IMG/VR virus record: IMGVR_UViG_3300019458_000020
Coordinates: 186,814 to 250,813 of that record
DNA: 64,000 bases
Reading direction: 5' to 3' (one strand)
Shown here: one piece after another, positions 1-64,000 of the stretch
How the letters are laid out: every line of letters starts with the position of its first letter
How positions within the stretch are numbered: the first letter of the stretch is position 1
The notes under the pieces: model-generated
Told to the model about the DNA's origin: nothing
The model's input: only the letters and a program-made list of their open reading frames with translations
Databases searched by the model: none
Translations under genes and position numbers: made by a program

Positions 1-8004: not shown

Positions 8005-8126
8005 TGGTGGTTGATGTGGAATTGAACCACACCTTCGTAATATTTTGCAACCTTTTCACGAAGTCCTGACCTTTACTCAAACGATTACTTACGCGTTTCA
8101 TCGTTTTTTCGCTTTCAGTTTCAACC
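8005..8126 (-). ncRNA. 122-nt tRNA-like RNA E with two non-tRNA hairpins
   Basis: Acceptor GGTTGA/TCAACC, T arm TGTGG-TTCAATT-CCACA, ACCA; inner stems AAACGAT/ATCGTTT and CTTCGT/ACGAAG. Confidence 0.7.
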
Positions 8127-8135
8127 ATAAAAAAA

Positions 8136-8211
8136 TGGCGCCCCATGTGGGAGTTGAACCCACACGAAATTGTTTTAGAGACAACTGCTCTACCAATTGA
8201 GCTAATGAGGC
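8136..8211 (-). tRNA. amber suppressor tRNA (anticodon CUA)
   Basis: 76-nt canonical cloverleaf: GCCTCAT/ATGGGGC, D arm GCTC/GAGC, GTTGT-CTCTAAA-ACAAT, GTGGG-TTCAACT-CCCAC, G73, CCA. Confidence 0.92.
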
Positions 8212-8295
8212 GTAATGAGGATAGAATGTTGGCTTCGGTGTTTTCACCGTTGCCTTTAGAAACCTATGTTGGTTTAATATTCATTCTATTAATAA

Positions 8296-8323
8296 CTATA
8301 TACCAATTTCGTGTTTTGTCAAG
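8296..8323 (-). promoter_or_regulatory. sigma70-like promoter of the suppressor/mini-tRNA/pth2 unit
   Basis: TTGACA-16 nt-TATAGT on the minus strand. Confidence 0.65.
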
Positions 8324-8330
8324 AAAAAAA

Positions 8331-8368
8331 TAAACCCCCAAGTTTTAACTTGAGGGTTTTGTTTATAA
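8331..8368. terminator. intrinsic terminator after the beta-barrel gene
   Basis: aaacccccaag..cttgagggtttt inverted repeat with A/T-rich flanks. Confidence 0.6.
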
Positions 8369-8397
8369 CCTATTTAATTGTAATCAGATACCGTTAA

Positions 8398-9015
8398 TTA
8401 AAACGGAAATCTAAGGCCCGCTTGGACTGCTCGGCTTCCTTGGCTCCAATGAAAATCAACATTACGATATTGAAATTCTCCGAAGGCTCGGACGTGTTTA
8501 ACAACTTGAACTTCCAGACCCGCCTTTGCAACGTATGACCAAGTATTTCCTTCTTGCCAGTTCAAAACCGTTCCCAATCCACCATAAGGTGCAACGTGTC
8601 TTAACACGGGGCACTTCTCAAAGAGAGGAGCACGGAGTAAAAGCCCAGCATGAACTTCATCAACTTGCAATCGGTCATCGGTACTCTTGTAAATCGGAAC
8701 ATTAGCTTCCAATCCAACCAACTTGGTTGGGAACCAAAAGGCGCCGACAGTCAAATTAACCGTGCGATCTCCTTCACTACGAAGTGTACGGGTTTCGTTT
8801 TGTGGATGACAATATTTATAGGAACGTTCCACTTCATTCGGAACTTCCACTGTTCGAACTGAATCAGGAGGATTCACCAAACAACCAGAACTCAAAGTGA
8901 GTCCAACTTCTCCAGCGTTAAAAAGAGAAGGCACTACAGGACTTGGTGCGGCCTTAACATTAACAACTGAAAACACCGACAAACATGCGATCAATGCGAT
9001 TAATAACTTTTTCAT
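8398..9015 (-). CDS. outer-membrane beta-barrel protein (OmpW/Ail-like size)
   Basis: Cleavable signal peptide (..VNVKA), amphipathic beta strands, C-terminal AGLRFPF signature. Confidence 0.75.
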   Translation of the reverse strand: MKKLLIALIACLSVFSVVNVKAAPSPVVPSLFNAGEVGLTLSSGCLVNPPDSVRTVEVPNEVERSYKYCHPQNETRTLRSEGDRTVNLTVGAFWFPTKLVGLEANVPIYKSTDDRLQVDEVHAGLLLRAPLFEKCPVLRHVAPYGGLGTVLNWQEGNTWSYVAKAGLEVQVVKHVRAFGEFQYRNVDFHWSQGSRAVQAGLRFPF

Positions 9016-9114
9016 TTCTTTCCTTTTGTTTTCTTGTTTTTGTTTATACGGACACTAGTCGTCCGCGTTTCACTAGGGGATTAATATACAACCGAACAAA
9101 AGACAATCAACTTT

Positions 9115-9375
9115 TTATATTTGTTTGTTTTCAATGAATTTATAAAACTCTCTGGCTGTCTTTAAAATTTCATCAGCAGCGAATAATTGACAGGAGTTAT
9201 AATTTGGAGAAGCAATGGCGTGTCTAAGACTGACTGCTAATTCCAATACATGCAATCGAATCTCGTATGCATTTTTATTGACCGTACTAATATATTTTAG
9301 TTCTTTAACTACATTCGGTGTAAGTTGAGTGAATTGCGACTCGTTTTTATCGGAGTCTTTAATAACTTTTTTCAT
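9115..9375 (-). CDS. hypothetical protein
   Basis: ORF containing the segment YEIRLHVLELA..EILKTAREFYKFIE. Confidence 0.6.
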   Translation of the reverse strand: MKKVIKDSDKNESQFTQLTPNVVKELKYISTVNKNAYEIRLHVLELAVSLRHAIASPNYNSCQLFAADEILKTAREFYKFIENKQI

Positions 9376-9454
9376 AATATTTCTTTCTGTATATGTGTGT
9401 TGATTCCAATATAGAATCCACGATACATATTATGAAATTATTCGAAGAAAATAA

Positions 9455-9769
9455 TTATAATTCGCTTCGTTGAATTTGATGAATTTGTTGGATAGTGGGT
9501 GCAATCTCTTCCAACAATCTTATAACTTGGTCCAACTTTTGCTTAGCTATATCTGTGGTAGGTTTATTCGGATGGGTTCGATATAATTCATGAAAACCCG
9601 AAACTTCATCATAAATCGTTTCTAATTGAGATATCATTTTATTCCACGGCTGACCAATCATTGTACTTGGTGCGACATTGGCTTTTAATCTCTCCAAATC
9701 CGTCAATTCTTCCTTAATGACTTCGTTGACGGTTTCTCGAATTAAAGTTTGTAATTCTTCACGTTTCAT
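9455..9769 (-). CDS. hypothetical protein
   Basis: MKREELQTLIRETVNEVI N-terminus; ATGA overlap with the upstream gene. Confidence 0.7.
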   Translation of the reverse strand: MKREELQTLIRETVNEVIKEELTDLERLKANVAPSTMIGQPWNKMISQLETIYDEVSGFHELYRTHPNKPTTDIAKQKLDQVIRLLEEIAPTIQQIHQIQRSEL

Positions 9770-10371
9770 AGTTTATACATTTTGGAGTATTTATCTCTCG
9801 AATTATGAATACTATCAACGAATTGAACGGCCCATTCTTGTTTATCTCTTGGGAAATTCTTTTTGATAATTAATTTTGCACCTTCGGGGTCAACCAAAGC
9901 AGCCAATTCTAAATTCTTTTTGATGACTCTCTTTTTTTGTTCTCCGGCGGACCAAACACGATGGTCATCGGAATAATCATGATACCAATCTACATGTTGA
10001 GAAGAAACATCTAATTGTTTTAAAACTTCTTCTGGATTTAATTCGGTTGGAGGGAAGGATTTGGCATAATTGGCATTCTGTTTCTCTTGCCACAATCTTT
10101 TTGCAACACCGTATAAATCTCTCTTAAATTTGTAAGGAGTTTTGTAAACAATTTGTCCAGTTGAACCACTATAGTCTCCGACTTTATTAAAAGAAATGTG
10201 TGCTTCATCTTTGGCCGAATCTGAACCATACGATATTGTATATCCGGACGGGTTTTGAGTTAAGAAATCAGAAATGGCGGCTTCTGCCTTCTTTATTTCT
10301 TCTTCAGGCATAGTCTCTTGAGAAGCACCCATCAAACCCTCGAATATTCTATTTCTTTGTTCTTGATTCAT
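9766..10371 (-). CDS. hypothetical protein
   Basis: 201-aa ORF, TATTTAT motif upstream. Confidence 0.7.
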   Translation of the reverse strand: MNQEQRNRIFEGLMGASQETMPEEEIKKAEAAISDFLTQNPSGYTISYGSDSAKDEAHISFNKVGDYSGSTGQIVYKTPYKFKRDLYGVAKRLWQEKQNANYAKSFPPTELNPEEVLKQLDVSSQHVDWYHDYSDDHRVWSAGEQKKRVIKKNLELAALVDPEGAKLIIKKNFPRDKQEWAVQFVDSIHNSRDKYSKMYKL

Positions 10372-10428
10372 ATTTTATAAAAGCCTATGTCTATAAATAT
10401 AAATTGGCAAGAGGAATGGACAAAAAAA

Positions 10429-10836
10429 TGGTGGACCTAGTTGGAGTTGAACCAACGTGTTGAAAACCAAAGATATCCAGCAACTACATGTTTAGTTCGT
10501 TTGTGTATTCGCCTGTATGATAAACGAACAAACTGTCAGGCATAGATTGGCATACTGGCCTTTCGAATCAGTCTTGTAATTAAAACCACAAGCAGTTCTC
10601 CCTCTGTTTTACGCCGTTTTTGACCTAGAGGAGTCAGTCAATACGACGGAACGGATATTAGGCCGCTACTGCGTTGAATTCGATTTCAACATTATTCATA
10701 TTGAAAGAAAAATCAACATTTTGCAAACGAGTAAGTTTAGCATTTATTTTTCCGTCATCTTTTTTAAGAGGCCAGACGACCAACCTCTACATGCTCTGTG
10801 TATCCTATAATCTTCAGTCGATACCATTATAGGCCC
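10429..10836 (-). ncRNA. ssrA: tmRNA, predicted tag AKLTRLQNVDFSFNMNNVEIEFNAVAA
   Basis: 5' GGGCCTATAATGGTATCGAC, 3' GGTTCAACTCC..TAGGTCCACCA with G3-U70; ATAAAT-GCT resume context at 10741, UAA at 10660-10658. Confidence 0.93.
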
Positions 10837-10865
10837 ACAAGTATCAATAAATATACTACGAAATG

Positions 10866-11360
10866 TTAAACTGTCAACTCTTTTTCAAGAAATTGAACCC
10901 AACCATCGAAATTGTAAGCTATTCCACTGTATCCAATTTTATCAAATGCCAAGGCACCTAGCTGTTTATAATAATCCGGTGAAGGTGAGGCATGAACTTT
11001 ATAGGTATATTCAAATCGTTCTTTAAATATACTTAATCCAACGATACAAGAATCCGCCACGTCAGACATGTTTCTTGATTTTATTTTTTCATCCAACAAT
11101 CCAAACGTTATTGGTTGATGAATGTATCTAACAATAGATTGAAATATTCTAACTGTGTCTTCTTCATTTTTCTGATATTGACAAAGTGTACACAGAATCC
11201 AATCGGTTCCATGTAAGGGGATAAATTTTGGTATGTCCTTTAATTGTTCGGCAATGTAACCACGAAGACGAAACTGTTGATCCGAATCCGATTCGATATA
11301 TAAATCTTTGAATGATTCGGCTTTTTTGCCATCATACATTAATTCTAGTAATCCATACAT
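10866..11360 (-). CDS. hypothetical protein
   Basis: 164-aa ORF, TATTTAT motif upstream. Confidence 0.7.
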   Translation of the reverse strand: MYGLLELMYDGKKAESFKDLYIESDSDQQFRLRGYIAEQLKDIPKFIPLHGTDWILCTLCQYQKNEEDTVRIFQSIVRYIHQPITFGLLDEKIKSRNMSDVADSCIVGLSIFKERFEYTYKVHASPSPDYYKQLGALAFDKIGYSGIAYNFDGWVQFLEKELTV

Positions 11361-11392
11361 ACCAATAAATATTGGTATAATATCTCATTGCG

Positions 11393-12013
11393 TCAAAGAA
11401 TTTCAAAGTCGCCAGTAAATTCTATGATTTCATCCCGATCATACTTTTCATCGTGTTTATGGAATGGAAATTTTTTGTTTTTAAATCTTTCTCGCATCTC
11501 ATGAGACGCATAAGGCAACAAAGATTTATTGAAAATTTTATTCATCTCAGGAGCATAGGATTCTAATTTTGAACACAATGCAGTAACTTCATTGAAAGTA
11601 ATGGAGTCTATTTCACCATATTCGGTTATATCTATTGACCCTCTTAAAAAGAAATCCATTCGTTCGGGACCACCGGACATCATCATACATTCTCTAAGTA
11701 ACATTCCTTTTTTAGAATCCAGTAATTTTATACCTAATTCTGCAAATAAAACACAACCAGAGGTTTTCTTGGTGGTGTGATGAAGCCTGTGGCCGGCTTC
11801 AACAATCACAAACGCTGCGCCTTCCTTGGTATTCCATAATTCATTAACACTTCCTACCAATCCTTTACTTATATTTTTACTGTATTCCGTCCATGCATCT
11901 TGAAATTTTCGTTCTAAAAAATATTCACTACTATTTCCGACGCACATCATACTCAATGGTATTTCAGCATCGACTTTAAAGAGAGTATCTTCTAATAAGT
12001 TTACAGGTATCAT
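11393..12013 (-). CDS. hypothetical protein
   Basis: 206-aa ORF in operon. Confidence 0.7.
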   Translation of the reverse strand: MIPVNLLEDTLFKVDAEIPLSMMCVGNSSEYFLERKFQDAWTEYSKNISKGLVGSVNELWNTKEGAAFVIVEAGHRLHHTTKKTSGCVLFAELGIKLLDSKKGMLLRECMMMSGGPERMDFFLRGSIDITEYGEIDSITFNEVTALCSKLESYAPEMNKIFNKSLLPYASHEMRERFKNKKFPFHKHDEKYDRDEIIEFTGDFEIL

Positions 12014-12441
12014 AAACTAAACAATGTCTTCTTGAAAAGTTTTTCCCTAGAAAAACATACAGAGTTAAAAGTAATAGAATTCATGTGTAAACTCCTAATG
12101 TATGCCGGGTCTTTATCACCAACCGGAAACTCTTCCCAATCAGATTCTCCGGTTAAATAAAATCTTCCTGACTTAATAATCGTATCAATATCCGTGTCAT
12201 CATTTTCTATTAGATGAATATCCATAAGAATGTTTCTTCGGTCATCTATATAGATTGCCGTCGCATACATCGAATCGCCCTCCAAACTAAAATACTGTTT
12301 ACCGCTGGAAAACACTCCACGAGAAAATTGATATATAGCCTCTTGAATCAACGATTCATTTTCATTTAATACCATCAACCGTGAGTCTTCTATACCAATG
12401 TGTAGGTGAATAGTTCGGTGTGTTAAATCTTTATTAGTCAT
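12010..12441 (-). CDS. hypothetical protein
   Basis: ATGA overlap with the downstream gene. Confidence 0.7.
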   Translation of the reverse strand: MTNKDLTHRTIHLHIGIEDSRLMVLNENESLIQEAIYQFSRGVFSSGKQYFSLEGDSMYATAIYIDDRRNILMDIHLIENDDTDIDTIIKSGRFYLTGESDWEEFPVGDKDPAYIRSLHMNSITFNSVCFSREKLFKKTLFSL

Positions 12442-12741
12442 AGGTCATTTATTATTTAACATTTCTCCATTTAACCGCAGTTTTAATGAATACACATATC
12501 CATTTATAGTTTTTCATACTAAAACCCAATTTTGCAAAATCTTATTTCCACTAAACTTGTGAAGAAAGATATTCTTAAAAATAATACATTATCATAAGAC
12601 ATATACCATAAAACGACAACTTATTATAAAAAGTCTTCCCAAGAAAAAATTTTGCCCTGTGGCATTTTTGAAAATCGACCAAGAAGGACAAAAACTCATA
12701 TAGGGAAAACGCTAGAATGACGATTGAAGATATTAAAACCG

Positions 12742-13758
12742 CTAATACAAACGATTTAACTTTGGTTCTGTTACTAACCGTTTTTTATATTTCACCCAAT
12801 CACTCTCCCAGATATAAAAAACCTCATAACCAATCGACCTCAAACGATTTAATCGTTCCATAGTTTTATTGTATAAAAATCCATAAGTCACTCCTTTGGC
12901 TTTGTTCATGTCTCCGAGGTTATATCGTTCCGGATTACCATGCCAATAATCGCCTAAAAATTCATATATGGTATTATCTATGATTCCATCCACAACCATA
13001 GAGTCTATTGATTGTTGTCTTTTAATAATTCCATAGTGGTCAAGAAATTCTTTTTCAATTGGGGATTCATATCGATTCCAAGAACACTCGATACACGGAG
13101 CAGACTTTTTTTCATATAAAATAGCTTGATACCTACAAGTATATTCTACTTCTTTTTTACAAAACGAACATATTCTACACCATTTTTTTATATGTTCTTT
13201 AAAGAAAATACCATCCACTTGTTTTTTTCTATGTTTTCTTGTAATTAATTTTATATTTGATTTTTTTGTTAAATAATTTGTATGACATATCATACAATTT
13301 CTATTTTTTATTTCGGATTGAACCGCGTTGTCTTTTCGACTGTATTCTGTTTCTTTTTTACATTTTGGACAAATTCTACACCAAAACCCGTTTTTATTTA
13401 AAAATACATTATTATATATTTTTGGAGATTTCATAGAATCTCTCATTTTTTGTTTTGTTTCTTCTGAAACTTTGTGATTTTTATTCCTACAAGCACCACA
13501 TAATTTATTATTATTAAACGAAACTTTGGCGTTCCATTTGTGTGAAAAAACAATCTCCTTGTTACAATCAGGACATTTTTACACCATTTAGATTGTGGAT
13601 TTTTATAAATCATTGACGTTGTTAAATTTAAAGTGGATATATTGTTCCTTTTTCTTTTGATTAATCTTATCCTTGTTTCTCAAGTAATACTCCATCTGTC
13701 TTTTACGACGGGCAATTAGTTGTTCCTCTTCAGTGATATACTTTTTATGTCTTCCCAT
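12742..13758 (-). pseudogene. zinc-finger plus Vsr/DUF559-like endonuclease, frameshifted at the 5' end
   Basis: Repeated WCRICPKC/WCRICSFC fingers and EFLGDYWHGNP...IWESDW; intact frame 12742-13446, upstream frame broken near 13580 (tgg tgt aaa aa tgt). Confidence 0.7.
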
Positions 13759-14112
13759 ATTTAATACATAGATTTGAGTAGAATAAAAGTAGAGTAATTT
13801 ATGTTATAAAAATTTCTTCCCTGTGGTTTTTTGGAAAATGAGTATGATTAACCGAAAAGATGAGTAATAAAATTGACTCTTCACTCTACTTTTATTTTAG
13901 ACCAAATTTTTGTCTGTGATCAGCGAATGGACAAGGGGCGGCTGGGGGACCCCCCAAAACGGCTATCACGAAGGCCACCAAGCCCCTATATAGGGGGGGC
14001 TAAAATGGGGCTTTTTTAGGGTTTTTATACCCCTTGCCCGTAGGGGCTGGAGGGAGGGTAAATGGTGGCTATTAAGCTGGCTCCGTAGGGGAGGGTTTGT
14101 TCTTTTAGAAGA

Positions 14113-14172
14113 GGGCAGTCATTCGGTAGTAACTTAACCGTAGTGACTGCTCCGGTGATTTATCTCTCACCG
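14113..14172 (-). ncRNA. candidate two-hairpin small RNA
   Basis: TTGACA-17-TATAAT promoter near 14215, then CGGTGA/TCACCG and GCAGTCA/TGACTGC stems; no ORF. Confidence 0.45.
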
Positions 14173-14224
14173 ATTGAGATTGTTATTATTATACAACAAT
14201 CTCAGAAGATGTCAAATCCTTTTC

Positions 14225-14431
14225 TTAAGCAACCTTGGTGAAATTACCAAAGGGATTCATTCCACTTTCCAGCATGGTGACTTGCCATTGGTTCGTGCAT
14301 TGGTCGAGCAACTTCTCATATTCGTCCTGTTCCGGTTCAGGTTGAGGAAACAAATCAAGTTGTTCAGTTGGAGTGATAGTCATAAGGTCTTTCAGGTCAG
14401 ACTCGGCAGAGATATTGGAGAAATCGTTCAT
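14225..14431 (-). CDS. hypothetical acidic protein
   Basis: ATG 6 nt after a TATAAT box. Confidence 0.6.
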   Translation of the reverse strand: MNDFSNISAESDLKDLMTITPTEQLDLFPQPEPEQDEYEKLLDQCTNQWQVTMLESGMNPFGNFTKVA

Positions 14432-14829
14432 GTAATTATTATACATTATCCCTTGTTGATGGCAAGAGAATCTTTTAACTTAATCCATCAAAGGAAGCGA
14501 CCTGTAGTAAGAGTCAAGGCTCTCCTTTGTCCGATGGGCCTTGAAGGTTCTCGTATCAGGACTACCATAGTTGCCGAATATGATAGGTTTCTCCTATCTT
14601 TAGGTCTTTGATTTTCATAGGTATTAGTGCCGTTCTCCACTGGCAACGATTTCACCAAGTTGTCATTCGTCAAGAGATTTGATACGTTTCTTTGCCGTTT
14701 GTTCGTCATCCTTCCGACCAGCTTTGTATGACTCCAACTGAATTTTACGAATCTGTTTGGCGAAGTTCTTATTGCCAATGCAGTGGTGAAGCTTAAATTC
14801 CCTTGCCCAATCGTCTGGAGTGTTCATAT

Positions 14830-15036
14830 TCAATCCATTGATTCCTGAGACGTAATACGATACCATTTACGGCCGCGGTTTAAGCCACGGTCTTTAGGCG
14901 TCATACCAACGGTGTCTTCATTGAAGATTGGCCAAAGGGCGGATCCTTCGAGTGAATGCATATCGCCTTTCTCAATTTTTTCATCTGGCCCAAGTTCTCG
15001 AAAATGGAATAGAATTTTCATCTTAGAATCCTCCAA
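14830..15036 (-). CDS. hypothetical protein
   Basis: Short ORF in the early region. Confidence 0.5.
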   Translation of the reverse strand: MEDSKMKILFHFRELGPDEKIEKGDMHSLEGSALWPIFNEDTVGMTPKDRGLNRGRKWYRITSQESMD

Positions 15037-15353
15037 GGAATGTTAGTACCCACTGTGAACCACGTTTCTGAACTTTAAAGGTGGCCGTTGACCCGGTGAA
15101 ATACCGAAGGAAATCGGTCAAGTCTTGAAGATCATCGAAGAAAATTTTACCGTTCATGATGGTATATTATCCTTTTTATGTTTATTTGTCAAGCACGATT
15201 TTAATTTCTTTCAAAGTTTCTCTAATGGGTTTAAGGTCAACGAATACCGCACGAATGGCAACCATTTATGATACCTGCCAAGGTGGATTCAATCCTTTTC
15301 AATAAGGCTAGTTCATGAAAAGGAGAACGGGGATTCCTTTCCCCGTGATTGAC

Positions 15354-15650
15354 TTAGGCAGCGATGAGCTGCTTGACGTGTTCGGGCATAGGACCATCGG
15401 ATTCGCTCCAAACCCTTCGAGCAATGGCCTTGATTTCTGCCACGTAGTTATCGCCCATTTCAAACGTGCCGTAAGTGGCATCGGACTTAGCAGCCACGAA
15501 CCATCTGGAATAAGGATTTCCATTTTCCTTTTCAGGTGTTTGATATTTTTTCAACACCAAATATGTAATAGTTCCCAGATCTCCAGCATAGCCATGCCAA
15601 ATCTCGTAGGGATTTGAAATTGGCCGAGTTTTTCCACACAGATTTTTCAT
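15354..15650 (-). CDS. hypothetical protein
   Basis: Own promoter; PYEIW..YLVLKKYQ..RWFVAAKS..FEMGD..YV. Confidence 0.75.
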   Translation of the reverse strand: MKNLCGKTRPISNPYEIWHGYAGDLGTITYLVLKKYQTPEKENGNPYSRWFVAAKSDATYGTFEMGDNYVAEIKAIARRVWSESDGPMPEHVKQLIAA

Positions 15651-15756
15651 ATAAAGATACTAATTCATTTTCATATTTATGTCAAATGATTTTTGGCTGT
15701 TTTGTGGCATTACTTACAAATTTTTAATTGATTTGGTGATTTCCATGTCATCATAG

Positions 15757-16017
15757 TTATTCCTCAATAATATTCTGAGGAAGCTTGATAAGTGCCGACT
15801 TTCGGATGCCACAGAACTTGGCTACTTTCTTCTCGCTAATGGCATGAACTGTGAGATATTGCTTGTCGTAATGACTTCCAACAGGCTTACCAGCTAAGTA
15901 TTCCTTTTGACGAATAATCAAACGAACAACGGCACCCCGTTTATATTCGCTTGTAACGACATACAAATCGTCACTTAGAAGACAGTTTTCGCCGTCAAAG
16001 GCCTTGATGAATTTCAT
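15757..16017 (-). CDS. hypothetical protein
   Basis: ORF in the early region. Confidence 0.6.
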   Translation of the reverse strand: MKFIKAFDGENCLLSDDLYVVTSEYKRGAVVRLIIRQKEYLAGKPVGSHYDKQYLTVHAISEKKVAKFCGIRKSALIKLPQNIIEE

Positions 16018-16054
16018 GGAATGTTGAGAGAATCTATCCTATTTAACTGGCTTG

Positions 16055-16426
16055 TCAAGCGGTCAGTTTGAATTCTGTTTGGGTATGTTCAACCAGATGG
16101 GCAAAGTCTTCATTATTGACATCGACGTGAACGTTTTGTGCTTCAGTGGCCGTGAACCGAAAACCAGGCGAACAACCACAAAAACAACCGGAATACTGAC
16201 TCCATGTAAAATCCTTGGCGACAATCCCTTTCTTCTTGAATTCATCAATGACTTGAGGAATGACAACCTTACGATACAGGTTGTAAGGGCGAGAATGCCG
16301 ATTCATCAGGTTTTCAAGGATTGTCTCACCTTTGGACCGGATATACAGACGGCAGTTGAGGGTGGAGAACCTCTGTTTTCGGGCAGAACGGGATGTCGGA
16401 TTTAGCGGACGAAATTTAATGTTCAT
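16055..16426 (-). CDS. hypothetical protein
   Basis: Own promoter; WSQYSGCFCGCSPGF motif. Confidence 0.75.
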   Translation of the reverse strand: MNIKFRPLNPTSRSARKQRFSTLNCRLYIRSKGETILENLMNRHSRPYNLYRKVVIPQVIDEFKKKGIVAKDFTWSQYSGCFCGCSPGFRFTATEAQNVHVDVNNEDFAHLVEHTQTEFKLTA

Positions 16427-16496
16427 GGTTGGAATATATCAAACAATTGTGTGTTGTCAAGTCTTGACATTACAAAAAGATACGGTAATCTACCAC

Positions 16497-16967
16497 ATGA
16501 CGAAATCGCGGAAAGTTGTCATCGGTTTGGTAGTCTTCACGGTGTTAGTGTTCATCGTTGAAAAGACATCAGTGAACCGTGTTAGGGTGTCAGGTGAGAG
16601 TATGCTTCCGACTCTTTCACATGGACAAAAGGGATTGTGTAACAAGTTCAGTCTTTACTTTCGGACATCATCGAGGGGCGACATCATCATCTATAATGAC
16701 CCTACTTCCGAAAACACACTAGTAGTCAAACGAGTTATAGGCATCCCCGGTGATTCAATTTTGATTGTCAATGGAAAGGTTTTTCTGAACGGAAGATTTC
16801 TTTCTGAACCATATCTGCCACGTTATACCTATACCTATGGTGATGGTGAATGGTTTTTAGGAAAAAATGAATACTTTGCCCTTGGTGACAATCGCAACAA
16901 CAGTATGGATTGCAGGGATTACGGACCAATTAACATCAAACGGATAAAAGGTTTCTTTGTTCCTTGA
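16497..16967 (+). CDS. lepB: signal peptidase I (S26A)
   Basis: N-terminal TM helix, VSGESMLPTL (catalytic Ser), VVKRVIGIPGD (catalytic Lys), GDNRNNSMDCR. Confidence 0.92.
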   Translation: MTKSRKVVIGLVVFTVLVFIVEKTSVNRVRVSGESMLPTLSHGQKGLCNKFSLYFRTSSRGDIIIYNDPTSENTLVVKRVIGIPGDSILIVNGKVFLNGRFLSEPYLPRYTYTYGDGEWFLGKNEYFALGDNRNNSMDCRDYGPINIKRIKGFFVP

Positions 16968-17136
16968 CAATTTTTCAAACAACAGTAATTTCCAACTATG
17001 TCTAAATACAAATGTATCTATCGTCGGACAGACTTGGACTCGTGACATGATTGGATATAATTTACGATCACGGTCAAATGGAATACTTTTGGTGAATTTG
17101 ATTTGACAAACAAAAGAAAACGAATATCATACAAAT

Positions 17137-17376
17137 ATGAATACTACATGGGAAACTACAATTGAAGACGTTGAAAGAGTGTTAGAAGCTCATGGTCTTG
17201 ACCAGCTTGATGTTGTCGAAGTTCATGATGAATTGGACAAGGATGCGATTGAAGACGCTGCTCTTTACGGTGATGAGATGGAAGAACAGACTTATTACGC
17301 CCTTCAGGAAATTGAATTTCAGCTCCGGCAGCAGGGTCACATCACCACCGAAACAACCAAGTTTCCCATCCCATGA
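17137..17376 (+). CDS. hypothetical acidic protein
   Basis: Own promoter upstream. Confidence 0.65.
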   Translation: MNTTWETTIEDVERVLEAHGLDQLDVVEVHDELDKDAIEDAALYGDEMEEQTYYALQEIEFQLRQQGHITTETTKFPIP

Positions 17377-17479
17377 ATCTGAAAACCAAACTCACGCTGA
17401 TTTTCGTGGCCTGTGTGTTGATTGCTTACGTAATCGTGGCCAAGTATCTTCCGAAAGGCAAACCGAACTGGATTGGAAT

Positions 17480-17626
17480 ATGAATCATCCTTTTATCATT
17501 GCTCTGGCAATCATCTGGGGATGTGCCACCATTGGTGCCTGTGTAACCAAAAAGCACGAATGTTATCACTCCGCATTTTGGATCAGCTTTTTGATGGGAT
17601 TTGGTTACTTCTTGTTCAAGGTTTAA
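17480..17626 (+). CDS. small two-helix membrane protein
   Basis: MNHPFIIALAIIWG...FWISFLMGFGYFLFKV. Confidence 0.55.
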   Translation: MNHPFIIALAIIWGCATIGACVTKKHECYHSAFWISFLMGFGYFLFKV

Positions 17627-17671
17627 AAAATTAATCCTTGACATTTCTACAAAAAATTGTAGAGTGTGGAC

Positions 17672-17920
17672 ATGAATAACACAATTGTTAAAGGTTCGGT
17701 TGTAAAACACACTGCCAAGTCGGACTTCTCTCGTGCCGGAATCAAAACGGGCGACACGAGATATTACCGAGTGACAGCAACGTTCAAAAACACCGCCAAT
17801 ATCGGTGGAATCTTCAACGGCATCATCTACTTCAAGAGTGTGCCGTTGACGGAACTCGTTGAGGCCCACGATGAATGGTATGACAAGTGGCAGCAAAGTG
17901 AGACGTATCAATCAATGTAA
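17672..17920 (+). CDS. hypothetical protein
   Basis: ATG 6 nt after the -10 box; hairpin terminator at about 17928-17947. Confidence 0.7.
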   Translation: MNNTIVKGSVVKHTAKSDFSRAGIKTGDTRYYRVTATFKNTANIGGIFNGIIYFKSVPLTELVEAHDEWYDKWQQSETYQSM

Positions 17921-17978
17921 AACGAACAGGGGCAAGGATGCCCCTTGACTTCTTTCTAAAACAAAGTGATCTTTTATC

Positions 17979-18053
17979 TGGCCCTTAACTTAAAGGTGAA
18001 GTAGTGTGCTCATAACACAACGAGTGTAGGTTCGAGTCCTACAGGGCCAACCA
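17979..18053 (+). tRNA. tRNA(CAU), probably Ile2 (lysidine type)
   Basis: TGGCCCT/AGGGCCA acceptor, CTCATAA loop, GGTTCGAGTCC, ACCA. Confidence 0.85.
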
Positions 18054-18762
18054 TTTCATGTAAACCTGCATGCGTTTCAGCATGACAATTTTTACATACA
18101 CAAATACACTTATCCAACTCAACCTTTAACATTTCCCACGAATAGGTTCTAAGATTGGATATGTTGAATTCTTTCTTGGTTGGGTCAATATGATGAAAAT
18201 CCAATGCACCGATGTATTTGTTATATCCACAAATCATACATTTGCCACCTTTGTAATCTACACACTTTTGTTTCCGTTCGGTTTGCTTTTTTAATGAAAT
18301 TCTGTTATTACACCGTTTACACCAATAATGAAATTTTCCATTTTTCTTTAGATAGAAATTTTCATTTGTCAATGTCTTTTTTTGATTACACTGAGAACAA
18401 GTTTTATATCCTTCTTCTATCTCTTTCTTAATTTTTGTTCTTAATATTGTCCATTGTGGATTGGTTTTCAAACCATAAATGTTTAACCAATAACGGATAA
18501 CACATTGGCTACAATTTAGTTCACGGGCCATTTTATGAGTAGAATAATTTTGTCCAATGTATGTTTCTAATTGACATTTTTGAATCTTTAATGGTTCTCT
18601 TTTGTGTATAGTTTTTAACCCTAACTTTCTAAAATGACCCTTTATTGTTGACCAAGGCACCATCATTTCGTTGGCTACTTGTTTTGTAGTATATCCATTA
18701 TTGATGAAAGATTGATACTTGTCTTTTAACTCATTAGTTATATTTATGGTAATAACTATCAA
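18010..18762 (-). CDS. HNH homing endonuclease with HTH repeats
   Basis: CSQC..WCKRC; KCMICGY..ALDFHH..CVCKNCHAETH; convergent on the tRNA. Confidence 0.85.
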   Translation of the reverse strand: MIVITINITNELKDKYQSFINNGYTTKQVANEMMVPWSTIKGHFRKLGLKTIHKREPLKIQKCQLETYIGQNYSTHKMARELNCSQCVIRYWLNIYGLKTNPQWTILRTKIKKEIEEGYKTCSQCNQKKTLTNENFYLKKNGKFHYWCKRCNNRISLKKQTERKQKCVDYKGGKCMICGYNKYIGALDFHHIDPTKKEFNISNLRTYSWEMLKVELDKCICVCKNCHAETHAGLHEMVGPVGLEPTLVVL

Positions 18763-18858
18763 ATTAATGGTTCAAACATCATGATTTCTGTTGACAACCA
18801 TATAAAAAAGTGTTAAGATTCGTTTCGTGAAAATTAAATTTATCATAACGGAATACCC

Positions 18859-19047
18859 ATGATGCCGTCAAGTGTTATCAAACGTAAGCAGAAAATCGCC
18901 CAAATGGACCGTGAGACTGCGATGGAATATTTCCGTCCATTGGAACTTGACCAAATCAAATCAATGGAAAGGCGTCATTGTGTGAAGCCTGGAACCTATA
19001 CCCGATTTTATCGGATGGTGACTTGCCAAACCGAAGATTCGCAGTAA
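18859..19047 (+). CDS. hypothetical protein
   Basis: Downstream of a TTGACA promoter. Confidence 0.55.
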   Translation: MMPSSVIKRKQKIAQMDRETAMEYFRPLELDQIKSMERRHCVKPGTYTRFYRMVTCQTEDSQ

Positions 19048-19056
19048 AGTTTTTAT

Positions 19057-19416
19057 ATGAACATGTCATCATTTTTAACACCGGCGGGGCCAAAGGCTCC
19101 GGTTAATAAATTCTGGTTTACACTTGGCGTTTTACTTGCCATTGTAGTCGTCGTTGGTTCGTTATATCTCGGACTTTGGCTCTGCCTGATTGGTGGAATC
19201 GTTCAAGTCGTTGAAGCTTGTAAGTCGAATCCTGTTTCTTCGATGGGTATTGCCTTGGGATTTCTTCGATTCATCGCAACGGGAATCGTCAGTTGGGGCA
19301 GCTTTTTCATTGGTTGTGGATTAACCAGTTGGTGTTTCGGACGTGCGTATGCTGCCAGAAACAAGCAGAAGCTAGACCATCTGAATAAAGTTCAAAATGA
19401 ATTTTTCGGAAAGTGA
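19057..19416 (+). CDS. hypothetical membrane protein
   Basis: Two to three hydrophobic segments. Confidence 0.7.
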   Translation: MNMSSFLTPAGPKAPVNKFWFTLGVLLAIVVVVGSLYLGLWLCLIGGIVQVVEACKSNPVSSMGIALGFLRFIATGIVSWGSFFIGCGLTSWCFGRAYAARNKQKLDHLNKVQNEFFGK

Positions 19417-19606
19417 CGATTTGCGTAGGCTGTTCGCCGAAGGCAAACCAGTGGTGACATACGAAGAGGTTGAACAATGCGGCCTGGCCTATATTAAAGA
19501 CGTTGACGTAGGGCCAGAATATGCCTTTGAACTGGCTTCCAACGACTACGCTCCTGATTATGGTTATGTGGATAATGGTTGTGAACAATTTGTGAAAGTC
19601 GCTTGA
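19397..19606 (+). CDS. hypothetical protein
   Basis: Overlaps the upstream gene as in an operon. Confidence 0.6.
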   Translation: MNFSESDDLRRLFAEGKPVVTYEEVEQCGLAYIKDVDVGPEYAFELASNDYAPDYGYVDNGCEQFVKVA

Positions 19607-19636
19607 CAATCTAAATTGTTTTGATATATTCTCGCC

Positions 19637-19861
19637 ATGATTAGTTTCAAAAATGATACCGAACTGACGCTCGTTACTTCTTTTGACGAGAAAACCGACA
19701 CCATTACCGGCGAAGAGACGGAAACGTTTAAGGCCGGCGAACCTGTTGACGCTGATATTATCGACGAAAACGAAACTAAAGGTGAAATGTTCGTTGACTT
19801 GCAGTTTGGTGACGGATCTGTTGCCTTTGGTGTTCAACGCGAATGCTTTGATGTCCTATGA
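19637..19861 (+). CDS. hypothetical acidic protein
   Basis: ATG 6 nt after the -10 box. Confidence 0.7.
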   Translation: MISFKNDTELTLVTSFDEKTDTITGEETETFKAGEPVDADIIDENETKGEMFVDLQFGDGSVAFGVQRECFDVL

Positions 19862-20370
19862 TTCAACTAGAAGCACAATTCACGTCTGGCGTTGACGGGT
19901 TCTCCGCTAACCCTCTTACCTATACACAACTCGCCAGAACGCAACGGGCCGCAATCTATGAACGTTCCCGTGATGGTAAGCCAAAGGATTACGAAGTCTT
20001 TATCATCAAAGTTGACCTGAAGGGAAAACAAATCTTTCAGCAAGTTCTGGAGGATGACCGGGAACGATATCCAACGGCAAGCCAGTTCGGATTCATTGCA
20101 TGGTCTTTCAACAACAAAGACGTTGCCTTTGAACGGTTTAAGGAGTTAAACGAAGAATTGAATGCTCCTGAAGAATCCAAAGTCGAAAAAATCATTGTCA
20201 TTCCTTCTGGTGAGTTTAGTGTGGCTCAACTTGCTGACCATAACAAGGTTTCCTATATAGAAGCCTCTGCTTTTGTCAAGGAAAATCTTGATAAAACCAT
20301 CAAGTTCGTTCGCCAATTCAAGAAAGAGGGACAACGTGGAAAGCCGGCGAACTTCTACACGAAAATATAA
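19858..20370 (+). CDS. hypothetical protein with C-terminal winged-helix-like segment
   Basis: EFSVAQLA...QRGKPANFY. Confidence 0.65.
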   Translation: MIQLEAQFTSGVDGFSANPLTYTQLARTQRAAIYERSRDGKPKDYEVFIIKVDLKGKQIFQQVLEDDRERYPTASQFGFIAWSFNNKDVAFERFKELNEELNAPEESKVEKIIVIPSGEFSVAQLADHNKVSYIEASAFVKENLDKTIKFVRQFKKEGQRGKPANFYTKI

Positions 20371-20466
20371 AAACGATTTGACATTCTGAAAAGAATGTTG
20401 TAACTTGAATCTCGGTCGAAAGACTGTTGACAAAATCTCTTAATAAGAGATCACATAGACAGTGAA

Positions 20467-20537
20467 GATTCTGATAGTTTAGTTAGAAGAACACTGCCGT
20501 TGAGGCGGGGGCACGGGTGCAATTCCCGTTCAGATCA
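20467..20537 (+). ncRNA. degenerate tRNA-like element, no CCA
   Basis: GATTCTGA/TCAGATC acceptor with bulge, D-like arm, CTGCC-GTTGA-GGCGG, ACGGG-TGCAATT-CCCGT. Confidence 0.55.
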
Positions 20538-20591
20538 AGTAACTGGAACCACTTGAGCGTAGGCTCCGTGAAATCGTGTTCATTCAAAGAA

Positions 20592-20692
20592 GCCGGGAGC
20601 AGAGATGGTCAAATGGTTCGGACAGCCAGTGCCGAACCAATTTGGGCGAACCTCTCACCTTTAGTTTCGCCGCTAAGGGAAAAGCTCCCGGC
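20592..20692 (+). ncRNA. candidate structured RNA with possible pseudoknot
   Basis: GCCGGGAGC/GCTCCCGGC closing stem; TGGTTCGG/CCGAACCA; GGCGAA could pair with loop TTCGCC. Confidence 0.55.
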
Positions 20693-20737
20693 ACATTTTT
20701 CTTGACAATCTGTTTTGATTTGGTATAATTATATCAA

Positions 20738-20884
20738 ATGAAGAACGTGATGAAAACTCAGATGGAAGTCTATAAATCCATCCGTAAGCCCTTCGCTCCC
20801 TCTGTTAAGGTTGAGCGTCCGAACAAGGGTGCTGGTTATCGTCGTCACCGTGGAAACTGGCAGAAATGGGTTGACAACGAGTAA
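20738..20884 (+). CDS. 48-aa ArfA-like basic peptide (below the ORF-track cutoff)
   Basis: MKNVMKTQMEVYKSIRKPFAPSVKVERPNKGAGYRRHRGNWQKWVDNE; TTGACA-16-TATAAT promoter directly upstream. Confidence 0.6.
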   Translation: MKNVMKTQMEVYKSIRKPFAPSVKVERPNKGAGYRRHRGNWQKWVDNE

Positions 20885-20889
20885 ATCGG

Positions 20890-21090
20890 TTGTATAATAA
20901 CCACCAAATGAAACTTCGAGCAACGGTAATGTATAACGAAGGCAGAGGCCACTGGCAGGCAGTTTTGCGTGGTGGAACGGCTTTCAACATTCCAGATGGT
21001 CAAGCTGATTTTCTCCGTCATGGTGACGAGATTTATATTAGCATTCATGCCAATTATACCGATTGTGACGTAGTAAAGAAGGCAGCATGA
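20890..21090 (+). CDS. hypothetical protein
   Basis: Probable ATG at 20908 after a TATAAT box. Confidence 0.55.
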   Translation: MYNNHQMKLRATVMYNEGRGHWQAVLRGGTAFNIPDGQADFLRHGDEIYISIHANYTDCDVVKKAA

Positions 21091-21407
21091 ACTGGACTAA
21101 AGAACAAATTTTGGAAATCTTTGAAAAGGATGAACTTCTGCATCCTTCTCCGGAAATAGATCCGGATGACCTTATGAATTTGCACCTTGACCTTGCTGAA
21201 TTGATTCTAAAAGGTTATGCGGAACTTTTCTTCGATGACAACAATAGGCCAATGGTTAGAGCAACGGCCAAAGCATATCAAAAGGATATGATTTCGATTC
21301 CGCTTAGACGGGATCATTCTGCTGCTTTCTTTTTCACGGAGATAGTAAAGAAAACCATTCCTATTCAAATTCCTCTCTTGACATTCACTCCTGAAATGTT
21401 AAATTAA
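21087..21407 (+). CDS. hypothetical protein
   Basis: ATGA overlap. Confidence 0.65.
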   Translation: MNWTKEQILEIFEKDELLHPSPEIDPDDLMNLHLDLAELILKGYAELFFDDNNRPMVRATAKAYQKDMISIPLRRDHSAAFFFTEIVKKTIPIQIPLLTFTPEMLN

Positions 21408-21412
21408 TTTAA

Positions 21413-21943
21413 ATGTTATCGACAAACGTTCAGACGGAAGAAGAGAGAATTTACCATGTTGTTTATGGATTCGCATACCATGCTCATCAAAGCCGGGCAT
21501 TGACTCCTGAAAAACGTTTCCGTAAAAATGGCCGAGGACAGAATTCTGAAATTCTTTACATTACCCATCCAGTTGCTGTCAAGGATGATGCCATTCATCG
21601 GGCAAATGACTACTATCCTGCTGGTTCTCGAAACGTGTTCCTGATCAGTTTGGTTGCGATTCTCCATGATGTGCTAGAAGACACCGCCGTAACCAAGAAT
21701 GAATTACAAACATTTTTGATGGAGTTGCTTCCTTTCGCTGATGCAGTCAAGGTGATGGATGCTGTTTTACTTCTCACCAAAGACGGAAATAACTTCAATA
21801 TCATCACTTATCTTCATGGGATTCGATTGAATCCCTTCGCTACTATCGTCAAGTTGTCTGATCTTGACCATAACATGAGTGATTTGAAACCTGGTAATTT
21901 GCTTGACAAATACAAGCTCTGCCACTATTTTCTCACTCAATGA
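21413..21943 (+). CDS. HD-domain hydrolase, RelA/SpoT (small alarmone hydrolase)-like
   Basis: YITHPVAV..AILHDVLEDT..LLTK..TIVKLSDLDHN. Confidence 0.82.
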   Translation: MLSTNVQTEEERIYHVVYGFAYHAHQSRALTPEKRFRKNGRGQNSEILYITHPVAVKDDAIHRANDYYPAGSRNVFLISLVAILHDVLEDTAVTKNELQTFLMELLPFADAVKVMDAVLLLTKDGNNFNIITYLHGIRLNPFATIVKLSDLDHNMSDLKPGNLLDKYKLCHYFLTQ

Positions 21944-22215
21944 AATTCGTGTTTAGATACCGAAGTGGTCCAGATTGGATGACTCAAAAGGCGGCTAGCC
22001 GGGATTTTGCCGATAAATCCAGTGCCGAAGCTTTTGCTGATGGATTACGACTCGGGGGTGCTGGTAATGTGTCTTACGAAGAAGACGCGGGGGGTACCCC
22101 CACTCCATTACCTCGTAAGGGTAGAGGCCAATATTTTTGTGTTGTGTGTAATGAAAATCCAGTAAACCCACACGAAGGATTTGACACCTGTTCAAACTGT
22201 GTCAATAAAACGTAA
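21940..22215 (+). CDS. hypothetical protein with C-terminal CxxC..CxxC
   Basis: CVVC..CSNC; contains one GGGGGTACCCCC copy. Confidence 0.65.
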   Translation: MKFVFRYRSGPDWMTQKAASRDFADKSSAEAFADGLRLGGAGNVSYEEDAGGTPTPLPRKGRGQYFCVVCNENPVNPHEGFDTCSNCVNKT

Positions 22216-22218
22216 GTT

Positions 22219-22512
22219 TTAATCGTTTGTCTGTATAGTGTATATTAGAAGGAATGTTCTTTTCTTTTTTATACTCTCTAATAAATCTACTTCAAATTCA
22301 AAATTTTCTTCTCCGTATTTGTTCCATGATTTTTGTAAATAATCATTATCATGTCTATTGGCTTTCAAATCGTTTTTATGTTCGGACCATCTTCCTTTTA
22401 TATCATTAGAACTACCAATGTAGTATTTTCCATTAACTTTGTTAATGATTTTATAGATTCCAGATTTTTTTATTGACAGTGTATCATTCATGTAGTACAT
22501 GTATAATGACAA
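22219..22512 (-). pseudogene. truncated GIY-YIG homing endonuclease
   Basis: SGIYKIINKVNGKYYIGSS..HDNDYLQKSWNKYGEENF, then an abrupt loss of similarity to its paralog at 36849. Confidence 0.75.
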
Positions 22513-22542
22513 AGTAGAAACATGTATAAATAACGAGAAAAT

Positions 22543-22713
22543 ATGGGAAAAAGCTGGCGAGAAAATCCGTCAAAGTGGAAACACAAAATCAAACACAACA
22601 AGCCGGGTAAGTTCAAGGGCGGAAAACCCCGTCATGATGACAATGGTAACGGAGATAAAAAGTATTCTCCATTTGATGACTCACAAGGTTATCATTCATC
22701 GGTTAATTTTTAA
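22543..22713 (+). CDS. 56-aa basic Lys/Gly-rich protein (below the ORF-track cutoff)
   Basis: MGKSWRENPSKWKHKIKHNKPGKFKGGKPR...; ends immediately before tRNA-Leu. Confidence 0.55.
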   Translation: MGKSWRENPSKWKHKIKHNKPGKFKGGKPRHDDNGNGDKKYSPFDDSQGYHSSVNF

Positions 22714-22714
22714 A

Positions 22715-22803
22715 GGGCGTGTGGCGAAGCTGGTTGAACCGCGGCAGACTTAAAATCTGCTACTTAGGAAACATCGGGGGTTCGATTCCCTCCACGCCTA
22801 CCA
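22715..22803 (+). tRNA. tRNA-Leu(UAA)
   Basis: GCAGA-CTTAAAA-TCTGC, long variable arm, GGTTCGATTCC, ACCA. Confidence 0.95.
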
Positions 22804-23545
22804 TTTTAGGGTCATGTCTTCGGGACCAAATATTTATCTTCTTGACATCAATACCATTTCTAAGTGCGTGTTTTTTAACACTACTAGCAGATACTTTTAA
22901 TTTTCTAGCAACTTCTGATATGGGATTGTTGGATAATAGAGAAATCATTTCTTCATTTGAAGGCCATTTGATTTTTATCTTGAAAACATTTCCAACAGAT
23001 GAATAACGGCTTCTTATGGTTTCTATTCTTTTTTGTTGTTCTTCATAAATTTTCGATTGTAGGAAATGAATTCCACGTTTTTCAATCAAATCATTGATTC
23101 GGTAGTAGTTTCCCCCATAACCAACAAGTCCACATTTTAATAATGCTTCTCTTCGTGTATAAGATGATTCTATGGATATTATCAATTCTTCATCCGTGAC
23201 GTAATGGCCTTTCTTTTGTTTTTTTCTAGCTCTATAATTTGGAGTCAATGCATGACAATTACAACAAAAAAGTTTAAGATTTTCCAATTCATTATTTTTT
23301 CTATTGCCATCGACATGATGTAATTCTAACGGAATTGATTCATTTTTCCATTTTGTCAACTGGCAACCTTCACATCGATGTTCTTTTACACCATCTTTTA
23401 TTAGTTTAAGTTTTAATCTAAAAGTTGTCATGGTTATACATATACAACAAGTGTGAGTTCTAGTTAATTTAATTCTTGACTCTCTTTGAAAATCTGATAC
23501 TCTCATCCTATGATTGAAGTTCCACGACTTCCACGGATTACTCAT
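22760..23545 (-). CDS. HNH homing endonuclease
   Basis: HRCEGC..PLELHHVDGNRKNNELENL..CCNCHA; convergent on tRNA-Leu; true start uncertain. Confidence 0.85.
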   Translation of the reverse strand: MSNPWKSWNFNHRMRVSDFQRESRIKLTRTHTCCICITMTTFRLKLKLIKDGVKEHRCEGCQLTKWKNESIPLELHHVDGNRKNNELENLKLFCCNCHALTPNYRARKKQKKGHYVTDEELIISIESSYTRREALLKCGLVGYGGNYYRINDLIEKRGIHFLQSKIYEEQQKRIETIRSRYSSVGNVFKIKIKWPSNEEMISLLSNNPISEVARKLKVSASSVKKHALRNGIDVKKINIWSRRHDPKMVGVEGIEPPMFPK

Positions 23546-24028
23546 GTAACCAACAAGATTGAAAAATATTTGTTGGATTTATTTGAAGCCGAACCGGATA
23601 CAGCTTACCATCAAAAAGAATTATTGACGATGGTTAGAATGGAATACTCCGATGAATTCGGATGGGAATTGGAAGCACACGTTTCTCGTGCCTTGGATAA
23701 ACACCACTGTAACAACGATATCAAACGTGTAGCACCTGCGACATTTGAATCTGTATATGGTCCTGATGACGTGTATAGTGAAAGGGAAACGGGCCACATG
23801 CCTCTCGGAGAAACCGCCCAACGTCCCTTCAACGTTCATTTGAGGGAACAACAGAACAAGTTTCGGAGTCAGAAAGAATTCAACGAGGCCGTTCGCAAGA
23901 CAGAAAGTTCGGTTAGTATCCTTCGAGACAACAAGATGACCGATCAACAAATATCCGATTCTTTGATTCAAGCCGGTTTCAATCATTTGATTGTGAAAAA
24001 GGTTCTCCGTAACAAGAAAAACGGTTGA
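23510..24028 (+). CDS. hypothetical protein
   Basis: 172-aa ORF. Confidence 0.65.
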   Translation: MIEVPRLPRITHVTNKIEKYLLDLFEAEPDTAYHQKELLTMVRMEYSDEFGWELEAHVSRALDKHHCNNDIKRVAPATFESVYGPDDVYSERETGHMPLGETAQRPFNVHLREQQNKFRSQKEFNEAVRKTESSVSILRDNKMTDQQISDSLIQAGFNHLIVKKVLRNKKNG

Positions 24029-24236
24029 CAATCTATAAAAACATTGACCAGTCAAGACACAACAAAAACATTCCGATTCAATGTTGGTCTTAACATAAAT
24101 TCGTGAAACAACTTCTTTCAGACATGGAAAAGTTCATTGCCTACAAAGGGTTAGGCAATCTTCTTTCCACAGACGAGGGTAGGGAATTTCTCATAAATTA
24201 CTTGACTATCAAAGAAATAAGTGATACGGTTTCGAC

Positions 24237-25331
24237 ATGAAAATTGATTTGGCTTCGATTGACCGTGAACAATTCATGGTTCACGAACACATTCTTTTTG
24301 GGGAAGTCGTGTATCTCGTCCAACCACAACATATTGGTTGTAAGTGGACACAGGCCAATAAACATCTCCGGTCTGCTGTCTTCAATTCTGAAGGTGAACT
24401 GATTTCAATGGGTTTTCCCAAATTCACAAACTGGAGCGAAAACCCGGACAACTTCCCTGTTCCTACTTCTCTGAATGGTTGTAAGGTTATGGAGAAGCTT
24501 GATGGTTCTCTTTTGATTGTTTCCAAATACAAGGGTCAATTCATCCTTCGTACTCGTGGCACCATTAATGCCGAAAACCTTGACAACGGCCATGAACTGG
24601 CTTTGTTGAAACAGAAGTATCCAGAAATCTTTAAGTTTCAATCTTGTGGAATGGAAACTTGGCCGTTTTCTCTTTTGTTTGAATGGGTTTCTCCTATTAA
24701 TCGAATTGTTTTGAGTTACGGCGATGAAGCGGATTTCATTTTGGTTGGTGGTATCTACCATGACAAATGCATTCTTTGGGACCAAGAGTGGTTAGACGCA
24801 ATGGCCAAGGGTTTTGGTTGTAAACGTCCGATTACATATAACTTTCCTTCTGTAGATGACTTAATTGCCAATGTTGACCAGTGGAAAGGCAAAGAGGGAG
24901 TTGTTATCTATTCCAAAGACGGTCAAGCTCTCCATAAAGTTAAATCGGCTTGGTATCTCGTTTTACATAGAATGAAGGAATCCTTATCATCCATTGATAA
25001 AGTTGTGGATGTTTGGTTTGTTCAGGGGAAATTACCATATCAAGAATTTGAAGAATATATTACATCGACTTTTGATTGGGAATTGTGGAATCAAATTCGG
25101 GGAGAAGTTAGCCAAATTTGTGATGGTTGGAAAGAAGTTCAACGAATAGTTCAAGGTATGAAATCGTTCGTTGAACCGCTAAATACCTGGTCAAGAAAAG
25201 ATGCAGCAAAAAAGATTATTGATTCATACGGAATCACTAATCGAAGTTCCTTTTGTTTTCAATTGTTAGATGGAAAAGAATTATGTGACGATGCTCTAAA
25301 AAAACTTTTGTGGCAAGTTCTCAAAAAGTAA
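24237..25331 (+). CDS. RNA ligase, T4 Rnl1-like
   Basis: FPKFTNW..EKLDGSL (motif I)..FEW..EGVVI..KVKSAWY. Confidence 0.88.
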   Translation: MKIDLASIDREQFMVHEHILFGEVVYLVQPQHIGCKWTQANKHLRSAVFNSEGELISMGFPKFTNWSENPDNFPVPTSLNGCKVMEKLDGSLLIVSKYKGQFILRTRGTINAENLDNGHELALLKQKYPEIFKFQSCGMETWPFSLLFEWVSPINRIVLSYGDEADFILVGGIYHDKCILWDQEWLDAMAKGFGCKRPITYNFPSVDDLIANVDQWKGKEGVVIYSKDGQALHKVKSAWYLVLHRMKESLSSIDKVVDVWFVQGKLPYQEFEEYITSTFDWELWNQIRGEVSQICDGWKEVQRIVQGMKSFVEPLNTWSRKDAAKKIIDSYGITNRSSFCFQLLDGKELCDDALKKLLWQVLKK

Positions 25332-25364
25332 TTTGAGTTGGTTCATTTTTTAGTATTTGAAACA

Positions 25365-25435
25365 AAACACAAAGCATCGGATGGAACGGCATCATTTGAT
25401 AGAATTGACTCAAGTGAAGGTTATGTAAAGGGGTA
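25365..25435 (+). pseudogene. remnant of an HNH endonuclease
   Basis: Translates to ASFDRIDSSEGYVKG, matching ASLDRIDSSKGYVNG of the gene at 26556-27135. Confidence 0.6.
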
Positions 25436-25711
25436 AGTATTGGTCTTCCAGCCGTGGACATTGTGACAAGTATGGATGTCCCGAAGAACCTGATACTTCA
25501 GCCGAAATCGAAATCCAATCTTCTAAGAACAAGGAAACGGGTGAAGATGTGGAATTGACCGAATCCGAACAAGATGAAGTCATTCAAAAGGGATTTGAAC
25601 AAATTTGGTGATATGGAAGCCGATTATCCCGAACCTGACTTTTGTTCTCCTAAAGGGGAAACATGGAAATAATTTGTTGACAGTCTTGACCTTTAAGATT
25701 AAAATAACATC

Positions 25712-25927
25712 ATGAACCGAATTAAGATTCTCGTCTTAAACAAGAAAGCGGAAGTGTTCAATTCTTTTGTTGACATTGATGCTGCCGTTGGTTTTCTTCT
25801 CCGAACAGGATACCTCAATAACAAAACCGTCATTCTTCAACGTGGCGACAAAGCCCGTGTGTTTGAAACCATTACGGATGTCTTGGACCTTCAAAAGCAG
25901 TTAAGGGAACTTTCTACTACTCTGTGA
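25712..25927 (+). CDS. hypothetical protein
   Basis: ATG 6 nt after the -10 box. Confidence 0.7.
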   Translation: MNRIKILVLNKKAEVFNSFVDIDAAVGFLLRTGYLNNKTVILQRGDKARVFETITDVLDLQKQLRELSTTL

Positions 25928-26095
25928 AAGGTTTATTGATACTTCTGTCATTGATTATTGTCCCAATAGGCATTATCTTTTCATTGAATGAACTTTTTGC
26001 AGAAAGTCTTTTCACTGACCCAATTCCATACAATTTTTACACATGATTTGCAATCATGTTTATTGGTGTAGTTGTTAGATTGTTAATAACACCGG

Positions 26096-26569
26096 TTGTT
26101 ATTAATAGTCAACTCATTATTCCACCATATCCAGAAGAAAAGAAAGATGAGTTACCGAAAACAGAAACTTAGACTTTTTAATCTAAACCCGAATTGTTAT
26201 TGGTGTGGATGCCTCACGATAAATACCAACGAACAATCAATAAAGGGAAGGCCAAATCCAAAGATGGCCACGATTGATCATCTTATCTCAAGATATGACC
26301 CCAGACGTTGGCTTCGCACACCAACTAATGAACAAAAAAAAGTCTTGGCATGTTTTGAGTGCAACCAACGGCGTCAAAGAGAAGAAACAGCAAATTTATC
26401 TAAAACAGAAAAATTGGCCCGTTCTCTTGGTATTGTCTTCAAACCAAAAAATAATCTTCCAACAACATTAGAAAAACTCAAAGAGCTTTATGCCGAACAA
26501 GGGTTTGAACTGGATATAAATAATGGACAACCAAAAGCCATTATAGTAATGTCTATTGATGAAATGTAA
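26096..26569 (+). CDS. HNH endonuclease
   Basis: CYWCGC..ATIDHLISR..LACFECNQRR; start probably near 26147. Confidence 0.8.
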   Translation: MLLIVNSLFHHIQKKRKMSYRKQKLRLFNLNPNCYWCGCLTINTNEQSIKGRPNPKMATIDHLISRYDPRRWLRTPTNEQKKVLACFECNQRRQREETANLSKTEKLARSLGIVFKPKNNLPTTLEKLKELYAEQGFELDINNGQPKAIIVMSIDEM

Positions 26570-27135
26570 AGAAGGTCAGAGATTTGGAAAATTAATTGTT
26601 ATTAAATACGATTGTAAGAAAAAATCGTATCAAAGAAAATTTCCAAAAGAAGGTTGGAAACCTGTTTGGTGTTATAGTCATTACTGGCAATGTAGATGTG
26701 ATTGCGGAAAAGAAAAGTCTATTAGACAAAATCATCTTACTCAAAAAATAGTAAAATCTTGTGGTTGTATAAAAAGAGGCAAAAATAGTATTCACTGGCA
26801 AGGATGTGGAGATATTTCAGGATATACATTTTGTCAAATCAAATCCAAAGCAAAAGAATATAAAAATGAAATTATCTCTACAACAATTGTGGAGATTATT
26901 TCTAAAACAAGAAAGAAAATGTGCATTAACTGATTTATTACTAACTTTTGAAAAACAAAAACGGGGAGAAAAAACTGCCTCACTAGATAGAATAGATTCA
27001 TCCAAAGGGTATGTTAATGGAAATGTTCAATGGGTTCATAAGGATATAAACTGGATGAAAAATCGTTTTTCCCAAGAAAGATTTATAGAAATGTGCAAAC
27101 TCGTAGCTAAAAAATATGGAAAATCATTATCTTAA
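26556..27135 (+). pseudogene. HNH-type homing endonuclease split by a frameshift near 26850
   Basis: N-half WQCRCDCG..SCGC and C-half CALT..ASLDRIDSSKGY..NVQWV lie in different frames. Confidence 0.75.
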
Positions 27136-27475
27136 TTCAGGAGACTTAGTTAAACAAGACCCCGCCGTTATACCTATTCAAGTCGATATGATGAATATGA
27201 ACGGTTTTGCAGCAGTGAAACGTGATGGTTCTTGGACACTTTATGAAATGGAAAAATGGCCGGAGGTAAAAGTTTGGCTCCAAAACTTTCAATCCGATTT
27301 CAGTCAACAATATATTCTAATGTTGGTTTTCAAAGCCGGCATATTGAGTGGCCGTGTTACTCAATGTAATGAACAAAGGATTGCTATGGGATTAGATGTC
27401 ATGGTTGATGAAGATGTTGAAAGGTTGGCATCGTTTCAAGATCCTTGGATGGCCGTTAATCATCCTCGTCATTAA
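27116..27475 (+). CDS. hypothetical protein
   Basis: 119-aa ORF in operon. Confidence 0.6.
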   Translation: MENHYLNSGDLVKQDPAVIPIQVDMMNMNGFAAVKRDGSWTLYEMEKWPEVKVWLQNFQSDFSQQYILMLVFKAGILSGRVTQCNEQRIAMGLDVMVDEDVERLASFQDPWMAVNHPRH

Positions 27476-27710
27476 ATATGATTATCGACATAATAAATAC
27501 CCTTTCTGTCAATAAGTCGAACTTGACATAGAATTCGTTCTTGACTTTTCTTGGTGAATTTGTTATAGTATTGGAGTGGATGAGGCCGACCGAAAGGCGC
27601 CAAGAGTAGGGTACCTGGGAGACGATAAAAACTTTAACGATACCGTAAATACTTTCAAAAAATCTCCGTAATTTGTTTGACAAATAGGTTGAACTGGGTT
27701 AATATTCCCC

Positions 27711-28037
27711 ATGAAGAAAAAAGACATCAAAGCGTTGTTCAAAATGAAACTTGGAACGGATGCTAATTGGGCCGTCAAAGGAATGTTGAAGATTTACGAA
27801 TTCCAAACCACATCGGAAAAGGCCGTTCAAACCACAACGGACCACAATGACGTTGGTTTTTCTGGTTGTGATGCTGAAATTCTCAGTTCTTTCAGCGAAC
27901 AGGTTTTGAAGGGCCGTAATCTGAGTGAAAAACAAATGGCCATTGTGTTCAAGAAAATGCCGAAGTATTGGCAACAGCTTGTCAAACTGTCGGATATGGC
28001 GAAAGTTGAAGCTGCCGGTGCTAAGATGGCGGCATGA
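27711..28037 (+). CDS. hypothetical protein
   Basis: Own promoter; HNDVGFSGCDAEILSSF..LSEKQ. Confidence 0.8.
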   Translation: MKKKDIKALFKMKLGTDANWAVKGMLKIYEFQTTSEKAVQTTTDHNDVGFSGCDAEILSSFSEQVLKGRNLSEKQMAIVFKKMPKYWQQLVKLSDMAKVEAAGAKMAA

Positions 28038-28303
28038 ATCGGTTCACTTACAAAAATAACGGGGGAAAGTCATTGGATGGCTTCCCCTATGTCATTGAGT
28101 CTGATAACATTCTGAAGTCAGACACAATATTTAAGGAGAAAAGTGGATTCGATGTTGTAAAGTGTCCCTGGATAGGATGTTCCATAGAATTTAACATCTC
28201 AAATGATTATTTGACAAAATTGCTGAGTGTGATATTTTATATCCGAATTTACCAATCGGTAGCCGATGATATACGGAACCTGTTGGTGGCAAAGAAAAAG
28301 TAA
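28034..28303 (+). CDS. hypothetical protein
   Basis: ATGA overlap. Confidence 0.55.
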   Translation: MNRFTYKNNGGKSLDGFPYVIESDNILKSDTIFKEKSGFDVVKCPWIGCSIEFNISNDYLTKLLSVIFYIRIYQSVADDIRNLLVAKKK

Positions 28304-28541
28304 ACATCAAAAATAAAAAACATGAACACAAAACAAGCACTCCGTTGGCTCCACCGCAACTGCGGCCTCAAGTTGAATGGCACGTATCATGTCACCCGTA
28401 TGGGTGAAACCGTCAGTAATCGTAATTGGAACACGTTCCGCAAGGAATTTCTGGCACTGGTTGCTCGTGTGGGCTAAATCCCACAAAAAGGACAAGTATG
28501 TCCCTTGACATCTCCTTTTTTTCAAGTAAACTCTCGTCAAC

Positions 28542-28733
28542 ATGAAACTTATTGATTCTGTAAGTCCCGGTGACAGAGTAACAATCATCACCCGTCATGG
28601 TTCAAAGTTGTCAGGTAGGGCAGTGATGCCATCTTCTCATGGTGGCTGGGTTTTGAATGGAGGCGGACGACATGGGACACCAATGTTGGCCGATGACACA
28701 AACACCATCAAAGTAAGCAAGAAAAGAAAGTAA
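28542..28733 (+). CDS. hypothetical protein
   Basis: Own promoter. Confidence 0.7.
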   Translation: MKLIDSVSPGDRVTIITRHGSKLSGRAVMPSSHGGWVLNGGGRHGTPMLADDTNTIKVSKKRK

Positions 28734-28734
28734 T

Positions 28735-29082
28735 ATGACACTCAAAGACAAGCCAGTTCCGTTCAAAGAAATCAACCTAAAGGATTTGGAAGGCGAATGG
28801 GTAGGATCTTACCGGGGCCACTTCGAACAAGTCATTAAGTTCCACATTCAGCCGGATGGGTGGCTGATAGCCACCAAGATTACGGGAGATGAACACGTTC
28901 CGGGTGGGGAAATTACTTTCAAAGCAGATTTGAATCGCAATGGCATGGGCGTAGGCCAAGTTGCTGAAAAAGAATTTCGCAATAACACTTGGGTAATCGG
29001 TCAACTCATTGTTGAAGACAAGGAACATGTCATTTTTACATGGGCCGGATGTGGTTCGGTTAGATTCCGAAAAGATGGCTGA
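28735..29082 (+). CDS. DUF3506 (Cyclin_D1_bind/EXECUTER C-terminal)-like domain protein
   Basis: GEWVGSYRGHFEQVI..LIATKITGDEHVPGGEITFKA resembles the family's ATKITGDPNVPAG motif (recall only). Confidence 0.55.
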   Translation: MTLKDKPVPFKEINLKDLEGEWVGSYRGHFEQVIKFHIQPDGWLIATKITGDEHVPGGEITFKADLNRNGMGVGQVAEKEFRNNTWVIGQLIVEDKEHVIFTWAGCGSVRFRKDG

Positions 29083-29126
29083 TTTCCCTTGACATAAACA
29101 AAAAAACTGATTACTTTCACCAAAAT

Positions 29127-29357
29127 ATGAATTTAACTCCTACAATCAATCTGTATATCTCGCCTCGGGATATTGAAGCCATTTCCTCGGGCCAACCGGT
29201 CCAAGCTCGTAATAGCCGAATGGATAATATGGGCAATGACATTGCCCATTTGGTTCAGGTTTCGTTTCCAATCACGGCATACGAAATCATTCCGAGCGTC
29301 CAGAACCTCGGTCTGTTCACCGTCACTCGTATTCGTGAATCCGGCCAATTTTCTTAA
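29127..29357 (+). CDS. hypothetical protein
   Basis: Own promoter. Confidence 0.6.
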   Translation: MNLTPTINLYISPRDIEAISSGQPVQARNSRMDNMGNDIAHLVQVSFPITAYEIIPSVQNLGLFTVTRIRESGQFS

Positions 29358-29361
29358 TAAA

Positions 29362-29943
29362 ATGATTATCGTTGGCGACATTCACGGCCGATACAGAAAG
29401 CTTAATGATATCGCCCGTAAGCACAAAGACCAAACCATTGTCCAGATTGGTGACTTTGGTTTCGGCTTTGGAGAAATGTTTGATCTTGACGGAAGCTTAA
29501 TCGAAAAAAACATTCGATTCTTTCGTGGTAATCATGACAATCCAGAACTGTGTAACAAGCATCCTCAATCACTCGGCGACTATGGAGTGTTTGAAGGAAT
29601 GTTCTTTGTTGCAGGAGCAGATTCAATCGACAAGGATTTGAGAATTGAAGGATTGACATGGTGGCGTAATGAAGAATTGACGATGCAGCAATTCAATGAC
29701 GCCATCGACCAGTATAGTCATGTGAAACCAGAAATCGTTTTATCACATGATTGCCCACAACAAATTTGTACAGACTTCTTCGGTATTCCCGAATCAAGTA
29801 GAACGCGGCAGGGATTACAAGCCATGTTGGAGATCCATCGTCCCAGAGTTTGGATTTTTGGACATCATCATCGGCATTTTGCAAAAAATGTAGATGGATG
29901 TACATTCCGTTGTCTTCCAGAACTACAAGCATATCAATTATGA
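29362..29943 (+). CDS. calcineurin-like metallophosphoesterase
   Basis: GDIHG, GDFG, GNHD, SHDCP, GHHH motifs; true ATG at 29362. Confidence 0.92.
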   Translation: MIIVGDIHGRYRKLNDIARKHKDQTIVQIGDFGFGFGEMFDLDGSLIEKNIRFFRGNHDNPELCNKHPQSLGDYGVFEGMFFVAGADSIDKDLRIEGLTWWRNEELTMQQFNDAIDQYSHVKPEIVLSHDCPQQICTDFFGIPESSRTRQGLQAMLEIHRPRVWIFGHHHRHFAKNVDGCTFRCLPELQAYQL

Positions 29944-30209
29944 TTAAAATCCACATTCATCTAACAATCAGGGAAGGGCACATTCGAGGCGATGAAATTC
30001 GCAAGGATGGAACCAAGGGCAAAAATGTTTACTACTACATTGAAGATGGATTCCCGACTGTCTTGGCGGGATTCTCGGCTGCTGTGGATAGAATCATGTT
30101 TGATGAAGCGGAATGTGAAATCACATTCACAACAGACCAATCATATCAGAATGAGCTTAATACTGTCTTGGATGCAGTCAGAAGCGGAAAGGTTTTGATT
30201 ACACTATGA
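29940..30209 (+). CDS. hypothetical protein
   Basis: ATGA overlap. Confidence 0.6.
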   Translation: MIKIHIHLTIREGHIRGDEIRKDGTKGKNVYYYIEDGFPTVLAGFSAAVDRIMFDEAECEITFTTDQSYQNELNTVLDAVRSGKVLITL

Positions 30210-30389
30210 TAAGACTGATACAATTCGTCTCGGCCGTTACAGGCTGCATATTCATTGGCGTAGCCATGAACAGCTGGTTAATTGGTATTGGCATCGGATT
30301 GGTTTGGCTCACACTGCCGCCTTTCAATCCTGACCAAGACTAAGATTATCACTTGACAATTCTTTTAAGTATTGTATTCTATCGTCACC

Positions 30390-30926
30390 ATGACGATACC
30401 GAACGACATTGTTAAGAGAGTGGAAGACAAGATTCTTGACACTCTTTTACTTCTTCAAAAGCGATACCCGAACGCCAATTTGGAAATCCCGAAGTGGCAA
30501 TGGACAAAGATGGGAAGAACAGCCGGACGTGCTCACTACGGCCTTGGTTTGGTTGAATTGAATCCCGACTTCATCACTAATCATTTGGAAGAACTTATCA
30601 ATCAAACCCTTCCACACGAAATTGCCCACCTAGCATCATTCAAAATCTACGGCATTCTTGGAAAAGGACACGGCAGATTTTGGAAATCTGTGATGTATGC
30701 TCTTGCCCCTCTTGGTGTTCAAGTGAAACGGTGCCATGATTACAGTTTGGATGGTGTAACTACTCGGGTTCGCCCTCGGCCTTACGAATACGTCTGTGGT
30801 TGTAAAGATAAGACTATCAAGGTAACATCTAACATTCACAACAAGATCCAACGTGGCCAAAAACGTTTCTGTATTCGTTGTAAAGTCACCATTAAGTTAA
30901 AGTCTCTTGTTCAACAGGCCGCTTAA
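30390..30926 (+). CDS. sprT: SprT-like zinc metalloprotease
   Basis: TAGRA..LNP..TLPHEIAHL..HG..WKSVM..YVCGC..CIRC. Confidence 0.9.
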   Translation: MTIPNDIVKRVEDKILDTLLLLQKRYPNANLEIPKWQWTKMGRTAGRAHYGLGLVELNPDFITNHLEELINQTLPHEIAHLASFKIYGILGKGHGRFWKSVMYALAPLGVQVKRCHDYSLDGVTTRVRPRPYEYVCGCKDKTIKVTSNIHNKIQRGQKRFCIRCKVTIKLKSLVQQAA

Positions 30927-30978
30927 ATTTTCGCAGTAGGCATCTTGACAACCAAAACAAAAACAGTATAATATCACC

Positions 30979-31215
30979 ATGAAATACAATAATAACACTA
31001 CGGCCACAGCTACCGGTAACAGTTCCAAACGAAAGATTGGTGGTTACAACAGCTCGATTCTTCGGGCCAAACGTAATCAGAAGCGACATGAAGCCGAGGC
31101 ACGAAACCAAGCGTGGTCCGATTTGACTCCAAAGCAACAACTGGCCAGTCTCGCCGGCCGCAGGGGTGAATCCAAACGTCAAGTGGCACGCATTCAAGCA
31201 GCCAACAAGAGTTAA
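30979..31215 (+). CDS. hypothetical basic protein
   Basis: ATG 6 nt after TATAAT; terminator-like hairpin near 31250. Confidence 0.75.
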   Translation: MKYNNNTTATATGNSSKRKIGGYNSSILRAKRNQKRHEAEARNQAWSDLTPKQQLASLAGRRGESKRQVARIQAANKS

Positions 31216-31466
31216 GTTTTCCGGCATGGATGGATACGATGGATAAAGGAGAACCCGGTTCTTCCCCACGTTCAAAGGCCACCAAACAAAGTCAAGTGTC
31301 GAAAGATGCTTGACTTTTTTATTTTATGTCGTAAGTTCACGTCAACAGGTGTCAAACCGAGGATAGGGGACCGGAGGATCTCAAAATCACTTTAACGTTA
31401 ATCCCTAACCACAACAATTCTATAAAAAAGATTTGACAGACTGATTTACTTTGATATATTCCTACC

Positions 31467-32099
31467 ATGAATAAAAAGTCAACTACAGTTACAATTCAAG
31501 ACAGAAACGAAATGGTTGGATTCATCCGTTCACTCGGGACTGAATGCCGGTTTGTTTCTATGGTGACGGAAACTCCTGTGAAGATGCGCAAGACTGGCAA
31601 TCCTTTTGCCTCCGGCGTTATCAAGGTGAGCCGCCGAAACGGTCTGATTAACGTCAACTATGTCGCTGCCGTTGAACGGAATCTGAAAGAAGCGAATGGT
31701 GGCACGCCGGTTGAATACACTGCCGGCGAAACGTGGTATGTTCATGCTACCACCGATGACGGCCGGGCGATTCCCTTGTGTGTTCACAAAAAGGATTCAA
31801 AGAAACACTATCTCCAATACTTTCCTCACCGCACCCTTGGCCGCAACGAATACTTTTTCAATGGTCAGAAAATGACCACTGAACAAGTCGCCACCATGAA
31901 GAAATTTGTTCAGGAAGACAATCGGGCTGAGTTTAAGCCTACCGTGATTACCCTTGGAATCGACTCCATTCGGGTTCTGAAAGCTCGTCGAGTGGAGATG
32001 AAGAATAAGCTCGTCAGCCGCATCACAAGTCGTCTGGCGCAGTTTAAGAACATTCTGGCGAACATTGACGGACCAACGAAACCGGCAGTTGTCGCTTGA
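31467..32099 (+). CDS. hypothetical protein
   Basis: ATG 6 nt after the -10 box. Confidence 0.8.
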   Translation: MNKKSTTVTIQDRNEMVGFIRSLGTECRFVSMVTETPVKMRKTGNPFASGVIKVSRRNGLINVNYVAAVERNLKEANGGTPVEYTAGETWYVHATTDDGRAIPLCVHKKDSKKHYLQYFPHRTLGRNEYFFNGQKMTTEQVATMKKFVQEDNRAEFKPTVITLGIDSIRVLKARRVEMKNKLVSRITSRLAQFKNILANIDGPTKPAVVA

Positions 32100-32132
32100 C
32101 AATAACCACAACATCCAGTAAAGTAAAAAACT

Positions 32133-32501
32133 ATGAAATACATGAAAAACATTGTACCTATTAATATGGGTGCCCGTGTCGAAGTTAGATTTGAATTTGA
32201 CCGAATTCTGTCCACCCGGCGGCTCTTCGCCAGTTGGGTCGGCGACCGTACGTTTAGTACGTTAAGTAACATTCCGGACAACGTGGCTGAACTTTTGACC
32301 GCCGTGGCCACTGTTCCTGGCGTCAATAACCATCGTGACGGGCAGACTCACGTCAGCGGCAACGAGCTTTCCGTTGAAGTGATTGCTATTGCCAATCGTC
32401 CCGTTCGGGAAATCGTCAAGACCATTCTGAAACGTGTTCAACGCCGGGTGGCAAAGGGTGAACGTCTTCAAATGGTTCGGCTACTACCTCGCAGCAAGTA
32501 A
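32133..32501 (+). CDS. hypothetical protein
   Basis: Own promoter; terminator at about 32543-32578. Confidence 0.7.
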   Translation: MKYMKNIVPINMGARVEVRFEFDRILSTRRLFASWVGDRTFSTLSNIPDNVAELLTAVATVPGVNNHRDGQTHVSGNELSVEVIAIANRPVREIVKTILKRVQRRVAKGERLQMVRLLPRSK

Positions 32502-32542
32502 ACTTTTCCTTCCAATTGGAAACGAAATGGGGATACCGTCCC

Positions 32543-32578
32543 AGCCCGTTGGAGAAATCCAACGGGTTTTTGTTTTTT
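32543..32578 (+). terminator. intrinsic terminator
   Basis: cccgttgga-gaaa-tccaacggg followed by a T-run. Confidence 0.8.
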
Positions 32579-32728
32579 CCATTTGACTTTTTTTAATTAA
32601 ATGTTAAACTTAATTAACAGCCGACGAGGCGAGGGTAGGGGACCAGTGGATCGACAAAAATTTTAACGTTAAAGTAAATAGTTAAAAAACTCTTTGACAA
32701 CTGATTTCTTTATGTTATTCTTTATGGC

Positions 32729-32887
32729 ATGAATGAATTTGAAGCTAACTTAGCCGCTGAGTCTGCCGCCGAATGGGCCGCAGAGGAAGCAATGGAAAGG
32801 GAAATGCTTGAACAGGGTGATTGTTGTTTGGACAACGAGCCGCCTGATTATCCCGACGGTTTCGATGATGGATACGGTGGCGAATAA
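32729..32887 (+). CDS. 52-aa very acidic protein (below the ORF-track cutoff)
   Basis: MNEFEANLAAESAAEWAAEEAMEREMLEQGDCCLDNEPPDYPDGFDDGYGGE; own promoter. Confidence 0.65.
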   Translation: MNEFEANLAAESAAEWAAEEAMEREMLEQGDCCLDNEPPDYPDGFDDGYGGE

Positions 32888-32935
32888 CTTCAAAAAACTC
32901 TTGACAATCAAACCCTAATACATTAAGGTTGTCGC

Positions 32936-33787
32936 ATGAATAAACTTATCTTTGGAAAAGGTAATGCCAAACTGGCCGAAAACATTCTAACCTTTTCCCT
33001 TCCGTCTGGTTATAGTTGTCCGGGTGCAAAGGATTGCCTTTCAAAGGCCAATAGAGAAACCGGAAAGATTACAGACGGTGCCGGTTGTCAATTCCGTTGT
33101 TTCTCAGCGAGTCAGGAGTGCATTTTCCGTAACGTTCGGGAATCCCGATGGAACAATTTTGAACTGCTTCGGAACGCAAAAACGGTGAACGGCATGAAAG
33201 CTATTATTCTTGAATCACTTCCGAAAACTCCCTTTCAGGTTGTCGTTCGGATTCATGTCGCTGGTGATTTTTTCAGCCAGACATACTTTGACGCATGGTT
33301 GGCAGTCGCTAAGGAAAACCCTAACTTTCTCCTTTACGCTTACACTAAATCCCTTCCCTACTGGGTGGCTCGTTTGAATGATATCCCTTCTAACTTCATT
33401 CTAACTTCTTCTTTTGGTGGTAAGTATGACGATATGATAACGCAACACAATTTGCGTTACGCAAAGGTTGTTTACTCTGAGGAGCAGGCACAAGCCTTGA
33501 ATCTGGAAATTGACCATGACGATAGCCACGCCTATAAGAATGGACCTTCTTTCGCTCTGTTACTTCATGGAACACAACCTAAAGGAACAGAGGCAAACGT
33601 TGCTCTTCGGGTGTTACGGAAGGCAGGCAAAGGTGGTTATTATTCTCCCTATAACATCGGAAAGAACAAAGCCAAAAAGGGATATGGCCGTCTGGCCAAG
33701 TCAAAAAAGAAAACCGCTGGGGGGAGTACCCCCGAAGCCGGCTCCATAGGGGGGAAGAGTGTTTCTGCTGAACAAATTGCTGCTTGA
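32936..33787 (+). CDS. phage Gp88-like protein
   Basis: TFSLPSGYSCPG..VRIHVAGDFFSQTY..YAYTKSL. Confidence 0.75.
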   Translation: MNKLIFGKGNAKLAENILTFSLPSGYSCPGAKDCLSKANRETGKITDGAGCQFRCFSASQECIFRNVRESRWNNFELLRNAKTVNGMKAIILESLPKTPFQVVVRIHVAGDFFSQTYFDAWLAVAKENPNFLLYAYTKSLPYWVARLNDIPSNFILTSSFGGKYDDMITQHNLRYAKVVYSEEQAQALNLEIDHDDSHAYKNGPSFALLLHGTQPKGTEANVALRVLRKAGKGGYYSPYNIGKNKAKKGYGRLAKSKKKTAGGSTPEAGSIGGKSVSAEQIAA

Positions 33788-33790
33788 TTT

Positions 33791-34009
33791 ATGAAATGGA
33801 CACGAAAGAAACCAACGAAACCCGGCCGCTACTGGTTCCGTGGCTGGGGCAAAACAAAGGTGGTTGTCATAGCCCATCATACCGATGCGGAGATTGACGC
33901 CTGGCGAGTTTGTGCCGTCGAATTCAATGAATACGGAACAGCGTTGAGCCTCTTTCCGGAAAATGAATGTGAGTGGTCCGACCGGGCCATTCCTGAACCA
34001 ACGGAGTAA
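33791..34009 (+). CDS. hypothetical protein (KPxKPGxxW family, paralog at 43329)
   Basis: KKPTKPGRYWF vs KPDKPGIWEWF. Confidence 0.65.
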   Translation: MKWTRKKPTKPGRYWFRGWGKTKVVVIAHHTDAEIDAWRVCAVEFNEYGTALSLFPENECEWSDRAIPEPTE

Positions 34010-34102
34010 CGCTGGGGGGTACCCCCCGAATAATCCATCCATACGGTAGGGATAGGACTTGACAGTAGAATCAATGTCTGTTACATTGTAAGTTGAAAAA
34101 TT

Positions 34103-34813
34103 ATGAATACAAAAAACAAAACAATTGCTATCGTCTTTGATAACTCCATATCGGCAGTGTCAAAAAATACGAAACCACTTCAATTGGCCCTGTTTGGGCT
34201 TGGTTACAAGTGGAATCGTTTCGACACTCAACCGGTTGTTATCAACTTCCCGGCAAAGCAGTGTGTGATTTACTTGAACACCAAAACCAAGAGCCTCTCT
34301 TGGGATAACGTTGTTCAAAGCAACGTCAAAGTTGTCGGCAACTACTCTTATACGAGCATCCGATTGACCGGCAACAATCTTTCGGAAGTCCTTAATTTCG
34401 TGGAACATCCGGTAAAACCCAAAATCGACGTGACAATTGAGGAATTGCATGATGATCGGTCAATTAAATTCATCGTCAACGCCGATGAAAAAACCGTAAA
34501 GGTCAATCTCACAAAACGTAACACCCTCAATCGGGAATCGGTTCATGACTTTCCTATTGCTGTTGAATTGTTAGACAAAGTTCAATCAGCTTTGGGCCGC
34601 AATTCTGTTTTGCCTGTTGTGAACTTCATTTATCCTTCCAGTTCAACGGGAAGGCCAGTGAATCGCCGGGTTCGTGTTACATTCTTCAATGACGCATACA
34701 TTCGTGGTTATGAACTTGAAGATGAAAATGATGACAAGGGCACATTCAAAGCCTTCCAAACAAAGAAAATAAACGGATCTGTTCTGTTGGTTTCCTTCCA
34801 TTCTGGTAAGTAA
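34103..34813 (+). CDS. hypothetical protein with C-terminal WYL-like domain
   Basis: VNFIYPSS..NRRVRV..YIRGYEL..FKAFQTKKI. Confidence 0.55.
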   Translation: MNTKNKTIAIVFDNSISAVSKNTKPLQLALFGLGYKWNRFDTQPVVINFPAKQCVIYLNTKTKSLSWDNVVQSNVKVVGNYSYTSIRLTGNNLSEVLNFVEHPVKPKIDVTIEELHDDRSIKFIVNADEKTVKVNLTKRNTLNRESVHDFPIAVELLDKVQSALGRNSVLPVVNFIYPSSSTGRPVNRRVRVTFFNDAYIRGYELEDENDDKGTFKAFQTKKINGSVLLVSFHSGK

Positions 34814-34933
34814 TTTCGGTGTAGGTTCATGTTTCTCTAGCCCCTCCTGAGTGGGACGGGTGGTACTAAATTAATAGGGTGGGGGGTACCCTCCCCATAG
34901 GGGGCATTTAAAATAAAGGGAAAAGGAGAAATT

Positions 34934-35010
34934 TGGTAGTCCTAGTGGGAATCGAACCCGACATCTATAGGTTGAAAGCCTATTATCCTAAGCCATTGGA
35001 CGACAGGACC
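34934..35010 (-). tRNA. tRNA-Glu(UUC)
   Basis: ATAGG-CTTTCAA-CCTAT, GGTTCGATTCC, ACCA. Confidence 0.93.
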
Positions 35011-35021
35011 ATAAAAATTGT

Positions 35022-35096
35022 TGGAGCGGGTTGCAGGCAACGCTCACTGCACCTGACACTGGAAAGTGCCCATGATTCTCCTTTCACCAAACCCGC
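35022..35096 (-). tRNA. tRNA-Gly(UCC)-like, atypical
   Basis: GCGGGTT/AACCCGC, U73, CCA; anticodon loop appears 6 nt (TTTCCA); non-canonical T arm. Confidence 0.65.
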
Positions 35097-35139
35097 ACAC
35101 ATAACTATAGGACGGATCTATGAAAGTGTCAAAATAATT

Positions 35140-35226
35140 AAAACAGGCGGAAACTCTTTAGCGGGGTTTCTCTTATCCGTTTCCGTTAGGCGCCCACAGG
35201 CGCACAGTTATGACACTGCCTGTTTT
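35140..35226 (-). ncRNA. candidate structured RNA
   Basis: 9-bp closing stem AAAACAGGC/GCCTGTTTT with inner GGCGC and GAAAC/GTTTC stems. Confidence 0.45.
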
Positions 35227-35237
35227 GAAAAACCGAA

Positions 35238-35357
35238 TCTTAGCCGGAGGGTGCCCTCTCCATTGGTGATTACGATTCACCGGCCTCTGCAGAAGCCCTC
35301 AGGTATCCCCGAGCCGGACGTTTTACGCCGGACCTACGTTCTTTCTAATCGCTAAGA
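35238..35357 (-). ncRNA. candidate five-hairpin multibranch RNA
   Basis: TCTTAGC/GCTAAGA closing stem enclosing five consecutive hairpins; upstream TTGACA-16-TATAGT promoter. Confidence 0.55.
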
Positions 35358-35474
35358 CGTGTTAATAGTCATTCGACTCAATTACTGTCCAACTTCCATC
35401 AACAATGATACTATATCACACAGTATAAAAATGTCAAATCCAATTCTTTTAATTGAATTGATATATGTATCTCC

Positions 35475-35873
35475 ATGAAAGATAAAATCTTAGAACTTCA
35501 CAATTCAGGAAAATCATATAGAGAAATAAGACAAATTTTAGGATGTTCACATTCTCTCATTTCTTACTATGTTAACCCGGATGGCAAAACAAAACAACTC
35601 CAAAGACAAAATAAAAATCGTTTTATAAAAAGAGAAAAATACAAGTTATCTATGGGAGGAAAATGTTGTAAATGTGGATATGACCGTTGTCTTGCAGCCT
35701 TGCATTTTCATCATAAAAACCCAGAAGAAAAAAAGTTTTTGTTAAGTTCTGCTATGTGGGGAGTAAATTCAATAACCGAAGAAGATATCTTAAATGAAAT
35801 TAAGAAATGTGACTTGATTTGTGCAAATTGTCACGCAGAGTATCATTATCCAAATACTCTCAAGAAATGGTAG
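35475..35873 (+). CDS. HNH homing endonuclease with N-terminal HTH
   Basis: KCCKCGY..ALHFHH..CDLICANCHAEYH; stop overlaps the tRNA-fMet 3' end. Confidence 0.85.
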   Translation: MKDKILELHNSGKSYREIRQILGCSHSLISYYVNPDGKTKQLQRQNKNRFIKREKYKLSMGGKCCKCGYDRCLAALHFHHKNPEEKKFLLSSAMWGVNSITEEDILNEIKKCDLICANCHAEYHYPNTLKKW

Positions 35874-35942
35874 CAGGGACAGGAATCGAACCTGTGACCT
35901 TCGGGTTATGAGCCAGACGAGCTGCCACTGCTCTACCCTGCA
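35868..35942 (-). tRNA. initiator-type tRNA-Met(CAU)
   Basis: 1:72 mismatch, TCTGG-CTCATAA-CCCGA, GGTTCGATTCC, ACCA. Confidence 0.9.
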
Positions 35943-36094
35943 ATCTGTTGTCGGAGCTAAAAGCTTCTACGACGAAAATCAGCAGGCGGTTTTTATTCTC
36001 GGCTTCTTAGACCGAACCGGCTTCCTATTCGGGCCGGTGGTTCATCCGCGAACCATCTTCATACTCATTATTATATCACCGATTGTTCTGTTGT

Positions 36095-36580
36095 CAACTT
36101 GAAACGGCGATGATACGTCAACATTTTTTACCGTCTCGTGACTGTGGCTTTCATCTTCTTTCAACCAAGATGCCCACCGCTCAGGTTTAAATTCAGCCTT
36201 TTTGGTCTGCTGTAGGCCGAGGGAGCGACCCTCAACAGCGGATGGATCTCTTATTTTAAGTCGAACCCACCCTCGACGAAAGTACCGTGTCACTGTTCAT
36301 GCCGTCATCGTTTCAACTGGCTACGTTAAACCACAAGCTTCGTTTCTATTGTTTCGGCTACATGGTCCGCCATCCACTCAGGCAATTCCTAATTGATCGG
36401 AGTCGATTAACCAATTTCTAATTCTATAAACCGACCAATCTGCTCAGACACGCTAACAGGTTCGTATTTTAACTTTCCCTTTTTTGATTCACCGTCATAG
36501 GTTACACACGACGTTTTTCCGGTGACTCGACCTTCCATCTTAGCTCTCAACTTCCGAATCAACATTCACCGTTAAATAAC
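36095..36580 (-). ncRNA. candidate ~480-nt large structured RNA
   Basis: Own TTGACG-16-TATAGT promoter, long-range stem TTGAAACGATGA/TCATCGCCGTTTCAA, nested hairpins, no credible ORF. Confidence 0.55.
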
Positions 36581-36610
36581 TATACGACAGAATATAAAAA
36601 CGTCAAGTCT

Positions 36611-36787
36611 TTACAGCAATCTTTTTCTCTGGTCGCCCTTACCAACAATGTTGCCATTTCTATCACGGGTTATGTTCTCTCGTTCATTGTATTTGGCAAT
36701 AATCTTGCCAGTTCTATCACGGATAATGTCTCTATCAATTTTTCCGATGATTTTTCCCTCACGATTTCTAAGATATGCATCATTCAT
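36611..36787 (-). CDS. 58-aa beta-hairpin repeat protein (below the ORF-track cutoff)
   Basis: Three RNREGKIIG / RDRTGKIIA / RDRNGNIVG repeats. Confidence 0.65.
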   Translation of the reverse strand: MNDAYLRNREGKIIGKIDRDIIRDRTGKIIAKYNERENITRDRNGNIVGKGDQRKRLL

Positions 36788-36848
36788 ATAACGAACATAT
36801 CACAAATAAAATAATTGTCAATCGCATTCTTGTTATACATATCAGATA

Positions 36849-37681
36849 TGACAAATACATTAAAGACCGAAAAGATAAGTGGAATATACAAAATTATCAA
36901 TAATATCAATGATAAATACTACGTTGGTAGTTCAAATAACATTTACAAACGATGGAAATATCACAAGCAAGATTTAAATCGAGGCAATCACAGGTCACAA
37001 TATTTGCAACGTGCGTGGAACAAATACGGTGAAGATAATTTTACTTTTGTAGTCACCGAATTAATTATATTGGATGAATTACTTTTACAAATAGAACAAG
37101 AATATCTTAATATTGCTTGTCAAGAAAAGGAAAAATGTTATAATTCATCTTTTGTTGCTGGAAAAATTGAAATGAATGAGATTACGAGAAACAAAATAAG
37201 TCAATCTCACAAAGGAAAGAAATTATCCAAGGAAACAAAAGAAAAGTTACGGCAATGTAATTTAGGAAAAAGATTATCAGAAGAAACTAAAAAGAAAATT
37301 AGTGATGCACACAAAGGAAAAGTTTTAAGTCAACCCAAAGGATGGCATCATACCGAAGAATCAAAGAAAAAAATTAGCCAGAAATTAAAAGGAAAATATG
37401 TTGGAATATTGAGTCATAAATTTGGTACTAAACATACTGAAGAATGGAAAAAACAATGGAGAGAAAGACTGAAAAATCATCATCCGAGGTTAGACAAAAC
37501 TGTATATCGATTTCAAAACGAAGTTACCAACGAAGTTTTTGACGGGTTGCAGTTTGATTTTAGAGTAAAATATAACATTCCTCCAGGAAATTTATGTCAT
37601 ATAATTCGAGGAAGGAGAAAATCTATACAAGGATGGAAATTGGTGGTCCGACCGGGATTCGAACCCGGAACAAAGCTTTAG
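36849..37681 (+). CDS. GIY-YIG homing endonuclease with NUMOD3-type repeats
   Basis: SGIYKI..YYVGSS..HRSQYLQRAWNKYG; repeated SxETKxKIS..HKGK; convergent on tRNA-Arg. Confidence 0.9.
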
Positions 37682-37715
37682 AAGAGCCCTATGATATCCA
37701 TTTCACCATCAGACC
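37641..37715 (-). tRNA. tRNA-Arg(UCU)
   Basis: GGGCT-CTTCTAA-AGCTT, GGTTCGAATCC, ACCA. Confidence 0.93.
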
Positions 37716-37716
37716 A

Positions 37717-37998
37717 TTAAATCGTAAATTGTGATTGATGAGGATGATAGGAAACTTCATGATGAACATATTCAATCAATGAGTTGTTGCTATCACGTTC
37801 AGCAAGGAAAAGCTTACCCTTATACTTGACAAGCACATGACCACCATTAACCGTAAGCTTCACAGCCGCCGCTATGGCTTCTCTTAGCTTCGTTTCCTCC
37901 ATCACATCCTGTAGTTGAAACAGGTTTCTCTGGGCTGTCGGCCCTGAGTTCTTTAGGCTGTTCTGAAACACTATCACCAATTGAGCTACTGGCGTCAT
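37717..37998 (-). CDS. hypothetical protein (start uncertain, probably near 37903)
   Basis: C-terminal half looks coding and overlaps the next ORF. Confidence 0.4.
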   Translation of the reverse strand: MTPVAQLVIVFQNSLKNSGPTAQRNLFQLQDVMEETKLREAIAAAVKLTVNGGHVLVKYKGKLFLAERDSNNSLIEYVHHEVSYHPHQSQFTI

Positions 37999-38809
37999 TT
38001 GATGGAGAAGATAACAGACTTTTTTTAGTTGTCAAGACGAATTTAGGTTCACCAATAGTAATTCTTGTAAACCTAAAGTTCTCATTATTAAGAGTATCAA
38101 TCAAATAATATTTGTCTTCATCAACAATGACAATGCCATCAAAAGATTTTAGAATATTTGTCTTGATTTTTTCGGCAAATGAGTCATAAGTAAAGTTCTC
38201 AAAATCTATGGCATCAGAAAACCATTTGTCAAACTTAAATTCGTGTGAATGCTGTTTTAATTTGACAAGAAAATTACCTAATGCTCTTAATTTAGATTCA
38301 TTTAATTCATTTGGTTTATCCATGATGCCAATTGCATTCCATTCGATTGTTAACTCATGAGAATAATAATGCGTCAATGCTCTGTCGATAATATATAAGT
38401 TTTTTCTCAGACAAGTGATTTCGTTCATCGTGGCCGCATTATTATAAAAACGTATATCCTTTTTCTGTTCTTTGAATTCATATCGTTTGTTATCTATGAT
38501 AGAATCACAGCCTGTTATTCTTTTGGCCTTTATAGATTGCGGTATAGTGAGCAAACACCAAGCTTCTCCACGTCCCATTTGATTACGTTTTATATGCTTG
38601 TGAATTAATTTCTCCAATTCAGAATGATTCTCATTGGTTTCTTTTACAAGTTCTTCTATGGAGTTAAATTGAGGGATTTCAGTTATGTTATATAACTGAA
38701 GTTCAGCAACAAGGTTGGATATTAAATCAGTACGTGAGAAACCCATCTTGGTTTCTAAACGGTCCTTGATGAAAGTATATAATTCTTCCGGCCCCATCAC
38801 TGGGGACAA
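37847..38809 (-). CDS. putative PD-(D/E)xK nuclease-like protein
   Basis: GRGEAW..CDSIIDNKRYEFK. Confidence 0.5.
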   Translation of the reverse strand: MSPVMGPEELYTFIKDRLETKMGFSRTDLISNLVAELQLYNITEIPQFNSIEELVKETNENHSELEKLIHKHIKRNQMGRGEAWCLLTIPQSIKAKRITGCDSIIDNKRYEFKEQKKDIRFYNNAATMNEITCLRKNLYIIDRALTHYYSHELTIEWNAIGIMDKPNELNESKLRALGNFLVKLKQHSHEFKFDKWFSDAIDFENFTYDSFAEKIKTNILKSFDGIVIVDEDKYYLIDTLNNENFRFTRITIGEPKFVLTTKKSLLSSPSNDASSSIGDSVSEQPKELRADSPEKPVSTTGCDGGNEAKRSHSGGCEAYG

Positions 38810-38859
38810 ATAGATTACAAAATGCTCAATCTCAATTTATTTTAACAATTTGAGCTTTC

Positions 38860-40284
38860 TTATATACTTCTGCCCATCAGGAATCTGAAAAACTTCATTC
38901 CTTCAACCATGTCACCATCATTTAAAATACTCAGGTTGGTGATTTTAGAATTAAGACGATGACAAATTTGCTCTTCACGGGTTCCAGCAGCGAAGAGAAT
39001 TCGTTGGTAACACTTTGTTAATCCACCTTGACGATGAATTCTGCCGAGAACTTGAAGTAATTGGATAGCGGAGTAATTTGGATTGATGATTGTAGCACGG
39101 GGATGTTTACCGGTTAAATCATGAAGATTAATCGATTGCCCACCAGCAGCATTGTTAGCAATGATGATTCTTTTCCTGTCTGCATTGAAATCGGCAACGT
39201 CCTGAATTCTATCATTCACACTCTGCCCACCATAAATCAATCCAATCTTATCACGAAACTTTTTCTTGGAAGACAGACGGCGATTAATCAATTCAATGGT
39301 ATTTGTGAAGTTTACAAACACGCCAACAGACTTTCCTTCATCAAACAAGTCTTCAATCATTTCCAAAATTGTAGGCACCTTGAGCAATTCAATTTCACGA
39401 CGAGCTTTGATGATTACTGCCAAGATATGTTCGGCATACTTGGCTGTTTGTTCTTGAAGTCGAGCAATCTCATTTTCCATCCAGTCATATCTGGCTTGAA
39501 TCTTATCGGCGTTATCCATAGCGTATGCCTTGACAACGATTTGATTCTCTGGAAACAACGTACCCATTCCTTCACGGGTCAAACGAGACGATATCTTTTG
39601 AGTATCAAACAGATTTGTGTGACACAACTTCATTTTGGCTTGTGCCTCTTTATCATCATTATCGAAATACTGTGCTCCCCATTTACCTACCCATTGAGCA
39701 CCGTAATCAATACAAAAGTCATTGAAATCCGAAAGCTTATGGAGATTGACAGTATAACCAAACGCCTTCATCTCAAGAGGATTTGTGGCTTGAGTGGCAG
39801 ACAACAGAAGACAACGATATCCTTGACGTTTCAAGGCAATCATCAATCCTGCATTAAGACTTGATGGACCTTTACACTTATGAGATTCATCCAAGATAAC
39901 CAAACATCCTGGCGGCAGCTTCAATTCAGCAGTAAGAAACCTTTCCACCTTGTGCGTTTTCTTTGTGGAACGTATCAACACATCGTCGGCCTTTGGCTTC
40001 TTATACTTCAAATATTTGGTATTACCACGACAAAGCTTTTCGTAATTGATGATAATGGTTGGCTTCAATCCATACAAAGCCAATGTAGCAACCCAGTCAG
40101 GCATTACCATCTTCGGGCAAATAACAACGATTGGACAATTCATTCCCCTTGCGATACAAGAGGCGACGTGAGTTTTTCCACAACCTGTTTCCGACAAGTC
40201 AGCAGCCACACCATTAAGGTAAAGGCTGTCAATGAGAGTCATTGCATGGGCCTTTTGAGGGTCAAGAAGTCCGGTAAGATTCAT
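38860..40284 (-). CDS. superfamily II (SNF2/DEAD-like) helicase
   Basis: SETGCGKT, ILDESH, SAT, QVLGRIHR. Confidence 0.92.
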   Translation of the reverse strand: MNLTGLLDPQKAHAMTLIDSLYLNGVAADLSETGCGKTHVASCIARGMNCPIVVICPKMVMPDWVATLALYGLKPTIIINYEKLCRGNTKYLKYKKPKADDVLIRSTKKTHKVERFLTAELKLPPGCLVILDESHKCKGPSSLNAGLMIALKRQGYRCLLLSATQATNPLEMKAFGYTVNLHKLSDFNDFCIDYGAQWVGKWGAQYFDNDDKEAQAKMKLCHTNLFDTQKISSRLTREGMGTLFPENQIVVKAYAMDNADKIQARYDWMENEIARLQEQTAKYAEHILAVIIKARREIELLKVPTILEMIEDLFDEGKSVGVFVNFTNTIELINRRLSSKKKFRDKIGLIYGGQSVNDRIQDVADFNADRKRIIIANNAAGGQSINLHDLTGKHPRATIINPNYSAIQLLQVLGRIHRQGGLTKCYQRILFAAGTREEQICHRLNSKITNLSILNDGDMVEGMKFFRFLMGRSI

Positions 40285-40323
40285 GTTCGGAGATTATACT
40301 ATCAATTAAGAGAATGTCAAGCG

Positions 40324-40578
40324 TTAGTCATTGAAGACCACACACTCCACGAAAACACCTTGAACCGAAGTAACATATACCCACATTTGAAGTTCATTGT
40401 CTTCATCATCCGAACGAATTTCGAGGCCTTTGCCTGGCGGAAATTGACGATTCCACGGGTCAAGAAAACCATTCGCCATCAAGTCAGAATCCTCAGCAAC
40501 GTATCGGCCAGTTGTCTCTGTAAAGGACCAGAGTTTATTCTTAATGGGATACTTCTTATTGATTTCAGTTGGTTTCAT
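40324..40578 (-). CDS. hypothetical protein
   Basis: ORF in operon. Confidence 0.65.
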   Translation of the reverse strand: MKPTEINKKYPIKNKLWSFTETTGRYVAEDSDLMANGFLDPWNRQFPPGKGLEIRSDDEDNELQMWVYVTSVQGVFVECVVFND

Positions 40579-40763
40579 TTTGAATCGGTGACTTCAACCG
40601 TTTCGATGGTTAAATCTTGAATGTCTGCCTTGTCTTTCAATTTTTTATCCAAACAATTCATATCCAACCGAACATTGTCCATGTATTCATCTAGATTCAA
40701 ATCAGAATCGGCGGACAGAATCACGTTCACCGTCAGGGTAGCATAGATTTTTCTCATAATCAA
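40575..40763 (-). CDS. hypothetical protein
   Basis: ATGA overlap; own promoter. Confidence 0.65.
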   Translation of the reverse strand: MIMRKIYATLTVNVILSADSDLNLDEYMDNVRLDMNCLDKKLKDKADIQDLTIETVEVTDSK

Positions 40764-40795
40764 AATATATCACTTATTATCCATTTGGCAAAAAG

Positions 40796-40825
40796 AAAAG
40801 GGGAGGTTTTTAGCCTCCCCTTTTT
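40796..40825. terminator. bidirectional intrinsic terminator
   Basis: aaaaggggagg-tttttag-cctcccctttt. Confidence 0.8.
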
Positions 40826-40846
40826 GCTTCCCAAGCCTGATTTCAA

Positions 40847-41278
40847 TTAGGCAGTCGCTTCAACAGCAATGCCTTCGGGAGCGGTGACGATGACAGCCGG
40901 GGCGGGTGTCGGCTCAGCGGCGATAATCTCACCAGCGGGCAACGTCACAGCGGGCCTGACGGTAGCCGGAGCCAGAACAGCGGCCTTCTTGGCCGGCTTC
41001 GTGGTACGCTTGGCCTTGACCGGAGCGTTGGTCTTCAGCATGTAACGGAACGACGGGCGACCGACTTCTTTGGTCTTCAGGTCTTCCGAAAGACGGATGA
41101 GCGTCTTGGAAGCCACACCGGCCTCAATCTTGTTGCGAACGGTCAACTCACACACGTGCGGGTTGAGACTCACGACAGCGGCGATGGTGAAGGCGCCACG
41201 GGGGAACTTGATGACTTTGGCGGGAGCGCCAGGACCACGCTTGATTTCGGACTTCGTATTACGATTCTTGTTCTTCAT
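40847..41278 (-). CDS. basic winged-helix-like protein with Ala/Pro-rich tail
   Basis: AFTIAAVV..ELTVRNKI..GRPSFRY; visibly GC-rich codon usage. Confidence 0.75.
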   Translation of the reverse strand: MKNKNRNTKSEIKRGPGAPAKVIKFPRGAFTIAAVVSLNPHVCELTVRNKIEAGVASKTLIRLSEDLKTKEVGRPSFRYMLKTNAPVKAKRTTKPAKKAAVLAPATVRPAVTLPAGEIIAAEPTPAPAVIVTAPEGIAVEATA

Positions 41279-41577
41279 ATCAGTTTTCTTTCTACTAACG
41301 TTCTTTTTTTTGTTTGTTAATTCATTGATTCAACTATTGAATCAACTTTCGATATACCATCATAATTCATTTCTATAAGAAGTCAAACAGAATTTTCAAA
41401 ATTTTCTACTTTTCTTTTCTGAAAGAATCTTTCGTACAAATAACGTTTTCGACTTGACTTTTATAAAAAGTATGTTATAGTATTCACGTTGATGAGGTCG
41501 TCCCGAGGAACGCCGGGGGCACCAAGAGTAGGGGACCAGGGGATCGTTATAAACTTTAACGTTAACCTATTTAATAC

Positions 41578-41606
41578 AAAAAATCGCCAACCTTTCGATT
41601 GGCGAT
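41578..41606. terminator. intrinsic terminator
   Basis: aaaaaatcgccaa-cctttcga-ttggcgatt. Confidence 0.7.
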
Positions 41607-41625
41607 TGGAATGACAGCCTCCGAA

Positions 41626-41988
41626 TCAATCCCACCAGATTCTATAAACAGGAATGTTTTGTCCACCGAAGTCAATCGTTCTCAAATGACATTCATTCGC
41701 TTTGAGTGTATCCTTTAGAACACACGTATCCACTGTGATTGGAGAAATAACATACACACAAACCGATCCTTCCCTTGCCAAGATAACCTTGGAACCATTC
41801 GGCAACCGATTGAGAAGTTCTGGCCGAAATGCGTTATATCTGACAACAGTTCGTTCCAAAATCTCAACAGCTACCGACACCGAACAATATTCATTGGCAC
41901 GAAAGTTAAGATTCCGTTCATGCTTAGTTCCATTACAATCGGAGTAAGCATTCCGAACATCACGAAGCAAAGTTTGATTTAATTTCAT
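41626..41988 (-). CDS. hypothetical protein
   Basis: ATG 6 nt after TAAACT. Confidence 0.75.
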   Translation of the reverse strand: MKLNQTLLRDVRNAYSDCNGTKHERNLNFRANEYCSVSVAVEILERTVVRYNAFRPELLNRLPNGSKVILAREGSVCVYVISPITVDTCVLKDTLKANECHLRTIDFGGQNIPVYRIWWD

Positions 41989-42018
41989 GGTGAGAGTTTA
42001 CTGTTTTTTATACAAATG

Positions 42019-42396
42019 TCAAGCAGGTTTCTTAAAGAAAGCTGCAGTTCGATCTTCAAACTCAGCCATTCTCTGTGCAACTTGTGTGGGAACCATTAAC
42101 TTGTTTCCCTCTTGGAAAACACCAGGAAATGAATATCCATCCATGTAATCGATGAAAGCAACTTCCGTAAATCGCTTGTTGACTTTCAGAACGATATAAT
42201 GGGCATAACCATCACAAACATTCCACTTCAGATGTTTTCCTGGCTTCAAACCCTTTCCAGCAATCTTCTGAAGGGTTTCAACCAATTGCCAAAGTTGTTC
42301 GTCGTATTCACGCCATTTACCATCGTGGAGATTGTCACGAGCAACACCAGCAAGACGATTGATTTCTGTAATTGTATCAGTAATGAGATTTTTCAT
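42019..42396 (-). CDS. hypothetical protein
   Basis: Own promoter. Confidence 0.75.
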   Translation of the reverse strand: MKNLITDTITEINRLAGVARDNLHDGKWREYDEQLWQLVETLQKIAGKGLKPGKHLKWNVCDGYAHYIVLKVNKRFTEVAFIDYMDGYSFPGVFQEGNKLMVPTQVAQRMAEFEDRTAAFFKKPA

Positions 42397-42578
42397 AGAA
42401 AGGAGTTTACTATATTAAGGGTCAATGGCAAGTCAGACTTTCCATTTTCTATAACATTTTGTGCATTCGCAACGCCCACGTAAGATTGCTCTTCCAAAGA
42501 TATTCCAATGACCACCATCACGAGAGAAATGATGTCCACGATGGAACAAAGTGCATTTGATTGTTTGCCAAATCTTTT

Positions 42579-42890
42579 TCATGCAATCGGCTTCGGGTCA
42601 CCACCAAAACAATCGTCAATCCAAGAATTGGCTTCTTCCCTCGGCGTTACTCCGTTATGGTCTGCCATCTCGTAAATGAATCCACGGTCATCCTGAGCAA
42701 AAAGATACTTTACCATATCCTTACGAGTCATCTTCTTTTTCGTAAAAATATATGTAGAGTCGTCACTTCCTTCCGTTGCTGGATTCACATAAACAAAGAT
42801 ACCAGCAGACCGAAGAATCGGTGCAATCTCTTCAATTACCGAATCGGCAGATTCTTTCCAATCAAAGTTAAGTTCAATGGGGAATTTCAT
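42579..42890 (-). CDS. hypothetical protein
   Basis: ATGA overlap. Confidence 0.7.
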   Translation of the reverse strand: MKFPIELNFDWKESADSVIEEIAPILRSAGIFVYVNPATEGSDDSTYIFTKKKMTRKDMVKYLFAQDDRGFIYEMADHNGVTPREEANSWIDDCFGGDPKPIA

Positions 42891-43279
42891 AGGTCATCAA
42901 GTGTGTGTTGTGGAGGAATCGTCACGTTATATTTTTCTTTCACGAATGACCGAACCACTTCACAATAACGTTGAACGTCTTTTTCAAGGTCCATCGTCAA
43001 GTCACTCATAAGAAACGGAATCAATTCACCACCAACATAATCGCCAGCCTCGTTTGTCAATTGAACAGGAATTGAATCTTCACATTCCCAAAATGGAGTT
43101 GCCCAAATGTAATCGAAATGGCCCTCTTTGGATTCTCCGACGGCGTTCCAACAAAGGCAACCGGTCATATCTTCCACCCAACAATGTTTGCTTTCCATGA
43201 AAGCAATTCGATGAATGAGAACATTGATGTAATCGTAAACCAAATCTTTGTAGTCAACAGCGTTTTCAGTAACGTTCAT
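42887..43279 (-). CDS. hypothetical protein
   Basis: ATG 6 nt after TAAACT. Confidence 0.75.
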   Translation of the reverse strand: MNVTENAVDYKDLVYDYINVLIHRIAFMESKHCWVEDMTGCLCWNAVGESKEGHFDYIWATPFWECEDSIPVQLTNEAGDYVGGELIPFLMSDLTMDLEKDVQRYCEVVRSFVKEKYNVTIPPQHTLDDL

Positions 43280-43328
43280 GGTGTGAGTTTACCGTTTTTT
43301 ATAAAATTGTCAAGTGAATTTTATCGTT

Positions 43329-43592
43329 TCAAGGAAACAAGTAAAGTTCAGAATCAGGCACGGAACCTGTTGGACCTACGTAGTTTCCCCAACGGTCAGG
43401 CCACTCGGATTTATTAAATTCTGCTTCATCCGTTCCAACCATTTCATCATTGACATTGTAGTAACCACCAAACCAGAAGACTCTGAGATATGGGGGATAC
43501 GATGCATCTGGTTCAACATTAACCACTACGACCAATCTTTTGTGGCCTGTTTCGTCGAACCATTCCCAAATGCCTGGCTTGTCGGGCTTCAT
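43329..43592 (-). CDS. hypothetical protein (paralog of 33791)
   Basis: KPDKPGIWEWF N-terminus. Confidence 0.65.
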   Translation of the reverse strand: MKPDKPGIWEWFDETGHKRLVVVVNVEPDASYPPYLRVFWFGGYYNVNDEMVGTDEAEFNKSEWPDRWGNYVGPTGSVPDSELYLFP

Positions 43593-43636
43593 TTGTCAAG
43601 AAAAGCGTTTATATGATTTATTTATGCGCAATGGCA

Positions 43637-43951
43637 TTACTTTATCAAACCCAAGGCCCTCTTCTCTTCAGCCGTCAACTTCTTGAGAGCTTGAGTTCGG
43701 AGTTCAGCACGTTCGTTAATCTTTCGACGTTCATCACGTTCCTTGTGTTCTTTCCACCACGGTTGAAGGCCGGAAATCTGGTCGATGTTCAAAGGAACAA
43801 TAACATTATTTTTCTCCAGAACCGTCATTACTTCACAAAGCAAATGAGTCACCAAATCCAATTCCTTTTTATATGGTTGAGTCAGTTTCTTGTTTGCAGC
43901 TTTCTTTGCAGCTGCAATTTCTTCAGGAGATTCGTAGTATTGACATGGCAT
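43637..43951 (-). CDS. hypothetical protein
   Basis: MPCQYYESP..THLLCEVM..WWKEHKERD. Confidence 0.7.
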   Translation of the reverse strand: MPCQYYESPEEIAAAKKAANKKLTQPYKKELDLVTHLLCEVMTVLEKNNVIVPLNIDQISGLQPWWKEHKERDERRKINERAELRTQALKKLTAEEKRALGLIK

Positions 43952-43988
43952 AGATTTTATTTGTTAAATCAGTTGTGTGGATTATACT

Positions 43989-44626
43989 TCAACTTTTTAT
44001 ATTTGTCAAACGAATAAGCGCTGCTTTCCTCTTATTATTCCAGCAACCCATACAAAGAATCGTAACACCGTCAGAATCAAGAAAAGACATGTTCCCGATG
44101 CAATCCCAGTTATGAATAAGAGAATTGCAAACGTCACAACTCTCAACAAGGCCGCTGCCATTTGGAGCCACCTGCATGTCTTCTTCGAGAATCTTTGCAT
44201 TGAATGCGTTCACTCCATAATATTACGAATAATATTAAGAATGTCAAACAGAATCATCCGACAAACCCTCATTTCCACTCTTTTCTTTCCGTGGTCAATC
44301 GATGCCAGAGCTTCATCCTCCGTCTCATATCTCATGGAATAGATTGTGCCTGTATTCAGATTCAAAACTCGCCATTCCTTCAGCCTGCCACAATAAACGG
44401 CTGTTTCGTATATCATTCTGTTCTTAGGCATAATTCACATTTGTTCCCGTGGAGTCAACCCAACACGTTGCCGACTGCGATGATCCACGATTTTCATACC
44501 AGAAAAACCGGCGTCAACAATTTCATTGGTCAATAATCCATGACCAACCTTGTTGTTAGCAAACCGGTTTCCACGCCAAGAGAAGTGGTTTTTGTATCTG
44601 TGAACAATGGTCTGTTTCTTATTCAT
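43989..44626 (-). CDS. three short hypothetical ORFs (43989-44213, 44210-44431, 44435-44626)
   Basis: Abutting ORFs with promoter-proximal starts. Confidence 0.55.
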
Positions 44627-44762
44627 GGCCTCAACCCTATCATTGAAATATATAAAGTCAAATAGTGCGACACTTTTTTATACTTCTTACTTGACAACAT
44701 CAAACGAAAGTGTTATCGTGTTGCACACCGAAGATCCCCAAATTCCTGAATCCTATTGGCGT

Positions 44763-45308
44763 TTATGGAATACTGTGGCAGGCGATGAATGTATCACTCG
44801 GCATCCATTGCCGATGTTCCATGCTTAGGACATTCTTAAATCCTCGTATAACAATGGGATTGTGAACGGCAGCAATGATTTGGCATCCATTCTTCTCTGC
44901 CTTCCGAAAACAATCAACCAGAAAATGACATGACCGAATTGACAGTGCCATATCAGGCTCGTCCATGATAATCGTTTCATGCTTCCACGTCTGAATTTCA
45001 TCAATAATCTTCTTAACCATTTGACCATGAGACATCATTATACAAGCCAGTTGCGTCATTGTCTCAATTTTATGGCCAAGCCGAGGATTATCCTTCTCAA
45101 AGTCAAACTCTCGAATGGCGTTGTTTCCATCGGTATCAAACTTGACAACATTCTTTCCCGCTGCGTGTCTTCCCATTATTAACTTCAACAGACTGCTTTT
45201 ACCTGTTCCTTGTTCTCCAACCAGAAGATTGACGCCAACATTAAAGTCAAAGGTTTCCCCTGCCTTCAATACTCGAAAGTCTTTCAGTATTTCCATTCGT
45301 TTCAACAT
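44763..45308 (-). CDS. ABC/AAA-type ATPase
   Basis: GEQGTGKS Walker A; SHGQ signature; IIMDEPDMALS Walker B; VHNP. Confidence 0.85.
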   Translation of the reverse strand: MLKRMEILKDFRVLKAGETFDFNVGVNLLVGEQGTGKSSLLKLIMGRHAAGKNVVKFDTDGNNAIREFDFEKDNPRLGHKIETMTQLACIMMSHGQMVKKIIDEIQTWKHETIIMDEPDMALSIRSCHFLVDCFRKAEKNGCQIIAAVHNPIVIRGFKNVLSMEHRQWMPSDTFIACHSIP

Positions 45309-45359
45309 ATACGTGCGTCAACAATACTCCATAAAAATTCTTTGTCAAGTCGCTTGACA

Positions 45360-46190
45360 TTTATATAAAAAATGGTAATTTCTTTCACAATTTAAGAACG
45401 GATTCAAAAAGTGGCGGCGACACTAAAAGCCAGACTAACGGTAAAACGTGAAGGGTAGGGGACCGGCAGATCGATGCAGCTTGGCACTGTATTGGCGTAT
45501 ATGGCGTTTCCTATTATTATTAGGTATTTCCCCTATCTCTTACAGGCGTCTTACATAACTTGTTGAAACACAACGCCATTTCTATAACTTATTATCAAGG
45601 GTTTATACAATATTTATAATTATCACGAAATCAACGCTTTAGGCGTCTTTATCGTTAACTTTATCAATAACATCAAGATCCTCTTCAAGTTGCTCAGGAC
45701 CCTCCACTTTTCCAGACATACCTACTCCCCGTGCAAGTAGCCAAGCAATTACATTGAGTAAAACGACAATAATAGCACCTAAGACTTTTAAGGACATATA
45801 TTAATTTATTGATCAATTACTCCAGGGTACTTTTCCCTGGGTACTTTTTTCTTTTTAGTACTTTTAAGCAATTAGCAGCAACAGCGTTCTGGGGAGGTAC
45901 ATAGGAGGGGAGCAATTCCAAAGCGCCAAAATATTTTCATATAAATAATTCTGATACGGAGATACGTATTTACATTATTAAGTAAAATTTTTACCGTGCC
46001 AGGAATTTCTGAAAGTAAAGAACGCACGGAGAGTCAGCATTTTTACTTAATACTTTTTATACAATTAGCTCTGTAGGGGACAAAATGGGGTGAAGTGGGT
46101 CATTGTGGTGCTTATGGGTCAGTCTTCAAAAGTTGGGGGGTACCCCCGCGTTGAAACCCTCTCTGTATATAGGGTGAGGGCTTTATTCCG
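45360..46190. other. ~830-bp non-coding region with repeats (possible origin or terminus)
   Basis: Repeated (A)TAACTT, GGCGTCTT and GTACTTT; GC-rich palindromes. Confidence 0.4.
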
Positions 46191-46199
46191 TTGGACAAA

Positions 46200-46520
46200 T
46201 CACCGTTTTATAGCTTTTTCATCGAGGTAATCTTTGGCAGACTTCCACTCTTTTATTTTGATTGCGTAATAATGTCTTCCGAAGAAAGGTTCCCAAATAA
46301 TTATAACATAACTCTTTTTGACTGGTGCGTCCAAGCCCGTATTTCCGGAATACTGTTCAAGCATAGGTCCGACCAAGATACTTATCTTTAATCTTTCATT
46401 TCTATAATTGAAATGTCTATCAATTAATTTATCTTTATTAGAAGAGACGGCGAGGATAATGAAACTTATTATAAAACCAAAAAATAGAATAGTCAGTAAC
46501 GTGGCCCTTTTTACTTTCAT
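46200..46520 (-). CDS. membrane-anchored hypothetical protein (paralog of 49433)
   Basis: N-terminal TM helix; VKKSYVIIIWEPFFGRH. Confidence 0.65.
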   Translation of the reverse strand: MKVKRATLLTILFFGFIISFIILAVSSNKDKLIDRHFNYRNERLKISILVGPMLEQYSGNTGLDAPVKKSYVIIIWEPFFGRHYYAIKIKEWKSAKDYLDEKAIKR

Positions 46521-47200
46521 AAATATGTAATTGTAACCGGCTTGGCTTTTCTTCCGTCTATGTGTGACCTGTATCCTTTCTTACTTATATTCAAGATTCA
46601 TTATTCTTATTTTAGTTTAAGGAACAGAACAATGGTATATCTATTATTTGTTCGTTGAGTATAATAATTCCATTAAAACGTATTAGTTTTGTTCCTCTAT
46701 ATTGGGTGGAATATCCTAATTGAATTGGTTTCTTTCCGTTTGTAAGTTTATTAACTACGTGAATTACACCAACAATGATAGGAGTCAGAGCCAACATCCA
46801 TATTATTATCTTTTTGGAAATTTTCATGATTTATTCTTATTTAAGAATACATTAATTATCCAAATGAGATACATGCAAAGTGGTAATAGAAGAAAGATTA
46901 GAGATGACCACATGGTTCCCTTTGACAGTAAGACGATGCTCGATGCGAACGCGAGGAAGATGACAATAAATGTCAATAGGGTTTTGATTATCACACGTAT
47001 CATAAATGTGTATTGAGTTTTTTATCCAATTCAATGATTCGTTGTTTTATTTGACGCAGTTTCACTTCAGCATAAATGTTGTATCCTATCAATGGAATAA
47101 GCAACGTCAACATGGTTATGAGTAGTATCTTTTTCTTTTTATATTTTGTCATACGGTTGAATTCTACACTTATTACCTCTCTACATCTTTCATTTTCATA

Positions 47201-47515
47201 TTATATACACTCCAATACTTCAGCGAACGCTCGATTCAAATCTCCTTGGTCACAGGCAAGGGGATAACCTTCTGGACCATACTTTGAAATAATATCCTTG
47301 ATTCGTTGACGTGCAGGAGACTTCAAGAATGTTTCACGTTTGATTCTTTGTTCATTAGCTTTTCTTGTGGCTTCTTCTTCCGTCAAACCCGTTCCACAAA
47401 CTACTCTTCCATCTGAACAGAATAGAAATTGTCTCCAATAACTTTCATGGAAACCCATACAATTTTCTCCGTTTACTAAATGTGGTGGTTCATCTTTATT
47501 AATGATAGTATTCAT
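47201..47515 (-). CDS. hypothetical protein
   Basis: ATGA overlap with the ligase. Confidence 0.65.
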   Translation of the reverse strand: MNTIINKDEPPHLVNGENCMGFHESYWRQFLFCSDGRVVCGTGLTEEEATRKANEQRIKRETFLKSPARQRIKDIISKYGPEGYPLACDQGDLNRAFAEVLECI

Positions 47516-48381
47516 TGGATTTTAGAACGGAGATAATTCTTATACATTTCAACGGTCTTTTTGCCGACGGATTTCTTTACGGCTTCGGATTCCACAATTT
47601 CTCCCTTACCTTCTCTCAAAACATCTTCTGTCATGGCAGAGATAATATCTCTCATTTTTTCCATACAATGTCCTGGCAATTTATCCAAGACATGTTCTAG
47701 TCGCATCAAAGTCACCCACTCGTCCGCAACGGCGTTGGCATCATCCAACACTTTAAGTTGTGAAGGGTCAACAACAGGTCTTGGTGTGGATGTTTCTTTG
47801 AAAGAATCTCCCTTATGTTTACAAATAAGTCTCTCACCATTGCTTAGAGTAATTTCAATCAAAGGCCGGAGGACGACACCTTCCCGCTTTTTTGGTTCTG
47901 TGATTCCATTTCTTACTGACTGAACACTTGGTTTGTCTCGTTCGGCATCCAAAGCCACAAGGTCAGTAGAAACTTTTGTATAATCGACAAATTCGAGGCC
48001 CAATTTCTTTGCTATATCCGCAGCGTCCGGAACTGATAACCAACAATCACCAATTTGAACATCGAAGACAACGAATTTTAGTTCCTTTCCGTAAGTTGCC
48101 GACATTCCTTGTTGACTTCCGCCGTAAGCTTCACCAAAAACTGTTACATCTTTGTCAATAGGCGAACCAAGGTCTTTGAATTGTTGAATTAAATTTGTTT
48201 CATCAAACAAAGCTACGAAACGTACGTGACTTTCTCCACCAGAGAAGTAACGAATACTTCCATCTGACGGACGAAACGTGACGTGTGCATAGGTTCCATG
48301 AATTTTCTCCAAGGCATAACATTCCTTAAACAAAAGGATTGTCTGTTCTTTATACAAGTTACTAATGTGTAAATACCCGAT
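47512..48381 (-). CDS. RNA ligase, Rnl2-like family
   Basis: EKIHGT (motif I), FGEAYG, FDVQI, REGVVLRP, ICKHK; probable AUC start at 48381. Confidence 0.85.
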   Translation of the reverse strand: MGYLHISNLYKEQTILLFKECYALEKIHGTYAHVTFRPSDGSIRYFSGGESHVRFVALFDETNLIQQFKDLGSPIDKDVTVFGEAYGGSQQGMSATYGKELKFVVFDVQIGDCWLSVPDAADIAKKLGLEFVDYTKVSTDLVALDAERDKPSVQSVRNGITEPKKREGVVLRPLIEITLSNGERLICKHKGDSFKETSTPRPVVDPSQLKVLDDANAVADEWVTLMRLEHVLDKLPGHCMEKMRDIISAMTEDVLREGKGEIVESEAVKKSVGKKTVEMYKNYLRSKIQ

Positions 48382-48688
48382 ATGTCCTTTCCGCCCAACA
48401 ATTTACGTTGGTGCTTGGTTAATTTTGTGTCTCGTCAGATACCATTTTCTTCTGGACTTCTACCACATATTATACACTTGGTTTCTTGATTGTCAAGCAT
48501 CACTTATTATTCTTGTTGTCTATTTTGTATCCATCTGCAATCTATTGCCAATCCGTATGGTGCAATCAAATTTTTATCACACTTTATACATTTACATGAT
48601 ACCATACCAGAATCATTACGTGCAGTCAATTCTGAGAGAAGACACACATGATTACAGAATTTTTGTTTTATTAATGTAAAAAATGATT

Positions 48689-49120
48689 TCATTTATTCAA
48701 ATGAGTCAAACAGTTTTCAAACCCATCAGATAATTCTCTTAATGAAGCAATATGAACGGCATCTCCGTGATTGCGGAGAGATAATCTCCACACGTCATCA
48801 ACGAGAATTGAGACGGAACTGGCTACTTCAATTATACCAATTCTGAGAAATTTTGATAAAATTCTCACGTTTGCGTATGGCATTGAAAATAAGACATAGA
48901 AATTGGAAGGGTGTCCTTCACACGAAAAGTATGTGATTCCACCCATTCTTTCGATTGCTTCAACGAAATATGTTACTCCTCGTTCTAATGTTGCTGGCCG
49001 GTTAAAAATCAAATCATACCGAACAAGAGGCGGTTTCCTATAAGAAATATCCCACGGAGTTTCTAATTCTCCGGGCAATCTTTCTCTGTATGATTTTTTC
49101 ATATAACTGGAAAACTCCAT
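48689..49120 (-). CDS. hypothetical protein
   Basis: LERGVTYFV..TYFSCEGH. Confidence 0.65.
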   Translation of the reverse strand: MEFSSYMKKSYRERLPGELETPWDISYRKPPLVRYDLIFNRPATLERGVTYFVEAIERMGGITYFSCEGHPSNFYVLFSMPYANVRILSKFLRIGIIEVASSVSILVDDVWRLSLRNHGDAVHIASLRELSDGFENCLTHLNK

Positions 49121-49332
49121 CCCTTTCCGGGATTCTCATTCCATCCTACTCTTTTACCATTTTCAAGCGTCCACCATGAATGAACGTTACGATGCACTCC
49201 CGGCCAAGATTCGATATAACTTTCGTGTTCCGAAACAACTGACAGATGAAGAAACTTAGCAGCCCGAGTATCCATAAATGACCGAAAGAATTCTTGTGGT
49301 AATACATCTCTGAGTGTTTTCATGATTGACAA
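49099..49332 (-). CDS. hypothetical protein
   Basis: WPGVHRNVHSWW..VGWNENP..GWSFPV. Confidence 0.7.
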   Translation of the reverse strand: MSIMKTLRDVLPQEFFRSFMDTRAAKFLHLSVVSEHESYIESWPGVHRNVHSWWTLENGKRVGWNENPGKGWSFPVI

Positions 49333-49432
49333 TTATAACACCGATGTATAAAAAGTCAAGGGTGGTTTATTTCACTGGTGGGGGTACCCCCCAAAAAAAA
49401 GAATCCACCAACGGTATAGGGAGAGGATATAT

Positions 49433-49807
49433 TTACAAATCCCCACGTTGGCGATGATACTCTATTAAATCTTCAGACATTTGAATTGCTATTTCTTCTT
49501 TGTAATATTCTTCCATCGTCCACGATTTTGATTGGAATCGAAAATCGTGTGAACCAAATAAAGGTTGGAAGAAAAATACTATATAGCTTTGTTTAACTAT
49601 TCCATTCTTTATCTCTATATAAGTTCCACCTGAAACACGAACCTTGAAGACATCGTTCGTATAATCCCAAAATTTATTACGACGTTCGTTAAAAAAAGAA
49701 TTAAGACTAGAATGTAGAAATAAACCCAAAACAAGAATGAACGTTGATATACACAGATGTTTCATTCTAAATTTTTTCATATCAAAATTTTTCCGTAAAA
49801 GATTCAT
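49433..49807 (-). CDS. membrane-anchored hypothetical protein (paralog of 46200)
   Basis: N-terminal TM helix; VKQSYIVFFFQPLFGSH. Confidence 0.65.
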   Translation of the reverse strand: MNLLRKNFDMKKFRMKHLCISTFILVLGLFLHSSLNSFFNERRNKFWDYTNDVFKVRVSGGTYIEIKNGIVKQSYIVFFFQPLFGSHDFRFQSKSWTMEEYYKEEIAIQMSEDLIEYHRQRGDL

Positions 49808-51725
49808 CAGAATCGGCTTCCTCCTGTTTTATCATCGCCTGATGTATATACGCCCTATCTCCAAACGGATACCCCCATAGTTCCCATCCCTGTTCTAAGT
49901 ATTTATTAACGGCATTAGTTAAACATGATGGAGTTTCGCTGAGAATTTTGTATTTAATGATAGTATTCATAATTAATGGTAAAGTAATTTGTCATGATTT
50001 ATTTCCTACATTCTTTTTATCTTATCACTCGTAGAATATTTTCCATAAAAATTGATAAATTTCTTTTTGTCTTTGAAGTTCGTCTTTGCAAGATTGAACC
50101 GACTCTATACAATATCTAACAGATTCATTAGCCGCATCAGATTTTGGACAAACACCTAAATTATCTGCATCTAATTGATGAGCCCATTCTTTTCTAACTT
50201 CTGCTGAAGCTAATTCAGACTGAGATTGGATAAGATTTTCTGTACATCTATCGACTTCACATTGAATGAGTCTTAGAACGTATTTCGCTTTGTCAGCATC
50301 GGTCATTGTTTTCATAATGGAATGGCTGGACACCAAGCACCATGTCTATTTTCAGAGGAGTGTCCGTCTTTATCTTTAATTTCTTGTAGATATCTTTCCC
50401 AAGCAGAAATTGTCTGATCAAGAAATCCGGCTTCCCATTGAAGCAAACAATCTCTTGCACAAACAACTCCACGTTCATGACCCAAAGCACCATCAACTAA
50501 TTCAACAATTTGAACGATACGTCTTTGTTCATTCATTGGTAAAATCCTGTGATTGATAGTCTTCTTCAAGTTCACTCAAATCGCTAAATACTTCTAATAT
50601 CATTGTATCTTCATCCGTCAACCATCCTTCGGAATTTAAGTATTCATAGGCAGTTCTTCCGTCTCTCCATTGAAGCTCTAATTGGTCTTCGGCACTCAAT
50701 CCTTCATATTCTCCATAAATAGAAATAACTTTGTGCCATTGTTGCCAGTTAGATTCAAGAATGACCACCAACTGTTCATTTAAAACGTGTTTAGTTTTTG
50801 ACATATTATGATAATTCTACAGTAAGTTTAGTTTTTACCGATTTGGGAAGGGCCTCAATAATTCGGTAATCCTCTTTTTGATTATTTTCCACCCATTTAC
50901 GAAGTTCCTCCATCCCCTCGGGAGTATTATTAAATGCAATATATGTCACTATCGACTTATAATGTGCTGGATATCCGTGACCGGGACATTGAATACTTCG
51001 TTCGTCGCCGGGAACATAAACAGAATCAAGATGAAGAACGGCTGTATGTGGAACGGCGGGAAAGTCGGAACTTTGGGAACAGTATTTCATATTATTTCTT
51101 TCTATTTCTCTTTTTTGTAAAAGTGAATGTGGCCGGATAATAATTTTCATTGTATCCGGGTTTATCATATTCTACCTTCCATCCATTTTTCTCAAAAATG
51201 GGCTCAATATCAAGATAACCGGCATTAAATATTTCATCTCCGTTAATCTTTCCGTTATATTTAGTAATAATTTCATCAACTAATTCATTTTGAGTGAACT
51301 CGGCGTTTTGTTTTTGGTCACTCCAATTATTTACTATGCATTCATTGACAGCCTTAATAACCAAAGGAGGAATTTTTTTCGATTTAACTTTGCCTACATC
51401 TTCTGGTCTAATTGGTTTCATATTAGTATAAATCTTCACTAAATAATTCTTTTGAATTAAATTTTAGTTTTTTTATTTGTCCACGTTGTAAAGCAATTTT
51501 TGCTGCCTCTTCTCTATCAACAAATTTTCCATCATCCGTTACGAATCCTTGTGTATGTTCTCCACCAACTTTTTTGACTCCGGTTTCAGCAATAATTTTA
51601 CTAATTACATCATGGTGTCTTCTTCCAGTAAAAACTACTCCGTTGAATAGTATTGCTGACTCCTTTATCATATTATGCCACTTTACGTTCCTTTCTTTCA
51701 AGAATAGGCAACTCCCTACCGTCAA
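49782..51725 (-). CDS. run of short hypothetical ORFs (49782-49970, 50025-50336, 50312-50575, 50529-50804, 50806-51168, 51092-51439, 51423-51725)
   Basis: Consecutive overlapping minus-strand ORFs. Confidence 0.6.
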
Positions 51726-52926
51726 CCACGTCTTCTGTAATCTTACAAGAAACTACATCACTATTAGGAATATCAAACATGACATTCAACATGAGTTTTT
51801 CGACCAATCCACGAAGAGCACGGGCACCTGTTCCTTTTTTAATGGCGATGTTGGCCAAACGTTTCAAGGCTTCATCCGTAAAATTCAAGGAAACACCTTC
51901 CAATTCAAATAACTTTGTATATTGACGAATCAAGGCATTCCTTGGTTTGGTCAAAATATCAATCAACTGAGATTCAGTCAATGGTTTAAGAGAAGTAATC
52001 ATAGGCAACCGACCAATGAATTCAGGAATGAATCCGAATTCAGCCAAATCCTCCGGTTCCACATGTTCTAAAATTTCAGACGAAGAAATTTCTTCTTCTG
52101 GAATAAATGTATCTCTGAATCCCATTGTTCTACCAGAAGCACCATCCATACGTTTCCGAACAATATTTTCCAATCCATTAAAAGCACCACCACAGATAAA
52201 AAGAATCGAACTGGTATCAACTTTAATATATTCTTGTCCGGGATGTTTTCTTCCACCTTGAGGCGGCACATTACAAATAGTTCCTTCGATAATTTTTAAT
52301 AGTGCCTGTTGAACACCTTCACCAGAAACGTCTCTCGTAATTGAAGGTCCATTACTTTTCTTGGTAATTTTATCAATTTCATCAATGTAAACAATTCCCT
52401 GTTGTGCCTTTTGAACATCGAAGTCGGCATTTTGTAAAAGACGAAGAATCACATTCTCCACGTCTTCACCGACATAACCGGCTTCAGTAAGTGTAGTGGC
52501 ATCAGAAATAGAAAAAGGAACACCCAATGATTTTGCCAAAGAACGTGCCAGAAGAGTTTTTCCTGAACCTGTATTTCCGATAAGAAGAATGTTACTCTTT
52601 TCTAATTCCACTTCACCGGCTTTATTTTCATGTAACAGTCTTTTATAATGATTGTGAACAGCTACGGAAAGAGTCCTCTTTGTATGTTCTTGTCCAATAC
52701 AATATTCATCAAGACCTTCTTTGACTTCGATTGGTAGGGGAATTTTGGAAATGGTCTTTGGTGCCTTTCCGGCGAGCTTGAGAGATTCTTTATCCATCAC
52801 ACTTTGACATAGAGTGACGCAATTATTACAAATATATACCCCCGGCCCCTGAATCAATTTTTGAACTTCGGCATGGGATTTACCACAGAAACTACACATT
52901 GTTGTTGGGGTTTTCTTTGAACTCAT
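51673..52926 (-). CDS. clpX: ATP-dependent Clp protease ATP-binding subunit ClpX
   Basis: CSFCGKS zinc domain, [47 protein letters not shown] loop. Confidence 0.97.
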
Positions 52927-53441
52927 ATTATTTCTTTTATTATTCCGTGTTTTAGTTTTGGGTTTACACCCACAGAATCGAAGATTTTTTCATCCTTGTG
53001 AAACAAAACGTAGTTTCCGTTGACTAATCTTACGAGTCTTGTATCATTAACATTAAACGGATTGTATCTAATTGTCAAGGAGTTTGTTAGAGTTTTTTTA
53101 ACGTCTATCCACGTCTTGAACCGAAGTTCCACCAGCATCCTTGACACCGGAAAGGATCTCAATGAGAATTTGATTGAGGTTTGTTGTTACAGTGGGAGTA
53201 ACACTATCTAAGATGGTTGTCGATACCGAATTTGTCATGGTGGCAATCTACCACCATTAGTCATGTTGTCAACACTTTTTTTATTTTGTTCCTCTTCTTC
53301 TTTCTCCTTGGCAATCAATATCTTGTAATGTTTTATTCCAGTGATTAAATGATATAGTAACCAGATTAATAAACAGAATAAAAGACTGAGGACAAAAATC
53401 CACACCTTATCATCAAATGAAAGATACGACAAAAATACCAT
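52923..53441 (-). CDS. two short hypothetical ORFs (52923-53162; membrane 53235-53441)
   Basis: ORF track; TATTTAT motif upstream of 53441. Confidence 0.5.
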
Positions 53442-53578
53442 GCTCTATAAATAGAACCAATAGAATATGATATTAAGGAAATTGAAAATCACTTCACCGA
53501 CAACTAATGATAAATAAAAAGCCAGAAAACAAAGTATAATTATCTCTAATGCACAAAAGAAATTTTCTATGTATTTTT

Positions 53579-53986
53579 TCATATCCCATCCATTTCATTC
53601 ATTATTTGATCCATTTCGGTGTGCGAATCAGGAACAACAGGCATCGATCTTTCTGGTATATTAGAAGAAATTTCTTCTGGAAATAAAGTGGCTTTATAGG
53701 CAGACACCAATTCATCATCCAATTTCCCTTGATAATCTACAGCCTCACGATAAAGGGATTGAAATTTTTCTTTTTTATCAGGTATTTCATTGATGTGAAG
53801 TAAATATATTGCCACACAAGAACGAAGGGAGGTCATATATTTAATTTCCAAACCTTCTTCTAATTGAATGTATTCAAAATTTGATAAACCTAATTGGTAT
53901 GCAGCTGATTTTATTGAATACCCTGTAGATTCTCTAGTGTATCTGAGATATTCACCAAATATAACGATTGGATTTTTTACTTCCAT
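53579..53986 (-). CDS. XRE-type HTH domain protein
   Basis: FGEYLRYTRESTGYSIKSAAYQLGLS..YIQLEEG. Confidence 0.7.
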   Translation of the reverse strand: MEVKNPIVIFGEYLRYTRESTGYSIKSAAYQLGLSNFEYIQLEEGLEIKYMTSLRSCVAIYLLHINEIPDKKEKFQSLYREAVDYQGKLDDELVSAYKATLFPEEISSNIPERSMPVVPDSHTEMDQIMNEMDGI

Positions 53987-54475
53987 AATCGGTTTATAGT
54001 TTTTTGCTGGCCTTCAAATATATCAGTAATAACAACACAATCAAACATAACCAATGGATTGTATCAATAACTCCAATTGTTATCATACGTTGTTTTGGGT
54101 TTATTTTTGTAATACCGTCTGATATCTTTTATCATGAGAGAAATATCTCGAATTATCATCACAAATCCGAAGAGGATGAATCCGTAATAAAGAATCTTAA
54201 AAATTCCTTTAAGAATATCGCCCATAATCAACCCCTTTGATTCCACAAACAAATCTTCGCCATAACCAAACTATTGAATAGATGGTCATTAGTACTAAAT
54301 AAGTAAATGCTAATGGAACGATAATCATTTGTTTTTGGTGTAATAATAACAAAGAAATCCAAAAAATAGAATAGAACCAATCAATCCTGATTTAGATTCT
54401 GTAGTTGGATTGACCGAGCAGGCGAGTATCGATAATATGACGGCCAATGTTGTCAATCCTATTACTATGAGTTTT

Positions 54476-54790
54476 TTATTCATTTGATATAATTATTCGG
54501 AATGGTTTAGAGATGTAAATTTCCTGTTGATTACTTAATTGAAAGTAAACGAATCCGTTGTTAACAATTGGTTTATTAAATGTTTTCCAATTTGTTACGA
54601 CGTGGCCCCTTTCATTTAATTGTTCTATGATACAAATTTGTTTTGTAGATATTTTTTTCTTTTGGAAATTTATTGGTGGAGAAAAATAAAAAGTTCCGCT
54701 TAGTATTGTCAGCCAAATCATTATTAGACCAATCAAAATCATTAATATATTTGTGTAATTTTTTTTCATATAATGAATTAATTTATTCAT
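54476..54790 (-). CDS. membrane-anchored hypothetical protein
   Basis: N-terminal hydrophobic helix. Confidence 0.6.
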   Translation of the reverse strand: MNKLIHYMKKNYTNILMILIGLIMIWLTILSGTFYFSPPINFQKKKISTKQICIIEQLNERGHVVTNWKTFNKPIVNNGFVYFQLSNQQEIYISKPFRIIISNE

Positions 54791-55613
54791 AAGATGGTAT
54801 CATTCTTTGTAATTCTTGTGGTTGTTCTGTAAATTTCCAACAAGGTTTGACTATCCAACGTGTTCTTTCCACGTAATCACCGGAAGACAATATGGCATTT
54901 CTTAACACCGCGTTGTGTTTATAATCCGGGTCAATGTAAGTTTCCTTAACAATTAATCGTCCATGACGAAATCCCTTTGGATAATCCACTGCCCAACTTT
55001 TCTCTTTTTCAAAAATCATATCAATCATCTCTGATTGACTTTTACCATTTAATTGTTTGTGAGAAAATAATGATTGTGCAACCATTGACACACTGTTTCG
55101 GATACAATCTTGTTGTCTCCAAACAAAATAATTATAAACTTCCGTTGGGTCAGGAATGGTGAAAACACGAGCATCAAAGAAAGCCAATTTCATTGCTTCG
55201 ACGATGACTTTATCTGTACTCACTTTCTTTTGGTCGGATAAATTCATCCATCTAGCTCGTCGGAGCATATTGAATTCGGCAGTCATGATACTCGAAGAAA
55301 CACTCACCATTTTTTGAATATTTCCATCAAACCAAGCACAAGTTTGTGGCGTGGCAAAATCAGTCAATAATAGAGAAATTTCATCGGATTGAGTGTAAGC
55401 AAATACAACTCCTTGAACTTCTTTACATAAAGAAATAATGGAATTATCCATGTCGTCAAACAACCCTTGGTCGAATGGTTTTGTTAAACCTTTGGTGTAA
55501 GTGTGGAAACTTTTACCGTCAAGTCTAAGTATAGAATACGTTCGTCGGGGAAGAAACGTTCTAGTTCTATCCTCATAATTTAATTTCATTCTGTCGCCTA
55601 ACGTATCTTTCAT
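54783..55613 (-). CDS. thg1: tRNA(His) guanylyltransferase Thg1/TLP
   Basis: ILRLDGKSFHTYT, YTQSDEISL, FDARVF, WRQQDCIRNSV. Confidence 0.93.
   Translation of the reverse strand: MKDTLGDRMKLNYEDRTRTFLPRRTYSILRLDGKSFHTYTKGLTKPFDQGLFDDMDNSIISLCKEVQGVVFAYTQSDEISLLLTDFATPQTCAWFDGNIQKMVSVSSSIMTAEFNMLRRARWMNLSDQKKVSTDKVIVEAMKLAFFDARVFTIPDPTEVYNYFVWRQQDCIRNSVSMVAQSLFSHKQLNGKSQSEMIDMIFEKEKSWAVDYPKGFRHGRLIVKETYIDPDYKHNAVLRNAILSSGDYVERTRWIVKPCWKFTEQPQELQRMIPSYE

Positions 55614-64000: not shown

Follow-up and report, generated by a model that had tools for sequence, protein, structure and literature searches.

Several classes of RNA keep the ends of a transfer RNA without decoding. The tRNA-like domain of tmRNA (RF00023) is a tRNA top half without a decoding anticodon arm, processed by RNase P, in an RNA that also has pseudoknots and a tag reading frame with a resume codon. 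The tRNA cluster of phage T4 contains two stable RNAs, species 1 and species 2 (rnaC, rnaD), which are longer than tRNAs, have tRNA-like ends, are processed by RNase P, and whose function is not known. A 1978 catalogue of T-even tRNA-like molecules is reference 48 of PMC11143913. In plant mitochondria, t-elements are acceptor/T-like structures that direct RNase P cleavage within longer transcripts and define RNA ends, and other non-tRNA substrates of this enzyme include the C4 RNA of phages P1/P7 and the M3 RNA of phi80 (PMC1920247; PMC11143913). Finally, large surveys have noted unnamed tRNA-like candidates in phages (PMC10690425), and in recoded phages in-frame TAG codons wait for a phage suppressor tRNA (bioRxiv 10.1101/2021.08.26.457843).

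Here we describe a 122-nt tRNA-like RNA gene in a giant phage, located in an array with an amber-suppressor tRNA and four other tRNA look-alikes, upstream of a peptidyl-tRNA hydrolase gene. The stretch of DNA analysed, called the window below, is the last 64 kb (64,000 nucleotides) of a 250,813-bp IMG/VR phage record that CheckV rates about 74% complete. A longer assembly of the same phage, of about 341 kb, exists, and the only public sequencing runs holding this DNA are two DNA runs of cave metagenomes, probably the source samples.

Anatomy of the 122-nt element

A sequence-only reading of the window had proposed, at positions 8005-8126, a 122-nt tRNA-like RNA with an 11-bp acceptor/T helix, two long foreign hairpins and no 7-nt anticodon loop. 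This observation is confirmed: all the sequence features it named are present, although they are read on the minus strand, with the 5' end at 8126 and the 3' end at 8005, a point that had been missed. From 5' to 3', GGUUGA (8126-8121) forms the 5' strand of the acceptor stem. It is followed by two A residues, by CUGA (8118-8115), by a 9-nt A-rich segment, and by a hairpin, P1, AACGAU/AUCGUU (8105-8100 / 8085-8080), whose stem can be extended to (A)AACGAT/ATCGTT(T) and whose 14-nt loop (8099-8086) is GAAACGCGTAAGTA in the DNA and GAAACGCGUAAGUA in the RNA. Next come UGAGUAAAGG, which is the AGTAA..GG segment at 8079-8070, and UCAG (8069-8066), which pairs with CUGA to form a 4-bp helix in the D-stem position, also missed by the sequence-only reading. 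After GA, a second hairpin, P3, CTTCGTGA/TTACGAAG in the DNA (CUUCGUGA/UUACGAAG in the RNA; 8063-8056 / 8040-8033), has a 15-nt loop (8055-8041). A single G, the T arm UGUGG-UUCAAUU-CCACA (8031-8015), UCAACC (8014-8009), which is the 3' strand of the acceptor stem, the discriminator A (8008) and CCA (8007-8005) complete the element.

ViennaRNA returned exactly this cloverleaf-like four-way junction as both the minimum-free-energy and the centroid structure, at -30.4 kcal/mol (z = -2.5, 1 of 200 shuffles folding as well). No loop is a 7-nt anticodon loop. A T arm plus 6-bp acceptor plus NCCA of this kind is expected 0.017 times per dinucleotide-shuffled window, against one observed.

The element was not reported by ARAGORN, even with introns allowed or thresholds lowered, nor by Rfam at gathering thresholds or at E up to 10. 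When introns were allowed, ARAGORN proposed a tRNA-Thr with an 87-nt intron for the 186-nt neighbour described below, but the D and anticodon stems were mismatched and the proposal is unconvincing. No tmRNA match was found over 8005-8126, whereas the true tmRNA of the phage (10429-10836) scored 107.5 bits. For plant-virus 3' tRNA-like structures (such as RF00233), which have a pseudoknotted acceptor arm at the 3' end of an RNA genome, there was no match on the element, only a 15-bit chance-level hit on the neighbouring true tRNA, and the genome is phage DNA.

Two other identities were considered and rejected. A tmRNA-like reading, with a short internal frame ending UAG-UAA, was excluded because two of the three aligned family members have no G3:U70 and because there are no pseudoknots. 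A conserved GUU in the P3 loop was examined as an anticodon, but neither the loop size (15 nt here, 13-15 nt in the homologs) nor the flanking bases are those of an anticodon loop. A search of the genome for perfect complements of the loops returned only the element's own opposite strand.

The array and its relatives

The element is one unit of a head-to-tail array on the minus strand. After the intrinsic terminator of the upstream gene (8359-8332), a sigma-70-type promoter (8322-8295) has TTGACA at -35, a 16-nt spacer and TATAGT at -10, matching 11 of 12 positions. A leader ORF (8284-8264) starts with an ATG at 8284, only about 10 nt after the -10 hexamer, and contains five further sense codons and then a TAG (8266-8264) in the conserved context ACA-TAG-GTT-TC. 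A small conserved hairpin, CGGTG-AAAA-CACCG (8249-8236), separates the amber codon from an amber-suppressor tRNA (8211-8136, anticodon CUA) with encoded CCA, found by ARAGORN and scoring 66.3 bits with the Rfam tRNA model. The 122-nt element comes next.

Downstream of it are four more tRNA-like units. A 55-nt mini tRNA-like (7999-7945, mini D of the sequence-only reading) has a 7-bp acceptor, a 5-bp hairpin with a UUUAG loop, a T arm and ACCA, and scored 24.9 bits with the Rfam tRNA model, below threshold. A 186-nt tRNA-like RNA (7941-7756) has a large conserved interior. A 53-nt mini (7750-7698) has its T arm replaced by AGAAG-UAGGA-CUUCU. A second 55-nt mini (7696-7642, mini A of the sequence-only reading) is the last. 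Units are 2-6 nt apart and each ends in NCCA. Every tRNA of the genome found in our scan encodes CCA.

The array leads into pth2 (7614-7222), which has an in-frame TAG at codon 6 and no visible Shine-Dalgarno-like sequence upstream. Its product scored 84.5 bits against TIGR00283 (Pth2 family), above the curated cut-off of 82. The match starts at residue 16, upstream of the Met that gene callers take as the start, so that the true start lies before the amber codon.

Using Pth2 as an anchor, we retrieved about 150 loci (designated L followed by a number) from IMG/VR, JGI metagenomes, ENA and Logan. Nearly all show the same plan: promoter, leader with ACR-TAG-GTT-TC, suppressor tRNA, a variable set of tRNA-like units, then pth2. 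The TTGACA..TATAGTTAT promoter sequence is conserved in L005, L006, L007, L009, L170, L171 and L173. In L009 the leader hairpin is AGTGA-GAAA-TCACT, a compensatory change read directly from the sequence, and in distant relatives the leader motif forms the N-terminus of pth2 itself. The 186-nt RNA has homologs in L005, L006 and L173, and the 53-nt mini in L155 and L171.

The 122-nt family was found in L009/L010 (127 nt; L009 3694-3820), in L019 (128 nt; 698-825), where it is the only unit between the suppressor tRNA and pth2, and in L170, as a 108-nt version without P3 (2141-2248) plus possibly a second one of 91 nt. The family is small, with three clear members plus one or two in L170. Once acceptor and T arm were removed, the interior of the window copy aligned to L009 with z = 5.9 (0 of 2000 dinucleotide shuffles) and to L019 with z = 3.8 (7 of 2000), but not to an equally long, unrelated unit of L005 (z = 0.1). 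These loci are diverged, their Pth2 proteins being about 71% identical to that of the window.

RNAalifold on L009 and L019 gave 24 pairs, 9 of them with changes on both sides. MAFFT misaligned the stems, and the three full-length members were therefore aligned by hand: of 31 pairs, 19 show double compensatory changes and only 3 cells are non-canonical. This alignment was fitted to the structure, so that the pair counts lean towards it, and three sequences are few. The D-position helix is conserved (ACUNA/UNAGU, with G-C in one member, A-U in another and A-C in the third). The P1 stem differs in every member (AACGAU, GGAGAU, AUGGA, GCAUAU), while the loop, which begins GAA and ends AGUA, and the AGUAR that follows it are kept, as is a GG just before the 3' strand of the D-position helix, where G18G19 of a tRNA would touch the T loop. 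A GAA strand facing an AGUA strand next to a helix is the sequence signature of a loop-E (bulged-G) module, an inference from sequence only.

A descriptor of this signature found it only inside such elements, with 3 hits in 2.1 Mb against about 1 in shuffles; L019 misses the strict descriptor through one C-A closing pair. The homolog loci gave no Rfam match at E up to 1, and neither the 122-nt nor the 55-nt family is recognised by Rfam 15.

Other searches added no member. Exact and degenerate DNA patterns run against IMG/VR returned only unrelated coding sequence, the first degenerate pattern having a spacing that does not fit L009 and L019. A covariance model built from L009 and L019 was dominated by generic tRNA features and scored the window copy (28 bits) no better than ordinary tRNAs; run on the phage's own record it found nothing, not even the element itself, a result that is uninformative. 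A protein search with the translated array found only three partial relatives, none containing this family.

Whether the homologs would prove to be a decayed ordinary tRNA with no conserved interior structure had been named in advance as the outcome that would refute the sequence-only reading. The opposite was found, since the homologs keep interior helices by compensatory changes and keep the P1 loop. A pseudogene with junk insertions, or a chance pattern, is thus very unlikely, even though the stack has 11 bp instead of 12, no detector calls the element and the folding z-score is modest: the homologs sit at the same place in the operon with compensatory changes in every helix and a conserved loop, the pattern is rare in shuffled windows, and stop codons are excluded from one frame (see below).

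The sequence-only interpretation is nevertheless only partly supported. A tRNA-like RNA gene with a tRNA top half and a non-tRNA interior is supported. Of the two foreign arms, however, only P1 with its flanks is the family signature, since P3 varies in sequence and is absent from L170. A common origin with the minis had been inferred from the TTCAATT T loop, shared with mini D, and from the GGTT start, shared with mini A. Neither feature is conserved within the family (homologs have TTCGAGC and TTCGAAT loops, and one starts GGGT) and the interiors show no detectable similarity to the minis, so that shared descent beyond a generic tRNA scaffold is conjecture on present evidence. Further features vary as well. 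The acceptor/T stack is 11 bp (6+5) in the window but 12 (7+5) in L009 and L019, the window copy having lost one acceptor pair, and three of five family members lack an encoded CCA (UCA in L019, CUU and GAA in L170) although their neighbours have it, which weakens any role that depends on the 3' end.

These data bear on a purely cis-acting reading, in which the element would be a punctuation mark comparable to t-elements, attracting RNase P and RNase Z-type cleavage or slowing ribosomes, the excised piece having no function of its own. The element keeps exactly the minimal RNase P determinants, in a tightly spaced array in front of a protein gene, and CCA is dispensable within the family. Array composition and order also change quickly: the closest relative, L005 (87% Pth2 identity), has the 186-nt RNA, one mini and the unrelated 121-nt unit, but not this family. 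However, a bare cleavage signal would not need a conserved P1 loop, the AGUAR..GG segment or compensatory maintenance of three interior helices at such divergence, and several other long, conserved families share the arrays. We consider this reading unlikely, although it is the strongest of the alternatives.

An open reading frame through the array

The sequence-only reading had also missed that the element lies inside an open reading frame. From the leader ATG, the frame (8284-7619, 221 codons) contains TAG at codon 7 and then no stop of any kind for 214 codons. It runs through the suppressor tRNA and all five tRNA-like elements and ends in TAA (7621-7619), 4 nt before the pth2 ATG. The other two frames of the same stretch hold 8 and 14 TAA/TGA, and 3 and 5 TAG, and none of 3000 dinucleotide shuffles reached the observed run. 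In independent loci, open runs were of 180 codons in L005 (reached by 3 of 3000 shuffles), 310 in L009 (1 of 3000), 240 in L016 (2 of 3000), 172 in L027 (1 of 3000) and 181 in L002 (1 of 3000). L019, L014, L055, L061 and L015 behave similarly. Other tRNA clusters of the same genome carry a stop every 18-30 codons in each frame, so tRNA-rich sequence is not stop-free by nature.

The frame's stop lies 4 nt before the pth2 start in L005 as in the window (TAA-AACT-ATG), and overlaps it (ATGA) in L019. In L004, L042, L055, L061, L017, L058 and L060 the frame continues in phase through the suppressor tRNA into the Pth2 domain, passing in L055 and L061 through a 189-nt tRNA with a D-loop insertion as well, and a second TAG sits in the same ACR-TAG-GTT-YC context. 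L004 and L042 have no start codon between the tRNA and the Pth2 domain.

Codon phase was then examined. All 15 of the 55-nt minis that lie inside such a frame start at codon position 1, and the minis carry stops in the other two phases in 17 and 14 of 22 cases, but in only 1 of 22 in that phase. The 122-nt element is read in the same phase in the window, L019 and L009 (offsets 158, 164 and 905, all 2 modulo 3). In L009, however, a one-base longer loop creates a TGA and the frame ends inside the homolog, so translation through this unit is not always needed.

Could the stretch simply be protein-coding, as a 221-codon gene or an N-terminal extension of Pth2, with incidental RNA folds? The frame is long, its start codon is close to the promoter, and gene callers do call ORFs across such arrays. 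But it contains a bona fide tRNA, the L009 homolog carries a stop, and the encoded peptide is not conserved, array content and order differing between relatives and a protein search finding only fragments of near relatives. Moreover, the 55-nt units show 16 of 17 pairs with double compensatory changes. The mini alignment was selected by pairing and its 99% paired figure is partly by construction, but the conserved loops and the exact 55-nt length are not. What is conserved is openness and phase, not sequence, and plain coding sequence is very unlikely.

We first supposed that the genome was recoded, with TAG read as Q. This was rejected, as code 11 already gives 82% coverage by ORFs of 100 codons or more and reading TAG as sense lengthens none of the long ORFs. 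We therefore read the two ambers as gates that wait for the phage's own suppressor, rather than as ordinary sense codons.

Possible functions and comparison with known systems

Our preferred, still tentative, explanation is that the element encodes a non-decoding tRNA-like RNA that is also part of an amber-gated switch. One promoter would drive a polycistronic RNA. The element would be cut at its 5' end by host RNase P and trimmed at its 3' end, as for a tRNA, to give a stable RNA of about 122 nt presenting an acceptor/T end and the P1 hairpin to some binding partner. The required sequence features are present (acceptor/T minihelix, U at -1, single-stranded ACCA), and RNase P cuts non-tRNA substrates bearing tRNA-like ends (PMC11143913). 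Without suppressor tRNA, ribosomes would stop at the leader TAG, and the array would fold and be cut into tRNA and tRNA-like RNAs, severing pth2 from its only efficient translation start. Once the suppressor has accumulated, ribosomes would read through, translate the array in the one frame kept free of stops, melt the tRNA-like folds and reach the pth2 start. What the sequences establish is a conserved, structured, non-decoding RNA family with covarying helices, its place in a single transcription unit with a suppressor tRNA and pth2, and selection for one stop-free frame; RNase P cleavage, stability, any charging, the partner and the switch itself are deduced without RNA data. Translation through the element and its accumulation as a folded RNA compete with each other. 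If the array only had to be cleavable or translatable, the conserved P1 loop would be unexplained, which argues for something more than a cleavage site, yet no partner or target was found for an action in trans.

A bolder version, which we regard as doubtful but not excluded, is that suppressor tRNA and tRNA-like RNAs form a translated riboregulator, the same nucleotides serving as RNase P-cleavable folds and as stop-free codons. The amount of active suppressor tRNA would then decide whether each transcript is cut into small RNAs or translated through to Pth2, and the GAA/AGUA hairpin, loop-E-like by sequence, would additionally dock a host or phage protein after release.

A phage that suppresses host amber codons would cause read-through and stalled ribosomes, which fits its carrying both a tmRNA and Pth2. 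The window also encodes a T4 Rnl1-type RNA ligase (24237-25331), and Pth2 and RNA ligase have been grouped as RNA-repair and ribosome-rescue counter-measures of jumbo phages (PMC7824862). The released RNA could be a decoy, soaking up a host factor that attacks or modifies tRNA, such as a tRNA-end-modifying toxin or a tRNA nuclease, with P1 adding specificity. Defences acting on tRNA 3' ends are known (PMC12851939; PMC11541572; bioRxiv 10.1101/2024.07.05.602228), and many acceptor/T minihelices per operon fit a titration role. However, no defence partner was identified, no published precedent for an RNA decoy of this kind turned up, three of five members lack CCA, and fast turnover of array content fits an arms race without being specific to one. 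We hold this to be unlikely.

Even less likely is a charged acceptor which, like the minis, would enter stalled ribosomes with an empty A site, take the nascent chain and drop off, Pth2 then hydrolysing the peptidyl-RNA, in a tmRNA-like rescue without a tag. The tRNA-like domain lacks an anticodon arm, as in tmRNA, pth2 is co-transcribed, and the L009 homolog has G3:U70 with A73, the alanine identity set. But the window copy and L019 have U3:A70, CCA is absent in three members, there are no pseudoknots, tag frame or SmpB-type partner, and no evidence of charging.

Phage tRNA genes are usually read as codon-usage helpers. Here a phage with a standard genetic code carries, in one operon, an amber suppressor, conserved RNAs that keep only the tRNA features seen by processing and 3'-end enzymes, and a peptidyl-tRNA hydrolase, all threaded by one frame behind an amber codon. 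If the inferred switch is real, it is a compact natural circuit in which a tRNA controls its own maturation and a rescue enzyme, and a case of sequence selected at once for folding and translatability. If the released RNAs act in trans, they are a new class of tRNA mimics in the phage-host conflict over tRNA. Literature searches turned up no description of these families, or of an amber-gated frame running through a suppressor tRNA and tRNA-like RNAs, an absence from the literature searched and not proof of novelty. The element itself is a variation on tRNA-like RNAs already described, and the operon design may be more novel.

Compared with canonical tRNA (RF00005), the element shares the acceptor stem stacked on a 5-bp T stem, a 7-nt UUCAAUU loop closed by a G-C pair, discriminator plus CCA, a four-way junction with a short helix in the D-stem position, a GG where G18G19 would be, and a place in a tRNA array. 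It differs by an 8-bp arm with a 15-nt loop in place of a 5-bp anticodon stem with a 7-nt loop, U33 and a purine at 37, by a 45-nt insertion with its own hairpin in the D loop, by the absence of U8 and of a variable region, and by 11 instead of 12 stacked pairs.

The tmRNA tRNA-like domain, which the same phage encodes about 2.3 kb away, shares a top half without a decoding arm and, through pth2, a functional link to peptidyl-tRNA and ribosome rescue, but tmRNA is 408 nt long against 122 and the window copy lacks G3:U70, pseudoknots and a tag frame with a resume codon. The element would work like the tRNA-like ends of tmRNA, the T4 species 1 and 2 RNAs or plant mitochondrial t-elements. The T4 RNAs also sit among tRNA genes, and homing endonuclease genes lie nearby in both phages; they are not known to lie in an amber-gated open frame or next to pth2. 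The t-elements and the C4 and M3 RNAs share acceptor/T structures inside longer transcripts, but are single signals flanking mRNAs or one small RNA, whereas here five units in tandem have conserved interiors and are all kept translatable in one frame. Finally, leader-peptide attenuators and the stop-codon-gated late genes of recoded phages share a short upstream ORF whose translation status decides the fate of the downstream RNA, or in-frame TAG codons awaiting a suppressor. In our phage no terminator/antiterminator pair is evident, the genome is otherwise in the standard code, and the gated frame runs through the suppressor tRNA gene itself and through tRNA-like RNAs.

The leader frame and its amber codons

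On the minus strand, at window positions 8284-7619, and likewise in ten related phage loci (L005, L009, L016, L019, L027, L002, L004, L042, L055 and L061), a leader ORF with an amber at codon 6-8 stays free of all stop codons through the suppressor tRNA and the whole tRNA-like array, and ends at, or is fused to, pth2. In L004 and L042, the tRNA gene sits in frame between two ACG-TAG-GTT-TC repeats, inside the only available pth2 reading frame. A conserved stem-loop is present about 15 nt after the leader amber codon (window 8249-8236, minus strand) and changes compensatorily in L009, and it could be that this structure influences read-through or ribosome pausing.

Despite the presence of an amber-suppressor tRNA and of in-frame TAGs in pth2 and the leader, the phage genome as a whole (G000) is not globally TAG-recoded, as the standard code gives 82% ORF coverage and the same long ORFs.

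Families of tRNA-like units in the arrays

The two minis at window 7999-7945 and 7696-7642 belong to a family of tRNA-like units of exactly 55 nt, of which 20 further copies were found in loci L005-L061, L170 and L171. The family pattern is a 7-bp acceptor, AU, a 5-bp hairpin with a UUYAG pentaloop, UCN, a T arm with UUCAAGU, and NCCA. In this family, 16 of 17 pairs covary, and all 15 copies that lie inside a leader frame start at codon position 1. No Rfam family matches it. A different mini, of 53 nt, in which the T arm is replaced by a conserved AGAAG-UAGGA-CUUCU hairpin, is found at window 7750-7698, and also in L155 (about 1745-1797 and 2122-2174) and L171 (about 676-728).

Longer units share the arrays. 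The 186-nt tRNA-like RNA at window 7941-7756 is also found in L005 (3534-3722), L006 (3373-3558) and L173 (about 1808-1993), with a large interior that is roughly 85-90% conserved, as judged by eye. ARAGORN reads it as an intron-bearing tRNA-Thr, which is unconvincing, and no Rfam match was obtained. At least three more conserved families of long tRNA-like RNAs (about 80-157 nt) occupy the same arrays, at L006 3569-3699, L050 759-892, L171 about 793-925 and L173 about 2005-2130, at L015 686-836 and L016 2200-2350, and in L155 and L157 (GGACAATG...).

In several relatives, tRNA-like genes with otherwise normal D stems carry insertions of 65-115 nt in the D loop (L015 494-679, L055 2223-2411, L061 965-1153, L009 3330-3471, L050 1080-1224, L171 about 432-613 and L155 about 1813-2007). 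Several of these inserts share CACAGCYTGCARGAAGGTG. This is the same architecture as the insertion in the 122-nt element. In addition, tRNAs of unclear decoding, with 8-9-nt anticodon loops containing UUAAAA or UGUAAAAA, were found at L009 3185-3263, L006 about 3826-3905 and L015 494-679.

Other RNA and protein genes of the phage and a relative

Upstream of the window, in the main tRNA cluster, further acceptor plus T-arm plus NCCA elements of 64-77 nt are present at genome coordinates 181287-181350, 182530-182606 and 177224-177298. They are not called by ARAGORN, and several of the tRNAs that are called there are 88-91 nt long. About 2.3 kb from the array, the phage encodes a tmRNA (window 10429-10836, minus strand, 107.5 bits), with an unusually long predicted tag of 27 residues. 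In a related phage contig, L170, a GOLLD RNA with an embedded tRNA (3849-4308, Rfam RF02032, 170 bits, above threshold) lies about 1 kb downstream of pth2, whereas none is present in the window.

Finally, a T4 Rnl1-type RNA ligase (window 24237-25331, plus strand), a metallophosphoesterase (29173-29943, plus strand) and three HNH or GIY-YIG homing endonuclease genes (18010-18762, 22760-23545 and 36815-37681) are scattered among the tRNA genes, an arrangement that resembles the T4 tRNA region.

What the first reader, a model, noticed from the sequence alone, without database searches (positions are those of the whole stretch)
8136..8211. Intact amber suppressor tRNA in a phage that otherwise appears to use the standard code
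Seen: canonical 76-nt cloverleaf with loop CU-CUA-AA, G1-C72, U4-G69 and G73. Long genes (clpX, helicase, ligases) are not interrupted by TAG. The genuine stops I checked are mostly TAA/TGA, with TAG at 12742 and 35873. Established: suppressor tRNAs typically accompany genome-wide recoding in phages. Inference: here it serves selective readthrough or an early stage of recoding. The charged amino acid cannot be read from the sequence; G73 is compatible with Gln, Trp, Ser and others.
Basis: partly seen in the sequence, partly recalled or inferred. Interest (0 to 1): 0.72.

Follow-up and report, generated by a model that had tools for sequence, protein, structure and literature searches.

The report
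Amber tRNA gates neighbouring PTH2 gene
The phage's amber-suppressor tRNA is real, and its most likely job is to read a stop codon placed at the very start of the peptidyl-tRNA hydrolase gene next to it. The same tRNA-plus-gated-gene arrangement recurs in dozens of uncultured giant phages, and in some bacterial genome bins, that otherwise use the standard genetic code.

Summary
Window 8136-8211 (-) is a canonical 76-nt tRNA with anticodon CUA, and the 250.8-kb phage contig reads well under the standard code.

The new result is a target for this tRNA. About 540 nt downstream on the same strand lies a PTH2-family peptidyl-tRNA hydrolase gene. Its reading frame is ATG-4 codons-TAG-..., and its first core beta-strand is encoded between that TAG and the first usable start codon.

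The arrangement is conserved:
- About 50 distinct relatives (IMG/VR, metagenomes, Verrucomicrobiota MAGs) have an in-frame stop in the PTH2 leader.
- 34 of them show a suppressor tRNA upstream on the same strand in the DNA fetched.
- The anticodon matches the stop in 34 of 34 cases: 33 CUA/TAG and one UUA/TAA.
- All six whole genomes examined use code 11 and carry exactly one suppressor tRNA. In one genome it is the only tRNA.
- A small helical protein of unknown function follows PTH2 in 38 of 54 loci.

"Selective readthrough" is therefore supported. "Early-stage recoding" is not the main story, although TAG stops are unusually rare here (2.8%).

Why PTH2 is gated is inferred, not shown. No expression or charging data exist. 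I found no published description in the library searched.

The parts
8295..8322 (-). Sigma-70-like promoter match (TTGACA, 16 nt, TATAGT; 11 of 12) about 84 nt upstream of the tRNA. It is preceded by a terminator-like hairpin at 8332-8359.
   Evidence: This is a consensus match only, and the host's promoter type is unknown.
8136..8211 (-). Canonical elongator-type tRNA with anticodon CUA (amber suppressor). It has an encoded CCA, G73, and a run of T directly after it.
   Evidence: Orthologues show compensatory changes in 14 of 16 aligned stem pairs.
7615..8135 (-). Spacer between the tRNA and the PTH2 leader. It holds three tRNA-like T-arm/acceptor 'minihelix' elements ending in ACCA, with T-loop motifs at 7770-7780, 7959-7969 and 8018-8028.
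   Evidence: 12 T-loop motifs in the window against 0.33 expected, three of them here; partial tRNA match at 7948-7999, 24.9 bits. In most relatives this spacer is only 11-47 nt.
7612..7614 (-). ATG start of the PTH2 leader, which reads M-N-N-E-Y-[TAG].
   Evidence: The closest relative, L132, has M-N-N-E-H-[TAG]. L113 has M-K-Q-[TAG] behind an AAGGA ribosome-binding-like motif.
7597..7599 (-). In-frame TAG at codon 6 of PTH2, the proposed target of the tRNA.
   Evidence: There is no ATG, GTG or TTG between this TAG and the end of the beta1 strand.
7222..7614 (-). Complete PTH2-family peptidyl-tRNA hydrolase ORF of 130 codons, including the amber. It ends in TGA, which overlaps the next gene's ATG (ATGA).
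   Evidence: With the TAG read through, the Pfam PF01981 match is 93.2 bits over profile positions 1-115 of 115. The truncated ORF gives 80.2 bits over positions 12-115. Solved Pth2 chains align from their residues 2-7. The AlphaFold2 model has pLDDT 92.7, with beta1 at residues 7-13 after the stop. The ATGA overlap is shown.
6821..7225 (-). Conserved 134-aa all-helical protein of unknown function, translationally coupled to PTH2. It is the third member of the module.
   Evidence: A homologue lies directly after PTH2 in 38 of 54 gated loci. There is no Pfam or PHROG match. The AlphaFold2 model has pLDDT 93.5. There is no significant PDB fold match.
10429..10836 (-). Phage-encoded tmRNA, 2.2 kb upstream. 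This is translation-rescue context, not shown to be part of the cassette.
   Evidence: 107.5 bits. A tmRNA is also present in G001, G002 and G005, and lies 2 kb from PTH2 in L122.

Best explanation
The tRNA(CUA) is a dedicated decoder for one gene, the PTH2 peptidyl-tRNA hydrolase just downstream on the same strand.

Proposed mechanism:
1. PTH2 translation starts at a short leader, ATG plus 1-5 codons, and immediately meets an in-frame UAG.
2. If release factor 1 wins at that codon, only a tiny peptide is made.
3. If the charged suppressor tRNA wins, the ribosome continues through the first beta-strand and makes the full 130-aa enzyme.

PTH2 output is therefore a translational AND gate. It requires the PTH2 transcript and an expressed, intact, charged suppressor tRNA, and it is set by competition between that tRNA and release factor.

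The amber lies in a non-conserved N-terminal leader, so almost any inserted amino acid would do.

A small helical protein is co-translated behind PTH2 and probably acts with it.

What is shown:
- the tRNA gene
- the in-frame stop
- the need for readthrough to encode the fold
- conservation of the pair
- matching of anticodon to stop type

What is inferred:
- that the tRNA is expressed and charged
- that gating serves to limit, delay or stress-couple PTH2 synthesis, for example raising PTH2 when termination is slow or when the suppressor is active
For: 1. Target in the window. The in-frame TAG is at 7597-7599, and beta1 (RLYALIR) lies between it and the first start codon. The Pfam match grows from profile positions 12-115 to 1-115 when the TAG is read through. 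Solved Pth2 chains align from their N-termini. The AlphaFold2 model places beta1 at residues 7-13 with high confidence.

2. Translation through the region. Among 53 distinct relatives, the codons between the stop and the first start codon keep the amino acid while varying synonymously. For example, one Arg column uses 6 different codons in 52 of 53 sequences.

3. Conservation.
- Of 89 distinct PTH2 leaders, 50 have an in-frame stop with no start codon before beta1 (49 TAG, 1 TAA).
- 34 of those have a suppressor tRNA upstream on the same strand. Among the 36 with at least 500 nt of upstream DNA, 28 do.
- The tRNA's 3' end lies a median of 46 nt from the stop.

4. Covariation. The anticodon matches the stop in 34 of 34 cases. 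The single UUA tRNA (L111) sits before a leader with two TAA codons, and it is nested inside the amber clade.

5. Controls. PTH2 genes with ordinary starts form a separate clade (support 97/97) and lack suppressor tRNAs. This includes every GenBank phage PTH2 I inspected.

6. Whole genomes. G000-G005 all read as code 11, and each has exactly one suppressor tRNA, the one beside PTH2. In G004 it is the only tRNA in 203 kb. In G007 the gated PTH2 has its CUA tRNA 27 kb away.

7. The tRNAs are under selection as tRNAs. 14 of 16 aligned stem pairs show compensatory changes. 35 of 38 encode CCA. The anticodon loop is CUCUAAA in 31 of 38.

8. Stop context. The nucleotides around the stop are conserved as ACR-TAG-GTW. 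Many leaders carry two stops. This argues for a maintained gate rather than a neutral accident.
Against: - There is no expression, processing or aminoacylation evidence. No RNA run was listed, and the source is cave-metagenome DNA.
- In five loci the tRNA ends only 11-23 nt before the TAG, with no in-frame start codon between them. Initiation in those loci is unexplained.
- One complete 543-kb genome (G008) has an amber-leader PTH2 but no CUA tRNA that ARAGORN could find.
- In this window the tRNA is about 536 nt from the TAG, much farther than the 46-nt median, and it looks like a separate transcription unit.
- The inserted amino acid is unknown. The discriminator base varies (A in 20, G in 14, U in 1), and no consistent isotype resemblance emerged.
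- The adaptive reason for gating is not established.
Confidence: 0.75

Rival explanations
1. Early or intermediate stage of genome-wide TAG reassignment (codon capture). TAG stops have been purged, a suppressor has been acquired, and in-frame TAGs are only beginning to appear.
For: TAG ends only 9 of 323 called genes (2.8%). Four of the nine are ORFs that end inside tRNA genes. Among the remaining five, two of the better-supported genes have a back-up stop within 0-2 codons; the others have one 4-43 codons downstream. The share is far below that of G005 at the same GC (16.6%; Fisher p = 7e-10). Borges et al. describe a standard-code phage with a suppressor and only 2.7% of the cognate stop as a possible precursor.
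Against: The same tRNA-PTH2 pair occurs in deeply diverged standard-code genomes where TAG is 15-17% of stops. It also occurs with an ochre suppressor in a genome where TAA is 25% of stops. Only PTH2 carries the in-frame stop, and no excess of amber leaders or split genes was found. Structural genes are intact in code 11. No RF gene was found.
Confidence: 0.08
2. The suppressor's main role is global: readthrough of host or competitor UAG stops, as host takeover or counter-defence. PTH2, the tmRNA and ClpX clean up the resulting stalled ribosomes and peptidyl-tRNAs. The amber in PTH2 merely scales the clean-up to suppressor activity. This overlaps with the best explanation rather than excluding it.
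For: A translation-rescue toolkit sits nearby: tmRNA at 10429-10836, PTH2, ClpX, RNA ligases and a CCA-adding enzyme. A tmRNA lies close to the pair in L122 as well. TAG stops are depleted in G000-G002.
Against: G004 carries the suppressor as its only tRNA and has no tmRNA, yet uses the cognate stops freely. Chromosomal copies occur in Verrucomicrobiota MAGs, where a strong global suppressor would be costly. No host target is known.
Confidence: 0.12
3. The TAG is a genuine stop. The ATG-x-TAG unit is a regulatory mini-ORF (bar-minigene-like, or termination-reinitiation), PTH2 starts internally, and the tRNA is only a neighbour.
For: The commonest leader, ATG-ACR-TAG, has the form of a two-codon minigene. 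Minigenes are classically linked to Pth (own knowledge of lambda bar/rap). In the window the tRNA may be a separate transcription unit.
Against: Beta1 would be lost. The codons after the stop evolve as coding sequence without any start codon. The codon after the stop is GTT or GTA, not GTG. The stop type tracks the anticodon, including TAA with UUA.
Confidence: 0.04
4. The tRNA is a pyrrolysine or other special tRNA, or an amber initiator tRNA.
For: ARAGORN labels it 'Pyl' because of the CUA anticodon. Five loci lack a start codon before the TAG.
Against: The cloverleaf is canonical, with G18G19, a TTC loop, a 5-bp anticodon stem and a 5-nt variable loop. G1-C72 is paired in 35 of 35, and there are no three G-C pairs next to the anticodon loop. 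These features fit an elongator tRNA and not tRNA-Pyl or an initiator (feature lists from my own knowledge).
Confidence: 0.01

Closest known systems
TAG-recoded (code 15) phages with suppressor tRNAs: crAss-like, Lak and others (Borges et al. preprint 10.1101/2021.08.26.457843; Peters et al. PMC9523058)
   Same: A phage-encoded tRNA(CUA) reads in-frame TAG in phage genes. The recoding is proposed to regulate translation.
   Different: Here one gene is recoded, not many late or lytic genes. The stop sits in a short N-terminal leader. The tRNA is cis-linked to its target. Coding density is normal under code 11, and no RF2 gene was found.
Orphan suppressor tRNAs of standard-code jumbo phages: XacN1 with two CUA tRNAs, Atu_ph07 with UCA (PMC5852040, PMC6102473)
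   Same: Standard-code jumbo phages with suppressor tRNAs and PTH-family genes. No target was identified by C-terminal readthrough.
   Different: Their PTH2 genes start normally and are not next to the suppressor. Those suppressors remain unexplained by this cassette.
prfB (RF2) autoregulation through an early in-frame UGA (own knowledge)
   Same: An early in-frame stop makes the output of a translation-factor gene depend on competition with a release factor.
   Different: prfB escapes the stop by +1 frameshifting and needs no tRNA gene. Here escape is by a dedicated suppressor tRNA, and the gene product is not the release factor.
Pyrrolysine system: pylT (CUA) clustered with the genes that serve UAG-containing methyltransferase genes (own knowledge; PMC12626013 for ambiguity of amber use)
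   Same: A dedicated tRNA(CUA) serves a few specific in-frame UAG codons in an otherwise standard-code genome.
   Different: There is no dedicated synthetase or biosynthesis genes, the tRNA shape is canonical, and the recoded position lies in a leader tolerant of any residue.
Synthetic amber-suppressor AND gates: a supD tRNA plus a polymerase gene carrying amber codons (own knowledge, not checked in the library)
   Same: The logic is identical. The output protein is made only if both its mRNA and a suppressor tRNA are present, and two amber codons increase stringency.
   Different: That system is engineered. This one is natural, conserved and physically linked.
Lambda bar minigenes and host Pth (rap) (own knowledge)
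   Same: A two-codon ORF followed by a stop, functionally tied to peptidyl-tRNA hydrolase.
   Different: bar minigenes are toxic decoys separate from pth. Here the mini-ORF is the 5' end of the hydrolase gene itself and continues in frame.

Membership tests
tRNA (canonical elongator) | Cloverleaf scoring above the Rfam RF00005 gathering threshold, with conserved D-loop and T-loop nucleotides | tested here: met
   66.3 bits against 29. G18G19, T54T55C56 and 7/4/5/5-bp stems are present. Orthologues covary in their stems.
Amber suppressor tRNA | Anticodon CUA in a 7-nt loop with U33 and a purine at position 37 | tested here: met
   The loop is CU-CUA-AA. The same loop occurs in 31 of 38 orthologues.
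Amber suppressor tRNA | Is expressed, aminoacylated and decodes UAG in vivo | not testable with these tools
   No RNA run was listed. The only indirect support is the conserved in-frame UAG target and the anticodon-stop covariation.
tRNA-Pyl | Atypical shape: short D-loop without G18G19, 6-bp anticodon stem, 3-nt variable loop (own knowledge) | tested here: not met
   The tRNA has a canonical D-loop with GG, a 5-bp anticodon stem and a 5-nt variable loop.
tRNA-Pyl | Accompanying pylS and pylBCD genes | not tested
   No search for these genes was made.
Bacterial initiator tRNA | 1:72 mismatch and three G-C pairs closing the anticodon stem (own knowledge) | tested here: not met
   G1-C72 is paired in 35 of 35. 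The window tRNA's anticodon stem is GUUGU/ACAAU.
Code-15 (TAG-recoded) phage | Low coding density under code 11 that recovers when TAG is read as sense | tested here: not met
   Coverage by ORFs of 100 aa or more is 0.822 under code 11 and 0.848 with TAG as sense. That is a smaller gain than from reading TGA or TAA as sense.
Code-15 (TAG-recoded) phage | Many genes, typically structural or lysis genes, interrupted by in-frame TAG | tested here: not met
   Portal, sheath and RNR are intact. There are no convincing TAG-split genes. Amber leaders are not enriched over TAA or TGA controls.
PTH2 peptidyl-tRNA hydrolase (PF01981) | Full-length match above the Pfam cut-off | tested here: met
   93.2 bits against 23, over profile positions 1-115 of 115, once the TAG is read through.
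PTH2 peptidyl-tRNA hydrolase (PF01981) | PTH2 fold, and sequence similarity to solved Pth2 enzymes | tested here: met
   The match to solved Pth2 chains is by sequence: 2zv3, 1xty, 1wn2 and 1q7s at E = 1e-15 to 1e-10. A separate AlphaFold2 model has pLDDT 92.7 and pTM 0.87. The model was not itself compared with solved structures.
PTH2 peptidyl-tRNA hydrolase (PF01981) | Hydrolase activity on peptidyl-tRNA | not testable with these tools
   Only invariant K, D, T and GP positions in the alignments are available as indirect evidence.

The most novel reading that the evidence does not exclude
The tRNA, the stop-gated PTH2 and the helical partner form a natural, mobile translational sensor-effector module.
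- An early in-frame stop read by a private suppressor tRNA measures the balance between tRNA supply and release-factor activity.
- PTH2 is switched on only under defined translational conditions, such as termination stress or attack on tRNAs by host defence or toxin systems.
- The module is shared between giant phages and bacterial chromosomes. In one Verrucomicrobiae MAG it sits beside a PIN-domain gene.
- If true, this would be a new class of gene regulation by single-gene genetic-code expansion.
Probability: 0.3. Interest if true: 0.9.

Novelty: new variant of a known kind. Interest (0 to 1): 0.8.

Why it matters
Suppressor tRNAs in phages that plainly use the standard code have been a loose end. 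Earlier authors found no targets, or read them as precursors of recoding.

Here a concrete, conserved target appears: one gene, cis-linked to the tRNA, with anticodon and stop type changing together. This has three consequences.
- It shows that stop-codon reassignment can be confined to a single gene as a regulatory device.
- It supplies a natural counterpart of the engineered amber-suppressor AND gate.
- It flags systematic mis-annotation. Gene callers truncate these PTH2 genes and label the tRNA 'Pyl'.

It also ties a phage translation-rescue enzyme to a measurable switch. The switch can be tested directly with reporters, tRNA northern blots and mass spectrometry.

Tried and rejected
- DNA similarity of window 6000-12000 to GenBank phages gave no match.
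- Exact-pattern scans for the tRNA body or anticodon arm gave no match in genome contigs and ten matches in viral contigs. None of the ten is a tRNA(CUA).
- Isotype assignment by similarity gave mixed Trp, Lys, Arg and Thr hits with no consistent answer.
- A search for TAG-split genes and other amber-leader genes in six genomes found nothing beyond PTH2.
- Every cultured or GenBank phage PTH2 inspected starts normally and has no adjacent suppressor tRNA. These were phiM12, Myrna, Atu_ph07, CcrRogue, RsoM2USA, Xoo-sp13, SCTP-2, EBPR siphovirus 2, LR756508/11, XacN1, 7t3 and A4.
- No RF-1 domain gene was found in the genome.
- Sequencing-run search found only two DNA runs, both cave metagenome. 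No RNA run was listed.
- The helical partner has no Pfam or PHROG family, no informative Atlas lead and no significant PDB fold match.
- Complex prediction of PTH2 with the helical partner returned no verdict (score 0.01). This is no evidence either way.
- A T4-type portal was not found in the three Verrucomicrobiota MAGs that carry the cassette.
- Literature searches found no paper linking a suppressor tRNA to an in-frame stop in PTH2. The library is not exhaustive.

Full report
**1. The observation**

ARAGORN finds ten RNA genes in the window. One is a 76-nt tRNA with anticodon CTA at 8136-8211 on the - strand. Rfam's tRNA model scores it 66.3 bits against a threshold of 29.

It also has an encoded CCA, G18G19, a TTC loop and a 5-nt variable loop. 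It is therefore an ordinary class I elongator shape. It is not the atypical tRNA-Pyl shape, and with a paired 1:72 and no G-C run next to the loop it is not an initiator.

ClpX, an SNF2 helicase and two RNA ligases are uninterrupted.

**2. The genome and its code**

The window is the last 64 kb of a single 250,813-bp virus contig. The contig has 35.8% GC, 41 tRNAs and one tmRNA, and is about 74% complete. It encodes a T4-type portal and an RNR, both with inteins, a tail sheath, and a CCA-adding enzyme fused to a GNAT domain.

The nearest named phages by portal are Microcystis phage Mel-JY01 (58%) and Flavobacterium phage immuto (55%). The DNA comes from cave metagenomes.

ORFs of 100 aa or more under code 11 cover 0.85-0.99 of each 10-kb bin over the first 160 kb. 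Reading TAG as sense adds less than reading TGA or TAA as sense. I found no gene convincingly split by TAG. The genome uses the standard code.

TAG is nevertheless a rare stop.
- It ends 9 of 323 crudely called genes (2.8%).
- Four of the nine are ORFs ending inside tRNA genes on the opposite strand.
- Two of the better-supported TAG-ending genes have a back-up stop within 0-2 codons.
- The share is far lower than in a relative with the same GC (16.6%; p = 7e-10).

**3. The neighbour**

Downstream on the same strand lies an ORF that Pfam identifies as PTH2 peptidyl-tRNA hydrolase. The match starts only at profile position 12.

Translating further upstream in the same frame gives M-N-N-E-Y-[TAG]-T-Q-G-N-T-Y-R-L-Y-A-L-I-R-T-D-L-G-M-E-P-G-K.... 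The missing N-terminal strand (RLYALIR) is encoded between the TAG (7597-7599) and the first ATG, GTG or TTG.

Several results show that this strand belongs to the protein.
- With the TAG read as X, the Pfam match becomes full length: profile positions 1-115 of 115, 93.2 bits against 80.2.
- Solved Pth2 chains from archaea and human align from their residues 2-7.
- An AlphaFold2 model of the post-stop sequence (pLDDT 92.7) places this segment as the first strand of the model, at residues 7-13.

The enzyme therefore cannot be made intact unless the amber is read.

**4. Relatives**

I searched IMG/VR and metagenome contigs with PTH2 and scanned the loci with ARAGORN. The result was a sharp pattern.
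- Of 89 distinct PTH2 leader sequences, 50 have an in-frame stop with no start codon between it and beta1 (49 TAG, 1 TAA).
- 34 of those have a suppressor-anticodon tRNA upstream on the same strand. Among the 36 loci with at least 500 nt of upstream DNA, 28 do.
- The tRNA's 3' end lies a median of 46 nt before the stop.
- The anticodon fits the stop in 34 of 34 cases.

The one tRNA with anticodon UUA (L111) precedes a leader with two TAA codons. Its PTH2 is nested within the amber clade. That is the expected outcome if the tRNA decodes the leader.

The 39 PTH2 genes classed as having ordinary starts are almost all of the MxxxYKQVIVVR type. Three of the 39 (L119, L138, L194) also have an in-frame TAG and a CUA tRNA upstream, and really belong with the gated set; none of the other 36 has a suppressor tRNA upstream. 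In the tree, 43 of the 45 ordinary-start sequences, including every GenBank phage PTH2 placed in it, form a separate clade with 97/97 support. XacN1, 7t3 and A4 were checked separately and also start normally.

Two further points bear on whether the leader is translated.
- Codons between the stop and the first start evolve as coding sequence. The amino acids are kept while synonymous codons vary freely; one Arg column, for example, uses six codons in 52 of 53 sequences.
- The nucleotides around the stop are conserved as ACR-TAG-GTW. Several lineages carry two stops in the leader.

The tRNAs themselves have diverged strongly but keep the cloverleaf through compensatory changes in 14 of 16 aligned pairs. 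They also keep the CUCUAAA loop and an encoded CCA.

**5. Whole genomes**

I fetched five relatives completely. All read as code 11, with coverage of 0.88-0.91. Each has exactly one suppressor tRNA, the one next to PTH2.
- G004 (203 kb, 60% GC) has no other tRNA at all. It uses TAA for 25% and TAG for 28% of its stops.
- G003 and G005 use TAG for 15-17% of their stops.
- No other gene class shows an excess of amber leaders.
- In G007 the gated PTH2 lacks an adjacent tRNA, but a CUA tRNA lies 27 kb away.

One exception remains. G008, a complete 543-kb genome, has an amber-leader PTH2 but no CUA tRNA that ARAGORN could find.

**6. A third component and the wider setting**

A small all-helical protein follows PTH2 in 38 of 54 gated loci. 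In the window it is at 6821-7225, 134 aa, and its ATG overlaps the PTH2 TGA as ATGA. It has no family, no informative fold match, and no verdict from complex prediction.

Genes upstream of the tRNA are not conserved, so the unit behaves as a module.

The module also occurs in four Verrucomicrobiota MAG contigs. One is a 1.83-Mb contig, where the module lies between a glycoside hydrolase gene and a PIN-domain gene. No T4-type portal was found in the three of these MAGs that were searched.

In one large subclade, the 39-47-nt spacer between tRNA and PTH2 carries a TTGACA-17-TATAAT promoter with the ATG 6-7 nt after the -10 element. This predicts a leaderless mRNA beginning AUG-ACR-UAG.

In the window the spacer is long (about 536 nt) and contains three tRNA-like T-arm/acceptor minihelices. 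The tRNA has its own promoter-like site and a T-run after it.

**7. How it most likely works**

Shown:
- the gene pair
- the in-frame stop
- the structural need for readthrough
- long-term conservation
- anticodon-stop covariation

Inferred:
- The tRNA is expressed and charged by a host synthetase.
- At the leader UAG it competes with RF1.
- Only when it wins is PTH2 made, together with the coupled helical protein.

Because the amber lies in a variable leader, the identity of the inserted residue is probably unimportant. This fits the variable discriminator base (A in 20, G in 14, U in 1).

The purpose of the gate is uncertain. Three readings are consistent with the data: a strict limiter or timer on PTH2, a coupling of PTH2 dose to suppressor activity, or a sensor of termination or tRNA stress. 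Persistence of the stop, with duplication in many lineages and a conserved context, argues for selection on the gate rather than a neutral accident.

**8. Comparison with what is known**

Phage suppressor tRNAs reading in-frame TAG are known from code-15 phages. Orphan suppressors in standard-code jumbo phages are known, but without identified targets. A recent jumbo-phage survey discusses suppressors only in recoded genomes.

I found no paper in the held library describing a suppressor tRNA linked to a stop-gated PTH2. I therefore rate this a new variant of a known kind: single-gene, cis-linked stop-codon recoding in standard-code genomes.

**9. Limits**

- Gene calls are my own crude ORF-scoring calls.
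- The contig is incomplete.
- There is no RNA or protein evidence.
- Five loci lack any start codon between the tRNA and the TAG.
- G008 lacks a recognisable cognate tRNA.
- The function of the gate and of the helical partner is unknown.

Noticed in passing
window 7756-8036 (-): T-loop motifs at 7770-7780, 7959-7969 and 8018-8028; partial tRNA match at 7948-7999: Three tRNA-like acceptor/T-arm 'minihelices' ending in ACCA lie between the suppressor tRNA and PTH2. They lack D and anticodon arms. They could be decayed tRNAs or functional minihelix RNAs. Relatives mostly lack this insertion.
   Followed up: partly
L101 7335-7414; L103 4908-4986; L138 2332-2411; L145 3114-3193; L109 4610-4700: About 200-400 nt downstream of PTH2, relatives carry tRNA-like genes with normal acceptor, D and T arms but aberrant anticodon arms. 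ARAGORN reports a four-base 'gcaa' anticodon or A34 anticodons. Their function is unknown.
   Followed up: partly
window 10429-10836 (-): A phage-encoded tmRNA with an unusually long tag peptide (27 residues, ending AVAA) lies 2.2 kb from the cassette. The same window also encodes ClpX (51673-52926). A tmRNA is also present in three of the five relatives sequenced in full.
   Followed up: partly
whole contig G000 (window = 186814-250813): TAG ends only 2.8% of called genes, against 15-17% in two relatives that carry the same cassette. G001 and G002 are intermediate at 5-6%. Suppression may be more efficient in this lineage.
   Followed up: partly
G004 (record of L111), 202,975 bp: This 60%-GC phage genome has a single tRNA gene, the UUA (ochre) suppressor beside a PTH2 with two in-frame TAA codons. 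It still uses TAA and TAG for about half of its own stops.
   Followed up: partly
L105, L143, L109, L145, L108 (= L103): The tRNA's CCA end lies only 11-23 nt before the leader TAG, with no in-frame ATG, GTG or TTG between them. The short pyrimidine-rich linker includes CCUCC in two loci. How translation starts there is unexplained.
   Followed up: no
L142, L146, L153 and about 15 further loci (spacer of 39-47 nt): A TTGACA-17-TATAAT promoter fills the spacer between tRNA and PTH2, with the ATG 6-7 nt after the -10 element. This predicts a leaderless mRNA starting AUG-ACR-UAG.
   Followed up: partly
L314 (Verrucomicrobiae MAG contig of 1.83 Mb; tRNA-CUA at 10383-10456; PIN-domain ORF at 11541-11936): The cassette also sits in a large bacterial MAG contig, between a GxGYxYP glycoside hydrolase gene and a PIN-domain (VapC-like) gene. 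No T4-type portal was found in that genome. It may be a chromosomal or mobile-island copy.
   Followed up: partly
window 36815-37681 (+), 35475-35873 (+), 22760-23545 (-): Several ORFs end in TAG inside tRNA genes on the opposite strand. One of them (36815-37681) is a GIY-YIG/NUMOD3 homing endonuclease overlapping tRNA-Arg.
   Followed up: partly
L006 6420-9539 (-); L002 1834-5133 (-); L004 10469-12649 (+): The portal and ribonucleotide reductase genes each carry an intein with an HNH/NUMOD3 endonuclease. The CCA-adding enzyme is fused to an N-terminal GNAT acetyltransferase domain.
   Followed up: no
window 24237-25331 (+) and 47512-48357 (-): Two RNA ligase genes are present, one of them T4 Rnl1-like. 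Together with the many tRNAs, the CCA-adding enzyme and PTH2, they suggest an extensive tRNA repair and maintenance toolkit.
   Followed up: no
window 61247-61257 (+): A T-loop consensus motif (GGTTCAAATCC) lies outside any called tRNA gene.
   Followed up: no
L309 1271-1348; L311 1325-1402 (Psychromonas and Bosea genomes): A more distant PTH2 subfamily in proteobacterial genomes has no leader stop. It has odd tRNA-like genes (called with 'att' and 'aat' anticodons) about 200 nt upstream.
   Followed up: no

What the first reader, a model, noticed from the sequence alone, without database searches (positions are those of the whole stretch)
13944..49392. Seven-copy GGGGGTACCCCC palindrome with a trailing ATAGGG, even inside genes
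Seen: copies at 13944, 22089, 33719, 34014, 34881, 46135 and 49380. Most are followed within about 5-40 nt by (C/T)ATAGGG or a close variant (TAAGGG, GTAGGG). Such a GC-only palindrome is improbable in this AT-rich DNA. Two copies are in coding frames (AGGTPTP in 21940-22215; AGGSTPEAGSIGG in the gp88 tail). Inference: a bipartite protein-binding or recombination site, or a tiny dispersed element.
Basis: partly seen in the sequence, partly recalled or inferred. Interest (0 to 1): 0.6.

Follow-up and report, generated by a model that had tools for sequence, protein, structure and literature searches.

The report
Repeated GC hairpin in phage early region
A short GC-only palindrome plus a second small hairpin recurs seven times in the variable early-gene region of an uncultured T4-like giant phage; it most resembles the known stem-loop (PeSL) cassettes that end small genes and let T4-type phages swap them, so it is real but largely ordinary.

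Summary
There are four exact GGGGGTACCCCC copies, two near-copies and one variant lacking the T (GGGGGACCCCCC). All lie within window 13.9-49.4 kb and nowhere else in the 250-kb record; chance expects 0.06. TAGGG follows within 50 nt in six of seven copies (TAAGGG in the seventh), against 0.13-0.22 expected.

The record is a T4-like jumbo phage from a cave metagenome. The copies sit in its hyperplastic early region: small ORFs, tRNAs, homing endonucleases and more than half of the genome's sigma70-type promoters.

Each copy folds as two tandem hairpins. H1 is G5-6 TA C5-6. H2 is a C-rich arm, an ATA-containing loop and a G-rich arm, so the ATAGGG tail is the loop plus 3' arm of H2.

Five related phage fragments keep the palindrome in the same three slots. 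At two slots the nearest relative switches exactly at the motif, and in one relative the ORF between them is an unrelated gene.

The closest known system is the PeSL element of T4-type phages (Gn-loop-Cn stem-loop plus early promoter). Only two of the seven copies abut a promoter, and large indel boundaries are not enriched near the motif. Function is inferred, not shown. I rate it a new variant of a known kind, of modest interest.

The parts
13944..13996 (+). Copy 1 (variant). H1 is GGGGGACCCCCC at 13944-13955. H2 is CCCCTATATAGGGG at 13983-13996, followed by GGGGCTTTTTT. It lies in a GC-rich structured island (13925-14182) between minus-strand genes.
22090..22127 (+). Copy 2. H1 is at 22090-22101 with a weak tail TAAGGGTAGAGG. 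It lies in-frame (A-G-G-T-P-T-P) in the linker of the 91-aa ORF 21940-22215. It is absent from relative G001, whose ortholog has a shorter, different linker. It is 118 nt from a GIY-YIG gene that is specific to G000.
33719..33753 (+). Copy 3 (slot A). G6-AGTA-C5 at 33719-33733 plus ATAGGGGGG at 33746-33754, inside the C-terminal tail of the GP88-family gene (32936-33787). The GGGGTACCCC core is kept in all six related phages, with in-frame 3-nt loop indels.
34014..34087 (+). Copy 4 (slot B). The order is: stop TAA (34007-34009), CGCT, H1 G6TAC6 (34014-34027), H2 TCCATCC..GGATAGGA with TAGGG at 34047-34051, sigma70-type promoter TTGACA-17-TACATT (34059-34087), ATG at 34103. This is a complete terminator-like/promoter composite.
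34873..34905 (+). Copy 5 (slot C). ATAGGGTGGGGGGTACCCTCCCCATAGGGGG, with H1 and H2 overlapping on the C-run. It lies between the ORF 34103-34813 (+) and tRNA-Glu (34934-35010, -). It is 85-88% identical to G001, L165 and L166 while the flanks are 24-48% identical.
46136..46180 (+). Copy 6. H1 is at 46136-46147 and H2 is CCCTC..ATATAGGGTGAGGG at 46157-46180. It lies 53 nt downstream of the stop of minus-strand gene 46200-46520. On the minus strand the order is stop, H2', ACGC, H1.
49332..49428 (.). Copy 7. H1 is at 49380-49391 and H2 is ATCCACC..TATAGGGAGAGGAT at 49403-49428. Read on the minus strand the order is: stop of gene 49433-49807, H2', T8 (a canonical intrinsic terminator), H1, promoter TTGACT-16-TATAAT (49359-49332), next gene.

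Best explanation
The motif is the stem-loop module of PeSL-like regulatory cassettes in the hyperplastic early region of a T4-like jumbo phage.

Shown:
- Each copy can form two tandem GC hairpins. H1 is G5-6 TA C5-6. H2 is a C-arm, an ATA-containing loop and a G-arm.
- Four copies lie 6-70 nt after the stop codon of a small gene, on that gene's strand.
- Two copies are directly followed by a sigma70-type promoter and the next gene.
- The palindrome is conserved in the same three slots in six related phages.

Inferred:
- In early transcripts the hairpins attenuate read-through or protect the 3' end of the upstream message. The adjacent promoter, where present, restarts transcription.
- Because the same 12-22 nt recur at several gene boundaries, the copies serve as short homology for recombination (T4-type, or copy-choice). 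Small ORF cassettes lying between copies can then be exchanged, replaced or lost.
- Copies inside coding sequence are tolerated because the palindrome reads as Gly-Gly-Thr-Pro in disordered linkers or tails.
For: Context:
- The phage is T4-like: Gp23 PF07068 at E 7e-64 and a T4-type terminase.
- 45 of the 83 sigma70-type promoters in the genome lie in 200-240 kb, which is window 13-53 kb. That is exactly where all the copies are.
- Median gene length there is 98 aa. 24% of the region is intergenic, yet 5 of 7 copies are intergenic (P = 0.011).

Structure:
- All seven copies fold as H1 plus H2.
- H2 stems differ between copies and phages while pairing is kept: CCCC/GGGG, CCCTC/GAGGG, CCACTC/GAGTGG, CTTGCC/GGCAGG.
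- The three independent H1 arm substitutions are all C to T in the 3' arm. That gives a G-U pair in the sense RNA.

Composite layout:
- The layout is seen at 34015 and 49380.
- In all six phages, slot B is stop, then H1, then a sigma70 promoter, then the ATG. [quoted passage not shown]

Recombination:
- G000 and G001 are 93-98% identical between slots A and B, but 50% identical to the left and 35% to the right.
- To the right of slot B, G001 instead matches L166 (84%).
- G002 carries an unrelated 69-aa ORF between the same two motif copies.
- The left flank of L169 slot B, AACCGCTGGGGGGAGTACCCCC, is identical to G000 slot A.

Literature and direct comparison:
- PeSLs are composite terminator/promoter motifs of T4-type phages. 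[quoted passage not shown]
- They lie in hyperplastic regions next to ORFans. They were shown to terminate, to promote and to recombine (PMC2839356, PMC4122927).
- RB49 itself shows 11 G4-6-loop-C4-6 hairpins in 49 kb: after stops, inside promoters and one inside a CDS.
Against: - Only 2 of the 7 copies in this genome abut a promoter. Two copies lie inside genes.
- H1 is never followed by a T-run, whereas the phage does use canonical hairpin-plus-T-run terminators elsewhere.
- In G001 and L165, slot C lies just after a canonical terminator. In G001 it also precedes a minus-strand terminator-like hairpin. It should therefore be little transcribed, yet it is the best-conserved copy.
- The H1-to-H2 order is the same on the genome's + strand for all 7 copies, although two lie among minus-strand genes. 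This is unexpected for a transcription-oriented element.
- Large indel boundaries between G000 and G001 are not enriched near CTTGAC or near the palindromes.
- 12-22 nt is short for homologous recombination.
- Folding energies are not better than shuffles.
- No RNA data exist.
Confidence: 0.55

Rival explanations
1. The motif is a duplex-DNA recognition site: a dimeric phage or host protein binds GGGGGTACCCCC, with ATAGGG as an auxiliary contact. Candidates are a regulator, a topoisomerase or nucleoid protein, or a nuclease that starts recombination. The effect would be at the DNA level and polar with respect to the genome.
For: - The same 12-mer with a TA centre is kept in all copies and slots, whereas RB49 stem-loops have varied loops.
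- Slot C is a roughly 30-nt island, 85-92% identical between phages, in a probably untranscribed gap between convergent terminators.
- All 7 copies share one genomic polarity regardless of gene direction.
- In the GP88 tail the Thr codon is ACC and the following Pro codon CCY in 6 of 6 phages, despite a 36% GC genome. This suggests nucleotide-level selection.
Against: - The distance to promoters varies: the palindrome centre lies about 14-38 nt upstream of the -35 hexamer.
- Most copies are at gene 3' ends, not at promoters.
- C-to-T changes break the duplex palindrome but keep G-U pairing.
- No candidate protein co-varies with the motif. The HTH gene 35475-35873 is absent from G001, which keeps the motif.
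- No binding test was possible.
Confidence: 0.2
2. The motif is a miniature mobile or selfish repeat (REP/BIME-like, MITE-like, or spread by homing-endonuclease co-conversion) that inserts at gene ends and occasionally in-frame in genes.
For: - Copy 22090 is present in G000 but absent from the ortholog in G001. It sits 118 nt from a GIY-YIG gene that G001 also lacks.
- The motif is clade-specific. Relatives at 64% RNA-ligase identity, including a complete 365-kb genome, have none.
- Identical flank plus palindrome occurs in different slots of different phages.
Against: - Three copies are syntenic in six phages.
- No terminal inverted repeats or target duplications were seen.
- No Y1 transposase, tyrosine integrase or serine recombinase is present in the 250 kb.
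- The slot C composite occurs in IMG/VR only in the syntenic relative.
Confidence: 0.12
3. The tail is a promoter for a phage single-subunit RNA polymerase (T7-like ...TATAGGGAGA start), preceded by an unrelated hairpin.
For: The tails TATAGGGAGAGG (49380) and TATATAGGGTGAGG (46136) resemble the T7 initiation region.
Against: - There is no conserved roughly 17-nt upstream promoter sequence.
- Two tails are in-frame coding sequence.
- At 46136 and 49380 the tail points against the genes.
- No PF00940 match was found in the record, although that search's control did not ring.
- Abundant sigma70-type promoters serve these genes.
Confidence: 0.03
4. The motif is a chance or compositional artefact.
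For: None beyond the somewhat higher GC (0.41-0.46) of 14-36 kb.
Against: - 6 matches were seen against 0.06 expected.
- GGGTACCC, GTACCCCC and related words are among the most over-represented 7- and 8-mers in the region under a 3rd-order Markov model.
- The motif is conserved in five related phage fragments.
Confidence: 0.01

Closest known systems
PeSL (promoter-early stem-loop) composite terminator/promoter cassettes of T4-type phages (RB49/phi1, T4/PST, KVP40/nt-1; PMC2839356, PMC4122927)
   Same: - The host virus is T4-like.
- The elements lie in a hyperplastic region of small ORFans that is rich in sigma70-type early promoters.
- The stem-loop is Gn-loop-Cn.
- The elements lie between an upstream stop codon and a downstream promoter/ATG.
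[quoted passage not shown]
- They are associated with cassette replacement and mosaic junctions between close relatives.
- The stem-loop consensus is clade-specific.
- 'Half' elements consisting of the stem-loop only also occur.
   Different: - Here the conserved repeat is the stem-loop pair, not the promoter. The same 12-mer with a TA centre recurs in all copies.
- A second C-arm/ATA/G-arm hairpin (the ATAGGG tail) accompanies it.
- Only 2 of 7 copies carry a promoter.
- Two copies are embedded in-frame in genes and conserved there.
- H1 has no T-run.
- Polarity is fixed relative to the genome.
- Terminator, promoter and mini-circle activities are untested here.
Bacterial REP/BIME elements
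   Same: Both are short GC-rich imperfect palindromes at gene 3' ends and between convergent genes, often in pairs. Proposed roles are mRNA 3'-end protection, gyrase binding and recombination. Some of these copies are preceded by (A/G)TAG, like the REP GTAG head.
   Different: This is a phage, not a chromosome. There are only 7 copies, no RAYT/Y1 transposase, and the GTAG-like head is not consistent across copies.
Integron attC sites
   Same: Both are hairpin-forming imperfect palindromes placed right after the stop codon of small cassette ORFs, and cassettes are exchanged at them.
   Different: No integron integrase or any tyrosine recombinase is present in the record. The element is far shorter than attC. 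Promoters are interspersed, so this is not a promoterless array.
Rickettsia palindromic elements (RPE) / in-frame palindromic insertions (recalled from memory)
   Same: A palindromic repeat is found in-frame inside protein-coding genes without breaking them (22090, 33722).
   Different: RPEs are 100-150 nt and numerous. Here the element is 12-45 nt and mostly intergenic.
Mycobacteriophage stoperators (recalled from memory)
   Same: Both are short repeats dispersed through a phage genome, at gene boundaries and within short ORFs.
   Different: Stoperators are asymmetric repressor sites oriented with transcription, in temperate phages. Here the repeat is a palindrome in a lytic-type T4-like phage with no identified repressor.

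Membership tests
PeSL (T4-type phage promoter-early stem-loop cassette) | Host genome is a T4-type myovirus | tested here: met
   Gp23 PF07068 at E 6.7e-64. T4-type large terminase PF03237. T4 RNA ligases and T4_Y16D in the window.
PeSL (T4-type phage promoter-early stem-loop cassette) | Located preferentially in hyperplastic regions of small, variable ORFs | tested here: met
   All copies lie in window 13.9-49.4 kb. Median gene length is 98 aa. There are many indels and homing endonucleases relative to G001/G002. 45 of the genome's 83 sigma70 promoters lie here.
PeSL (T4-type phage promoter-early stem-loop cassette) | Stable stem-loop, typically polyG-loop-polyC | tested here: met
   H1 is G5-6 TA C5-6 in all copies. 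The same hairpin type was seen directly in RB49.
PeSL (T4-type phage promoter-early stem-loop cassette) | Sigma70-like early promoter joined to the stem-loop, spanning upstream stop to downstream start | tested here: inconclusive
   Met at 34015 and 49380, and at slot B in 6 of 6 phages. Not met at 13944, 22090, 33722, 34882 and 46136, which would be stem-loop-only 'half' elements.
PeSL (T4-type phage promoter-early stem-loop cassette) | Sits at insertion, deletion or replacement junctions between close relatives | tested here: inconclusive
   Yes for slots A and B: identity switches and the ORF72/ORF69 replacement. No enrichment at large G000/G001 indel boundaries. There is no comparator for 13944, 46136 or 49380.
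PeSL (T4-type phage promoter-early stem-loop cassette) | Demonstrated terminator and promoter activity; mini-circle formation | not testable with these tools
   No RNA runs exist, and only contigs of the source metagenome were available, which showed no joints.
Intrinsic (rho-independent) terminator | GC hairpin immediately followed by a U/T-run on the transcribed strand | tested here: not met
   H1 has no T-run in 7 of 7 copies. Only H2 of copy 49380 (minus strand, T8) and the 13944 region (+ strand, T6) qualify.
REP/BIME with RAYT | Y1 (RAYT) transposase in the genome; GTAG head plus palindrome | tested here: not met
   PF01797 is absent, and the control rang in 6 genomes. The GTAG/ATAG head is seen only at slot C and in the D1 repeats.
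Integron attC | Integron integrase (tyrosine recombinase) and attC array | tested here: not met
   PF00589 is absent, and the control rang in 14 of 14 genomes. PF00239 is also absent. 90 kb of the parent contig was not seen.
T7-type phage RNAP promoter | Single-subunit RNAP gene and a conserved roughly 20-nt promoter ending TATAGGG | tested here: inconclusive
   There was no PF00940 match, but the control rang nowhere. Upstream sequences are not conserved and the orientation is wrong at two copies.

The most novel reading that the evidence does not exclude
The palindrome-plus-tail is a genome-polar, DNA-level recognition site for an unidentified protein of this phage clade (nuclease, topoisomerase or recombination mediator). 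It would drive site-directed exchange of small gene cassettes, an integron-like shuffling system in T4-like jumbo phages without a known recombinase. Three observations are consistent with this: the identical 12-mer in all slots, the highly conserved slot C island lying between convergent terminators, and the uniform + strand polarity of all seven copies.
Probability: 0.15. Interest if true: 0.7.

Novelty: new variant of a known kind. Interest (0 to 1): 0.33.

Why it matters
If the reading is right, PeSL-type shuffling is not confined to the few cultured coliphage and vibriophage pairs in which it was described. It would also operate in uncultured jumbo T4-like phages from a cave metagenome. 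The form here is unusually compact and sequence-uniform, and it can sit inside coding sequence.

This gives a concrete, searchable signature (Gn-TA-Cn plus Cn-ATA-Gn at gene ends) for mapping where giant phages gain and lose accessory genes. It also offers a small, clonable pair of hairpins for testing attenuation against recombination. It does not open a new class of system.

Tried and rejected
- TAG recoding. I suspected it from a CTA suppressor tRNA and from the TAG in the tail. ORFs do not lengthen under TAG=Q, so table 11 was kept.
- Rfam, at gathering and at E<=1: nothing at any copy.
- T7-like RNAP, tyrosine integrase, serine recombinase and Y1 transposase: no matches in the record.
- Megablast to the phage collection: no match.
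- A 14-mer scan of IMG/VR gave more than 112 unrelated contigs. The apparent link to terminase genes is what one expects from the only widely conserved gene. Some AT-rich contigs show TAGGGG..GGGGGTACCCCC, but I did not show them to be related.
- Protein-seeded searches with the 236-aa and 106-aa neighbours found nothing. The 72-aa cassette ORF has no relatives outside its own cluster.
- Two exact-pattern scans for a further contig covering 46136 or the slot C composite found only G001.
- Sequencing runs: only two DNA runs of the source cave metagenome, kept as contigs. They showed no RNA, no joints and no variants.
- Folding energies against shuffles are uninformative for G-run/C-run sequences.
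- Test of large indel boundaries against CTTGAC motifs and palindromes: negative.
- I did not build a covariance model or count structure pairs. H1 pairs are almost invariant and would say nothing.

Full report
**What is in the sequence.**
A search for GGGGGTACCCCC with up to one mismatch gives six sites in the window. Four are exact: 22090, 34015, 46136 and 49380. Two have one mismatch: 33722 and 34882. Dinucleotide shuffles expect 0.06.

It lacks the T, so it is a looser relative.

The window is the last 64 kb of a 250,813-nt virus record with 35.8% GC. The other 187 kb hold no copy. Almost all GGGG-N(0-8)-CCCC sites of the genome that are not tRNA arms are these copies. Words such as GGGTACCC and GTACCCCC are, after the promoter word CTTGACA, among the most over-represented words of the region under a third-order Markov model.

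TAGGG follows the palindrome within 50 nt in six copies, and TAAGGG follows in the seventh. Only 0.13-0.22 copies are expected to have it by chance. The mirror arrangement never occurs.

**What the genome is.**
The record encodes a T4-type major capsid protein (PF07068, E 7e-64) and a T4-type large terminase. The window holds T4-type RNA ligases, ClpX, Thg1 and PTH2-like genes, nine tRNAs, a tmRNA and several homing endonucleases.

The record is the first 250,813 nt of a 340,880-nt contig from a cave metagenome. I tested TAG recoding because of a CTA suppressor tRNA. ORFs did not improve, so the standard code was kept.

Sigma70-type promoters (TTGAC[AT]-N16-18-TAnnnT) are concentrated here. 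45 of the genome's 83 lie in 200-240 kb, which is window 13-53 kb. By the source's own gene calls, median gene length in 13.5-50 kb is 98 aa and 24% of the region is intergenic.

This is a hyperplastic early region in the T4 sense, and every copy of the motif lies in it.

**Anatomy of a copy.**
All seven copies fold as two neighbouring hairpins.
- H1 is the palindrome itself (G5-6 TA C5-6).
- H2 has a C-rich 5' arm, a loop containing ATA or TATA(G), and a G-rich 3' arm.
- The spacer between H1 and H2 is 0-35 nt. At 34882 the two hairpins share the C-run.

Folding energies do not beat shuffles, because G-runs and C-runs pair in any order. The case for H2 rests on comparison instead. Its stem sequence differs between copies and phages while pairing is kept:
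- CCCC/GGGG
- CCCTC/GAGGG
- TCCATCC/GGATAGGA
- CTTGCC/GGCAGG
- CCACTC/GAGTGG
- CCCC-GTAC-GGGG

**Position relative to genes.**
Five of the seven copies are intergenic (P = 0.011 against the 24% intergenic fraction).

Four copies lie 6-70 nt after a stop codon on the strand of that gene: 34015, 34882, 46136 and 49380.

Two copies are complete composites.
- On the + strand: TAA, H1, H2, TTGACA-17-TACATT, then ATG at 34103.
- On the - strand: TAA, H2', T8, H1, TTGACT-16-TATAAT, then the next gene.

Two copies are inside genes.
- 22090 lies in the linker of a 91-aa zinc-ribbon-like ORF.
- 33722 lies in the basic C-terminal tail of a GP88-family protein.
- Both are read as Gly-Gly-(Ser)-Thr-Pro.

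13944 lies in a GC-rich island (13925-14182) that folds better than shuffles on both strands (z about -3).

H1 is never followed by a T-run, although the phage uses canonical terminators elsewhere.

**Relatives.**
Protein-seeded searches found five related phage fragments:
- G001 (25.9 kb), syntenic with window 19.2-46.1 kb
- G002 (29 kb), syntenic with 14.8-40.8 kb
- L165, L166 and L169

All keep the palindrome in three syntenic slots.

Slot A is the GP88 tail.
- The GGGGTACCCC core survives in all six phages.
- The tail upstream of it is only about 50% identical.
- Loop indels come in threes (AGT, TAC).
- The Thr codon is ACC in 6 of 6 phages and the following Pro codon is CCY, in a 36% GC genome.
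- This argues for selection on the nucleotides as well as on the protein.

Slot B follows the stop of the next small ORF. In all six phages it precedes a sigma70 promoter and the ATG of the 236-aa gene. [quoted passage not shown]

Slot C lies between that gene and tRNA-Glu.
- About 30 nt (ATAGGGGGTGGGGGGTACCCTCCCCATAGGGGG) are 85-92% identical among G000, G001, L165 and L166.
- The flanks are 19-57% identical.

Copy 22090 is absent from G001, whose ortholog has a shorter, different linker.

More distant relatives, at 64% RNA-ligase identity and including a complete 365-kb genome, have no copy. The motif is therefore clade-specific.

**Evidence for recombination at the motif.**
- Between slots A and B, G000 and G001 are 93% identical over the whole segment. 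In 100-nt windows 33801-34000 they are 93-97% identical.
- Immediately to the left they are 50% identical, and immediately to the right 35%.
- To the left of slot A, G001 is closest to L165 and L169 (74%).
- To the right of slot B, G001 is closest to L166 (84%), and that switch falls at H1.
- In G002 the ORF between the two slots is an unrelated 69-aa gene with its own promoter. The motif copies and the flanking genes are kept.
- The left flank plus palindrome of slot B in L169 (22 nt) is identical to slot A in G000. Copies in different slots have therefore exchanged sequence.

Against this:
- Other mosaic junctions lie inside genes without any motif, for example 34190 and 34500.
- The right edge of the G000/G001 block lies about 25 nt before H1.
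- The 40 large indel boundaries between G000 and G001 are not nearer to CTTGAC or to the palindromes than random positions are.

**Comparison with what is known.**
Arbiol et al. 2010 and Comeau et al. 2014 (PMC2839356, PMC4122927) describe PeSLs in T4-type phages.
- They are composite early-promoter/stem-loop motifs in hyperplastic regions.
- They run from an upstream stop codon to the downstream start.
- The stem-loop may lie upstream of, within or downstream of the promoter.
- They terminate and promote transcription in reporters.
- They sit at indels and replacements between close relatives, form mini-circles, and also occur as degraded half elements.

I checked RB49 directly. 49 kb of its genome holds 11 G4-6-loop-C4-6 hairpins. 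[quoted passage not shown] Their loops differ from copy to copy.

The present motif fits this class on five counts: virus type, region, stem-loop type, layout at two copies and at slot B in six phages, and the cassette replacement.

It differs in six ways:
- The repeated unit is the hairpin pair rather than the promoter.
- The same 12-mer recurs in every copy.
- There is a second hairpin with an ATA loop.
- Only two of the seven copies have a promoter.
- Two copies are in-frame coding sequence.
- The H1-to-H2 order follows the genome's + strand even among minus-strand genes.

**Mechanism I commit to (confidence 0.55).**
- The hairpins form in early transcripts at the ends of small genes. There they attenuate read-through or protect 3' ends.
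- With the neighbouring promoters they insulate each small gene as its own unit.
- Because the same 12-22 nt recur at several boundaries, they act as preferred crossover or copy-choice points. Cassettes between copies are thereby exchanged or replaced.

Shown: the repeat, its position, its conservation, and two mosaic junctions plus one replacement at the motif. Inferred: hairpin formation in vivo, attenuation, and the recombination mechanism.

The C-to-T pattern in the 3' arm (three events, none as G-to-A in the 5' arm) mildly favours an RNA hairpin on the sense strand.

**Rivals.**
A duplex-DNA protein site (0.2) is favoured by three things: the invariant 12-mer, the uniform polarity, and slot C lying just after a canonical + terminator and, in G001, before a minus-strand terminator-like hairpin that I read by eye.

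A small mobile or co-converted repeat (0.12) is suggested by copy 22090 and its neighbouring G000-specific GIY-YIG gene. It is weakened by synteny and by the absence of any transposase or recombinase.

A T7-type promoter and chance are disfavoured.

**Verdict.**
The finding is real and clade-specific. It is best read as a compact variant of the PeSL stem-loop cassette system of T4-type phages, so it is of modest interest. The DNA-site reading is not excluded and would be more interesting if true.

Noticed in passing
window 27560-27700, 31320-31460, 32590-32730, 41485-41625 (all + strand); G001 and G002 homologs: This is a second repeat family ('D1'). A terminator is followed by promoter CTTGACTTTT..TATAGT, then a conserved roughly 60-nt core (..GAGGGTAGGGGACCAGGGGATCGACAAAAACTTTAACGTTAA..). 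The core holds tandem AGGGGAYC units and the perfect AT palindrome TTTAACGTTAAA. A second promoter, TTTGACAA, follows. There are 4 copies here, 3 in G001 and 2 in G002. TAGGGGAC occurs 5 times on the + strand and 0 times on the - strand. In G002 one copy carries GGGGTACCCCC in place of GGGGATCGAC. It could be a small RNA or a regulator site between tandem promoters. Rfam gave no match.
   Followed up: partly
window 8136-8211 and 10429-10836 (- strand): The phage encodes a suppressor-type tRNA with anticodon CTA (reads TAG) and a full-length tmRNA (Rfam 107.5 bits; tag peptide ending ..NAVAA). Reading TAG as Gln did not lengthen ORFs in 12-52 kb.
   Followed up: partly
window 13925-14182: This is a GC-rich island in an AT-rich intergenic region, with three (C/T)(G/A)TAGGGG words and several G-run/C-run hairpins. 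It folds better than shuffles on both strands (z -3.1 and -2.9). A perfect minus-strand promoter (14215-14188) points into it. It may be a structured leader or ncRNA.
   Followed up: partly
window 45800-46130: About 330-400 nt have no ORF of 60 aa or more on either strand, yet are 78-88% identical to G001. A + strand promoter lies at 45353. The stretch ends at the 46136 copy. It could be a non-coding or antisense RNA.
   Followed up: no
e.g. window 30944-30990, 19603-19643, 41984-42023, 49332-49322: Many sigma70-type promoters have the ATG only 6-9 nt after the -10 hexamer and no Shine-Dalgarno sequence. This suggests leaderless or near-leaderless early mRNAs, a possible clue to the unknown host.
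   Followed up: no
window 22219-22491 (-), 22760-23431 (-), 36830-37681 (+), 55573-56058 (-): These are free-standing homing endonuclease genes (two GIY-YIG, one with NUMOD3; one HNH; one LAGLIDADG). The first three fall in segments with no match in relative G001.
   Followed up: partly
G000 137766-137860 (outside the window): One more bipartite GC-hairpin site of the same style but a different sequence is GGGGAAACCCC-TAT-CCCTTTAGGG-TAGGGGGAGG, followed by GACCCTTTAGGGTCG. Several (GA)CCC-N-TAGGGTC hairpins are scattered elsewhere in the genome (37556, 38847, 51684, 122753).
   Followed up: no
whole record: The IMG/VR record equals coordinates 1-250,813 of JGI contig Ga0187893_10000017 (340,880 nt). 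The remaining 90 kb was not seen, so genome-wide counts and 'absent' gene families refer to 74% of the contig.
   Followed up: no
window 32108-32573 and 44763-45350: Two G000-specific gene cassettes relative to G001 each have a CTTGAC promoter word within about 11 nt of one of their two boundaries. This recalls PeSL-type promoter-mediated indels, although overall the boundaries are not enriched near promoters.
   Followed up: partly

What the first reader, a model, noticed from the sequence alone, without database searches (positions are those of the whole stretch)
14431..44213. Early genes appear systematically leaderless
Seen: in at least 14 genes the start codon lies 5-6 nt after the -10 hexamer with no SD. 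Examples: TATAAT-ATCACC-ATG 30979, TATATT-CCTACC-ATG 31467, TATATT-CTCGCC-ATG 19637, TACGGT-TTCGAC-ATG 24237, TAAAAT-AACATC-ATG 25712, TAAGGT-TGTCGC-ATG 32936, TAAACT-CTCACC-ATG 41988, TAAACT-CACACC-ATG 43279, TATATT-CCAACC-ATG 16426. Established: sigma70 initiates about 6-7 nt past the -10 box, and leaderless mRNAs are read by 70S ribosomes. Inference: a one-gene-one-promoter leaderless programme, possibly resistant to shutoff of canonical initiation and served by the phage initiator tRNA.
Basis: partly seen in the sequence, partly recalled or inferred. Interest (0 to 1): 0.6.

Follow-up and report, generated by a model that had tools for sequence, protein, structure and literature searches.

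The report
Leaderless genes across a jumbo phage
In this uncultivated giant phage, about 34 small genes each start directly at the predicted transcription start of their own consensus promoter, so their messages would have no leader; this is a known way of expressing genes, used here unusually densely and probably matched to a host that does not use ribosome-binding sites.

Summary
In window 14.4-44.6 kb, 34 ORFs start with ATG 5-9 nt (19 at exactly 6 nt) after a TTGACA-N16/17-TAnnnT promoter. The whole contig has 43 such sites against 1 for the reversed pattern. Pfam N-terminal alignments and orthologues in two other IMG/VR contigs confirm the start codons, and those contigs keep the promoter-to-ATG distance.

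- Lack of Shine-Dalgarno is genome-wide, not specific to early genes.
- A second, late-type motif (TATTTATA) also sits 3-8 nt from start codons here. Relatives carry the same motif with 17-34 nt leaders.
- The layout is therefore better read as adaptation to an SD-scarce, leaderless-friendly host than as a programme to escape shut-off.

The host may be Verrucomicrobiota. The phage ClpX nests in that phylum, and many of its genomes show the same promoter-ATG signature.

An initiator-type tRNA is present. No RNA data exist, because the contig is only found in cave metagenome DNA runs, so the transcription start sites remain predicted.

This is a new, very dense example of a known mechanism.

The parts
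14188..45320 (.). Putative early block. About 55-60 small ORFs on both strands, 6 tRNA genes and about 45 sigma70-type promoters. GC is 0.41-0.46 against 0.31-0.37 in the flanks.
   Evidence: 'Early' is inferred from promoter type and gene content, not measured.
30945..30981 (+). Promoter TTGACA-N16-TATAAT, then 6 nt, then ATG 30979 (78-aa ORF). Perfect 12/12 consensus.
31433..31469 (+). Promoter TTGACA-N16-TATATT with a TG extension, then 6 nt, then ATG 31467 (210-aa ORF). The whole promoter and N6 are near-identical in the relative L019.
32901..32938 (+). Promoter TTGACA-N17-TAAGGT, then 6 nt, then ATG 32936 (283-aa GP88-family protein).
   Evidence: In one search, Pfam GP88 aligns residue 6 to profile position 3, fixing the N-terminus. 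Relatives L019, L026/27 and L032 keep a promoter 6-10 nt upstream.
24202..24239 (+). Promoter TTGACT-N17-TACGGT, then 6 nt, then ATG 24237 (364-aa T4 Rnl1-like RNA ligase).
   Evidence: The orthologue in L019 conserves the protein from Met1 and also has d=6.
16424..16499 (.). Divergent pair. ATG 16426 (-, 123 aa, d=6) and ATG 16497 (+, 156-aa S26 signal-peptidase homologue, d=5). The 70-bp gap between them is filled by two back-to-back promoters, leaving no room for leaders.
   Evidence: In one search, Peptidase_S26 aligns residue 7 to profile position 4.
19603..19639 (+). Promoter TTGACA-N16-TATATT, then 6 nt, then ATG 19637 (74 aa).
25677..25714 (+). Promoter TTGACA-N17-TAAAAT, then 6 nt, then ATG 25712 (71 aa).
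40282..40320 (-). Promoter TTGACA-N16-TATAAT, then 8 nt, then ATG 40284 (474-aa SNF2/DEAD helicase). The predicted leader is 2 nt.
41986..42022 (-). Promoter TTGACA-N16-TAAACT, then 6 nt, then ATG 41988 (120 aa).
43277..43313 (-). Promoter TTGACA-N16-TAAACT, then 6 nt, then ATG 43279 (130 aa).
14429..14465 (-). Promoter TTGCCA-N16-TATAAT, then 6 nt, then ATG 14431 (68 aa). This is the first case in the block.
35868..35942 (-). Initiator-type tRNA(CAT). It has a T1.T72 mismatch, A11:T24, G30G31:C39C40 and a CTCATAA loop. A consensus promoter lies at 36070-36097 (-).
   Evidence: Comparison with E. coli tRNA-fMet is from memory only.
17979..18053 (+). Second tRNA(CAT) with a paired 1:72, so it is elongator Met or Ile2 type, not initiator.
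3985..3999 (-). Example inside the window of the second, late-type motif: TATTTAT, then 5 nt, then ATG 3987 (125-aa ORF). A similar case is at 11358-11371 (-, ATG 11360, d=4).
   Evidence: contig positions 190800 and 198173.
51673..52926 (-). Phage ClpX (417 aa), used here as a host marker.

Best explanation
The window is the last 64 kb of a 250.8-kb contig of an uncultivated T4-like jumbo phage. Its putative early block is expressed from about 45 strong, host-type (sigma70-like) promoters.

In 34 of these the -10 hexamer ends 5-9 nt before an ATG. RNA polymerase would then start at, or 1-3 nt before, the A of the start codon. The mRNAs would be leaderless and would be decoded by ribosomes that bind a 5'-terminal AUG with initiator tRNA, without any Shine-Dalgarno pairing.

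This is not a special early-gene device. No gene class in the phage uses SD. A second, late-type promoter motif (TATTTATA, conserved in related phages) has also been moved up against start codons in this lineage.

The layout is therefore best read as adaptation of the whole phage to the expression signals of an SD-scarce host that handles leaderless mRNA well, possibly a member of Verrucomicrobiota.

Shown: the sequence architecture, its statistics, its conservation, and the correctness of the start codons. Inferred: the TSS positions, the 'early' and 'late' timing, the translation mechanism, and the host.
For: Architecture and statistics:
- 43 sites against 1 for the reversed pattern.
- 26 of 41 promoters have their first ATG at 5-9 nt (p = 2e-18).
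- 14 of 41 have it at exactly 6 nt (p = 5e-15).

The elements behave as promoters:
- The same elements precede tRNA genes.
- The -35 and -10 hexamers are conserved in orthologous positions of contig G001, while spacers and the N6 diverge.

The start codons are correct:
- Pfam S26 and GP88 profiles align from residues 6-7.
- Orthologue proteins are conserved from Met1, with third-position changes. Identity by codon position is 0.68, 0.76 and 0.50.

Signatures of the TSS and of leaderless mRNA:
- A at the 7th base after the -10 in 25 of 34.
- Pyrimidine at -1 in 28 of 34.
- ATG in 34 of 34.
- Second codon AAN in 27 of 34.
- The first 36 nt are less structured than internal windows: -2.5 against -4.8 kcal/mol (p = 2e-6).

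The 70-bp divergent gap at 16427-16496 holds exactly two promoters.

Lineage conservation with a natural contrast:
- G001 has 21 sites against 0 control and G002 has 35 against 0.
- G004 has the same promoter type but 18-40-nt leaders with SD-like motifs.
- Flavobacterium phage immuto, Microcystis phage Mel-JY01 and LR756508 have 0-1 sites.

The feature is genome-wide:
- SD cores occur at background frequency in 292 non-early genes.
- ATATTTAT-N2-9-ATG occurs 40 times against 5 control and precedes portal and other large genes.
- TATTTATA lies 17-34 nt upstream of terminase and portal in immuto and Mel-JY01, but the modal distance here is 3-8 nt.

Host hint:
- ClpX nests in a clade of 14 Verrucomicrobiota sequences with SH-aLRT 99.
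- 26 of 121 sampled Verrucomicrobiota genomes carry at least 15 promoter-ATG sites (maxima 66/1 and 47/0). None of 61 Pseudomonadota do (maximum 11).
- In four such genomes d=5-9 outnumbers d=10-14 by 2.6-6 fold.
- SD-scarce Verrucomicrobia are published (PMC10783764).

The signature itself, a Pribnow box 6-8 nt from the start, is the accepted predictor of leaderless transcription (PMC6028130, PMC12340547).
Against: - There is no transcript evidence. Only two DNA runs (cave metagenome) hold the sequence, so every TSS is predicted from E. coli-type rules.
- The host RNA polymerase is unknown. The dominant spacer is 16 nt, not 17.
- Read-through from upstream promoters is likely, because terminators are not enriched. 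The same genes may therefore also be translated from internal positions of longer RNAs.
- The late-type motif has not been shown to be a promoter, and its sample is small (13 of 31 at 3-8 nt).
- The host assignment rests on one gene on a long branch (0.77). The candidate phylum has GC 48-59% against 36% for the phage.
- My gene calls outside the block are crude.
Confidence: 0.72

Rival explanations
1. The leaderless layout is an early-gene-specific programme that lets phage messages escape a phage-imposed shut-off of canonical (SD-dependent) initiation. It would be helped by the phage's own initiator tRNA.
For: - An initiator-type tRNA with its own consensus promoter lies in the block.
- Precedent: Thermus phage phiYS40 is reported to shift the IF2/IF3 balance in favour of its leaderless messages (review PMC3594737).
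- The host is unknown, so an SD-using host is not excluded.
Against: - SD is absent from all gene classes of the phage, not only the early block.
- Late-type promoters also abut ATG, so there is no temporal contrast.
- No IF1, IF3, S1, S21 or sigma factor is found in the 250 kb available.
- The candidate host phylum is itself SD-scarce and rich in the same signature (PMC10783764).
Confidence: 0.12
2. The hexamers are promoters, but the adjacent ATGs are not the real starts, or the hexamers are not the promoters that serve these genes. Real mRNAs would have ordinary leaders from upstream TSSs, or translation would begin at downstream codons.
For: - There are no RNA data.
- Terminators are scarce, so read-through transcripts with long 'leaders' must exist.
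- In a genome without SD, start codons cannot be checked by RBS position.
Against: - Pfam profiles align from residues 6-7 of the promoter-adjacent ORFs.
- Orthologues are conserved as protein from Met1 onward.
- The distance is kept at 5-10 nt across diverged relatives, while the intervening bases change.
- The distance histogram has a sharp mode at 6.
- The pyrimidine -1 / purine +1 preference fits a TSS.
Confidence: 0.08
3. The pattern is a chance or compositional artefact of an AT-rich genome.
For: AT-rich DNA gives many TAnnnT and ATG words. An AT-rich Clostridium genome gave 27 hits against 11 control.
Against: - 43 against 1 for the reversed pattern in the same DNA.
- p = 2e-18 and 5e-15.
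- Clustering in one block.
- Conservation in G001 and G002.
Confidence: 0.01

Closest known systems
Leaderless genes with the -10 box adjacent to the ORF in Deinococcus-Thermus and Actinobacteria (GeneMarkS-2 'group C'; PMC6028130, PMC12340547)
   Same: The Pribnow box lies 6-8 nt from the start codon, there is no SD, the start is AUG, and transcription and translation start at the same nucleotide.
   Different: - Those are cellular genomes of high GC, in which 25-60% of operons are leaderless and the remainder use SD.
- In Deinococcus the -10 alone suffices.
- Here the elements are full TTGACA/TAnnnT promoters in a phage. Hardly any protein-gene promoter in the block has an ordinary-length leader, and the rest of the genome has no SD either.
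Thermus phages phiYS40 and P23-45
   Same: These are large lytic phages whose transcripts are mostly leaderless. phiYS40 is reported to favour leaderless translation through the IF2/IF3 balance (PMC3594737; the P23-45 details are from my own knowledge).
   Different: - There the leaderless class is middle/late, from -10-only promoters, in a host phylum already known for leaderless mRNAs.
- Here the clearest class is the putative early one, with consensus -35 elements, and the host is unknown.
- There is no sequence relationship between these phages and this one.
Lambda cI mRNA from PRM and other single leaderless phage genes
   Same: A sigma70 promoter starts transcription at the A of the AUG, and the message is translated by 70S/IF2/fMet-tRNA (established knowledge; Brock et al. 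2008, cited in PMC5312081).
   Different: Those are isolated genes in genomes that otherwise use SD. Here it is the rule for dozens of genes.
T4-type early (sigma70) and late (TATAAATA) promoter programme; relatives Flavobacterium phage immuto and Microcystis phage Mel-JY01
   Same: - A T4-like portal (55-57% identity to those phages).
- A block of small genes with individual host-type promoters.
- A -35-less A/T octamer upstream of structural genes, shared with immuto and Mel-JY01.
   Different: - T4 and these relatives have leaders. The octamer lies 17-34 nt from the ATG in immuto and Mel-JY01, against 3-8 nt here.
- The relatives lack TTGACA-N16/17-TAnnnT promoters: 1-2 per 100 kb against 29 here.
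- phiKZ and AR9, the jumbo phages with mapped TSSs, have no leaderless mRNAs (PMC8244752, PMC5312081).

Membership tests
Bacterial leaderless mRNA genes (promoter-adjacent start codon) | The -10 hexamer ends about 6-8 nt upstream of the start codon. | tested here: met
   34 genes have d=5-9 with the mode at 6 (19 genes). p = 5e-15 for d=6.
Bacterial leaderless mRNA genes (promoter-adjacent start codon) | The mapped 5' end of the mRNA coincides with the start codon (5' UTR under about 5-10 nt). | not testable with these tools
   No RNA run holds the sequence; only two DNA runs from cave metagenomes do.
Bacterial leaderless mRNA genes (promoter-adjacent start codon) | AUG start codon and no Shine-Dalgarno sequence. 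| tested here: met
   ATG in 34 of 34. An SD core occurs in 1 of 59 early-block upstream regions, but absence of SD is genome-wide (11% against 8.6% background), so it is not discriminating.
Bacterial leaderless mRNA genes (promoter-adjacent start codon) | The adjacent ATG is the true N-terminus. | tested here: met
   Pfam S26 and GP88 align from residues 6-7. Orthologues are conserved from Met1 with synonymous changes. Tested for about 15 of the 34 genes.
Sigma70-type (housekeeping) promoter | -35 TTGACA, spacer 17 +/- 1, -10 TAnnnT, purine start about 7 nt downstream. | tested here: met
   The -35 has at most 1 mismatch in all 34. The spacer is 16 nt in 24 and 17 nt in 10. A TG extension is present in 12 of 34. 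A is at the 7th base in 25 of 34. Hexamers are conserved and spacers diverged in G001. Activity was not measured.
T4-type late promoter | A -35-less A/T-rich octamer at -10 upstream of structural genes, read by a phage gp55-type sigma. | tested here: inconclusive
   TATTTAT(A/T) lies upstream of portal and other large genes and is conserved upstream of terminase and portal in immuto and Mel-JY01. A gp55 homologue was not sought. Sigma70_r2 was not found.
Bacterial initiator tRNA | 1:72 mismatch, A11:U24, and three G:C pairs (29-31:39-41) in the anticodon stem. | tested here: inconclusive
   For the tRNA at 35868-35942 (-): T1.T72 mismatch is met and A11:T24 is met. Only two of the three G:C pairs are present, because 29:41 is T.C.
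phiYS40-like manipulation of initiation factors | The phage changes the IF2/IF3 ratio or encodes initiation factors. | tested here: not met
   No IF3_C, IF1, S1 or S21 domain is found in the 250.8-kb contig, which is 74% complete, so absence is not proven. Host factor levels are not testable.
Bacteroidota phage (host with TAnnTTTG promoters) | Early promoters of -33 TTTG / -7 TAnnTTTG type. | tested here: not met
   TAnnTTTG is not enriched upstream of genes (7 against 5.3 expected). Early promoters are TTGACA/TAnnnT. The Flavobacterium phage relative lacks the pattern. Flavobacteria have only 5.5% leaderless mRNAs (PMC9723704).

The most novel reading that the evidence does not exclude
A lineage of uncultivated jumbo phages (G000, G001, G002) has converted both its host-dependent early promoters and its phage-specific late promoters to leaderless form. 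Its closest sequenced relatives keep 17-34-nt leaders. The cause would be that it infects Verrucomicrobiota, a phylum in which SD-independent, largely leaderless initiation from canonical sigma70 promoters may be common but has not been described experimentally. The phage would then be both a marker of, and a compact test-bed for, a major unrecognised leaderless translation regime. Its own initiator tRNA might help to bias initiation towards 5'-terminal AUGs.
Probability: 0.25. Interest if true: 0.7.

Novelty: new member of a known kind. Interest (0 to 1): 0.5.

Why it matters
If confirmed, this would be the densest set of leaderless genes seen in a phage. It comprises about 34 individually promoted early genes plus late genes, in a genome with no Shine-Dalgarno sites at all.

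- It provides a natural comparison. Relatives carry the same late motif or the same early promoter type but have leaders, which shows that leader loss is an evolvable, lineage-specific trait.
- It warns that standard gene callers and RBS-based start prediction will mis-annotate such phages.
- It points to Verrucomicrobiota as a phylum where leaderless expression deserves experimental TSS mapping.
- The short promoter-plus-ATG cassettes (about 37 bp) are ready-made parts for testing leaderless translation.

Tried and rejected
- Megablast of 10 kb of the block against 50,697 phage records found no match.
- RNA evidence was sought, but only two DNA runs (cave metagenome) hold the region. I therefore did not spend read laying, which could not show a TSS.
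- TAG recoding, suggested by a tRNA(CTA), was rejected. Code 11 already gives 77% coverage. The only ORF joined across a TAG is antisense to the sheath gene.
- A Bacteroidota host, suggested by portal similarity to Flavobacterium phages, was rejected as the simple answer. The promoter type is wrong and the relatives lack the pattern.
- 'One promoter, one terminator per gene' was rejected, because terminator-like sites are not enriched.
- Phage-encoded translation or transcription factors (S21, sigma70 region 2, IF3, IF1, S1) were not found in the contig.
- The nearest ClpX-bearing genomes (G005-G009) show only a weak signal for the pattern, 1-17 hits. The signal appears in other members of the phylum.
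- A BLAST of 20 kb of the window against 301 genomes of the order of G006, done to look for CRISPR-spacer-like hits, listed only clpX similarity at 64-74%. It gave no host link.
- The original phiYS40 paper (PMC1885378) is not held, so that comparison rests on a review and on memory.
- My simple hexamer-based gene caller under-calls genes in the GC-richer early block. I therefore used promoter-anchored ORFs instead.

Full report
**What the window is.** The window is the last 64 kb (186,814-250,813) of a 250,813-bp IMG/VR viral contig judged 74% complete.
- It encodes a T4-type portal (with an intein), a tail sheath, a class II RNR and an SbcCD-like nuclease.
- It also encodes 41 tRNAs and a tmRNA.
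- By portal protein, the nearest sequenced phages are Microcystis phage Mel-JY01 (57%) and Flavobacterium phage vB_FspM_immuto (55%).
- There is no nucleotide-level match among 50,697 phage records.
- Only two DNA sequencing runs, both labelled cave metagenome, hold the sequence, and no RNA run does.

Each also has a -35 hexamer (TTGACA or one mismatch) 16-17 nt upstream of the -10, so these are complete consensus promoters.
- A systematic scan finds 34 ATG-initiated ORFs of at least 40 aa between 14431 and 44626 whose start lies 5-9 nt after the -10. The breakdown is d=6 in 19, d=5 in 2, d=7 in 4, d=8 in 4 and d=9 in 5.
- The exact pattern TTGACA-N16/17-TAnnnT-N5-9-ATG occurs 43 times in the contig, against once for the reversed pattern.
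- Within the block, 26 of 41 exact promoters have their first ATG at 5-9 nt (8.4% expected, p = 2e-18). 14 have it at exactly 6 nt (p = 5e-15).
- Promoter density is about three times that of the rest of the genome.

**The ATGs are real starts and the hexamers behave as promoters.**
- Pfam profiles align from the very N-terminus of the promoter-adjacent ORFs. Peptidase_S26 aligns residue 7 to profile position 4. GP88 aligns residue 6 to profile position 3.
- In contig G001 (locus L019, about 79% protein identity), 14 orthologues are conserved as protein from Met1 onward with mainly third-position differences. Identity by codon position is 0.68, 0.76 and 0.50.
- Upstream of those orthologues only the two hexamers are conserved. 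The spacer and the 5-10 nt before the ATG vary.
- The same promoter type precedes tRNA genes.
- The 70-bp gap between the divergent starts 16426 (-) and 16497 (+) is exactly filled by two back-to-back promoters.
- Features expected of a transcription start and of leaderless mRNA are present:
  - A at the 7th base after the -10 in 25 of 34.
  - Pyrimidine at -1 in 28 of 34.
  - ATG in 34 of 34.
  - Second codon AAN in 27 of 34.
  - The first 36 nt are less structured than internal windows: -2.5 against -4.8 kcal/mol (p = 2e-6).
- With E. coli rules, the predicted 5' UTR is 0 nt for 22 genes and 1-3 nt for 10.

**Comparative evidence.** A search with the GP88-family protein brought in 30 related viral loci.
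- Two independent contigs share the layout. G001 has 21 sites against 0 control. G002, a 78-kb contig with terminal repeats, has 35 against 0 and a TGTGnTAnnnT extended -10.
- G003 keeps the promoters but places ATG 9-11 nt downstream.
- G004 has the same promoter type with 18-40-nt leaders containing SD-like AAGGAG or GGAG. This is a natural control showing that the promoter type does not force the layout.
- Immuto, Mel-JY01 and the 484-kb phage LR756508 have 0-1 sites.

- *Absence of SD is genome-wide.* Among 292 genes outside the block, a 4-mer SD core occurs in 11% of upstream regions, against 8.6% in random DNA.
- *A second motif also sits next to start codons.* ATATTTAT or TATTTAT(A/T), without a -35, gives 40 sites against 5 for the reversed pattern. 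It precedes the portal (d=8) and other large ORFs of 459, 762, 452 and 329 aa.
- *That motif looks like the group's late promoter.* The same octamer lies upstream of terminase, portal and the next gene in immuto and Mel-JY01, but 17-34 nt from the ATG there. Genome-wide, the modal distance is 3-8 nt here, 15-20 nt in immuto and 27-44 nt in Mel-JY01. The lineage seems to have lost leaders in both promoter classes.
- *'One gene, one promoter' is only partly true.* At least 11 genes in the block are operon-internal. Terminator-like hairpins are not enriched: 25 against 17.4 +/- 4.2.
- *No relevant factor is encoded in the available contig.* I found no IF1, IF3, S1, S21 or sigma70-region-2 protein.
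- *The initiator tRNA exists.* The tRNA(CAT) at 35868-35942 (-) has a 1:72 mismatch, A11:T24 and two of the three diagnostic G:C pairs, and it has its own consensus promoter. The other tRNA(CAT) in the window is not of initiator type. A role in boosting leaderless initiation is plausible but untested.

**Host.**
- The early promoters are not of the Bacteroidota type. TAnnTTTG is not enriched, and flavobacteria have only 5.5% leaderless mRNAs (PMC9723704).
- The phage ClpX (51673-52926, -) finds its best matches in Verrucomicrobiota. In a quick ML tree of 81 sequences it nests inside a clade of 14 Verrucomicrobiota with SH-aLRT 99, although it sits on a long branch.
- In a sample of 121 Verrucomicrobiota genomes, 26 carry at least 15 copies of the promoter-ATG pattern with few reversed-pattern hits. 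The maxima are 66/1, 47/0 and 33/0.
- None of 61 Pseudomonadota genomes reaches 15; the maximum is 11.
- In four high-count genomes, d=5-9 outnumbers d=10-14 by 2.6-6 fold. SD cores upstream of their long ORFs are near background (with crude starts).
- Some Verrucomicrobia are already listed as SD-scarce (PMC10783764).
- Against this, those genomes have 48-59% GC and the phage has 36%. The 41 phage tRNAs could compensate for such a gap, but that is inference. I rate the host assignment at about 0.5.

**Comparison with what is known.** A Pribnow box 6-8 nt from the start is the accepted in-silico signature of bacterial leaderless transcription (GeneMarkS-2 group C, PMC6028130). It has been shown experimentally in Deinococcus (PMC12340547).
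- Among phages, single leaderless genes such as lambda cI are classical.
- Thermus phage phiYS40 makes most middle/late mRNAs leaderless and is reported to shift IF2/IF3 (PMC3594737).
- The jumbo phages with mapped TSSs have none. phiKZ shows no leaderless transcript (PMC8244752), and AR9 has 26-491-nt leaders (PMC5312081).
- The mechanism is therefore known.
- What is new:
  - The density of the feature.
  - Full consensus -35/-10 promoters in a putative early block.
  - The parallel shortening at a second promoter class.
  - The total absence of SD.
  - The possible verrucomicrobial context.

**Limits.** All TSSs, the 'early' and 'late' labels and the translation mechanism are inferred. The contig is incomplete. 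My gene calls outside the block are approximate. The comparison with E. coli tRNA-fMet and the details of P23-45 and phiYS40 rest partly on memory.

Noticed in passing
window 8136-8211 (-): A tRNA with anticodon CTA, which would read TAG. TAG ends only 14 of 278 long ORFs in the contig. However, there is no sign of in-frame TAG recoding: the one ORF joined across a TAG is antisense to the sheath gene.
   Followed up: partly
window 10429-10836 (-): A phage-encoded one-piece tmRNA (Rfam RF00023, 107.5 bits) with an unusually long predicted tag ending in AVAA.
   Followed up: no
contig 160-183 kb (loci L017, L018) and window 5046-5308: 41 tRNA genes in all, most of them in one minus-strand block just upstream of the window. 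All three tRNA(CAT) genes that I inspected encode their CCA end.
   Followed up: no
window 51673-52926 (-): A full-length ClpX (zinc finger plus AAA+ domain) of apparent verrucomicrobial origin. It has up to 74% nucleotide identity to clpX of genomes in the order of G006.
   Followed up: yes
window 54783-55613 (-), 24237-25331 (+), 47512-48105 (-); L012:10469-12649 (+): An RNA-repair and tRNA-maturation set: a Thg1-like tRNA-His guanylyltransferase, a T4 Rnl1-like RNA ligase, a second RNA-ligase fragment, and a CCA-adding enzyme fused to a GNAT domain.
   Followed up: no
L010:1834-5133 (-) and L014:6420-9539 (-): Inteins with HNH/NUMOD3 endonuclease domains interrupt both the class II ribonucleotide reductase and the T4-type portal protein.
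   Followed up: no
window 14000-44000 against the flanks: The promoter-rich block is 5-10 points richer in G+C (0.41-0.46) than the flanking minus-strand gene arrays (0.31-0.37), and GC skew changes sign there.
   Followed up: no
whole contig, position -1 of start codons: T precedes the ATG in 65-70% of genes outside the early block, whether they are tightly packed or preceded by a gap. In the leaderless early set it is C (19) or T (9). This may be a start-context preference of the host. It remains unexplained.
   Followed up: partly
genomes G114, G111, G039, G044 (Verrucomicrobiota sample): Many Verrucomicrobiota genomes carry tens of exact TTGACA-N16/17-TAnnnT promoters 5-9 nt from an ATG, up to 66 against 1 control. 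This suggests widespread leaderless genes in part of that phylum. I found no paper describing it.
   Followed up: partly
window 16992-17003 (+) and 14187 (-): Consensus promoters that are followed at 6 nt by an ATG opening only a very short ORF (under 35 aa), or by no ORF at all. They could drive small peptides or non-coding RNAs.
   Followed up: no

What the first reader, a model, noticed from the sequence alone, without database searches (positions are those of the whole stretch)
27560..45480. Five promoter-driven, ORF-less units with a variable 5' part and a conserved 3' motif
Seen, all on the plus strand: a TTGAC(T/A) promoter, then ~20-70 variable GC-rich nt, then RGRTAGGG(G/T)ACC-N5/6-GA(T)C, then AACTTTAACGTTA in four of five (27603, 31361, 32631, 41524, 45451). 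The 41454-41606 copy has its own promoter and terminator, opposite to all neighbouring genes, so it looks like a stand-alone ~120-nt transcript. The 27570 and 41480 copies also share GATGAGGYCGWCC..CCAAGAGTAGG. Inference: a paralogous small-RNA family with a constant handle and a variable, possibly guide or antisense, segment; alternatively a repeated operator.
Basis: partly seen in the sequence, partly recalled or inferred. Interest (0 to 1): 0.7.

Follow-up and report, generated by a model that had tools for sequence, protein, structure and literature searches.

The report
Promoter-driven conserved leader RNA module, phage
Five short non-coding units in the early-gene region of a large uncultured phage each pair their own promoter with a small hairpin and a conserved ~45-base tract; the unit recurs at the same spots in related phages, matches no described RNA family, and most likely marks regulatory transcripts rather than guide RNAs.

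Summary
The 9-mer TAGGGKACC occurs exactly five times in the 250.8-kb phage record, always on the + strand, within 18 kb. Each copy lies 20-70 nt downstream of a sigma-70-type promoter (P1). I found 12 more copies in five related uncultured-phage contigs, 17 in all, and every one has a P1.

The "variable 5' part" is not a guide. It is a short GC hairpin with an A-rich loop that abuts the conserved block RAGRGURGGGKAYC-NGNGG-A-run-CUUUAACGWUA. The stem changes by compensatory substitutions between orthologues (six events). It shows no excess complementarity to the phage genome.

In 11 of 17 copies the block is followed by a second promoter (P2) whose -10 sits 5-7 nt before an ATG, a leaderless gene start. 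The tail-to-P2 distance steps in about 10.5-bp units. The other six copies head transcripts that run antisense into convergent genes or into each other.

There is no match in Rfam, cultured phages, 185,579 bacterial and archaeal genomes or the literature. No RNA-seq run was listed.

Best reading (about 0.3): a 5' RNA module on dedicated regulatory transcripts. Rivals are a trans-acting small-RNA or decoy family, a DNA operator, and a PeSL-like recombination cassette. Function is untested.

The parts
27541..27569 (+). c1 promoter P1 (TTGACT-17-TATAGT, TG-extended -10)
27584..27642 (+). c1 module: hairpin GGCCGACC-GAAA-GGCGCC (27584-27601), then block AAGAGTAGGGTACCTGGGAGAC-GATAAAAA-CTTTAACGATA (27602-27642). 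This is the c1/c4 subtype, preceded by GATGAG.
   Evidence: The subtype is conserved in L047b and L062b, with a G-C to A-U compensatory change in the outer stem.
27677..27713 (+). c1 P2 (TTGACA-17-TAATAT) with ATG 5 nt after the -10. This is a leaderless-type start of a 108-aa gene (phrog_21015).
31310..31337 (+). c2 promoter P1 (TTGACT-16-TAAGTT). A terminator-like hairpin at 31288-31317 overlaps its -35.
31348..31400 (+). c2 module: hairpin GGT-GTCAA-ACC, then block GAGGATAGGGGACCGGAGGATC..CTTTAACGTTA (one extra base before the tail).
31433..31469 (+). c2 P2 (TTGACA-16-TATATT) with ATG 6 nt after the -10 (210-aa gene).
32583..32610 (+). c3 promoter P1 (TTGACT-16-TAAACT), directly after the strong + strand terminator 32543-32568.
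32620..32687 (+). c3 module: hairpin GCC-GACGA-GGC, then block GAGGGTAGGGGACCAGTGGATC..TTTTAACGTTA. The tail arm TTTTAAC (32661-32667) can pair with GTTAAAA (32681-32687).
   Evidence: There are two compensatory pairs in hairpin 1 and one in the tail hairpin among three orthologues.
32694..32731 (+). c3 P2 (TTGACA-16-TATTCT) with ATG 7 nt after the -10.
41454..41481 (+). c4 promoter P1 (TTGACT-16-TATAGT), back to back with a minus-strand promoter at 41386.
41496..41564 (+). c4 module: long hairpin GGTCGTCCC..GGGGGCACC (41496-41523), then block AAGAGTAGGGGACCAGGGGATC..CTTTAACGTTA (41524-41564). No P2 follows.
   Evidence: There are two compensatory pairs against the G001 orthologue.
41582..41607 (.). 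Terminator hairpin of the convergent gene 41626-41988(-), T-run on the minus strand. It is the first structure the c4 transcript meets.
   Evidence: In G001 the stem sequence differs but the hairpin is kept.
45354..45381 (+). c5 promoter P1 (TTGACA-16-TAATTT).
45388..45473 (+). c5 module: about 50 nt of conserved 5' sequence, hairpin ACG-GTAAAA-CGT (45438-45449), then core GAAGGGTAGGGGACCGGCAGATCG. No CTTTAACG tail.
   Evidence: The orthologue stem is CCG/CGG against ACG/CGT, a compensatory change.
45639..45797 (-). 52-aa membrane-type ORF lying antisense to the c5 transcript.
   Evidence: It is conserved in G001 with mostly third-position-like changes.
45821..45851 (+). + strand intrinsic terminator. 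It could end a c5 transcript of about 460 nt.
   Evidence: There is a compensatory A/T swap in G001.

Best explanation
The five units are non-coding, transcribed regulatory cassettes of a large uncultured myovirus. A dedicated sigma-70-type early promoter (P1) starts an RNA whose first 3-10 nt are followed by a small, sequence-variable hairpin. Directly after the hairpin comes a conserved, mostly single-stranded tract: RAGRGURGGGKAYC, a G-rich NGNGG, an A-run, then CUUUAACGWUA.

I propose that this 5' module is read as RNA, on the nascent transcript, by a protein or by the transcription complex. It would decide whether the P1 transcript goes on into what lies downstream. In 11 of 17 copies that is a second promoter (P2) driving a leaderless gene, which P1 read-through would occlude and which could not be translated from the long leadered RNA. 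In 6 of 17 copies it is a convergent gene or a convergent sister unit, giving antisense transcription or polymerase collision. The cassette would thus impose timed control on a handful of early genes.

Shown: the anatomy, the conservation, the constant co-orientation with P1, the hairpin covariation, the leaderless P2 architecture and the modular gain and loss. Inferred: that the units are transcribed, that recognition is at RNA level, and the interference or attenuation mechanism.
For: 1. All 17 copies in 6 contigs have a TTGACN-16..18-TAnnnT promoter ending 20-69 nt upstream on the same strand. The chance per copy is about 0.03.
2. Copies sit at the same genomic positions in three phages whose flanking proteins are only 61-79% identical. 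The c3 region is 86% identical over 168 columns, against about 70-77% nucleotide identity in coding DNA.
3. The hairpin abuts the block in 16 of 16 tested copies, with a Watson-Crick 3-bp closing stem, against 30% in cross-pairing controls. On the model-fitted alignment, 92.9% of cells are paired, against 8-40% when the partners are slid.
4. Compensatory double changes between orthologues: c3 has 2, c4 has 2, c5 has 1 and c1 has 1.
5. The block and tail are asymmetric and always oriented with transcription.
6. Coding is excluded. There is a 1-nt indel inside the block in c2, and GATGAGG is read in different frames in c1 and c4.
7. In 11 of 17 copies a P2 follows with the start codon 5-7 nt after its -10. 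This is the rule in the region: 39 of 71 promoter-like sites.
8. c4 and c5 transcripts would run into convergent genes. c5 has a + strand terminator 370 nt on. L047b and L047c are convergent and share one tail.
9. The P1-plus-module is a separable add-on. The same P2 exists without it in the window at about 18791, and c1 is replaced in G001.
Against: No transcript data exist, and no RNA run was listed. Minimum-free-energy folds of the units are no more stable than shuffles (z from -0.01 to +0.99), so apart from the small hairpin the RNA is not strongly structured. There is no terminator-like signal inside the module that would make attenuation obvious. The tail-to-P2 distance is quantised with a best period of 10.5 bp (R = 0.72, naive p about 0.003), which is what a DNA-level, face-of-the-helix interaction with P2 would give. 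No candidate factor was found: there is no NusG, sigma-70 region 2 or T7-type RNA polymerase in the 250 kb held. Orthologues are not independent, so the effective sample is about 7-9 lineages.
Confidence: 0.3

Rival explanations
1. A family of trans-acting small RNAs of about 70-130 nt made from strong early promoters. The 5' hairpin protects the end, and the conserved single-stranded tract is a seed or a protein- or ribosome-binding decoy site, for example SD-like GGAGG/AGGGG tracts or an anti-defence decoy.
For: Each unit has a dedicated promoter and no ORF. In this genome the other promoters not followed by an ATG include ones that precede the tmRNA and several tRNA genes. c4 and its orthologue have a hairpin 20 nt after the tail. 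The conserved part is single-stranded, and there are several paralogues per genome. The unit is gained and lost independently of P2.
Against: In 11 of 17 copies nothing terminator-like separates the unit from P2 and the gene. The c4 hairpin is oriented for the other strand. No complementary target exists in the phage genome beyond chance: the best non-self duplex is -30.6 kcal/mol, against shuffled-query minima of -26.7 to -39.2. Positional conservation with the same downstream gene in three phages and the phasing with P2 suggest a cis role. The host is unknown, so host targets could not be searched.
Confidence: 0.25
2. A DNA-level regulatory site. The 45-bp block, especially the tail CTTTAACG(T)TA(AAG), binds a phage or host transcription factor, or forms phased A-tract curvature. 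It would act on P2 as an upstream activator or UP-like element, or block elongation from P1.
For: The tail-to-P2 -35 distances fall in classes 15-18, 25-28 and 35-39 bp, with a best period of 10.5 bp. The tail is a perfect 14-bp palindrome in one copy, and a GTTAAA(R) half-site recurs 13 bp downstream in several copies. Conservation runs without a break from the block into P2.
Against: The right half of the palindrome is not conserved (c1, L047a, L046). Six copies have no P2 at all. A P1 accompanies every copy and the block always has the same orientation to it (17 of 17). The variable hairpin with compensatory changes has no role in a double-stranded operator. The one compensatory change between the tail and its downstream partner fits pairing rather than half-site recognition.
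Confidence: 0.17
3. PeSL-like cassettes: repeated promoter and stem-loop patches in a hyperplastic region whose main consequence is homologous recombination and gene shuffling. The conserved block would have no RNA function of its own.
For: The region is packed with sigma-70-like promoters (80 found against 43.7 expected), small ORFan genes and terminators. c2 and c3 have a terminator hairpin just upstream of P1. Presence or absence differs between sister phages, with the homology break within about 5 nt of the end of the tail. PeSLs are described in PMC2839356 and PMC4122927.
Against: Paralogues share only the ~45-nt block, not the promoter spacer or hairpin sequence. That is short and asymmetric for a recombination patch. 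The block is kept at 80-90% identity in phages that otherwise share no nucleotide similarity (L047), and the hairpin covaries. Both point to selection on the element itself.
Confidence: 0.1
4. R-loop or primer-forming origins. A promoter-driven G-rich RNA forms a stable hybrid ahead of an AT-rich unwinding region, as at T4 ori(uvsY) and ori(34).
For: The arrangement is a promoter, a G-rich non-template tract and then an AT-rich tail.
Against: There are five sites in one orientation within 18 kb. G-richness is not kept in all copies: L062c has GGTAGATACTACGAGACGG. The hairpin and the specific tail sequence would be unexplained. No replication data exist.
Confidence: 0.04
5. CRISPR-like or guide RNAs (constant handle plus variable guide), or solitary-repeat anti-CRISPR RNAs.
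For: There is a constant part and a variable part, each unit has its own promoter, and there are several copies.
Against: The variable part is an 11-28 nt self-complementary hairpin, not a spacer. It has no excess complementarity to the phage genome. The block was not found in 185,579 bacterial and archaeal genomes: the single hit was a chance match. No cas-like or TnpB/IscB-like gene was seen among the neighbours scanned.
Confidence: 0.03

Closest known systems
PeSL (promoter-early stem-loop) cassettes of T4-type phages (PMC2839356, PMC4122927)
   Same: Both are repeated composite regulatory cassettes in a hyperplastic early region of a large myovirus. Both have sigma-70-like promoters with AT-rich upstream DNA and stem-loops, associate with small ORFan genes, and show cassette-bounded insertions and deletions between sister phages.
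   Different: In PeSLs the order is terminator stem-loop, then promoter. Here the order is promoter, small non-terminator hairpin, a conserved 45-nt transcribed block, then often a second promoter. That block is not part of the PeSL definition.
Lambdoid nut sites (boxA + boxB) and HK022 put RNAs
   Same: All are promoter-proximal, orientation-dependent RNA elements at the start of early transcripts. The small GC hairpin with a GNRA-like purine-rich loop (GAAA, GACAA, GACGA) looks like boxB. The string CUUUAAC in the tail also occurs in rrn-type boxA. Both resemblances are from memory.
   Different: The order is hairpin then conserved tract, the reverse of lambda nut. The boxA likeness is only 7 nt, which is chance level. 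The loops are not conserved. No N-like or Nus-like phage gene was identified. Genes here are mostly monocistronic and leaderless, so processive antitermination has no obvious use.
Tandem-promoter transcriptional interference and convergent antisense control (for example type I toxin-antitoxin loci)
   Same: An upstream or convergent promoter gives an untranslated transcript that crosses another promoter or a small hydrophobic-protein gene. c5 overlaps the 52-aa membrane ORF in this way.
   Different: Those systems need no conserved 5' module. Toxicity of the 52-aa protein is untested.
5' stabiliser elements (5'-terminal hairpins; STAB-SD of Bacillus cryIIIA)
   Same: There is a hairpin within a few nt of the predicted 5' end, and an SD-like G-rich tract about 100 nt upstream of the start codon with no start codon nearby.
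   Different: The SD-like NGNGG is the least conserved part of the block. The best-conserved parts (GURGGGKAYC and CUUUAACG) are not SD-like.

Membership tests
Any Rfam family (release 15) | Match to a covariance model at the gathering score, or a weak match at E up to 5-10 | tested here: not met
   The only hits in the window are tRNAs and a tmRNA. Nothing overlaps the units at E<=5 over 27000-46000, or at E<=10 on c4 and c5 alone.
PeSL cassette | Strong sigma-70-like early promoter with an AT-rich upstream region, in a hyperplastic ORFan-rich region | tested here: met
PeSL cassette | Adjacent stable stem-loop acting as a terminator, upstream of the promoter | tested here: inconclusive
   c2 and c3 have terminator-like hairpins just before P1. 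c1, c4 and c5 do not. The conserved hairpin of the module lies downstream of P1 and is mostly 3-4 bp, so it is not terminator-grade.
PeSL cassette | Cassette-bounded insertion, deletion or replacement between close relatives | tested here: met
   c1 is replaced in G001, with homology resuming just after the tail. The module in L046 is absent upstream of the orthologous P2 in the window.
Lambda-type nut site | boxA consensus (about 12 nt) upstream of boxB | tested here: not met
   Only CUUUAAC (7 nt) resembles boxA, and it lies downstream of the hairpin. The consensus was recalled from memory.
Lambda-type nut site | boxB hairpin with a conserved GNRA-like pentaloop bound by an N protein | tested here: inconclusive
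   The loops are purine- and A-rich but vary from 4 to 10 nt. An N-like protein cannot be recognised by sequence.
Lambda-type nut site | Terminators downstream that are read through in a factor-dependent way | not testable with these tools
   Terminators exist downstream of c2, c4 and c5. Read-through needs experiments.
CRISPR repeat, solitary repeat (Racr) or guide RNA | The constant part matches a CRISPR repeat of a host, and the variable part matches a target | tested here: not met
   No true match in 185,579 genomes. The variable parts show no excess complementarity. The host itself is unknown.
rRNA mimic (5S loop E, 23S sarcin-ricin loop, 16S helix 45) | Similarity to rRNA above chance, or a match to the 5S model | tested here: not met
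   Local alignment of six cores to the E. coli rrnH operon scores 18-21, against 19.0-19.6 +/- 2.2 for shuffled cores (p 0.2-0.84). There is no 5S model hit at E<=10.
Hammerhead ribozyme (suggested by GAUGAG..GAAA in c1) | CUGAUGA..GAAA core with three helices | tested here: not met
   No Rfam hammerhead hit. GAAA is the hairpin loop, and the c2 and c3 types lack GAUGAG.
Type I toxin-antitoxin (c5 only) | Small hydrophobic protein gene overlapped by an antisense RNA with its own promoter and terminator | tested here: inconclusive
   The anatomy fits. Toxicity and the RNA itself are untested.

The most novel reading that the evidence does not exclude
The module is a new kind of promoter-proximal RNA signal. 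It would be used by a phage that expresses most early genes as leaderless mRNAs. The nascent 5' hairpin plus conserved tract would recruit a phage or host factor that switches dedicated non-coding transcripts between stopping and reading through. This would silence or release leaderless promoters and convergent genes. Alternatively, the RNAs could act as abundant decoys that tilt the cell towards leaderless translation or away from a defence.
Probability: 0.2. Interest if true: 0.8.

Novelty: new variant of a known kind. Interest (0 to 1): 0.55.

Why it matters
Large uncultured phages carry long stretches of small early genes whose regulation is unknown. Here one conserved, undescribed non-coding module is attached to its own promoter at fixed genomic positions in several related phages. 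It sits in a region where most genes appear to be expressed as leaderless mRNAs from individual promoters. If the module is an RNA-level switch or decoy, it would be a new regulatory device for early phage gene control. It would also be a compact, portable part: promoter, module, then a leaderless promoter. Even if it proves to be only a recombination or operator cassette, it marks the units by which these genomes gain and lose genes, and it is displaced by HNH endonuclease genes at two sites.

Tried and rejected
- **Rfam:** gathering scores and permissive E-values gave nothing on the units.
- **5S rRNA model:** no hit on the whole record.
- **rRNA look-alikes:** 5S loop E GAGAGUAGGG, sarcin-ricin GGACCGGAG and 16S helix 45 GUAGGGGAACC were recalled from memory. 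Tested against the real E. coli rrnH operon, they score no better than shuffled cores.
- **Small-peptide reading:** rejected, because frames are inconsistent and indels fall inside the block.
- **Guide or antisense reading of the variable parts:** rejected.
- **Trans target of the conserved core in the phage genome:** none beyond chance.
- **Thermodynamic stability:** the units do not fold better than shuffles.
- **Cultured phages:** only chance-level hits.
- **Bacterial and archaeal genomes:** one chance hit. Metagenome hit L049 and viral hit L061 are also chance.
- **RNA-seq:** the DNA runs come from a cave metagenome, and no RNA run was listed.
- **Phage-encoded NusG, sigma-70 region 2 and T7-type RNA polymerase:** none in the 250 kb held.
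- **TAG, TGA or TAA recoding:** no sign in ORF-length statistics despite a CTA-anticodon tRNA.
- **Literature:** full-text search for the motif strings returned nothing relevant.
- **MAFFT alignments of the hairpin:** not structure-aware. A 4-sequence covariance model aligned the hairpin in only about half the copies.
- **First viral-contig scan:** it used a spacing that was wrong by one base and found nothing. It was corrected.

Full report
**What the window is.**
- The window is the last 64 kb of a 250,813-bp IMG/VR virus record. The same DNA appears to sit on a 340,880-bp contig from a cave metagenome.
- The genome encodes a tail sheath, a portal and a major head protein, so it is a large myovirus. 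GC content is 37.5%.
- The only protein near the finding with named relatives (a GP88-family protein, 32936-33787) is closest to freshwater Synechococcus phages, at about 44% identity. The host is unknown.
- The window is a hyperplastic, early-type region of small genes on both strands. It also holds nine tRNA genes and a tmRNA. It carries 80 sigma-70-like promoter matches between 27000 and 46500, against 43.7 expected.

**The observation.**
- The exact 9-mer TAGGGKACC occurs five times in the whole record, always on the + strand, between window 27607 and 45464. The 10-mer with one mismatch gives 7 hits against 2.07 expected.
- Each copy has a TTGAC(T/A)-16/17-TAnnnT promoter, usually with a TG-extended -10, ending 20-68 nt upstream.
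- The conserved block is about 45 nt: RAGRGTRGGGKAYC, NGNGG(ATC), 3-6 nt, an A-run, then CTTTAACG(T/A)TA. c5 lacks the tail.
- c1 and c4 share a further 5' string, GATGAGGYCG..CCAAGAGTAGG.

**Relatives.**
- Pattern scans, a profile HMM and a covariance model found 12 more copies:
  - four in IMGVR_UViG_3300025536_000038 (G001), which is syntenic with window 24237-46098 at 70-77% nucleotide identity in coding DNA;
  - one in Ga0207952_1002077 (L046);
  - three in Ga0315295_10002296 (L047);
  - three in IMGVR_UViG_3300031772_000204 (G002);
  - one in IMGVR_UViG_3300002138_000087 (G003).
- G001 and G002 carry copies at the same positions as c2, c3, c4 and c5, and as c1, c2 and c3, in front of the orthologous genes. 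Those proteins are 61-79% identical.
- The c3 intergenic region is 86% identical over 168 columns among three phages, which is higher than the coding DNA.
- L047 shares almost no other nucleotide similarity with the window, yet keeps the block at 82-92% identity.
- No copy exists in 50,697 cultured-phage records or in 185,579 bacterial and archaeal genomes.

**The "variable part" is a hairpin.**
- In every copy, the bases just before the block are the 3' arm of a short GC-rich stem. The stem sequence differs between copies: GGC/GCC, GAC/GUC, GGU/ACC, AGC/GCU, GCC/GGC, ACG/CGU, CCG/CGG. The loop is purine- and A-rich: GAAA, GACGA, GACAA, GUCAA, GUAAAA, AUGAAA.
- A Watson-Crick 3-bp closing stem is present in 16 of 16 copies, against 30% when each upstream region is paired with another copy's arm.
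- On a model-fitted alignment, 92.9% of cells pair, against 8-40% when the partners are slid.
- Orthologues show six compensatory double substitutions and none that break the outer stem:
  - c3: GCC/GGC against GGU/ACC, two events;
  - c4: G-C to A-U and U-A to C-G;
  - c5: A-U to C-G;
  - c1: G-C to A-U.
- The predicted transcription start lies 3-10 nt before the hairpin, so the hairpin would be 5'-terminal.
- The rest of the unit is not strongly structured, because folds are no better than shuffles.
- In the c3-position orthologues the tail CUUUAAC can pair with GUUAAAG 13 nt downstream, with one compensatory change. This second hairpin is not general.

**What follows the block.**
- In 11 of 17 copies the tail is followed, 15-39 bp later, by a second promoter (P2). 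P2 reads TTGACA (TTGACT in L063)-16/17-TAnnnT, and its -10 lies 5-7 nt before a start codon.
- That is the general habit of this region. Of 71 promoter-like sites in the window, 39 have a start codon 3-10 nt after the -10, and across the whole record the commonest offset is an ATG at exactly 6 nt (19 sites), opening an ORF of at least 25 codons. Most early genes therefore look leaderless.
- A transcript starting at P1 would carry the same ATG internally with no Shine-Dalgarno sequence, so P1 RNA is probably not a messenger for that gene.
- The tail-to-P2 distances fall into three classes: 15 and 18; 25, 27, 27 and 28; and 35, 36, 37, 37 and 39. The best period in a 5-20 bp scan is 10.5 bp (R = 0.72, naive p about 0.003). 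The true significance is weaker because orthologues are related.
- The other six copies have no P2:
  - c4 and its orthologue run into the terminator hairpin and body of a convergent gene.
  - c5 and its orthologue run antisense through a conserved 52-aa membrane-type ORF to a + strand terminator.
  - L047b and L047c are convergent units that share one tail.

**Modularity.**
- The P1-plus-module can be present or absent in front of the same P2. L046 has it, but the window at about 18791 has an HNH endonuclease gene there instead.
- c1 is replaced in G001 by small ORFs and an HNH gene, and homology resumes within about 5 nt of the end of the tail.
- This resembles the cassette-bounded shuffling described for PeSL elements of T4-type phages (PMC2839356, PMC4122927).

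**Interpretation.**
- Several features argue that the element is read in a transcription-coupled, strand-specific way, most simply as RNA:
  - a dedicated promoter accompanies every copy, always in the same orientation;
  - the block and tail are asymmetric;
  - the 5'-terminal hairpin covaries;
  - coding is excluded.
- It is not a guide. The variable part is self-complementary, and neither it nor the core has targets in the phage genome.
- One reading covers both architectures: P1 makes a non-coding regulatory transcript, and the module governs that transcript's stability or elongation. Read-through would occlude a leaderless P2 or oppose a convergent gene.
- I give this reading about 0.3. 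A trans-acting small RNA or decoy gets about 0.25, and a DNA operator or phased upstream element of P2 gets about 0.17. The phasing result is the main support for the operator reading.
- PeSL-like recombination patches, R-loop origins and CRISPR-like guides are less likely.
- Resemblances to boxA and boxB, the T7 epsilon enhancer, STAB-SD and rRNA motifs were leads from memory. Those that could be tested were at chance level.

**Limits.**
- No RNA data were available.
- The host is unknown.
- The 17 copies represent perhaps 7-9 independent lineages.
- The remaining 90 kb of the parent contig could not be searched.

Noticed in passing
window, whole (examples: 30945-30981, 31433-31469, 40320-40282 minus strand, 42022-41986 minus strand): Leaderless-type gene starts dominate. 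39 of 71 TTGAC[ATG]-16..18-TAnnnT sites have a start codon 3-10 nt after the -10, opening an ORF of at least 25 codons. Across the whole record the commonest offset is an ATG at exactly 6 nt (19 sites), often within nCCATGAA. This is unusual for a phage; phiKZ, for example, showed no leaderless transcripts (PMC8244752).
   Followed up: partly
window 8136-8211 (-) and 10429-10836 (-): There is a tRNA with anticodon CTA (amber-suppressor type, labelled Pyl by ARAGORN) and a phage tmRNA with the tag peptide AKLTRLQNVDFSFNMNNVEIEFNAVAA. Each has its own sigma-70-like promoter. ORF-length statistics give no sign that TAG is recoded.
   Followed up: partly
whole record G000: GATC is about five-fold under-represented (186 observed, 919 expected) and GTAC about three-fold (207 against 570). 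Even so, 4 of the 5 cores keep a GATC.
   Followed up: partly
window 18010-18762 (-); L005:3486-3920: Free-standing HNH endonuclease genes occupy, in one phage, exactly the intergenic sites where the sister phage carries the P1-plus-module. These are the site upstream of the P2 at window 18791, and the c1 site in G001.
   Followed up: partly
window 45800-46100: This stretch is about 90% identical to G001, above the level of coding DNA, and holds no conserved ORF. It includes a + strand terminator with a compensatory stem change and a near-copy of the core (GTAGGGGACA at 46073). It may be another non-coding RNA.
   Followed up: no
window 45639-45797 (-): A conserved 52-aa ORF with an N-terminal hydrophobic helix is fully overlapped by the predicted c5 antisense transcript. 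The anatomy resembles a type I toxin-antitoxin locus.
   Followed up: no
G000:C1:21834-25133 and 106420-109539 (outside the window): The ribonucleotide reductase and portal genes carry HNH endonuclease-like insertions, which look like inteins or homing elements.
   Followed up: no
L047:10401-10539: Two module copies face each other from convergent promoters. They share a single tail segment, read as CCGTTAACGATAAAGG on one strand and CCTTTATCGTTAACGG on the other.
   Followed up: partly
window 35104-35132, 36070-36097 (-) and other promoters without a following ATG (for example 14215, 36606, 44009 on the minus strand): Several strong promoters are not followed by a start codon. Some precede tRNA genes. 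Others precede sequence of unknown nature and might head further non-coding RNAs.
   Followed up: no
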